A DNA stretch of 25,291 bases from a virus. Its lineage: Duplodnaviria > Caudoviricetes. The DNA is taken from positions 1 through 25,291 of IMG/VR virus record IMGVR_UViG_3300012878_000029, one strand, 5' to 3'. Below are positions 1 through 25,291 of the stretch, in pieces; position 1 is the first letter of the stretch; each line of letters starts with the position of its first letter. Both the position numbers and the translations under genes were made by a program. The notes under the pieces are model-generated. The model was not told the DNA's origin. It saw only the letters and a list, made by a program, of their open reading frames with translations, and did not search any database.

Positions 1-92
1 CAAAGACAGGCGCGTCGCACTCCCCGAGACTCGTCAGGGTGAGCGCCGGCACAGGCGACGCGGCGACAACCATAACAACAGAGATCACGATC

Positions 93-426
93 ATGGCACA
101 CCGCCCTGCCCCTGACCAAGGCCCCCAGAGCACCCGCCATGCGCTGTACCGGCGCATCACGCTGCGCTTGATTCCATTCATTTTCATCTGCTACCTGTTC
201 AACTACCTGGACCGCGTCAACGTCGGCTTCGCCAAACTGCAGATGCTCGACGCACTGAAGTTCAGCGAAACCGTCTATGGCCTTGGCGCCGGCATCTTCT
301 TCATCGGCTATGTGCTCTGCGGCCTGCCCAGCAATCTGGCGCTCAACCGCTTCGGCCCACGGCGCTGGATCGCGGCGATGATGATCGTCTGGGGCAGCTT
401 GTCCACCTGCCTGCTGTTCGTCACCA
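93..426 (+). pseudogene. MFS transporter (ACS / tartrate-phthalate permease-like), 5' part, disrupted by the insertion
   Basis: ATG at 93 (MAHRPAP...). Motifs RLIPFIFICYLFNYLDRVNVGFA and GLGAGIFFIGY are typical of ACS-family MFS permeases. After ...STCLLFVT the frame runs into element sequence and stops at 476. Confidence 0.9.
403..426 (+). repeat. Left attachment-site core CCACCTGCCTGCTGTTCGTCACCA
   Basis: Identical to 25169-25192. Confidence 0.95.
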
Positions 427-474
427 TGATACCCCCACCGAAATCACCTTCCAAGCTGGCTTTCCATCGCGCAT

Positions 475-498
475 AAAAAAGCCCGCACAACGGCGGGC
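475..498 (-). terminator. Intrinsic terminator
   Basis: GCCCGC/GCGGGC stem followed by a T6 run on the minus strand, downstream of 523..1071. Confidence 0.75.
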
Positions 499-522
499 CA
501 TAGGGGTTACAGGGTCGCTAAC

Positions 523-1071
523 TCAAGGCAATACGCCACCTTGAAGCGTTTCAATCTCAAGGTAGTAGGCGCGGCCTGTGTGGGTTAAACCGGCGTACTG
601 CTGGTTGTAATCGCCAATTCGGGACTCTATCAATCCAAGCCCATAAAGGCGATCAAGGGCAGCGTCTGTGGCGATCCGTGATAGGCCGGTTTGTCGGCGG
701 ACATCATCACCCGTGAGCATATGCCCATTCTGAATGGCCTTGCTGATGGCCAGAAATGCGGTGAGTTGGTCAGGTGAGAGCCGAGTACCCCTAGGCGCCT
801 CCTCTACGTTCTCAAAGCAATTGGCGTAAACGAACAAACCAATGAAGACCAGCGACAAAAGGCAACCGAGGCATAGAAGCAGGATTAGCCACACTGGGAA
901 AGCAACGTCGCTGCCCAGCCAACCCCCTAGCCCCTGAATCCAGCCCCACAGGGTACGGATTGCAGGACTGAAAAGGGACACATCAAAAACACTCTCAACA
1001 ATCTTGCCTAGCACCGTGGTGGCGATTGTGCCTACCGCACCCAATATAATCCCTTTCAACGTGACCTGCAT
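523..1071 (-). CDS. Membrane-anchored hypothetical protein with probable C-terminal winged helix
   Basis: 182 aa with hydrophobic N-terminal segments. C-terminal LTGDDVRRQTGLSRIATDAALDRLYGLGLI...LTHTGRAY resembles a wHTH. Confidence 0.65.
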   Translation of the reverse strand: MQVTLKGIILGAVGTIATTVLGKIVESVFDVSLFSPAIRTLWGWIQGLGGWLGSDVAFPVWLILLLCLGCLLSLVFIGLFVYANCFENVEEAPRGTRLSPDQLTAFLAISKAIQNGHMLTGDDVRRQTGLSRIATDAALDRLYGLGLIESRIGDYNQQYAGLTHTGRAYYLEIETLQGGVLP

Positions 1072-1219
1072 GCCTGCCCCCTAGTCGCAATGGGCCATTA
1101 TCACACCTTTGGCAGGTTTTCCAACTGGCATGAAAAGCCCAGCGGGCAAGGCTGAGCTATCTGACAGCATGATGATGCGCGTACAGGAGTGAAAAGCCTG
1201 AGCTTTCAGACAGGCATAG

Positions 1220-1242
1220 AAAAGCCCGCTCAGGGCGGGCTT
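1220..1242 (-). terminator. Intrinsic terminator (near-identical copy at 2121-2143)
   Basis: AAGCCCGC/GCGGGCTT stem with a T-run on the minus strand. Confidence 0.75.
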
Positions 1243-1263
1243 GGGGGTGTGGCTAGACGGTTA

Positions 1264-1674
1264 TCAAAGGAGCCTGAATGCGCTTTTCTGCACTGCCAAG
1301 GCTCCAAGGTTGTAGCTGGTGTAAGCCTCAATGGCCTCTTGCTTGGGCATCTTCTGACCAGAGCCGTACACGGTCCCTGTGGTAAGACACGCCACCATCA
1401 CACCCTCTTCAAGCAAGCCACGGACGAAAGCAAGGCGCTCATTGTCTTGGATGATGTGGGACGGGTGAACAATCGCCACAATGTCACCAGCAACAGCAGT
1501 GAGGCCAATCCATCTGATTGCAGGCACCTTCAAATCTGAGGATGGATTGAACGGGTTAGGTTGGCCGTAGCCATCCTCCTGCACCACCTGCACATCACGA
1601 CCATCAATAGCCGATGTATCCAGTGCTTGCACATCCGTCACTAGGATGTTGTCCAGCTTGTAAACCTTAGTCAT
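1264..1674 (-). CDS. Hypothetical protein (136 aa)
   Basis: Start moved to MTKVYKL (ATG at 1674), which follows an AGGAGG RBS. Ends just before a terminator. Confidence 0.7.
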   Translation of the reverse strand: MTKVYKLDNILVTDVQALDTSAIDGRDVQVVQEDGYGQPNPFNPSSDLKVPAIRWIGLTAVAGDIVAIVHPSHIIQDNERLAFVRGLLEEGVMVACLTTGTVYGSGQKMPKQEAIEAYTSYNLGALAVQKSAFRLL

Positions 1675-1687
1675 AAATCCTCCTGTA

Positions 1688-2011
1688 TCAGCCGATTGGG
1701 GCCACGATGATTGATGCATCATCCCAAGGCATAACGTAGCAACTGGCAGACCACTTGCCCTCATTCTTGAATGCAGCGGCCAGAGCTACAGCAGACTCTT
1801 CACTGTCACAGAGGATGGCGCCGGTTAGGTCGCAAGGCAGATATTCAATCTGCTGGCTTTCATAGCGAGCACCTACAAAGGAAACGGAGTCATCAATGTT
1901 CATGACAACCCACTTGCCTTGGTTATGGCCAAGCATGCGCGTCAGGGATACAGCCTCTACATACGCCTTGCTCAGCTTCTGTTGATCTTTGTCTAGTTCT
2001 TGCTTTGCCAT
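1688..2011 (-). CDS. Hypothetical protein (107 aa)
   Basis: AGGAGG RBS upstream, promoter at 2045-2073, operon with 1264..1674. Confidence 0.75.
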   Translation of the reverse strand: MAKQELDKDQQKLSKAYVEAVSLTRMLGHNQGKWVVMNIDDSVSFVGARYESQQIEYLPCDLTGAILCDSEESAVALAAAFKNEGKWSASCYVMPWDDASIIVAPIG

Positions 2012-2044
2012 CGTGTAACCTCCTGTGTGTGTTTGATGGAGCGA

Positions 2045-2073
2045 ATGCTACTCACATTAACATTCGCTGTCAA
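2045..2073 (-). promoter_or_regulatory. Sigma70-like promoter TTGACA-17-TAGCAT with overlapping inverted repeat
   Basis: -35 at 2068-2073 and -10 at 2045-2050. AGCGAATG/CATTCGCT inverted repeat (2040-2047, 2061-2068) overlaps it. Confidence 0.6.
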
Positions 2074-2120
2074 CACATTTCTCACACAATGGATTTTCAC
2101 ACAAGGAATTTCACACATAG

Positions 2121-2143
2121 AAAAGCCCGCTCATGGCGGGCTT
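2121..2143 (-). terminator. Intrinsic terminator
   Basis: AAGCCCGC/GCGGGCTT stem plus T-run, downstream of 2167..2439. Confidence 0.75.
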
Positions 2144-2166
2144 GTGGGGTGTAGAAATTCACACTG

Positions 2167-2439
2167 TCACATCAGCTTGTTGTATCCCCAAGCGAACAGG
2201 TAGGCGTTAGCCTCTTCCTTGGTGAGACACCCGGTTGTCATCTTGTAGTCAGAGACAAGCTTGCCCTGCTTGGCCATTTCCGACCTGTAGTTAGGCTCAA
2301 ACTTGGTGGCGTATTCCTCGACGTAGGCTAGGCACGCTTCCATTGTGGGCTGTTCCTGCTTTAAGACGCTCTTAGGGGAACACTGCACCTCTGTGCCATT
2401 GATGGCTTGGCACAGCATGATTGTTGCAAAGAAGGTCAT
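2167..2439 (-). CDS. Small Cys-containing hypothetical protein
   Basis: 90 aa; start overlaps the stop of the upstream gene (ATGA). Confidence 0.65.
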   Translation of the reverse strand: MTFFATIMLCQAINGTEVQCSPKSVLKQEQPTMEACLAYVEEYATKFEPNYRSEMAKQGKLVSDYKMTTGCLTKEEANAYLFAWGYNKLM

Positions 2440-2918
2440 TCGTTTTCCTGCTGGGCTTCTGGTGCTTCCAGTGCCTCAAGGCGTGTATGTAGTTGTGCGT
2501 TCTCTTCCTGCAATGCCTCAAGCTCGTTGGTGAGGCCGCTCACCTTGGCTTCTAGGAAAGCAATATACTTAGCCTGCACATCGTCTGGCAGCAGTGTCTG
2601 TTGGAACTCAGCCAGCAGGCTTGGATTTTTACCCACACCGCCCATTACAGACTGGGTGCCTGCCTTGTAAGCACTCCTGAAATGTTTCCCCATTTCCTGC
2701 CCTCCTGCTGGGGCTGTGGATGGCTGTGCAGGAGCTTCGTCGAAAAGCTCGTTCTGCCACAGCTTCACCCACTGGTCAAAAGCGTTGTAATGCCCTTCAA
2801 TGTTGCCAGCTTCCACCTGCTCTTTGTGCCAGCGGCTCTTAGGCATACGGGAAGCCATCCACGCTTTCACAAAAGCTTTCTTCTCGTCGTCTGTGTAATT
2901 TGTACGTGAACGGGACAT
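2436..2918 (-). CDS. Putative DNA-binding protein (N-terminal HTH-like, C-terminal coiled coil)
   Basis: Start at MSRSRTNY (ATG at 2918). RTNYTDDEKKAFVKAWMAS resembles transposase OrfA-type HTH starts. Heptad pattern LTNELEALQEENAQLHTRLEAL. Confidence 0.6.
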   Translation of the reverse strand: MSRSRTNYTDDEKKAFVKAWMASRMPKSRWHKEQVEAGNIEGHYNAFDQWVKLWQNELFDEAPAQPSTAPAGGQEMGKHFRSAYKAGTQSVMGGVGKNPSLLAEFQQTLLPDDVQAKYIAFLEAKVSGLTNELEALQEENAQLHTRLEALEAPEAQQENE

Positions 2919-3144
2919 ATCTATCTTCCTGTGGGGGTAGCAGAGACACACATTCTAGACGGTGCCCTGCCCCCTGCACAATGCCTTATCCTCAAGTGGC
3001 GCCTTCAACAGTGGAGAGGATGAAGCTTTGTAGGCTTCTTGGCACAACCAGCACACGAACACACACACCATGACGGGTAGCTTCTAGAGCTGAACGGGCT
3101 AGAATATGCATCGGGCCATTCCACACGATTAGGGCACAAGCACC

Positions 3145-3519
3145 ATGAAAACAGGATTGATGGCTGTTGCACTGGCTGGAATGCTGGGGAGTGGAGCTGT
3201 CATGGCAAATGATGGAAACGCTCTTCTAAATGATTGTCAGCAAGCTATAAGAGCACTGGACAATGTAAGAAGGGCATCGGACAGCGATATGGACAGCGGG
3301 ATGTGTTTCGGAATGATGGAAGGTGTCAGAGCCATGATGATGTATTTGAAAGACAGCATGTCTGATGATTACAAGGCGTGCTTTCCCAAGGGTGGCATAA
3401 GCAATGCACAAGCTGTAAGGATTGTCGTAAAGCACCTTAGTGATAATCCGGCTATATTGCACCTAGATGGTCCGCAACTAACGGTAATCGCGCTTCACGA
3501 AGCGTTCCCCTGCAAGTAA
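3145..3519 (+). CDS. Rap1a/Tai-family immunity-like periplasmic protein
   Basis: Signal peptide, then DGNALLNDC...CFGMMEGV...CFP...QAVRIVVKHLSDNP...ALHEAFPCK, the Rap1a pattern. Confidence 0.8.
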   Translation: MKTGLMAVALAGMLGSGAVMANDGNALLNDCQQAIRALDNVRRASDSDMDSGMCFGMMEGVRAMMMYLKDSMSDDYKACFPKGGISNAQAVRIVVKHLSDNPAILHLDGPQLTVIALHEAFPCK

Positions 3520-3748
3520 ATTGAATGGACAAAGGCCGCTACTCAAGTGGGTGTTCAATGGCTGATGTAATCACCCGCCGCCGAAAGGAAAACAGCACTT
3601 ACACTGATATTCAAATATCAGCCATAGAAAATAAGGAACGTCACCAATGCCTTGACGCTGGTGAGAAATTTGGTGACAAGAAAAGCTGTAGCAAAACCCG
3701 TCCGCCGTGGGTGGCAGACACTTCAAGGAAAGGAATCTCCTTACATTT

Positions 3749-4132
3749 TTACTTGCATGGGTAAGCGTCTCTCATAGCGATAAATACCAGTGACCCCGGC
3801 CCTGAATTCAGGTACTTGGGATTCTCTTTCAACCACCTCACGACAATGCGAGCCGCTTGGATGTAAGTCACAGAGTCGGGAACGCATGACTGATCAGCAG
3901 GATCAAGCCCTTTGTTGATTGTGGCGAACAGAGATATGACACCAGTTAGAGTGCCAAGGCAAGCGCCTGCATCATGCCTGTTTACGTCATCACGACTATC
4001 GTGCAGGTCAACCATAGTCTGACAGTTTCTCAGCAAAGCATTACCATCTGCTTCTGTTGTTTCTGCATAAACAAGACTGGGGAGGAAAACTAGTGTTGCA
4101 AATACGGACGCCTTGAGCCAACAAGCCTTCAT
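3749..4132 (-). CDS. Rap1a/Tai-family immunity-like periplasmic protein (paralog)
   Basis: Signal peptide, then DGNALLRNC...CLGTLTGV...CVP...QAARIVVRWLKENP...AMRDAYPCK. Confidence 0.8.
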   Translation of the reverse strand: MKACWLKASVFATLVFLPSLVYAETTEADGNALLRNCQTMVDLHDSRDDVNRHDAGACLGTLTGVISLFATINKGLDPADQSCVPDSVTYIQAARIVVRWLKENPKYLNSGPGSLVFIAMRDAYPCK

Positions 4133-4357
4133 AGCCTATCCTTATATAAATAACAAAAGCTCATGCTATTCTCAATCCTCCGCGGTAGAAAACAGACCTC
4201 ATGCATAGAGGGCTTGGTTTCTATCAGCGAATATAAACTAAAGGACTAGGTTTGGGAAAGCTAGATTCAAGCGAGAAGCGTTAAGCCACAAACAACCGCC
4301 CAAACAGGAACGGTTTGCAATTTGAAAATAAGACAGGCCACTACGGGGTGTGCATCC

Positions 4358-5077
4358 TCAAGCCTTCTTGAACGTCACATCCAGAGCCATCATCAGGCGA
4401 CGTACAGTTGTAGGACTCCATTCACCACCACGTGAGGTGAACAGGTCTTGAGCATTGAGTACATCAGCGAGAGCTTGCAGTGTTGACGCGCCTTTGTAGA
4501 GAGCTGCCATGACATATGGTGCAAGCTTGGCCTGATGGCCCTGCACTTTAGGACTGTTCGCATTCTGTGCAGCCTTGGCCTTCTTAGCCTTACGAGCCAA
4601 CACAAGGTTGTCAGAACGACGATTCACCTTTGCTTGACTCACAACACAACCACTATCAGCACGCTCTTGGAGAGCCCCTAGGGCGTCTTTGGTACGTTGG
4701 CTAATGAACTGGCGTTCCTGCTCTGCCAGTGCTGCATACAGATGGAGCTGGAACCTGTCAGCCATAGGCATTGTGGCAATCTTGAAATCAACCTTCTCCA
4801 TCAACTGTGCAATGTGCAGCACAGAGCGGCTTATACGGTCGATCTTGGCAGCGACAATGGGTAGGCCATGACTCAGAGCCTTACGGCATTCAGGGCGCTC
4901 TACAGGGGCTATGGAGCCGGATACGGTGTCTGTGTACTCAGCTACCACGTTCCAGCCTTGTTGCTTAGCTGCCATCTGTACATAGGTGCGTTGGGCTTCA
5001 ATGCCTAAGCCTGATTCGCCCTGCCCTTTGGTCGATACACGGTAGTAAGCAACAACATCAACCATTGGCTTATCCAT
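4358..5077 (-). CDS. Serine recombinase, resolvase/invertase family
   Basis: Catalytic YYRVST, KIDRISRS, AEQERQFISQRTKDAL, and C-terminal DNA-binding TSRGGEWSPTTVRR. Start could be 5086 or 5077. Confidence 0.92.
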   Translation of the reverse strand: MDKPMVDVVAYYRVSTKGQGESGLGIEAQRTYVQMAAKQQGWNVVAEYTDTVSGSIAPVERPECRKALSHGLPIVAAKIDRISRSVLHIAQLMEKVDFKIATMPMADRFQLHLYAALAEQERQFISQRTKDALGALQERADSGCVVSQAKVNRRSDNLVLARKAKKAKAAQNANSPKVQGHQAKLAPYVMAALYKGASTLQALADVLNAQDLFTSRGGEWSPTTVRRLMMALDVTFKKA

Positions 5078-5117
5078 CACCCTCACCTCACCTTCAAATC
5101 ACTCTGTGTGTGTGCAC

Positions 5118-5146
5118 ATTGTAGCGTGTGTGATCATGTGTGACAA
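5118..5146 (-). promoter_or_regulatory. Sigma70-like promoter TTGTCA-17-TACAAT for the resolvase
   Basis: -35 at 5141-5146 and -10 at 5118-5123 on the minus strand. Confidence 0.6.
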
Positions 5147-5821
5147 CCACACAAAGGACGTTGAGAGAATGTCAAAAGCTACTGTGTTTAGGTTATGAGC
5201 TATTCGCCTACATTGGATTGTTCGCACTGTCAAGAGGATGCTCAGGAGTATTCGCCCTGATGGCTACCCATAACAACAAACAACAGATAGGAACCACAGA
5301 AAGGAATGTACATCCATAGCTAAGGCTATAGGTCGTGCAAGCTCCATACGTTGCGTATGAGGCTGATAAACCCTAGTGGGTATGCTGCCCTACAGGGAAA
5401 GCCTATGCACGTTGCTCTGGCTCTCATACGGGCTTACAGGGATATGCCCCATTGTTGGTTGTGTGTCTGGTTACATTCACACTTTCTTGTGTGAGTCAAT
5501 CTGTGCGTATGCACTGGGGGAATTGAAGACTTTCAGCGAAACACTACAAATTGAGCACACATGAGAATGCCTATCACCATCACTAGTGATTTCTTCTGCT
5601 ATCTGTGCGATTTGTGGTTGACAGTGCTGCATGGATGTGTATTGGCAGGATGTTATTCTAGCTTTTTACACATTTTTAGAAAATTATCTTGCAATAGCAA
5701 AAGCGTTTTGCCTAGTAACCATCCACAGTGCAGAAACACCACCATGTGTCACCCTACCAGTGTTCTCAACACTTCTATCTGTTCACCCTAATCAATCACA
5801 ATGTACCAATCAGTACATAAT

Positions 5822-5874
5822 TGTCACCAACAAGAATGGTGACAGATAATAGACTGGTGACAATCTTGGTGACG
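5822..5874. repeat. Small TGGTGACA iteron cluster (non-coding region 1)
   Basis: TGTCACCA at 5822, TGGTGACA at 5837 and 5855, TGGTGACG at 5867. Confidence 0.75.
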
Positions 5875-5928
5875 TTCAACACCTCAGAAGGTATTGATTG
5901 CACGATGATACTTCACAGGAGGTAATAT

Positions 5929-6207
5929 TGTGTCGTACCGACACAGAGGGATAACACCTTGAACGTAGTTCAAGAGCTTACACACTTACAGGTGTAAATC
6001 CATAATACAAAAACCAACAATACCAACTCTCAAAGCTAACGCTTTTGATTGATCAGTGCAGAGATAGACCGGAGGTCATAGGCTTACCTCGTATCGGTAG
6101 GATACAGTGTTATCTCCTTCTGAACGTCAGTTCAGGAGTTTACATTCTCTTAGTAGTTGTTGTTTGTATGTTTGTTTCTGTTGGGTAACACTCAATGCTG
6201 ACGCATT
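5929..6207. repeat. Mini-hairpin cluster 1
   Basis: Perfect short inverted repeats at 5929-5945, 5958-5974, 6032-6045, 6067-6077, 6120-6135 and 6194-6207. Confidence 0.8.
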
Positions 6208-6355
6208 AGGAAAAGCAGAAGCTCTTACAGTATTATACCGTGCAGTGTGAAAACCCGTAAAGATACAGTTGTGTGAAATTACACCAGTACAGTTTGCTTC
6301 GTGCCTCAGCACACACCCAGTACAGTTTGTGAGAATGCGCCCTACCCTCACATCA

Positions 6356-6805
6356 TCAGTGCTTCAACCAGAAGCCAACGATTGTCCCTATCGCACCAAA
6401 TGCCCATTTCTGATGAGCATCCGGGTAGGTTCCCGGCATCAAGATCACAACCAATGCGCTAAGCAGTACCAGCAAGGTAACTACCCCTCCCATATGTGTG
6501 TACCAAGCAGGAGACGATTTGCTAGCTGGCGGGGGTGGCGAGGCTGCTTCTATCTCATAGTGTATAGTCGTCTCCCTTTTAGCTCTTCGTCTAGAACGGT
6601 GCTCTGAGGGTTTTTCAGGAATCCAGCTCTTGGTGCTTGACGACTCGCCTTCCTTTCGATACTCCCTGAAAATTTCGTCCTGATCATCCCTCTCCCTTGA
6701 AAACCGCTCCTTCTGCTCGTCTTCTGCAGCTAGGCGCTGTGCAATGAGCATTACTAGCCCCACTGCCATAAAAACCCACGGTAGGTACTGGAGGTAATCA
6801 ATCAT
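6356..6805 (-). CDS. Membrane protein (about 3 TM helices, 149 aa)
   Basis: Start at MIDYLQY (ATG at 6805, GAGGA RBS). One N-terminal and two C-terminal hydrophobic segments. Confidence 0.65.
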   Translation of the reverse strand: MIDYLQYLPWVFMAVGLVMLIAQRLAAEDEQKERFSRERDDQDEIFREYRKEGESSSTKSWIPEKPSEHRSRRRAKRETTIHYEIEAASPPPPASKSSPAWYTHMGGVVTLLVLLSALVVILMPGTYPDAHQKWAFGAIGTIVGFWLKH

Positions 6806-6909
6806 GGCTGCAGTCCTCGATACTCGCCTAGACGAAGCGTAGCAGCCAGTTGCCGGCACCTGCAGATGGCCACTAAACTCACACAACCTAATGACCAGCC
6901 GGGGCAACG

Positions 6910-7845
6910 ATGGGCAGTCCGATTGAAAAGGCTTTTGAAACAGCACGACAGCTTCTAGAGTACGTTTCCCCTCTCAGCTCTACTTGGGATGAAGGCCGGT
7001 ACATTTTCAGGGGCCAGCCTAACGCTGATTACAAGCTGATACCGTCTGTGTGTCGCACTGATGAGGGTTCATTTGCATACGGATCACCAAAGCGAATGTT
7101 CAGCACATCCAGTGCAGATCAGATTGGGTTCGAGCTGGAGATTCTGAAAAAATTCCTAGATGGATGTGATAGGTCTGGTCTGCCAGTGCCGGGCTACTCA
7201 GAGCAGATCAAAAGGATGTTGTCAGCACAACCGTTTTTATTCCCTGAGACTTTCGTACCGTGGCCGCCTGAACAGCTCTTTGAAATTATGGCTGTTGCTC
7301 AGCACTACGATGTGCCTACACGTCTTCTAGATTGGACTGAGCGAAGCTATGTAGCCTGCTACTTTGCCGCTGCATCAGCCAACTTTGAGTTGGACAGCCA
7401 TACACACTTGCCCTTGCTGGCAGTATGGGCACTAGACACCACTTTTCATGATAGCTGGGAGACGGTGAGAATCATTAGAACACCGGGCGGTACTAGCAAG
7501 AATCAGGCAGCACAGTCTGGTTTATTCACAACACACAATGTGAAAGAGTACGGTGTGTTTGATGAGTATCAGTCAGAAGCCCTTGATGATGTTGAAGAAG
7601 TTTACATTAAGACGGGAAGTATTCGACCGTTGATAAAGATGACACTGCCAGTCACTGAGGCGCCAGAGCTATTGCACCTGCTGTCTAAGCTTGGCGTTGA
7701 CGGATCAACTCTGTTCCCCGGTTATCATGGAGTAGCTAAGATGGTGCGGGATTGGGCCAACACAGAGGTTGGCATCAGACTATCTCAGGCGGCCATTGAG
7801 CAAGCTAGGGAAGACAGTTACGACCATGACCCGGACTTTCATTGA
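6910..7845 (+). CDS. FRG-domain protein
   Basis: YIFRGQ, LIPSVCR, AQHYDVPTRLLDWT, ACYFAA and NQAAQSGLF are hallmark FRG motifs. Confidence 0.92.
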   Translation: MGSPIEKAFETARQLLEYVSPLSSTWDEGRYIFRGQPNADYKLIPSVCRTDEGSFAYGSPKRMFSTSSADQIGFELEILKKFLDGCDRSGLPVPGYSEQIKRMLSAQPFLFPETFVPWPPEQLFEIMAVAQHYDVPTRLLDWTERSYVACYFAAASANFELDSHTHLPLLAVWALDTTFHDSWETVRIIRTPGGTSKNQAAQSGLFTTHNVKEYGVFDEYQSEALDDVEEVYIKTGSIRPLIKMTLPVTEAPELLHLLSKLGVDGSTLFPGYHGVAKMVRDWANTEVGIRLSQAAIEQAREDSYDHDPDFH

Positions 7846-7858
7846 GCAGACAAAGGAA

Positions 7859-7889
7859 AGCCCGCCCTAGCATTGAACTGAGGCGGGCT
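7859..7889. terminator. Probable terminator hairpin between convergent genes
   Basis: AGCCCGCC/GGCGGGCT stem. Confidence 0.55.
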
Positions 7890-7984
7890 ATAGAGGGACT
7901 AGAAGGTGCTTTAAGGGTGCAGGGTATACAGACTACTGCCTATGCACGAAACACTCTTAAAACGCCTTGTACGAGCTGCTAGCA

Positions 7985-8731
7985 TTATCCAGCAACAGGA
8001 CCGGAAGTGCCTGTGCCCGGTGTTACACCAGAATGGAAATGTGTATCGAACAGCACGCCATTGAAGCGGGCTTCTCCAATCATTGTGTAGTTGCCTGTCC
8101 AGTTGGTTTGAGACACGTTCACATTCATTTGTTGAGCATTGAGGGTGATGGAGTTTGAAGCGTTTAGCTCAATATCCTTGCCAATCACTTTCACAGTTAA
8201 TTGAGATTTGATTTCAGCATTACCATCAGCCTTGAGAACTAGCTGTGTTTCCTGCCCTGTTCCAACATTATGAACAATCAGCAAATCATTAGAATCACTG
8301 CCTAGCGTGAGGCTGTTCATTTGTTTCTGAGAGACAGCAAATGGAGCGAGGCCGGGAACAAAGACACTATCCATCACATCTTTCATTCTGTTGTCATGCG
8401 TTTTAATGGCAGAGGTGTTGGTAGAAATCTTAAAATTGTCGATGTTGTTATCCATCACAACACAATGACCTACATCCCCCACATTCACTGGAAAGAAGAT
8501 GATGCTTGTTCCACTCTTGGGATAAGCGATAGGAACATTGAGGATTTGTGTTTCATCCATGTTTGTTCCATCATCAGCCTTGCGAGGGTTGGAGATTTCA
8601 ACTGTTACACTGAATCTACTGTTAACACCCACTACCCTTGCTGGGAAAGCTGTACGGGCGTTCTCATTATGATTGTAGATTTCATTCTGAATGACCGGGA
8701 GCCATCCGCCCGGTTCTTGCTGCATAGACAT
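7985..8731 (-). CDS. Gp138-like baseplate spike protein
   Basis: OB-fold-type N-terminus (PARVV...NVPIAYP...FPVNVGDVG...DSVFVPG), beta-repeat C-terminus and terminal THFHSGV (HxH metal-binding apex) typical of phage spikes. Confidence 0.85.
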   Translation of the reverse strand: MSMQQEPGGWLPVIQNEIYNHNENARTAFPARVVGVNSRFSVTVEISNPRKADDGTNMDETQILNVPIAYPKSGTSIIFFPVNVGDVGHCVVMDNNIDNFKISTNTSAIKTHDNRMKDVMDSVFVPGLAPFAVSQKQMNSLTLGSDSNDLLIVHNVGTGQETQLVLKADGNAEIKSQLTVKVIGKDIELNASNSITLNAQQMNVNVSQTNWTGNYTMIGEARFNGVLFDTHFHSGVTPGTGTSGPVAG

Positions 8732-8943
8732 TAGGCCACCACTCTAACAAGAGGCAGGGCTTCGCCCTTCTTGTCCTTAACTACATAATAGACAGTGCCG
8801 TTTTCAGTCTTAGCACGGACAATATCAAACTTAGCATTGGCTCTGCTCAGGGATTCAAAGTATTCATAGGCAGCGGCCATAGCCTGAGATTGAGTTTTAA
8901 AGAAGCATGGGTAGGTGATACCGTTAATTGTTACTGGGAACAT
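8731..8943 (-). CDS. Hypothetical protein (70 aa)
   Basis: Tightly packed in the operon; its TAA overlaps the next ATG. Confidence 0.65.
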   Translation of the reverse strand: MFPVTINGITYPCFFKTQSQAMAAAYEYFESLSRANAKFDIVRAKTENGTVYYVVKDKKGEALPLVRVVA

Positions 8944-8946
8944 TGT

Positions 8947-9303
8947 TCATTTCCTTTTATTCGATGTGTTGATTGTTGGGCTTGCCGTTATGGCTGGGTT
9001 TGCATTCTGTTGAATGACTACAGGAGTGATGCTAGAGATTGTGTTTTGCACCTCTCTTGGAATCTGTACATCAACGTATTGCTTGAGTTGTTGGCTGTTG
9101 TTGTTGAGCAAGTTTCTAAGCTGCTCTGTCTGTGCGAGATTTGCGTTGACAATCTCTAGCCTCATCATTGAAAGGTCAGATGCTCTTAGGGCTTTGTATT
9201 CATTGATTGTGTTGTGGGCGTCTACTGCTAGAACAGAACACCCAACCAACACGATTAGACAGAGAGCAAAGAGCCAGCCCCACAGCGACGTGAGGGATGG
9301 CAT
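8947..9303 (-). CDS. N-terminal TM plus coiled-coil protein (paralog of 20389..20811)
   Basis: Hydrophobic N-terminus; C-terminal IQQNANPAITASPTINT. Confidence 0.7.
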   Translation of the reverse strand: MPSLTSLWGWLFALCLIVLVGCSVLAVDAHNTINEYKALRASDLSMMRLEIVNANLAQTEQLRNLLNNNSQQLKQYVDVQIPREVQNTISSITPVVIQQNANPAITASPTINTSNKRK

Positions 9304-9306
9304 ATC

Positions 9307-11613
9307 TTAGTTGCCTCTTGCTCTTGTTTGAGTTGCTAGGATGGCAGATGGAGAGTTGGCACGTACAGAGTCTTCAATGGTACGCATTAGCTTATCGTGC
9401 ACATCACCAATCACACCCTGCACCTTGTCTGTTTCAACACCACTGATGCTGGTTTCACCTGTGGTCACATTGATGTTGTAGACAACACTGTTGTTAACAG
9501 CCTGCCCATTAACAGCAGGTTGCACAGGAGGCGTTACAGGAGGCGTAGCCATAACAGCCAGCTTGTTAGGGACAGCAGGAATGTCACTACCATCTGTCAC
9601 ACGCCAATTCTTATCAACAGATGAAACATCGCTGTTATCTGTCAATCTCCAAGGTGCTGTTGGGTCGCTGTTGTTCTTAGCATCAGCTTGAGGACTATCA
9701 CCATCAAGAGCAGCCTTGCGTTTAGCTTGAATGTCTGCACGCTGCTTATCATCTGTCTCACGCTGTTTCACAATGGCTGCATACTTCTCATCAGAGATAC
9801 CGCCAAGGTTATCAGGTAGGAAGTGCAAGCCATCCTGAATGACACGGAATACAGCAGTGAATACATCAACCAATGTCGAGAACACATCAACAATGATTGT
9901 GATAATACCAATCGTTGTCTCACCTACTGTCTTGAGTGCGTCGAATGCAAAGCCCAATCCATCATTACCAAAGACAGAATGCATCAAAGCTTTGGCACTT
10001 ACTCTAAGCTCATCAAATGCAGCTCCAAGCTCTTTGGTAAACTTAGGATCAAACAGGCTGTTGCCATCGTTGAACCAAGCAATCATCTTTGTAAAGTTCT
10101 TAACCAATCCTGTGAAGCCTTGCAGCACATAATTGGATGCATCACCAAGAGCCTCAAACTGAGGTTGTAGTTCGTTCAAAGCTTTAACCACAGACTCATA
10201 CAAACTTGGCATTGTCTTCTCAAGGCCACTCTTGGTGAAGGCAGAAGACAGGTTGGCTTGATATTGGTTGGAGATACGGTTATCCCAAGATTCTTGTGTG
10301 TTGCGAGCTTTATCCAGCAACCCACCTTCGTTGGCACGACGGTCCATAACAGCCCCAAGCTCTACAAAGAACTTCGTAAGCTGCTCACCGCGAATCTTCT
10401 TATCACCACGGTCTTTAGTGAATGCCATCAGAGCAGCATCACCAGTTAGTTTGCCGCCTGTTGCACGTTGCCATGCCTCAGCACCAATAGCGTTCGCATG
10501 CGCTCCAAGGTGTTCAGAGATTTGGCCTGTCCATTCCTCAGAGTACAGTTGTCCTTTACCCAAGGCTTGGCGAATACCAAGGCTAACTTTAGAAATGTTT
10601 TCGTTGGATAGATGCTGAGCCTTACCGTATTTAAGAATACCCTCAGCAACATCAGCAGATTGGTTTACACCCACCTTGGCAGACAATGCACCAACAATCT
10701 TGGCGTAGTCTGCACCGAGAGCTTTTGTACTAAAGCCTTCTGTCTGTGCGAAGTTCTCAAAGCGGGCGTTCATACGCTCAGCGTTCTCAAGCGTCTTTGG
10801 CCCTACAGACTCAAATTGACCAATACGTTGGTTACGGGTGTTAGCAGCGCGCTCAGCTTCACGGGCAAAGGCTGTAGCAGCAGCAGTGACAGCAGCGAAT
10901 GCAGCAACTACCAGAGCAGCAGCACCAGCTACGGCACCTAGGCCAGCAGCAGCCCCACCAAGCCCTCCTGCGAGTGCTCCTAGCCCTTCTACAGCACCAC
11001 CAGCGGCTACCCTACCGGCGAAGTTGCCAACACCACCAAAGCGGTGAATGGCGCTCGTACCGTGGCCCAAGAGGCCAGGGCCATGACGCCCTGTAATGTG
11101 GGTTCCTGCCGATCCTGCTTGCAGACGGTTAAGGCGGTGTTGAGCCATGCTATGACGTACAGCGTCAATCTGTGCCTTACGTTGGGCAGCGGCTGCACGG
11201 TTTGTCAGGTTGAGAGATTTGAGTTGGTTGGCTAGCCCTACTCCCTGTGCCTGTAGGTTGCTGATGGCAGCTCTACGTTGAGCAGCAGCTTGGAGAGCAG
11301 CGAGCTTCTGTTGCTCCTGTTGCAGCTTCACTTGTTGCTGTTGTGTCTTGAGCTGTGTGGCTGCACCCTGCTGTTGCACCTTGGTGAATTTGGCATTTTG
11401 TAGGGCAGCATCAAACTGAGCCTTGTTCATTGCCTGTTGGGCTTGGGCTACACCCTTACCACCAGTGCCCTTGAAAGCATTCTGCATGGCGTTACCCATT
11501 ACCTTCGCCTGCTTTTCAGCAGCTTTCATCAATGCTGTTGCCTGTTTGATTCCAGCAGGATCAACCTTGAAACTTAGCTTGGCGAATAGTTCGGCAATTG
11601 CTTGTTCATTCAT
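9307..11613 (-). CDS. Tail tape measure protein
   Basis: 768 aa, Ala/Gly/Gln-rich and helical. N-terminal IAELFAKLSFKVD and tape-measure domain motif QALGKGQLYSEEWTGQISEHL. Confidence 0.88.
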   Translation of the reverse strand: MNEQAIAELFAKLSFKVDPAGIKQATALMKAAEKQAKVMGNAMQNAFKGTGGKGVAQAQQAMNKAQFDAALQNAKFTKVQQQGAATQLKTQQQQVKLQQEQQKLAALQAAAQRRAAISNLQAQGVGLANQLKSLNLTNRAAAAQRKAQIDAVRHSMAQHRLNRLQAGSAGTHITGRHGPGLLGHGTSAIHRFGGVGNFAGRVAAGGAVEGLGALAGGLGGAAAGLGAVAGAAALVVAAFAAVTAAATAFAREAERAANTRNQRIGQFESVGPKTLENAERMNARFENFAQTEGFSTKALGADYAKIVGALSAKVGVNQSADVAEGILKYGKAQHLSNENISKVSLGIRQALGKGQLYSEEWTGQISEHLGAHANAIGAEAWQRATGGKLTGDAALMAFTKDRGDKKIRGEQLTKFFVELGAVMDRRANEGGLLDKARNTQESWDNRISNQYQANLSSAFTKSGLEKTMPSLYESVVKALNELQPQFEALGDASNYVLQGFTGLVKNFTKMIAWFNDGNSLFDPKFTKELGAAFDELRVSAKALMHSVFGNDGLGFAFDALKTVGETTIGIITIIVDVFSTLVDVFTAVFRVIQDGLHFLPDNLGGISDEKYAAIVKQRETDDKQRADIQAKRKAALDGDSPQADAKNNSDPTAPWRLTDNSDVSSVDKNWRVTDGSDIPAVPNKLAVMATPPVTPPVQPAVNGQAVNNSVVYNINVTTGETSISGVETDKVQGVIGDVHDKLMRTIEDSVRANSPSAILATQTRARGN

Positions 11614-11619
11614 AGAACA

Positions 11620-12072
11620 TTACTCCTGTGCTTTGTCTGCTGGCAGACGATCAACAAGGATTTCAATTGCTCGCTCTTGTACACCTTCGCTTGCATCAGC
11701 AATGGCATCTGTCATGGCAACTGGATTGAAAGCACCAGAGGTTAGAAGGCGTGCATTCACTTCAAAATTGCTGTTCTCATCAATGGATGGAGCAACGTGC
11801 ATGATGGCTTGATCTAGTGCGTAAGACGCGCGTAGCACACGTTCATCACTCAGCGCCTTGTCAGCGTATTTCAAATCAGAGTAAGAGCAGTGTTTAAAAA
11901 CCTCTTCACCAAAACGCTTGCCGTATTCTTTGAAGTCGATGAAAGCTAGAGTTGCTTCTACGTTAATCTCATTGCCTGCCACTTCTGTCAGGGCTTTGCG
12001 GAAAAGGTTTTCTACAAAGTCTTCAAAGTAGGCAGCGTGTGTTCTTGTCAATATTGTTTCTGTCTTGGACAT
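11620..12072 (-). CDS. Hypothetical helical protein (150 aa)
   Basis: Start at MSKTETIL (ATG at 12072, AAGGA RBS). Lies directly upstream of the tape measure gene. Confidence 0.7.
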   Translation of the reverse strand: MSKTETILTRTHAAYFEDFVENLFRKALTEVAGNEINVEATLAFIDFKEYGKRFGEEVFKHCSYSDLKYADKALSDERVLRASYALDQAIMHVAPSIDENSNFEVNARLLTSGAFNPVAMTDAIADASEGVQERAIEILVDRLPADKAQE

Positions 12073-12182
12073 ATTTGTAATCCTTATAAAAGAAAAGGGA
12101 CACACCCTGAAAGTACGTCCCTTAGCGATGTATTGTTAGAAGAGGCATAGGAAATCTGTTTTCCTATACATCCTCACGTAAA

Positions 12183-12554
12183 CTACTTATTAAAATTGAA
12201 CACCAATCCTTGCTGTGGCTTCACCTTTCCTTTTGCATCTACACCATCTTTAACTCTGGTCTTGGATGGGATAAATCTAGGAGTGAATCCAAGGAAAATC
12301 TCTTTGCACTTGTCCTTCACTGTTGGCTCATCCTTTCTTGGACGGCCAGCCCTGCGAGGAACAATAGGCAAATCTGCTGTTTCAAATTCTGCCACTTCCT
12401 TAGCCACTTCAATCAAGTGTTCAAGCATGTGAATGTGTTCTTCTGGATAACCACAACGGATAGCACTAGCTAATGCGTCTTCAAGTGGTTTGATTGTCTT
12501 TCTGTAGATGCGAGCGGAATACCTAAGTTCCTGCTCTGCTGTCATCTTGTTCAT
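12183..12554 (-). CDS. Hypothetical basic protein with AT-hook-like motif
   Basis: RRAGRPRK motif; 123 aa. Confidence 0.7.
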   Translation of the reverse strand: MNKMTAEQELRYSARIYRKTIKPLEDALASAIRCGYPEEHIHMLEHLIEVAKEVAEFETADLPIVPRRAGRPRKDEPTVKDKCKEIFLGFTPRFIPSKTRVKDGVDAKGKVKPQQGLVFNFNK

Positions 12555-12691
12555 TCGTCATTCTCCCTGTATTCCCTCTTAACACCACGGGATGCTAGAC
12601 GGTGTTTGTCTTTGTGCTTTGGTTTGGAACGGGTGTGGTCTGTTTCCCATTCGTCGTATTCGTTGTGTTTGGGCTTGTTGCGTTGTCTCAT
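12551..12691 (-). CDS. Small charged protein (46 aa), not in the ORF track
   Basis: MRQRNKPKHNEYDEWETDHTRSKPKHKDKHRLASRGVKREYRENDE. ATGA overlaps with both neighbouring genes, indicating translational coupling. Confidence 0.7.
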   Translation of the reverse strand: MRQRNKPKHNEYDEWETDHTRSKPKHKDKHRLASRGVKREYRENDE

Positions 12692-12975
12692 TTGTTACCG
12701 TACTTAGCCTTTAGAATGTCTGTTGTCATCTGCACTGTGTTTCTCATTGGTTCACCATTCATCTTAATCACTTTCACCTGTACATCATCTAGGGTTTGGC
12801 CCTTGTCATAGATGGCGATCAATTCATTGCTATTAGCTCTTGCAAACTTGTACAGCTCATTGAATTGATCAGAGGTGAAGCCAGAAGCAGCTAGAGTGAG
12901 TGCATCAGCAATCTCTTGATGATTGGGAAACATAATATCAAATAGGGATTTACGGATTTCTTGTACTGTTGTCAT
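12688..12975 (-). CDS. Hypothetical protein (95 aa)
   Basis: AAGGAG RBS; ends TTDILKAKYGNK. Confidence 0.75.
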   Translation of the reverse strand: MTTVQEIRKSLFDIMFPNHQEIADALTLAASGFTSDQFNELYKFARANSNELIAIYDKGQTLDDVQVKVIKMNGEPMRNTVQMTTDILKAKYGNK

Positions 12976-13013
12976 AACTGCTCCTTGAATAAATGTGCGT
13001 GCGTGAGGGCTAT

Positions 13014-13346
13014 TTAAAGCCCATACTTCGCCTTGAGGATGCTTGTAGTTTTGTCTACCGCTGCTTGTGCCTGTTGCGTCTTGATGGATGCTGCTACGTC
13101 TCCAACGATGGAAAGGAATACATCATCAGAATGCATTGCTAGGTTCTCAATATAAGCCTCAGCAGCCGCATCTGTTAGCCCAAGAGCAACTAGGTAAGAC
13201 TTACGATCAAGAGCCGTTTCACTCTTTGTAATCTTCTCAGCACCAATGCCATGCTGTGCCAGCAACTCAAGCTCTTTAGATTTCTGCACTGTTGCTGTTG
13301 GCTTGGTGACAAGAACTGTTTTGAATGTGTATTGCTGCTTGCTCAT
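13014..13346 (-). CDS. Hypothetical protein (110 aa)
   Basis: Coupled to the upstream stop; ends TTSILKAKYGL. Confidence 0.75.
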   Translation of the reverse strand: MSKQQYTFKTVLVTKPTATVQKSKELELLAQHGIGAEKITKSETALDRKSYLVALGLTDAAAEAYIENLAMHSDDVFLSIVGDVAASIKTQQAQAAVDKTTSILKAKYGL

Positions 13347-13540
13347 CAGTTGTCACCTTTTGGCGGCAACATGGATACTAGAAACACAGCACTGTTGTTA
13401 GCATCAGCAGGCAAGTGATAGAGATAGTCAGAGCGGGTGTAACCTTGGCTCACCAGCTCATCATATTCTTCAATCAACTCAACAAACGAACTAGCGGAAA
13501 TACTGTGGTATGTCTTGGTGTCTTTAGATTTGAATGTCAT
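13346..13540 (-). CDS. Hypothetical protein (64 aa)
   Basis: Start and stop overlap the neighbours on both sides. Confidence 0.7.
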   Translation of the reverse strand: MTFKSKDTKTYHSISASSFVELIEEYDELVSQGYTRSDYLYHLPADANNSAVFLVSMLPPKGDN

Positions 13541-14076
13541 TACTTAGTCACCTTAGAGCCACGCATACGCTCACGGACACGTCTATCAAGGTCAGCAGCG
13601 GCTCTTGCTGCATCTTCTGCTTTGAGCTGGGCAGCTACTCGGGCTTCTTCTTCTGCCAGAGCTTTTGCCTCTTGCTGATAAACCTTGTCATTGTGGGCTT
13701 CAATCTCTGCCTCATAACGCTTGGCAACCTCAGCGGCAATACCCTTGGCGTCTTCTGCTTGTTGGGCTTCTGGCTTCACAACGTAGAAGGTAGTGACATA
13801 CGGGGTGATTGTTGGCTGTAGGTGCCCACCAGTGAACAGCTTGTAGCCTTCGTCTAGCTTCGCTTGAAGTTCGATAACAGCAAGGTGAGTGGATTGGTGA
13901 ATCACTTCCTCAACAGCACCTAGGAACATTCTACGGGGTGCATTACCACGCGCATCTAGTGGTGCTGATTCATCAGGGCCAAAGCCAGTTTTACGAATGG
14001 CGTAGGCTTCCATTTCACAAGCAACTAGGTGTTGCAGGTCGGATTTGTCGGCTTTGCGTAGGGTTAGAGTTGTCAT
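13540..14076 (-). CDS. Hypothetical protein with C-terminal coiled coil (178 aa)
   Basis: AAGGA RBS; Ala/Glu-rich helical tail. Confidence 0.75.
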   Translation of the reverse strand: MTTLTLRKADKSDLQHLVACEMEAYAIRKTGFGPDESAPLDARGNAPRRMFLGAVEEVIHQSTHLAVIELQAKLDEGYKLFTGGHLQPTITPYVTTFYVVKPEAQQAEDAKGIAAEVAKRYEAEIEAHNDKVYQQEAKALAEEEARVAAQLKAEDAARAAADLDRRVRERMRGSKVTK

Positions 14077-14092
14077 GTTTGGATTCCTTGTA

Positions 14093-14284
14093 TTAATTAG
14101 ACGGAGTAGAAAGGGTTACAGCTTTGTTGTGCAGGTATTCAAAATCAATGACGTCTTGTCTTGTCATATCTTTGTATTCAGCAGGAGCTGTGTGGTAAGC
14201 GTTTAGAGCTTGATCAAGTAGCTGCTAGGTTTGCTTAGCTAGCAGATTTGCTTGGAATTCTGGGGTGTTGGCTTGCATCTTCAT
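14093..14284 (-). pseudogene. Small gene with an in-frame TAG at codon 20
   Basis: AAGGA RBS, then MKMQANTPEFQANLLAKQT*QLLDQALNAYHTAPAEYKDMTRQDVIDFEYLHNKAVTLSTPSN*. It fills the gap between its neighbours almost exactly. Confidence 0.55.
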
Positions 14285-14308
14285 TTGTCCTTGTATGTGT
14301 GCCGGGGC

Positions 14309-14632
14309 TTAGGCTGTTGCTTTCTTACGTGTAGCTTTTGGAGCTGGGGTGATTGGGGTGATGCCGTATTGAGCATCAATGTTGCTGTAGATGGCCTGTA
14401 GTTCGCTTGCCTGTACATCGGCTGGCTTTTCCATATGCACCACCTGATTCACAGAGAGATTCATGTTGGCAGCAATGATGAAACTATCAGGAGCACGCTT
14501 GTAACCTTTGGCAATCAGAGCATCATATTGCTTAAACATATCAGTGACGTAGTTGGTATAAATCACTTCGTATTTGCCATGCTTCTCATACTTGGCTAAG
14601 GCTTCATCTTTGAGGGCTTGAATATCGGTCAT
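14309..14632 (-). CDS. Hypothetical protein (107 aa)
   Basis: AAGGAG RBS; basic C-terminal tail. Confidence 0.75.
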   Translation of the reverse strand: MTDIQALKDEALAKYEKHGKYEVIYTNYVTDMFKQYDALIAKGYKRAPDSFIIAANMNLSVNQVVHMEKPADVQASELQAIYSNIDAQYGITPITPAPKATRKKATA

Positions 14633-14641
14633 TGGTACTCC

Positions 14642-14863
14642 TTAAAATTCAATGTTGTTCAGGAAGCACCATTCTGCATACTCTTCTAGCTTGGCGTCTT
14701 CACAGTCATTTGGGTATCTGTTGTTCTTGATGAAAACCATAGATTCATGGGTCATGCTTCCATCTTCATCAAATGTTGCGATGAACTGTCTACGCCATTC
14801 AGCATCAGACAGAGTTGTTAGAGTGCCAATATCAATCTGGCGTTCGAGGTGAGTCATTGTCAT
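14642..14863 (-). CDS. Hypothetical acidic protein (73 aa)
   Basis: AAGGA RBS; in operon. Confidence 0.65.
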   Translation of the reverse strand: MTMTHLERQIDIGTLTTLSDAEWRRQFIATFDEDGSMTHESMVFIKNNRYPNDCEDAKLEEYAEWCFLNNIEF

Positions 14864-14956
14864 TGCATTATTCCTTGTGGCGCTCTACAAGTTTGTAGAT
14901 TGCTGTGATGCCAAAGTAGGCTGTTGCGATACTGACGGCGATAAGGGCTGTAATAG

Positions 14957-15259
14957 TCATTGCTGTTGCTTCTTCTTCAATAGGGTGTAAAGCAGGCTCT
15001 CTTTCCGTTCCTTCATTTCCTCTGGTGTTTCTGTCCAGAGAACACCAAGCGCACCAATGATTTCAGTTTGAGAGAGTTGGCTGATAGCGTTACTCATGTA
15101 CTCAACCACTGTCTGCTGTGCTTGAGACGCTTGCTTATCTGCACTGTGCTTGTTTCTGTGTGCGTGGCATCTGCACGATGTAGAGCAGAATCGGGATTTG
15201 CTAGTAAGGGCTGTGTAATGGCTGTTACACCACTGACAGAATCTTTTGATTGCGGCCAT
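14957..15259 (-). CDS. C4 zinc-finger protein (100 aa)
   Basis: Start at MAAIKRF (ATG at 15259, AAGGA RBS). CQWC...FCSTSCRCHAHR. Confidence 0.75.
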   Translation of the reverse strand: MAAIKRFCQWCNSHYTALTSKSRFCSTSCRCHAHRNKHSADKQASQAQQTVVEYMSNAISQLSQTEIIGALGVLWTETPEEMKERKESLLYTLLKKKQQQ

Positions 15260-15325
15260 GGTAAGTTTTCCTTGTGATTGAGTTTTGTGAACGAAACTGA
15301 GAACGATAGAATCCCCAAGCACAAC

Positions 15326-15344
15326 AAAAGGCCACGAATGGCCT
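15326..15344 (-). terminator. Intrinsic terminator AGGCCA-TTCG-TGGCCT-TTTGTTGT
   Basis: 6-bp stem, UUCG loop and U-rich tail on the minus strand. Confidence 0.75.
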
Positions 15345-15922
15345 AATGTGCTACAAGGAAATTGTATTGAATTAGATAACGGCGATCCCTACGAACTAGC
15401 CGTCTGTAGTTCCAACAGGACAGAATTGCCCTTGTAGGTAGCTGCACCAGCATTCGCCACACTGGACAGCTTACGCTTGCAAACATCAAGGATATGGCGT
15501 TGGCCTTGATGAATGAAGGAGAGTGTTTGTTATGAAGTCGAGGCCAAGTAGTTCGCACAGATACTTGGCAAATCTGCAAACAGGCACGTTAAGCCTTGCG
15601 ATGGAGGAAGCGGTGTTTATCGCCAGTGACCGCTACACTGTCTCAGGGTCTGTGGCCCTTGCGAATCTTTGAATTATTGCCTGTTGTGAGCATCGTACAG
15701 GCAGACGATAAGGAACCGTTAAAAGGCTACGTGTACTTTTAACGTATGCTCTATGGGGAATTCTTGCCAGCTATCTAACCTACTGGCTAAGGGTGACGGT
15801 CAAAGGAGGGAAAGACGCCACGACACGGCTAACAACGTATCTTAGAATTTTGGAGTGTGTGGATATTGGCTATTCCACAAGAGGGGGTGTAGGAATGTGA
15901 GCATAATCGCTTATCCCCTACC
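15326..15922 (-). ncRNA. Candidate large structured non-coding RNA or leader (about 600 nt)
   Basis: Lies between a promoter (15929-15956) and a terminator (15326-15344), has no convincing ORF, and shows at least ten stem-loops plus several 6-bp loop-to-distal complementarities. Confidence 0.6.
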
Positions 15923-15928
15923 ACTATA

Positions 15929-15956
15929 AGTATAGCATATGTTTAGAGCATGTCAA
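15929..15956 (-). promoter_or_regulatory. Sigma70-like promoter TTGACA-16-TATACT with extended -10 (TGn)
   Basis: Minus strand reads TTGACATGCTCTAAACATATGCTATACT. Confidence 0.7.
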
Positions 15957-16040
15957 CCGCTATGTGTTAAAATTAATGTGATTTTCAACACTTTGTGTTT
16001 AGTGATGATGAAACAGGCGGGATTTGTGACAAGTGTACGG

Positions 16041-16316
16041 TTAGCGTGCCTTCGACTCTTCAAACACTGCTGTGCTTGTGAATCCGTAAAGGCTGTACAC
16101 CTCACTCATCACGCCAATTCCGTACATCTTCACAATCGACCTGAGTTCATTCTTGCTTCTCTCAAGGCGGGCTGTGGCGTTGATTCGGTTGGCGTGCTTG
16201 ATCTGAGTGACAAGCTGTCTGATACGGTCTTGTACAGTGTCCGTCACCACCTCATTACAGGTGGCTTGGGTTCCATTCAATACCGACTCCGCTACCGCTT
16301 CTGTTGTATCTCGCAT
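16041..16316 (-). CDS. Hypothetical protein (91 aa)
   Basis: Start at MRDTTEAV (ATG at 16316) after a GGAGG RBS. Overlaps the end of the upstream ORF. Confidence 0.55.
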   Translation of the reverse strand: MRDTTEAVAESVLNGTQATCNEVVTDTVQDRIRQLVTQIKHANRINATARLERSKNELRSIVKMYGIGVMSEVYSLYGFTSTAVFEESKAR

Positions 16317-17394
16317 TGCTCTTGCCTCCTGTGTACTTGGTGATATCGAATCCTGCTGTTTTGGAATGTGGATTATACACTGTATCAGTGTGTGTTGCAA
16401 ATACAATCTCACATTCATCAGGCTCATCGTTCATCAGTTCTTTCAGGTAAGAAGCATATGCTTCATCTTCTGCCCTAATGCGCGCCTGAGTGGCTTCCAC
16501 TTGTTCGGCTGTGGCAACACCAACAGCGGCAAACGGGTCATCCGATTCATCAGCAATAGCTACAGGAGCTGGCTCTACGGCGTCTACAGGCTGTGCAATT
16601 CCCTCAGCAATCTCAACATCAGCCAGGAAGTCAAAGAACGGGTCAAGGGTGTTGCTTGCATCATCCTTCACAGGAGCTTCTACAACGTCTTGTTGCTTGT
16701 TGGCTGGGATGGCAGCAAGGGCCAAGTCTTCTGTACCGTCTAGCGCGTCTGTGACGCTCAGGGAACGTGCCAGCAGAGTGCTTGTAGGCTCTGGGCTGTA
16801 CTCTTTGATTGCCAGCTTGAGAATGTGGCGACGGGCTGCATATTGCTGCTTGCGTTGGGCTTCTGTGGATTCGATTTGGTCAGCATCTTGGCCTGTGGCG
16901 AATTGCTCCATGAAAGCGTTTTCCATGTCAGCAATAACGGCTGCAAGTTCCAAGGCGAAGGTTTCCAGAGCTACACGGCTAGCTGTTGGTTGTTCATCAC
17001 AAACCCAGTCAGGCACGAATTGCAGGGTAAGGCCGGTGTCTTCTACCAGTTCTGCACAGCGTTGCTTGATGCTGTAGATGTGGTCTTTGTTGTACGTCGC
17101 ACCGTAGATGCTGTGGGCGATGGTGCGCAGCTCGTACTCTTTGCACCCTTGAGGACGTACAGCGAGGGCGTAGGCTTGTTGAGCAGCGGTGTTGAGCTTG
17201 TTAGGGCGGGAAGTCTTAGCGGCTGGAGCGGCTTTGTTGGCTCCCTTCACAGCACCACTCATGTGCTGGTTAACAAAGCGTTCTTTCAGACCAGTCTCTT
17301 TGATGATGGCACGGCGGGATTTGCCAGCCTCAACCATGCTGTGTACTAGGGCAATGTTAGCTTGAATCTGTTCTTGTGTGAGCTTGTCTTTCAT
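16255..17394 (-). CDS. HTH-containing protein, candidate replication initiator
   Basis: 379 aa with an N-terminal HTH-like segment (VEAGKSRRAIIKETGLKERFVNQHM) and an acidic C-terminal half. Lies directly downstream of the iteron array, which overlaps its promoter. The Rep function is inferred. Confidence 0.6.
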   Translation of the reverse strand: MKDKLTQEQIQANIALVHSMVEAGKSRRAIIKETGLKERFVNQHMSGAVKGANKAAPAAKTSRPNKLNTAAQQAYALAVRPQGCKEYELRTIAHSIYGATYNKDHIYSIKQRCAELVEDTGLTLQFVPDWVCDEQPTASRVALETFALELAAVIADMENAFMEQFATGQDADQIESTEAQRKQQYAARRHILKLAIKEYSPEPTSTLLARSLSVTDALDGTEDLALAAIPANKQQDVVEAPVKDDASNTLDPFFDFLADVEIAEGIAQPVDAVEPAPVAIADESDDPFAAVGVATAEQVEATQARIRAEDEAYASYLKELMNDEPDECEIVFATHTDTVYNPHSKTAGFDITKYTGGKSNARYNRSGSGVGIEWNPSHL

Positions 17395-17498
17395 ATTCGT
17401 TTTCCTTGTATTCGTTGTGTGTGCATGCCATGCTGTTCATGGTTCACCTCGTTGATGTGATTTGTTGGCGTGAGAAATATTTCTCTCCCTACACCATT

Positions 17499-17526
17499 AG
17501 CATATCACATTTGTCACCACTGTCAA
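17499..17526 (-). promoter_or_regulatory. Sigma70-like promoter TTGACA-16-TATGCT (extended -10) with an iteron in its spacer
   Basis: Minus strand reads TTGACAGTGGTGACAAATGTGATATGCT. Confidence 0.65.
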
Positions 17527-17747
17527 CACATTTATGTGAGCTGGTGACACATTTTGGTGACATTTCTGGTGACATTCTCACATTTACACACTGGTGAAGC
17601 GCTAACACATTTGTCACCACTTTACACGAACCATATCTATAGGAGTGGTGACAACCCAAAGTGGTGACAAACAGAACATCCAACCTGTGACATACTGTCA
17701 CCAAGAAAAAACGAACCATATATAGAAGGTGGTGACAACTGGTGACA
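17512..17747. repeat. TGGTGACA iteron array, candidate replication origin
   Basis: Ten perfect copies in both orientations, starting at 17512, 17542, 17555, 17567, 17612, 17646, 17662, 17696, 17730 and 17740. Confidence 0.85.
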
Positions 17748-17781
17748 AGCACCAATACATACAACCAACACAAGTACAATC

Positions 17782-18195
17782 AAGGCTAACGCCTTCAAGA
17801 GAATCCTATGTCGTACCGACAAGGGACAGTGTCCTTTGACCTACGGGATTCACTCCGTTCACCTACGGTCAGTGTCTGCACGGATACTATGAGTTTTGTT
17901 ATTGTTGGTTTTTGTTATCTGTAAACTTTCAATGAAATCTCCTCGCACCTTATCCGGTGCATAGAAGCTGTAAGCTTTAGACCTACGGTCTGTGCGCACT
18001 AGCTAGGTATTCCATACCTAAAAACACAACATATAACATCAACCTAAGAGCTAACGCTCTTGTCTTGGATCGTGCATAGAAACAGCAGGATGCTGTGTGT
18101 TGTTATCTTTGTTGTTTTTATTGATGAAACATCATCAGTGCAAGAAGACTCAGTGCTATGCACTGGAAGTGTGTAAGCCTTATAGCTAACGCTAT
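17782..18195. repeat. Mini-hairpin cluster 2
   Basis: Perfect short inverted repeats at 17782-17795, 17809-17821, 17965-17977, 17979-17991, 18004-18020, 18046-18061, 18082-18096, 18122-18134, 18151-18165 and 18182-18195. Confidence 0.85.
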
Positions 18196-18214
18196 GGACT
18201 TCCTACAGGTGCAG

Positions 18215-18239
18215 AAAAGCCCAGCTTGTCAGGCTGGGC
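18215..18239 (-). terminator. Intrinsic terminator
   Basis: GCCCAGC/GCTGGGC stem plus TTTT, immediately after 18246..18995. Confidence 0.75.
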
Positions 18240-18245
18240 ATTCAG

Positions 18246-18995
18246 TTAGGTACTGGTGTTGCTTCCATTAGCACGGTAGTCAGTAGCACTTTCCTTGCTG
18301 TAATTGGAAGGTGCCTTAGATGGGTCCGGCTGTTCCTTGACTGTAGTAGTCTTGCCAACCTGTCTGCCCTTACTCTTGATTGTCACCTGAACATTCTGCA
18401 CTACAGCAAAGCTCACCTGTTCAAATTCCAGCTCAGGGAATACGCCCTCACCTGTTCTCTCATCCTCTTTGAAATCTGCGCGTGTGAGCACACAGTTGGA
18501 GTACGTCTTGGGAATGACTCCATCACGATATTCAAAGAACGTGAACACCTCACGATTGGTAATCATATCAATCATGTTGTCTTTCACCGCCAGTGCAGTC
18601 TTGGCCTTATCCTGTGGCGTGACATACACCTCTGGGATAGTGTCCTTGGTGAACTGTGCTACTACCTCTGGCATGAATTTGTTAATGCTGCTCGTCTCAG
18701 AGATTTGGACAGGGAAAACTGTCTGAGTGTTGTTGAGGTACTGCTTGTTACCGTTAATGTCGCCAACACTGATAGTCGGACGGTTAGAGTTGAAGTCAGC
18801 ATCAGACAAGATGCCAGAGATAGAGAATCTTGGATTTTCAAATGTCGTGTGATCGCTGATCTTTGCACCGTTAGCAAGTGGGTGCTTTGTTACAGCAGCC
18901 GAATATTGCTCAGCTAGTGCTGTGATTGCGTCGAAGTAGAGAACATCGCCATTTGCTCTTAGCAGGGCAAAGCCGCTAGATGTAGTTGTTGCCAT
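18246..18995 (-). CDS. Dit-like phage baseplate / tail-tube-initiator protein
   Basis: FDA...E...VTKHPLANGAKISDH....P..SISGILSD and YSNCVLT...ELEFEQV match Dit-like proteins of myoviruses. Confidence 0.8.
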   Translation of the reverse strand: MATTTSSGFALLRANGDVLYFDAITALAEQYSAAVTKHPLANGAKISDHTTFENPRFSISGILSDADFNSNRPTISVGDINGNKQYLNNTQTVFPVQISETSSINKFMPEVVAQFTKDTIPEVYVTPQDKAKTALAVKDNMIDMITNREVFTFFEYRDGVIPKTYSNCVLTRADFKEDERTGEGVFPELEFEQVSFAVVQNVQVTIKSKGRQVGKTTTVKEQPDPSKAPSNYSKESATDYRANGSNTST

Positions 18996-19312
18996 TGTAA
19001 TTGTTTCCTTATGTTTGTGTATGGGCGTAGCACCTCCTATAACGCTGTTAAAGGCGTTTTGAGTGCTTGGCTATATATTGGGATTGGGATTGCCTGCAAA
19101 CGTCCTCTCAGGAGCTTGCAGGGCTTTCTTGCTTAATTGTGTCGGCCTTGTGGACGTTGACTATCCTACGTTCTATAGTCAGCAATCAGCTGATTGGTGC
19201 ATCGTGACTGTGAAGCGCACATTCAATGGAATGATTGAGGATGCGGGCCACTGATGCGGCAAGTGCTTGATTTCACTCGGCAGACTCTTGATGACAAGGC
19301 CATGGAGCTACC

Positions 19313-19888
19313 ATGAAAATTTTAACTTCCTTCGCTGTTTTCGCTGTGCTCTTGTCCATTAGCGGTTGCGACGTATCACCCAAGGAAGCCAAAAAGAAGT
19401 TGGTAGATTCTGTTTATGAGTTCCTAAATATCAAGCGGCCCGAGAAGCTAGATAACTGGATTTATTTCAGCATGAAAGAAGACGTCAACATGGTAGTAGT
19501 CATGAACGCTAAGCCAATTCCGGGCGTCAAAGGGGCAGAGTTGTCAAACCCGGAAAATTTAGAATTTGCTTTGATTTTAATGGGTGATCATAAGCAAACA
19601 TTCATCTCCATAGCTCTTGGCGACAAGGCTAGTTGCGGGAGGGGCAATACCGCGTTCGTGACACTCTCCGGTATTCGCACGATGGACATAAAAGCCATTA
19701 ACACGGACGGTAGTTGCACGATGGCGCTAGAACCATTAAACGACGTCATAAAGCTAATGACTGATTCTAGTTTCGTCCGACTAAAAACCAAGGTAGGTCC
19801 ATACGAATTCGATTATCTTCTCAGTAACACAAGCACAGCCATAAGCCGTTTCAGGAAGATGGTGGATGAGTTACCTAAGCCGAAGTAA
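19313..19888 (+). CDS. Lipoprotein (moron-like, antisense to the tail operon)
   Basis: Signal peptide with lipobox-like ISGC; GGAG RBS; 191 aa. Confidence 0.75.
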   Translation: MKILTSFAVFAVLLSISGCDVSPKEAKKKLVDSVYEFLNIKRPEKLDNWIYFSMKEDVNMVVVMNAKPIPGVKGAELSNPENLEFALILMGDHKQTFISIALGDKASCGRGNTAFVTLSGIRTMDIKAINTDGSCTMALEPLNDVIKLMTDSSFVRLKTKVGPYEFDYLLSNTSTAISRFRKMVDELPKPK

Positions 19889-19898
19889 GCCAAAGCTG

Positions 19899-20369
19899 TC
19901 ATACAGCAGCCACCGGAATTCTGAACCTAACGCTTTCAAGCATCTTGCCTGTATCGAACAGCGGACGGTCAAAGCCTTTGGTTGCTACAGTACGCGGGCT
20001 GTTATGGCCCGGATAGTTTGCAATCGTGACTTTGATTTCATCAGCCACAATCTTTCCAAGTAGCTGCATGATGATACGTGGATTGCCTGTATTCAGGATG
20101 GAAGCCCTTGCAGCCTGTTTCAACACTTTGATGATGGCTTGCAGGTTGGTTTTGTTTTCCAACGTCTCTTGCATGAATGGGCGTTGAGGGTGAAAGCGTG
20201 TTCCATATTCGTTATACGCTGCCACTTGAGCCACTGGTGTTCCATCGTCGTAGGCGTCTCCCTGAAAGAAGCCCACTTCTGTCTTTGTTCTGGCTAGTGT
20301 CTTGAGGCGCTTGGCGAGATTATCAAGCCCTCTTAGGTCTAGCTTTGTATATACTTTTGTAGAAATCAT
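19899..20369 (-). CDS. HK97 gp10-like neck/tail completion protein
   Basis: Start at MISTKVY (ATG at 20369). Motifs VGFF...Y.DGTPVAQVAAYNEYGT..HPQRPFM and KGFDRPLFDTGKMLESV. Confidence 0.8.
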   Translation of the reverse strand: MISTKVYTKLDLRGLDNLAKRLKTLARTKTEVGFFQGDAYDDGTPVAQVAAYNEYGTRFHPQRPFMQETLENKTNLQAIIKVLKQAARASILNTGNPRIIMQLLGKIVADEIKVTIANYPGHNSPRTVATKGFDRPLFDTGKMLESVRFRIPVAAV

Positions 20370-20388
20370 AAAATTTTTCCTTATGCAT

Positions 20389-20811
20389 CTATCTCCCGTT
20401 TGTGTGGATTGTTGGTGACACGTTGATAACAGGGTTAGCATTCTGTTGAATGAAGCCCTGCCTTTCTCGGAACTCTTGTTGAATCACTTTGAACACCTGC
20501 TCAGGGGCTGCTCTGTAAGAAACATCCTCAAGGCGTCTAGTGGCATGATCCAACATTTGTAGTTGAGTATTGATCTTGGTTTCAGATTCACCAACTCTGG
20601 CTCCAAGCTCTTGCACTCTTTCTTCTACAGAGTCAACACGCTTGTCTACAATCTCTTTCTGGGTCTGGATATTGTTATATTCATACTCATCAACTCTATG
20701 GCCGATGGTGATGGGTGTTGCGATGATTGCTAGGATTAGGAGTACAGCCAAGATTATTAGTTGTAGTCTGGTAACTGGCCTCCTGTACCACTTCTGAGGA
20801 CTCTCAGACAT
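20389..20811 (-). CDS. N-terminal TM plus coiled-coil protein (paralog of 8947..9303)
   Basis: TM segment LIILAVLLILAIIA; C-terminal IQQNANPVINVSPTIHT. Confidence 0.75.
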   Translation of the reverse strand: MSESPQKWYRRPVTRLQLIILAVLLILAIIATPITIGHRVDEYEYNNIQTQKEIVDKRVDSVEERVQELGARVGESETKINTQLQMLDHATRRLEDVSYRAAPEQVFKVIQQEFRERQGFIQQNANPVINVSPTIHTNGR

Positions 20812-20829
20812 ATTGTAATTCCTTTTACA

Positions 20830-21237
20830 TTAGCCCAACTGGGCACCTCCGAAGGAACGTTGTAGAGGTTTTGGGCTGAACAGTTGAAGACGTCTTGTTA
20901 GAACGTCATTAAAGATTTCCCTGTTTCGGCCTGAGCAGATTTCATCAGCAGCACCAGCAATGCGGATTTGAACAGCTTTGTTCATGAAATCTTCTACAGC
21001 ATCGAGCAGGAACATAGACCCGGAATAACATACAGTCACTGTGTCACCAGTACGGAACCAGAAGAAGTGATAGTCTGTAACATCAGGGTGTCTACGTTTG
21101 AGCATCATATTGAAATGACGCCCAAGGCGCTTTAGGTCAATACGGTCATACTTACCATATCCCTTTAGCACGTAGATTGCGGAATGAAGCCCTTTCGATT
21201 GTAGGGCTTCAATGTGTCTTTCAAAATTGGCTCTCAT
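20830..21237 (-). CDS. Hypothetical protein (135 aa)
   Basis: Abuts the upstream stop; GGAGG RBS. Confidence 0.7.
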   Translation of the reverse strand: MRANFERHIEALQSKGLHSAIYVLKGYGKYDRIDLKRLGRHFNMMLKRRHPDVTDYHFFWFRTGDTVTVCYSGSMFLLDAVEDFMNKAVQIRIAGAADEICSGRNREIFNDVLTRRLQLFSPKPLQRSFGGAQLG

Positions 21238-22062
21238 TTAGCCTCCATTTGTCTTAGCTTGTCTTTGAGCTTCCTTGTTCATTTCAACTTCTTCAAAGTA
21301 GATGCGTAGAGCAGTTTCGTTTGCATCATAGGCATCTTCCACACTCAGGCTTAGCGATAGGTCTGCCATTGTTGCCAGAGGTTGAGAGCATTTGAGAATG
21401 TTGTAAATGACGTTGGATTGGCTGTAAGACTTTCCGATTGTTTCCAAAGATCGCGGAATGCTTGCACCACTGCTGTAGTTTTGTGGTAGCTGCCAACGGT
21501 CTTTAGTCCATAGGTGTAGGAAGTTGTATTCAATCACTTGTCCCAACAGCAGGGCCATTTCAGCGAATGTCAGAGAGTCATAATCAAGCGGCTCGCCATC
21601 AAGAGTGACGTAGCGTAGAAACTCATCAAACACACTCTCATAATCAAGCTCAGCGTCTTGCTTGCTGCTGGCTGTGAATGTGATTGGATAAGATAGAGGC
21701 GTTGGCACGCGCTGTTGTACGCTCTCTTCTCTGTCAGCAAGGGTTTTGCCTGCCAACACTTCCTTAACAGTTAGCTTGCCTGCTGGCCCGCTATCAAGCT
21801 GTTTGAAAGTGACGTAAGTAGCATCAGGATTTGCCACCTTATCAAAGAACTGATTGAGTGCGAGCCACTTACCATCAATCACAAATGGCTTGATGATTGG
21901 GTAGAAGGCTTTGCTGTCTACAGTGATTGTTTCCTGAGCAGCACCAAAAGCATAGATTGCATTCCAATAGTTTTCTAGGAGTGCACAACCTTCTGTTGCT
22001 GGATGTTGTGTGATTTTGTACGTCTTACCCTCAACGGTAATCTTCTTGGTTAGTCTTGCCAT
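21238..22062 (-). CDS. Probable tail assembly chaperone (G/GT-like, single ORF)
   Basis: N-terminus KITVEGKTYKITQHPATEG, internal GQVIEYNF and C-terminal LATMADLSLSLSVEDAYDANE resemble the two consecutive chaperone ORFs of myoviruses. Confidence 0.6.
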   Translation of the reverse strand: MARLTKKITVEGKTYKITQHPATEGCALLENYWNAIYAFGAAQETITVDSKAFYPIIKPFVIDGKWLALNQFFDKVANPDATYVTFKQLDSGPAGKLTVKEVLAGKTLADREESVQQRVPTPLSYPITFTASSKQDAELDYESVFDEFLRYVTLDGEPLDYDSLTFAEMALLLGQVIEYNFLHLWTKDRWQLPQNYSSGASIPRSLETIGKSYSQSNVIYNILKCSQPLATMADLSLSLSVEDAYDANETALRIYFEEVEMNKEAQRQAKTNGG

Positions 22063-22109
22063 GTATATTGTTCCTTGTGTGTGCTAGGGCTAATAGCGTT
22101 AATTGGGAG

Positions 22110-23090
22110 TCAGACAACTACAATGTCTGCATCTTGCATTTCATTACATTGCAACTCCGCATACCATTCATTGCCTCTGAAATCGCCAGTGAAACGAATA
22201 GAACTGATGCGGTAAAATCCTTGGTAGTCTCTGTAATCAATCTTAACCACTCGACTAGGCACCAAGGCTGCATCCAACAGCAGTTTAACTTGCACACCGG
22301 GGCGTGCTCTCTTGTCCTTACTGGAAACTCTAGACTTTTCAGAAATGCGGAAAGGCTGATCAATCATGCCTGTCTCTTCACTGATAACAGGAACATCTAC
22401 AGTGGTCTTAGAGGAAGGGCCATTGAAGTCGGTTACAGTAAGAACATCGTTAGTGATGTTGTATTCAAGATTGTAAGCACGGGTGAGCTTATCCAATTCT
22501 TCTTTAGGAGTTCCAGACAAACGCCATCCATGAACAATTGGGCTGTTGAGATTGGTTCCAACGATAGGACCACGACTAATACCCGGCATGTTATTAACGA
22601 TAGCATCAACAACGTCTTTCACAGTTTGGCCGGGGGAAAGATTCTGACTCAATCGGGCTTGGGTTAGGTTTACATACCCTTCACCAATCACCATCTGTGT
22701 AATGGTGTCAGTGCCACTTTTGATTGTGGAACACTCTGTTAGATTTCCTTTGGCTAGTAGCTTCAAGCCTTCACCGTTGGTGTATCCAACATGCAACTCA
22801 GCCTCAAGGAAACGGCTTTCAAGCAATTGCTCTTGACCTGGGCTGAGGTTATAAATTTCGATAGAAGCAGAGTTGCCTCTGTTGTGTTTGTTGTCGCTAC
22901 TCTTGTCTACGTTGAACGTAAGCTGTAATGGTCGCTGATAGTCGCGGCTATCAATCTTGATTCCCTTTCCGTTGTCGTAGTCACCAACAGTTAGAATGTA
23001 GCAGCGTTCACGCTTTAGGTTAGTTTCGTCAGTTGTTGCTACTGCACTGCTGGTGTAGTTAGAGCTTTGTCTGATTGGCAAAAGGGCCAT
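22110..23090 (-). CDS. Baseplate hub protein
   Basis: LTFNVDKS...ASIEIYNLS...LHVGY, ISEETGMIDQP, VKLLLDAALVP and GFYRISSIRFTGDFRGNEWYAELQC match myovirus hub proteins. Confidence 0.85.
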   Translation of the reverse strand: MALLPIRQSSNYTSSAVATTDETNLKRERCYILTVGDYDNGKGIKIDSRDYQRPLQLTFNVDKSSDNKHNRGNSASIEIYNLSPGQEQLLESRFLEAELHVGYTNGEGLKLLAKGNLTECSTIKSGTDTITQMVIGEGYVNLTQARLSQNLSPGQTVKDVVDAIVNNMPGISRGPIVGTNLNSPIVHGWRLSGTPKEELDKLTRAYNLEYNITNDVLTVTDFNGPSSKTTVDVPVISEETGMIDQPFRISEKSRVSSKDKRARPGVQVKLLLDAALVPSRVVKIDYRDYQGFYRISSIRFTGDFRGNEWYAELQCNEMQDADIVVV

Positions 23091-23289
23091 AATGAATTGT
23101 TCCTTGTAGGTGTGGGGCTTTAATTACTCCCCTGTCTAGAATCATTTGCACGATGTTGGACAGAGAGCGGTTGTTGTGATGGTTAACCCGGCAATTGGAA
23201 TTGCAGAACGCCTTACGTGCTGTCTTGCACGACATAGAGCACCCGCAATGTTTGCAAGGGCGTACAGTGATGTTTGGAATAGCAGGCAT
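23059..23289 (-). CDS. C4 zinc-finger protein (76 aa)
   Basis: AGGAG RBS; CKHC...FCNSNCRVNHH. Confidence 0.7.
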   Translation of the reverse strand: MPAIPNITVRPCKHCGCSMSCKTARKAFCNSNCRVNHHNNRSLSNIVQMILDRGVIKAPHLQGTIHYGPFANQTKL

Positions 23290-23360
23290 AGGGTTATCTC
23301 CTGATTAGGATTCACAGAGTGTGTGACAGTTGATTAAACGGAATTGAATGCAGGGCATAG

Positions 23361-23385
23361 AAAAGGCCGCATCCTTGGCAGCCTT
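23361..23385 (-). terminator. Intrinsic terminator or attenuator upstream of the tail operon
   Basis: Minus strand AAGGCTGC-CAAGGAT-GCGGCCTT-TTCTAT. Confidence 0.65.
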
Positions 23386-23466
23386 GTCTAATGGCTCATT
23401 GCGAGCCGTGTAAGCCCTTACACACCGAAAGGAAGAGTGACAATGCATCACCTATATCGGTATGGA

Positions 23467-23495
23467 ATTATAACACGGAATGTGAGATTTTGGAA
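23467..23495 (-). promoter_or_regulatory. Sigma70-like promoter TTCCAA-17-TATAAT with extended -10
   Basis: Minus strand reads TTCCAAAATCTCACATTCCGTGTTATAAT. Confidence 0.6.
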
Positions 23496-23550
23496 GTGTT
23501 ATATGTAATTCAACACACATCCTTACAGACGATAGGCGAAAAGATGGCCC

Positions 23551-25110
23551 TCACTGCCCTTCCAAAATCTCTAGGAACGGGTCATCAGACAGCCGCTCGA
23601 CCCCAGTGTCGCAGTAATCGTCTCGGGCGATCATGTAGAGCCTGTGCCCGTTATCCAGTACGAAGCGGTTAGACGACTTGTCCTTGCCCTTGTACTTCCA
23701 CACCGCTTCACCACCGGCAATGGCCATGGTCTTGTCAGGATAAATGGTGATGGAGAATCCAACCTGTGCAAGCAAGCTTGAGAGCTTCTGCGGGTCGTCA
23801 CGCTCAATCCGCCAAACATCTGTGGTGGTCGCCCAACTGGCAAATGGTGTCACTGTCCGCTCTAGGAGCGCTATAGCGGCGTTAGCCTTATCTCTGGCCT
23901 CGCTGTTCTCTTTCATCGCTGCCACAAGCTCAGGGACCGCCCCAAGGGCCATCACAGATTCTGTTAGTCCTTTGAGCTTCGCTGTGTACGCTTCCGCCTC
24001 AGAACGGAGATGGGCAATCTCTGTTTCATTAATCCCAGTGTTTAGGATTGATACAGCCTTACGTTTCCATTCATCTGCACAGAAAGCCATCAGGGCTTGC
24101 ATGATCGCTAAGGGCAACTGTGCGTTGTTGGTGCAATCCCCTACCATCTGATTTGTGCGGCAACGAACAGAGGACGTTTTGCCAGCGCGATGCTGAACGA
24201 TGTAGTTCTTACCGCATACGCCACATTTCATCAGACCGACTAGGAAGTGTTTAGCGGTCTTCTTCACTGGCTTGGTGGCCACACGTTCCTTATGCATCTG
24301 AGCTTTCTGAAAGGTGCTCAGGCTTACAACTGGCGGGTAGGCGTTCTGGATAATTTCGGTTGGCCTATTGTCATCGAGCTTGTACACCTCCCATTCACCA
24401 ATGGCAGTGCGGTTTGTAATCCAACGACGAACAGACGCACCAGCCACCCTAGCCAATTCGGGTACGCCAGATTCACGCATACGCTTGGCAATGGTGCTTG
24501 TACCTACACCCGATATGTACAGGTCAAAAGCAATCCTCACTTGCTGTGCAACAGGTTCGATCAACACACCCTCAGAGGTGAGCCATACAGGGGTTGAACG
24601 CTTAGGCGTTTGACCCTTTTCCTTCGCTGCCTTCTTACGAGTCTCATACGATGCCTTGATACGTCGAGACAAGGCAGCCGAGTATTGGTGTGCAGACTGT
24701 ATCTTTGCAGCCAGCAAGAAAATGGCTGATCCGTTGAGGCTTTCTCGGTTGTACGTCTGGTTGTCATCAAGGGTGATGATCGAAACGCCTGCACTGAGAA
24801 TCGGGTGAATGATCCCAAGCATGTCAACAGCGTCAAGACGCCCTGTACGGTCGATAGCCTCAACCAACACAACATCACCAGTCTTGATTGCACCTTGCTG
24901 GATAGCGTCTAGGAGCTTCCCAAAGCCACCACCTTTTACGTGCTCGCCCTTGTAGCCAGATTTTCCAAGGTCTTTGTATTGGAGGTCGGAGAGGGTGTAT
25001 TCGGGATACCTGACCAACCATTCCCCAATCATCTGCTCTTGGCGCTCAACTGAGTTGCCGTGCTTTTGGCGAAGGCTGGAGAATCGAACGTAGCTAATGG
25101 CTTGCGGCAT
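23551..25110 (-). CDS. Large serine recombinase (integrase)
   Basis: 519 aa with catalytic YVRFSS and VEAIDRTGR, a recombinase domain (YPPVVS), a Zn ribbon (LMKCGVCG...C...C) and a coiled coil. Adjacent to the att site. Confidence 0.95.
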   Translation of the reverse strand: MPQAISYVRFSSLRQKHGNSVERQEQMIGEWLVRYPEYTLSDLQYKDLGKSGYKGEHVKGGGFGKLLDAIQQGAIKTGDVVLVEAIDRTGRLDAVDMLGIIHPILSAGVSIITLDDNQTYNRESLNGSAIFLLAAKIQSAHQYSAALSRRIKASYETRKKAAKEKGQTPKRSTPVWLTSEGVLIEPVAQQVRIAFDLYISGVGTSTIAKRMRESGVPELARVAGASVRRWITNRTAIGEWEVYKLDDNRPTEIIQNAYPPVVSLSTFQKAQMHKERVATKPVKKTAKHFLVGLMKCGVCGKNYIVQHRAGKTSSVRCRTNQMVGDCTNNAQLPLAIMQALMAFCADEWKRKAVSILNTGINETEIAHLRSEAEAYTAKLKGLTESVMALGAVPELVAAMKENSEARDKANAAIALLERTVTPFASWATTTDVWRIERDDPQKLSSLLAQVGFSITIYPDKTMAIAGGEAVWKYKGKDKSSNRFVLDNGHRLYMIARDDYCDTGVERLSDDPFLEILEGQ

Positions 25111-25168
25111 TGGAATTCCTCGGTTTGAGCGATTTTAGCATGGGCAGCCATAGGGAGTAGCATACGAC

Positions 25169-25192
25169 CCACCTGCCTGCTGTTCGTCACCA
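25169..25192 (+). repeat. Right attachment-site core CCACCTGCCTGCTGTTCGTCACCA
   Basis: Identical to 403-426; 58 bp from the integrase start codon. Confidence 0.95.
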
Positions 25193-25291
25193 CACCCACC
25201 GAGTTCTATACCCTGCGCCTGCTGACCGGCGCCGCCGAGGCCGGGTTCTTCCCGGGCGTGGTGCTGTACCTTTCGCGCTGGTTCCCGGCTG
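25171..25291 (+). pseudogene. MFS transporter, 3' continuation after the insertion (runs off the window)
   Basis: Translates [40 protein letters not shown], the in-frame continuation of the 5' fragment, with the conserved G.AEAGFFPG motif. Confidence 0.9.

Follow-up and report, generated by a model that had tools for sequence, protein, structure and literature searches.

A Pseudomonas island family with its own phage tail core, predicted to parasitize Vandenendeviridae-type lytic myoviruses

The window analyzed here, a stretch of 25,291 nucleotides corresponding to positions 1 to 25,291 of IMG/VR record IMGVR_UViG_3300012878_000029, contains an integrated element that is probably (about 0.72) a satellite of Vandenendeviridae-type lytic myoviruses that would form hybrid virions from its own tail core and helper parts. 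We confirmed that the island family to which it belongs is real, and that its members occur integrated and also end-joined as if excised.

Results

An intact island splits a host permease gene

The island of the window comprises 24,766 bp, is bounded by 24-bp cores, and lies inside an MFS gene. The following features define its ends and its recombinases.

39..426, plus strand: 5' half of the host MFS permease gene, split by the element (Pfam MFS_1, E 2e-12)
403..426, plus strand: left att core, 24 bp
4358..5086, minus strand: small serine resolvase (Pfam; present in 9/9 large elements)
23551..25110, minus strand: large serine recombinase, the integrase (PHROG, Pfam)
25169..25192, plus strand: right att core, 24 bp, past which the host MFS frame resumes

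The two cores are identical to each other and constitute the longest exact repeat of the window, in which only three further exact repeats (16-17 bp) were found. The 3' half of the MFS gene picks up in frame beyond the right core. The GC content is 42-54% inside the island, and the flanks of this and related islands have approximately 60%. The cores, the split MFS gene, and the serine recombinase confirm the proposal of an earlier note on this DNA that the element is intact, with both att cores and an integrase. The small serine resolvase presumably acts in multimer resolution. No tRNA was found in the window, Rfam gave no match in five sources, and the counts of promoters and terminators were at chance level.

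The element encodes a tail core in three blocks

The tail genes were assigned as follows.

7985..8731, minus strand: baseplate spike, homologue of Pakpunavirus P7-1 gp86 (PF18352; PDB 9zd7)
9307..11613, minus strand: tape measure protein (TMP), 768 aa (PHROG)
18246..18995, minus strand: "Dit-like" protein, homologue of the P7-1 sheath initiator gp83 (PF21821; PDB 9zd7)
19899..20441, minus strand: tail completion/Neck1 protein, HK97 gp10-like (phrog_222)
21238..22062, minus strand: tail assembly chaperone, a single in-frame G-T fusion
22110..23090, minus strand: baseplate hub, homologue of P7-1 gp85 (phrog_196; PDB 9zd7)

All six tail genes announced by the earlier note (hub, chaperone, gp10-like, Dit-like, TMP, and spike) were thus found, with uninterrupted ORFs. 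Of a contractile tail, they supply the central, axial core only. They form three blocks instead of the two operons initially described because a plus-strand ORF (19313-19888) separates the Dit-like gene. The chaperone, the TMP, and the tail-completion protein had no sequence match in the PDB. Two PHROG labels on the gp83-like ORF, "tail fiber" and "endolysin", were taken as mislabels.

No family match to a capsid, portal, terminase, sheath, tube, or wedge protein was obtained for the window ORFs (35 searched against PHROG and Pfam, 34 against NCBIfam), and to this extent the description of the element as headless holds. Head-related genes are nevertheless present, two ORFs ending in a scaffold motif.

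Two small ORFs end in the motif of the helper scaffold

12688..12975, minus strand: predicted scaffold mimic 2, 95 aa, C-terminus MTTDILKAKYGNK
13014..13346, minus strand: predicted scaffold mimic 1, 110 aa, C-terminus DKTTSILKAKYGL

The predicted head scaffold of phage phiPsa374, gp160, has the C-terminus DRTTAILKARYGVK, and this C-terminal motif of the helper scaffold closes the two small window ORFs. Judging from these termini, the element likely also redirects head assembly through the predicted scaffold-end mimics. Several observations count against this role: the motif is short and reached E < 0.01 in only three element ORFs, it was not found in 3/4 type B elements, it is N-terminal in two small relatives, and the dN/dS of the mimics is 0.23-0.68. 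CpmB of the SaPIs is described as a small protein with the C-terminal coat-binding motif of the helper scaffold (in the text of PMC5644958). As in CpmB, the only part that a predicted mimic has in common with the helper scaffold is the C-terminal motif. In contrast to CpmB, the mimics have another motif and belong to another fold family; the helpers of SaPIs are temperate, unlike those predicted here, and no CpmA-like partner was identified in the element.

Other genes and a candidate origin

523..1071, minus strand: end gene, predicted membrane anchor, with homologues opposite the integrase end in several relatives
3145..4132, both strands: two convergent Rap1a-family immunity-like genes, cargo (PF18602)
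6910..7845, plus strand: FRG-domain gene, variable, candidate defence cargo (PADLOC PDC-S15)
11620..12051, minus strand: all-helical protein, family members of which match phiPsa374 gp047 (phrog_5067)
13540..14076, minus strand: family core gene, present in both gene orders and in the small relatives
16255..17394, minus strand: candidate replication initiator (Rep)
17512..17747: candidate origin, with 10 GGTGACA repeats, immediately upstream of the candidate initiator
20389..20811, minus strand: membrane-anchored coiled-coil protein (weak Rz-like match, E 5.5e-4)
20830..21237, minus strand: family hallmark gene, in 16/16 large-element sequences compared, with no phage match

The window contains 21 copies of GGTGACA versus 3.9 expected, 10 of them in the candidate origin, and this enrichment is absent in phiPsa374. 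The proposed origin and Rep both retain the status of candidates, and the Rep ORF had no family or PDB match (PHROG, Pfam, PDB). In other members, the candidate initiator is swapped for an unrelated Zn-finger protein of approximately 400 aa, and neither of the two had a Pfam, PDB, or convincing Atlas match.

Structure prediction covered two unknown ORFs, 20830-21237 and 11620-12051. For the hallmark protein, a small alpha/beta fold was predicted (pLDDT 88), with no Foldseek match at E <= 0.001 and no usable Atlas match. Its best VIA Z score, 8.1 (rmsd 3.1, 107 aligned), is a value that common alpha/beta arrangements also reach, and the likeness to an HUH-Rep or a polymerase palm was rejected as weak. 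Assignment of 11620-12051 as a separate G chaperone was unsupported, the best fold Z score being only 4.9.

The gene set recurs in a mobile family

Alignments were needed to recover relatives, because the hub used as a single query gave no match in genome or viral contigs. Nine near-complete elements, arranged in two gene orders, and further partial ones make up the family. The large elements are low-GC islands of 22.8-25.3 kb; relatives of 12-13 kb carry the TMP only, with or without the chaperone, and no cap. Relatives sit in Pseudomonas genomes with a patchy distribution (4/401 genomes). One element (G434) was left out of the family since its match was weak, its genome low in GC, and only three genes were common; the weak matches G458, G538, G558, and G798 also stand outside the family count.

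The nine elements were searched with 33 profiles, seven of which, including those for terminase and portal, were built from one sequence. The tail-completion protein, the initiator, the hub, the spike, and the TMP were each detected in 9/9 elements, the chaperone in six, and the adaptor gp145 in four. Head, tube, sheath, wedge, fibre, and lysis profiles were detected in none (0/9). The chaperone was undetected in 4/4 type B elements, which counts against the hybrid-virion reading. For the six tail genes, all 42 pair values of dN/dS were between 0.02 and 0.25, indicating purifying selection.

The insertion site is the MFS gene in the window and an alpha/beta-hydrolase gene in six other elements. 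An attP-type junction was detected in the independent run X2 at a depth of 22, similar to that of the element body, and viral record G004 is end-repeated, its junction matching both integrated ends. These junctions could also arise from tandem integrated copies instead of an excised circle. The search for related elements at other att sites was therefore successful (two sites, two gene orders), and the recurrent gene subset, the purifying selection, and the end-joined forms bear out the notion of an independent, intact mobile family.

Tail genes point to Vandenendeviridae-type helpers

The closest relatives of the tail genes are in Vandenendeviridae-type Pseudomonas myoviruses of approximately 93-101 kb, with moderate identity to known phages (40-68%) and no Vibrio phage among the top matches. 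Nomination of a helper myovirus from these matches, as the earlier note had envisaged, leads to Vandenendeviridae-type lytic Pseudomonas phages. The claim that the element sets tail length was not supported, because satellite TMPs (752-790 aa) are as long as the TMPs in the closest phage group (747-797 aa).

In phage P7-1, the baseplate cap is formed by gp78/79/83/85/86, the TMP end contacts the spike, and gp83 binds tube-C, according to the text of PMC13338283. PDB searches identified element homologues of gp83, gp85, and gp86 of this cap (PDB 9zd7), and phiPsa374 profiles added the TMP and, in 4/9 elements, an adaptor at the gp84 position. Unlike the P7-1 cap, the element is devoid of tube-B/C, adaptor-2, triplex, sheath, tube, and fibres, and its gene order is scrambled. 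The Vandenendeviridae include the therapeutic Pakpunaviruses.

Phylogenetic trees separated the tail genes. The sheath initiator falls with three different phage clades, while the hub and the spike fit one satellite lineage: monophyly of the satellites was excluded for the initiator (p-AU 1e-82), whereas the hub (0.51) and the spike were compatible with it. The hub tree contains satellite-only clades (support 100/93 and 100/100). For the initiator, the sister of every satellite group is a clade of phage records, including genomes of 97-98 kb.

Comparison with known satellites

The element is likely PLE-like in its working, yet it is not a PLE. PLEs integrate via a large serine recombinase and have the marker genes capR, repA, nixI, lidI, and tcaP; ICP1 induces and packages them, and they block it in turn. 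The element and the PLEs are both chromosomal islands with an integrase and no capsid genes; both have their own TMP and chaperone, and a hub is present in some PLEs, the match being at the level of gene class. The helper of the PLEs is the large lytic myovirus ICP1, and the helper predicted for the element is likewise a large lytic myovirus. In contrast to the PLEs, the element has Pseudomonas as host and Pseudomonas myoviruses as candidate helpers, its chaperone is a G-T fusion, and its predicted scaffold mimic is internal whereas the PLE scaffold TcaP is external. The element adds a spike, a sheath initiator, a tail-completion protein, and sometimes an adaptor. Its family is diverse (22.8-25.3 kb or 12-13 kb), unlike the homogeneous PLEs of about 18 kb, which are reported in the texts of PMC12987554, PMC10085698, and PMC10945586 from Vibrio cholerae only, with a median of 17.7 kb and high homogeneity.

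The cf-PICIs form hybrid particles, some with predicted tmp genes (text of PMC13230959 and PMC12987554). They encode the head and borrow the tail, whereas the present family encodes a tail core and no head: cf-PICI capsid, portal, protease, and terminase were found in 0/9 elements and in no ORF family of the window. No match to the PICI AlpA/Stl regulator, primase-replicase, or small terminase was obtained with PHROG, Pfam, or NCBIfam, many ORFs being without a family. An R-type tailocin or myovirus prophage locus contains sheath, tube, wedge, fibre, and lysis genes; such a tailocin or complete prophage gene set was present in 0/9 elements.

Discussion

Infection by the helper would trigger excision, followed by replication from the repeat-rich candidate origin. 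The TMP of the satellite would carry a cap formed by the element's own spike and hub, be loaded by the fused chaperone, and recruit the tube, wedge, sheath, and fibres of the helper. Contact with helper tube proteins would be made by the sheath initiator, which appears to have been acquired anew from the local lineage of helpers. Binding of the scaffold-end mimics to the helper coat protein, on the model of SaPI CpmB, would bias assembly towards a small (T=4) head with room for approximately 25 kb but not 98 kb. A private tail core would also let the element impair helper tail assembly while sparing its own, as PLE11 does, although no helper tail-assembly inhibitor of the PLE11 kind was identified in the element. 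Counting against hybrid virions, the helper phages have fixed genome ends with terminal repeats, and neither a terminase subunit nor a match to the phiPsa374 terminal repeat was found in the tested element DNA. The outcome of a permanent G-T fusion in TP901-1, described below, weighs against them too.

An unlikely alternative is that the TMP, the cap, and the fused chaperone act as a decoy defence that traps the helper tube and baseplate in dead-end tails, the element travelling by ordinary helper tails. A permanent G-T fusion led to non-infectious particles in TP901-1 (text of PMC4493119), the window TMP is merely 23% identical to the helper TMP (phiPsa374 gp147, across 300 columns), and the small relatives retain a TMP, with or without a chaperone, but no cap. 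However, a decoy would have no need for the cap in its entirety, for a tail-completion protein, or for a TMP as long as that of the helper, and the TMPs of PLEs enter virions and are required for transfer, as stated in the text of PMC12987554.

Less probable still, the element could be a satellite of an undescribed temperate myovirus, or part of a host tailocin-like machine completed elsewhere in the chromosome. The moderate identity to known phages would fit such a source, but the initiator groups are sister to clades with 97-98 kb genomes and the scaffold motif matches the Vandenendeviridae-type phage group as well; att sites, an integrase, and patchy spread misfit a domesticated tailocin. 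A decayed prophage, suggested by the phage-derived structural genes and by the IMG/VR rating of one record (G003) as a provirus of 26% completeness, is very improbable and largely refuted by the recurrence of the gene subset in diverged, rearranged elements, by purifying selection, two insertion sites, end-joined forms, and satellite-only hub clades, and by the phiPsa374 annotation, which has no integrase.

Under the preferred reading of a hybrid-virion satellite, a broader proposal is tentative, with odds slightly below even: a satellite superfamily may exploit the Vandenendeviridae, ranging from TMP-only forms of 12-13 kb to full-core forms of 23-25 kb, with a hub and spike of their own lineage facing the TMP, an initiator swapped in as an adapter from the helper in use, a frameshift-free G-T chaperone that loads helper tube, and head-shrinking mimics. 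According to the text of PMC12987554, the V. cholerae PLEs are the sole satellites shown to exploit strictly lytic phages and to build chimeric tails; it states the mechanism by which PLEs choose their own TMP as unknown, and the word "Pseudomonas" is absent from its main text. No description of the present family was found in the literature searched, which covered few subscription papers and neither figures nor supplements. The ORFs with the scaffold motif, the fixed G-T chaperone, the initiator in three phage clades, and the TMP-bearing relatives of 12-13 kb go beyond what the earlier note described.

With culturable Pseudomonas hosts, cultured candidate helpers, and a solved baseplate of the helper family, this second family would make satellite tail assembly testable part by part. 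From the division into parts owned by the satellite and parts matched to the helper, one can predict which interfaces fix helper range. If the elements block their helpers, they would be a so far neglected cause of resistance to phages already used, or proposed for use, in biocontrol or therapy.

Integration site and mobility of the element

The window contains a single element with short flanks. The element is bounded by two 24-bp att cores that split an MFS gene, the reading frame of which picks up past the right core.

403-426: left att core, 24 bp
25169-25192: right att core, 24 bp

These positions give a size of 24,766 bp. Integration is assigned to a large serine recombinase, and the two cores and the integrase described in the earlier note were all recovered. 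Sequencing run X2 comes from another study; one of its contigs joined position 25192 to 427-456, and 25139-25168 to 403. This attP-type join had a depth of 22 versus ~20-23 over most of the element body, and no host-joined contig was found among the matches listed. A tandem array of copies would be equally able to give this join. In run X1, a possible source of the window, element depth was 7-9 versus 21-23 for the flanks, and a 36-base piece spanning the core may derive from an empty site. In the end-repeated record of the relative G004, the sequence upstream of the integrase matched the far end in both G002 and G244 and, across the shared core, the integrase end in G244. We infer all steps of the life cycle beyond excision.

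A diverse family of elements

Homologues of the hub displayed 55-91% identity, above the matches in named phages (up to ~52%), and included named Pseudomonas proteins. For one homologue, P0010 (62% identity), the name points to P. syringae pv. actinidiae, a pathovar that many Otagovirus isolates infect. Hub matches were detected in 4 of 401 genomes of a genus sample (centre genome counted), 6 of 401 of a family sample (two of them close), and 2 of 400 of a class sample (the centre genome among them). Among fetched loci, gene order A was found in the window, G001, G002, G003, G007, and G717, and in the partial loci L046, L047, L049-L051, and L056; order B was found in G004, G005, G244, and L034. 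By arithmetic, integrated elements span ~22.8-25.3 kb. Six fetched relatives were inserted in an alpha/beta-hydrolase gene rather than in the MFS gene; these are related elements at another site, as sought in the earlier note. The dN/dS ratio of the six tail genes was 0.02-0.25 (42 pair values, with dS saturated in some). The two gene orders, the two insertion sites, and these ratios bear out the proposal of an independent family. The element is real, intact, and one of a diverse family.

L047 is rearranged, with the integrase and the block carrying rep and the tape measure protein (TMP) gene in inverted orientation compared with the hub block. The record of G001 (locus L002) is titled Leclercia, but this genome was drawn in the Pseudomonas genus sample and its flanks are Pseudomonas-like; it is probably mislabelled. 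Rap1a-like immunity genes are recurrent cargo (window 3145-4132, L135, L194, and L199; small members were judged by eye).

Ten GGTGACA repeats precede the ORF at 16255-17394 in the window, and clusters of 6-9 copies of a 7-mer precede its homologues in G001, G003, L047, and L050. No such cluster was found before the homologue in G007 or in members with an alternative gene. The repeats and the ORF fit a candidate origin and initiator. Another four GGTGACA sites are clustered at 5747-5862, in a long non-coding stretch beside a resolvase, and may serve in regulation or resolution.

Tail genes without detected head, tube, or sheath genes

The six tail genes are intact, as claimed, and lie on the minus strand in three blocks rather than the two operons first proposed. 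A PDB search matched the hub, the 'Dit-like' protein, and the spike to gp85, gp83, and gp86 of one solved baseplate, 9zd7. From the agreement of gene numbers and names, 9zd7 appears to be the structure of Pakpunavirus P7-1, in which these proteins are the hub, sheath initiator, and spike, form the stationary cap with tube-B and tube-C, and accompany a T=9 capsid, the spike being bound by the TMP end (PMC13338283, in part). A tail-completion protein has been resolved inside a tail together with TMP and DNA (PMC11661146, in part). Directly ahead of the TMP gene, 11620-12051 belongs to a family with members matching gp047 (phrog_5067), a non-tail gene of phiPsa374, a phage of the candidate helper group. 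The ORFs 8947-9303 and 20389-20811, each in a tail block of its own, encode membrane-anchored coiled-coil proteins whose C-terminal ends are similar.

Thirty-three profiles (seven of them single-sequence), built on genes of phiPsa374 and on homologues fetched from phages, were searched against 3,997 six-frame segments of nine near-complete elements, of which G003 and G005 are possibly cut at one end. Terminase, portal, protease, capsid, decoration, and three neck genes gave no match in any of the nine, nor did sheath, tube, two tube-like genes, wedge genes, fibres, lysin, holin, and spanin. Every element matched the profiles for tail completion, initiator, hub, spike, and TMP; six matched the chaperone and four the gp145 adaptor, the window not being one of these four. 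Library scans of the window ORFs concurred, upholding the absences noted earlier. Folding of unknown ORFs, as had been suggested, covered two, neither of which matched a structural-protein fold.

In all 35 phage loci, the -1 frame was open over the G stop and continued for at least 76 codons, the G/GT frameshift pattern. G-like and T-like parts lay within one ORF in all 11 type A elements scanned, with no slippery run at the four fusion junctions examined; none of four type B elements had a chaperone match. G binds TMP and T recruits the tube protein, but TP901-1 particles made with a forced G-T fusion were non-infectious (PMC4493119, in part); the satellite fusion could therefore be a loader that has adapted, or else act as an inhibitor.

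Helper phages

The top phage matches of hub, spike, and initiator were 93-101 kb Pseudomonas myoviruses and one Pectobacterium phage, which provides the helper nomination sought from these genes. We take these phages to belong to the Vandenendeviridae. In the hub tree, type A (support 100/93) and type B (100/100) formed clades within the group containing phiPsa374. The initiator tree differed: it placed most type A members beside the phiPsa374 clade (98), whereas G002 and L056 fell beside a second clade (99) and type B beside a third (98). For the initiator, the test rejected a single satellite clade (p-AU 1.4e-82) and also a clade of type A alone (9e-6); a single clade was not rejected for the hub (p-AU 0.51) or the spike. 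These were quick trees without mixture model, and the clade test was picked after the tree was seen. This pattern suggests repeated capture of the initiator, in keeping with an adapter role, since gp83 contacts tube-C in P7-1 (PMC13338283, in part). The record ids of L034 (type B) and L008, a phage in the clade sister to the L034 initiator, share a dataset number, a hint of co-occurrence.

Predicted scaffold mimics and head size

Two window ORFs have ends resembling the end of phiPsa374 gp160. The gp160 gene has a protease-like gene on one side and the coat genes on the other, and some records of its homologues are annotated as scaffold.

13014-13346: predicted scaffold mimic
12688-12975: predicted scaffold mimic

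At E up to 10, matches came from 30 of 50,697 phage records, 29 of them of Pseudomonas phages and one of a Pectobacterium phage; the phiPsa374 match was the gp160 end, at a weak E of 3. When 5,422 segments were searched with a profile of 14 scaffold ends, the top ranks (E 1.4e-4 to 1.4e-3) went to both ORFs and one G003 ORF, and among 1,809 flank controls the lowest E was 4. Three motif positions were invariant across 12 element and 7 phage ends, chosen by hand. Against mimicry stand an off-position 44-aa segment (E 0.17 with this profile), the absence of the motif from three type B elements, and an N-terminal ILKAKY motif in small ORFs adjoining the hallmark gene in two small relatives (L197:586-852 and L198:17851-18087). 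SaPI CpmB acts via an end in common with the helper scaffold (PMC5644958, in part); the predicted mimics show a motif match to the scaffold C-terminal end and may act likewise. By arithmetic, ~29 kb would fit into a T=4 head if the T=9 head of a 98-kb phage were reduced to that size. The element size is compatible with such a head, as are four copies with a full head. A 34-bp segment (L132:3859-3892) matches, at 88%, phiPsa374 DNA ~115 bp before the right terminal repeat, which may be chance.

The hallmark gene (20830-21237) had no match in the 50,697 phage records, and its profile matched 10 of 401 genomes, a count that takes in the unpublished G155, used nowhere else. Of five new matches, four were inspected, and all four are islands of 12-13 kb that lack hub, spike, and initiator.

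L194-L195: G350, TMP-like gene present
L198-L199: G013, TMP-like gene present; interrupted gene presumably FKBP-like
L200-L201: G329, chaperone followed by a 746-aa ORF in the TMP position, below the TMP profile cut-off
L196-L197: G318, no match in the TMP profile search

In G318 the integrase-like gene is a different one, and the end repeat is tRNA-like and 26 bp long. The small relatives have about half the length of their large counterparts and one eighth that of the helper genome, and head capacity may set these sizes.

Comparison with known satellites

The comparison with published systems draws on PMC12987554, PMC13338283, PMC5644958, PMC10945586, PMC10085698, PMC4493119, PMC13230959, PMC12846349, and PMC11661146. 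PLE-like elements in other Vibrio and some cf-PICIs carry tmp as well, so that TMP-bearing satellites are not new as such; no description of the tail-kit satellite family was found in the literature searched. The PLE-like label of the earlier note does not extend to host (Pseudomonas relatives) or size (~22.8-25.3 kb), in both of which the family differs from PLE. It may apply to the mode of action: the element likely works like PLE, but with more tail genes of its own and with a head strategy resembling that of CpmB.

Follow-up and report, generated by a model that had tools for sequence, protein, structure and literature searches.

A predicted modular RNA gene with repeated double-pseudoknot modules in a likely satellite island of Pseudomonas

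The window analyzed here, the entire 25,291 nt of virus record IMGVR_UViG_3300012878_000029, holds a complete, att-bounded element of 24.8 kb. The element and its principal genes are:

403..25192, no strand: host element, with direct repeats of 24 bp at 403-426 and 25169-25192, both within an MFS transporter gene
7985-8731, strand not given: spike
9307-11613, strand not given: tape measure
18246-18995, strand not given: Dit-like
19899-20441, strand not given: neck
21238-22062, strand not given: chaperone
22110-23090, strand not given: hub
23551-25110, strand not given: large serine recombinase

Capsid, portal and terminase families had no match among the 36-37 ORFs scanned, and no packaging gene was found in the element. 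The closest phage relatives of the tail genes are Otagovirus-type lytic myoviruses (about 45-52% identity), and the named relatives of the element's proteins are all from Pseudomonas. Since it is an att-bounded island with a tape measure, a chaperone and a hub, in which no capsid gene was found, we infer a satellite resembling the PLEs of Vibrio cholerae, likely a parasite of lytic Pseudomonas phages. It appears to belong to a so far undescribed PLE-like family in Pseudomonas, and its six tail genes have relatives in Otagovirus-type phages. Neither the RNA treated below nor the element was described in the literature listings searched or in the accessible text of PMC12846349, PMC10085698 and PMC3401426.

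Elsewhere in the element, two long gene-poor, AT-richer regions (17400-18245 and 5600-6350) are candidate origin or packaging signals; a 29-nt inverted repeat joins 6007-6035 with 17887-17915, and a second strong leftward promoter lies at 17526-17499. At 20389-20811 and 8947-9303 lie two coiled-coil paralogs, anchored in the membrane and nearly identical at their C-termini; one of them is weakly Rz-like. The cargo (3145-4132, 6910-7845 and 4358-5086) consists of a convergent pair of Rap1a-immunity genes, a gene with an FRG domain that matches PDC-S15, a PADLOC candidate, and a small serine recombinase in addition to the large one; related islands have this cargo as well. In phage Roomu-2, the portal cluster is followed by a likely protease or scaffold gene, to which the region 12688-12975 is weakly similar (E 5e-4); the region is a candidate capsid-remodelling factor. 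Tail genes are inverted or rearranged in three related loci (L009, L091, L092). A further relative, L005, is a Pseudomonas-type element in a record of 7.1 Mb that bears the title Leclercia; other sources give Pseudomonas for its proteins, and the label may be wrong.

The subject of this analysis is an interval on the minus strand with the following parts:

15929..15956, minus: sigma-70-type promoter with extended -10 and 11/12 consensus matches; a like promoter stands in the same place in 8/8 homologs
15326..15922, minus: predicted RNA of about 597 nt, its start inferred from the -10 box
15886..15921, minus: 5' hairpin hiding the purine-rich 5' end, predicted in the window and in the six homologs folded
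15326..15344, minus: intrinsic terminator (hairpin 15344-15329 plus U-tail); such an end is found in 9/9 RNAs
14957..15259, minus: zinc-finger-type ORF, the first gene past the terminator in full elements

An earlier note on this DNA had described a leftward promoter (TTGACA-16-TATACT with TG) and a terminator closing the interval, and both are present, at 15956-15929 and at 15344-15329 with its U-tail. We consider the predicted RNA gene of ~600 bases very likely to be real, with an architecture other than the one outlined in that note. The interval contains a 78-codon ORF (15579-15343), which is cut across by 1-2-base indels in relatives, and no ORF of comparable position and length recurs among the related RNAs. 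Rfam 15, including ROOL, GOLLD, C4, ToxI and tmRNA, yielded no match at E<=1 over 15326-15956, and a scan of four homolog loci yielded 0 gathering matches. ARAGORN reported 0 hits in the window, with no tRNA near the RNA. BLAST searches with the RNA found nothing in phages and a single 34-nt chance match in plasmids, and an RNA motif scan of viral contigs returned 0.

Homologs were taken from locus searches that gave 1, 2 and 14 loci and from three viral loci. A 379-aa protein of the element occurs in 15 of 401 genomes, two of which hold full elements, the chaperone in 3 of 301 and Dit in 2 of 401; locus scans with single proteins found no loci. Nine distinct full elements, window included, had a readable RNA slot; the sequences of L091 and L092 end ahead of it, and G077 has merely a weak chaperone-like match. 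Besides the window, these elements fall into four independent lineages, told apart by eye. All nine have a promoter, 431-648 nt and a terminator, and in full elements the same zinc-finger-type gene comes next. The sequence identity of the slot RNAs is low: the window RNA and the other eight share only one 29-nt BLAST segment, and a global MAFFT alignment was unusable because the modules described below are rearranged. In three of four runs (X6, X8, X14), positions 15544-15655 (112 nt, modules 2 and 3) are swapped for a different 129 nt, a replacement that demonstrates cassette exchange; the same three runs carry other sequence in place of the 5' hairpin (15886..15921).

The slot is kept in L094 (16961-18716) and L090 (933-2126), where an unrelated zinc-finger-bearing protein of 400-490 aa replaces the 379-aa protein. 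A commoner family of small Pseudomonas islands (L007, L012-L021, L025-L037), found in 13 of 401 genomes, has only this 379-aa HTH-like protein in common with the window, and no tail genes were seen in the stretches examined. Two short-type loci (L030 at ~3274-3700, L031 at ~3028-3500) have a promoter and ~400 nt of apparently non-coding sequence, followed by a zinc-finger-like gene; these stretches have a 13-nt motif and C/U-rich tracts in common and possibly represent a second related ncRNA.

The window RNA folds better than shuffled controls (z = -2.9 with 20 shuffles, -3.4 with 25), with weaker values in some homologs (-0.2, -1.3), and forms 8 local helices of >=6 bp compared to 2.0±1.5 in 300 shuffles (maximum 7). 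All the pairings listed in the earlier note exist: nine stems, a helix of 8 bp and four loop complements of 6 bp. However, 6-bp complements are common by chance (49 in the interval, 32±6 per shuffle), so the four loop pairings prove little alone and have to be judged from homologs. By this measure, 15688-93/15746-51 is supported: it is one of the pseudoknot helices of module 1 (A/A', see below), and its GCTCA loop motif is present in 9/9 RNAs. The other three are not; 15552-57/15660-65 is conceivable as an alternative register only, 15617-22/15706-11 is broken in the close relative X4 by a change at 15619 and the loss of 15709, and 15495-500/15815-20 gained no support, its partner sitting in a predicted stem. 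The proposed enclosing helix (15351-15358/15430-15437) is present as 8 bp, but competes with module 4. Instead of a single ornate, long-range fold of ROOL/GOLLD type, we find a chain of repeated local modules, each with a conserved short-range pseudoknot helix that had been missed, together with the whole of the fourth module.

Each module has the order A - hairpin - B - S - B' - A' - S'. The stem S has 5-8 bp, and its 11-15-nt loop pairs both with the adjacent upstream segment B and with the farther upstream segment A; a variable hairpin is inserted between the two upstream segments. The window RNA contains four such modules:

15678..15751, minus: module 1; stem 15703-15697/15684-15678, loop pairing with ~15709-15705 and 15751-15747, inserted hairpin 15744-15717
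15609..15664, minus: module 2; X4 changes at unpaired linkers
15543..15601, minus: module 3; inserted hairpin with a compensatory change 15596/15582 in X4
15378..15438, minus: module 4; compensatory A-U to G-C change at 15407/15398 in X4

Strict module counts over the nine RNAs were 4, 3, 4, 2, 3, 2, 2, 2 and 1, 23 in total, while shuffles had 0.05-0.17 each (maximum 2 in 60); with relaxed settings of the descriptor the total was 32. Because the first seven RNAs served to define the descriptor, their counts are partly circular; the two RNAs found later had 2 and 1 strict modules. The descriptor has a background of 0.37 matches per kb, and clusters of three also arise elsewhere by chance. Short elements sharing only the 379-aa protein had a single strict module in 4 of 20 cases and never more. 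No tandem sequence repeat was found in the RNA.

A less circular test uses five copies of one module that could be aligned by sequence. They show two-sided changes in 4/5 B/B' pairs and in 2/6 S pairs; so high a count was reached in 0/500 shuffles and slid controls were far lower, so these compensatory changes support the pseudoknot helix. In an alignment of the last module there was too little variation, and its one two-sided pair was not significant (88/500 shuffles). A fixed-column count for module 1 gave 68% paired, with a slide of +1 equally good, a result blurred by register shifts. The A/A' helix is less well supported than B/B', because it barely varies and is mismatched in some module copies. 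The comparison between X4 and the window, which covers 40 of 118 difference rows, places 21 of these 40 in modules 2-4. By our own mapping to paired and unpaired sites, 15 of the 21 are unpaired, 5 leave pairing intact (two compensatory pairs plus a wobble), and a single one disrupts a pair close to a helix end. Together with synteny and the lack of an Rfam match, the covariation supports the earlier proposal of a new and large ncRNA that forms several pseudoknots and has a promoter and a terminator of its own. The double pseudoknot itself matched none of the Rfam models, and it may represent a fold of a new type with a protective or processing role.

The nine RNAs are rich in anti-SD 5-mers (65 compared to 31.7±6.7 expected, maximum 55 in 500) and poor in SD 5-mers (2 compared to 13.4±4.2, minimum 3 in 300); the RNAs of L011 and L090 have no anti-SD excess. 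The parts of the window RNA relevant to this bias, and to the target searches, are:

15858..15879, minus: hairpin and candidate guide; 9 loop nt exactly complementary to the start of a helper-type tail assembly chaperone gene
15802..15838, minus: candidate guide (tail fibre or tube start; z 6.2, 4.7, 3.4), followed by an anti-SD loop at 15813-15802
15766..15787, minus: hairpin shared with L011 and L023; in 3/7 phages the start of the major capsid gene is complementary to its loop
15484..15524, minus: anti-SD tract 15524-15513, single-stranded in the predicted fold, and hairpin 15511-15484 with an anti-AUG loop
15353..15363, minus: conserved 3' segment complementary in sequence to the element's own ACAAGGA ribosome-binding motif

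The last of these has a TTCCTTG core just ahead of the terminator in 8/9 RNAs (missing in L090) and is exactly complementary over 8-10 nt to five gene leaders of the window; the ribosome-binding site of the downstream zinc-finger-type gene is also complementary to it. CAAGGA precedes 5-7 genes in seven elements having the segment, but only 1 in the partial L009 despite its 3' segment, 2 in L090, which lacks the core, and 1-10 of the 165-190 genes of each candidate helper phage. An RNA so rich in segments complementary to ribosome-binding sites is likely a multi-target translation switch acting during phage infection. Scaffold, decoy or leader roles, as suggested in the earlier note, are possible; the bias towards anti-SD words speaks more for an antisense regulator, a role absent from that list. 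This bias gives no reason for the retention of a fold of such complexity.

To look for targets, we used 1160 genes of seven candidate helper phages, with starts from our own gene caller, which matched 29/32 annotated starts checked. Complementarity between RNAs and phage leaders (-33..-4) was enriched (640 compared to 451±38 at k=9, and also at k=10 and 11). At the coding start (-3..+27) there was no k-mer excess; one internal gene window was high at k=9, together with its sense control. Single matches vary in weight. The chaperone match of 15858..15879 is not significant alone (z 1.8-2.3), the capsid complement of 15766..15787 includes one G-U and may be chance, and the region of the anti-AUG loop (15484..15524) had no matching phage start. 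The longest start-region matches include chaperone (12 nt, L006) and Dit (12 nt, L023), and the window RNA's own reach just 9-10 nt; standing out are an exact 14-nt hub-start match (L005/L006), the start of NrdA (L011/L023; named from our own reading of the protein) and the tail-fibre start in the window.

The six phage genes duplicated by the satellite, a set chosen after matches had been noticed and examined in one of several tests, scored higher at -3..+30 (p 0.006; 0/60 shuffles), and the hub, chaperone, Dit and tape-measure starts ranked 4, 1, 3 and 5 of 63. As the internal control window +40..+90 was equally significant (p 0.004), start-site specificity is not established. An ungapped block-shuffle test gave 11 compared to 4.7±2.4 at starts and 1 compared to 4.4 internally; a gapped, lineage-collapsed test gave 12 compared to 12.1 expected (duplicated-gene set p 0.155). 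A predicted 19-nt target pattern was found in 0/2 and 0/5 phage records. A separate ungapped target scan returned noise and was discarded. With tests that disagree, gene-specific targeting across helper genomes is suggestive only.

On balance, and with moderate confidence, we interpret the predicted RNA as a modular antisense regulator of a likely PLE-like satellite, with four double-pseudoknot modules and analogous in its action to the PLE RNA SviR. This interpretation builds on what can be read from the sequences themselves: a conserved slot, a covarying module, cassette replacement, anti-SD bias and a 3' segment that matches the motif at ribosome-binding sites of the element itself. The promoter would transcribe the ~600-nt RNA, whose exchangeable hairpins and C/U-rich linkers would base-pair with ribosome-binding sites and tune the translation of satellite and helper. 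The knots may keep the guides apart, shield them from nucleases or mark processing points. The 3' segment would hold the satellite's own genes down, and other guides would lower the hub, chaperone, Dit and tape-measure proteins of the helper, so that the satellite versions enter chimeric tails. SviR has been speculated to drive satellite proteins into chimeric tails (PMC12987554).

A more far-reaching version, tentative and rather against our expectation, is a re-programmable antisense array in which the double pseudoknot is the repeat unit that protects or releases single guides, and in which recombination swaps cassettes to track the start regions of the helper. Not much less plausible, and still unlikely, is a protein sponge or scaffold, in which every module would hold a single protein molecule of the helper or the satellite, serving as a decoy or as a platform for assembly, with passive linkers in between. 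A repeated fold of variable copy number and free sequence would suit such a role, as would the invariant loop motif of module 1 and the partly null gene-specific antisense tests; it leaves unaccounted for, however, the anti-SD excess, the avoidance of SD sequences and the conserved 3' segment, and no RNA-binding or RNase family was seen among the ORFs scanned.

We give a lower probability, that of a distinctly unlikely case, to an attenuator leader, in which the downstream operon is expressed from this promoter and refolding of the RNA, triggered by a phage signal, lets transcription pass the terminator, a logic resembling that of P4 CI. From the terminator to 13178 there is no leftward promoter-like site, the same gene follows the terminator in full elements and has a ribosome-binding site complementary to the 3' segment, and 15438-15430 has two alternative partners. 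Yet no conserved antiterminator was seen, the terminator stems differ among homologs, and the pairing of module 4 itself is compensated in X4. Such a leader is compatible with the antisense reading and not exclusive of it.

A structural or packaging RNA that forms a multimer, as do ROOL, GOLLD or pRNA, is improbable: size and pseudoknot density would fit, and phage ICP1 has an abundant ncRNA of ~800 nt, but the pairings are local, modules are swapped or lost, no ROOL or GOLLD model of Rfam matched and the element has no packaging gene that we could find. A type III antitoxin array or mimic is very improbable; the layout of promoter, pseudoknot repeats, terminator and ORF fits the plan, but the RNA is free of tandem sequence repeats and the downstream ORF is zinc-finger-like, with no match to ToxN, CptN or TenpN. 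Chance structure in an intergenic region, to which the reading of the gene from sequence, the weak z-scores of some homologs and chance clusters of three descriptor matches would lend themselves, is barely credible given the synteny, the promoter and terminator in 9/9, the covariation and the independent compensation in X4.

If the array version of the antisense reading were true, it would amount to a CRISPR-like memory aimed at translation and working without a known Cas-type protein, and would provide a means by which satellites force chimeric tails; how PLE-type satellites place their own tail parts in hijacked virions is called enigmatic in PMC12987554. With the island, such work would gain a second system next to that of Vibrio: candidate helpers for it are in culture (phages of P. 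putida, for instance Roomu-2), and its candidate guides can be mutated one by one. The pseudoknot in which two helices pair with one loop might also find use as a multiplexed antisense scaffold.

By its sequence, the fold seems to be new, and the satellite family, too, was not found in the literature searched. HDV-like ribozymes have a nested double pseudoknot with the strand order 1-5, 2-6, 3-4; the module has the order 1-5, 2-4, 3-6 instead, and this fold was rejected as a match. RNAIII of S. aureus is about 500 nt long and pairs with SD sequences through several C/U-rich loops; it is chromosomal, also codes for a peptide and is not known to have a repeated pseudoknot module. Like ROOL and GOLLD, the RNA is large, pseudoknot-rich and phage-associated; unlike them, it is built of local repeated modules and not of one conserved long-range fold, and no tRNA is nearby. 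With the type III antitoxins ToxI, CptI and TenpI it has in common the order of promoter, repeated pseudoknots, terminator and ORF (PMC3401426), but it differs in having neither sequence repeats nor a toxin homolog, and in that two helices pair with one loop.

The element resembles PLEs in its length of about 20-25 kb, its integration, a partial tail kit without a capsid gene that we could find, and its ties to strictly lytic myoviruses (PMC10085698; PMC12987554). V. cholerae PLEs encode a tape measure, a chaperone and a hub and build chimeric tails (PMC12987554), and an integrase, att sites and these three tail genes, with no capsid gene, were likewise found here among the 36-37 ORFs scanned. 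In contrast to PLEs, which in the accessible text of PMC10085698 and PMC12987554 are reported only from Vibrio, the host is Pseudomonas, and Dit, spike and neck are also carried. Pfam and PHROG scans, which use general and not PLE-specific profiles, named no capR, repA, nixI or lidI family.

SviR lies inside the PLE with its own promoter and terminator (bioRxiv 10.1101/2022.04.08.487710; PMC7567579; PMC12987554), has forms of 160, 210 and 300 nt, and is reported to block a phage ribosome-binding site and to bind phage chaperone and hub transcripts (bioRxiv 10.1101/2022.04.08.487710; PMC12987554). It differs from the RNA described here in its length (160-300 nt compared to ~430-650 nt) and in its two seeds and conserved sequence, where the window-type RNAs are divergent and modular. 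SviR is also flanked by inverted repeats, whereas none of the 25 longest inverted repeats in the window (213 in all) lies around the predicted RNA, and the word pseudoknot is absent from the main text of the SviR preprint (bioRxiv 10.1101/2022.04.08.487710). In both cases, however, an RNA with its own promoter and terminator lies in an element, here a likely satellite, whose genes include a tape measure, a chaperone and a hub; and as the PLE's RNA has antisense homology to PLE leaders (PMC7567579), so the predicted RNA carries a seed complementary to the leaders of its own element. We compare the two by description and claim no membership; on the best reading, the RNA most likely works like SviR.
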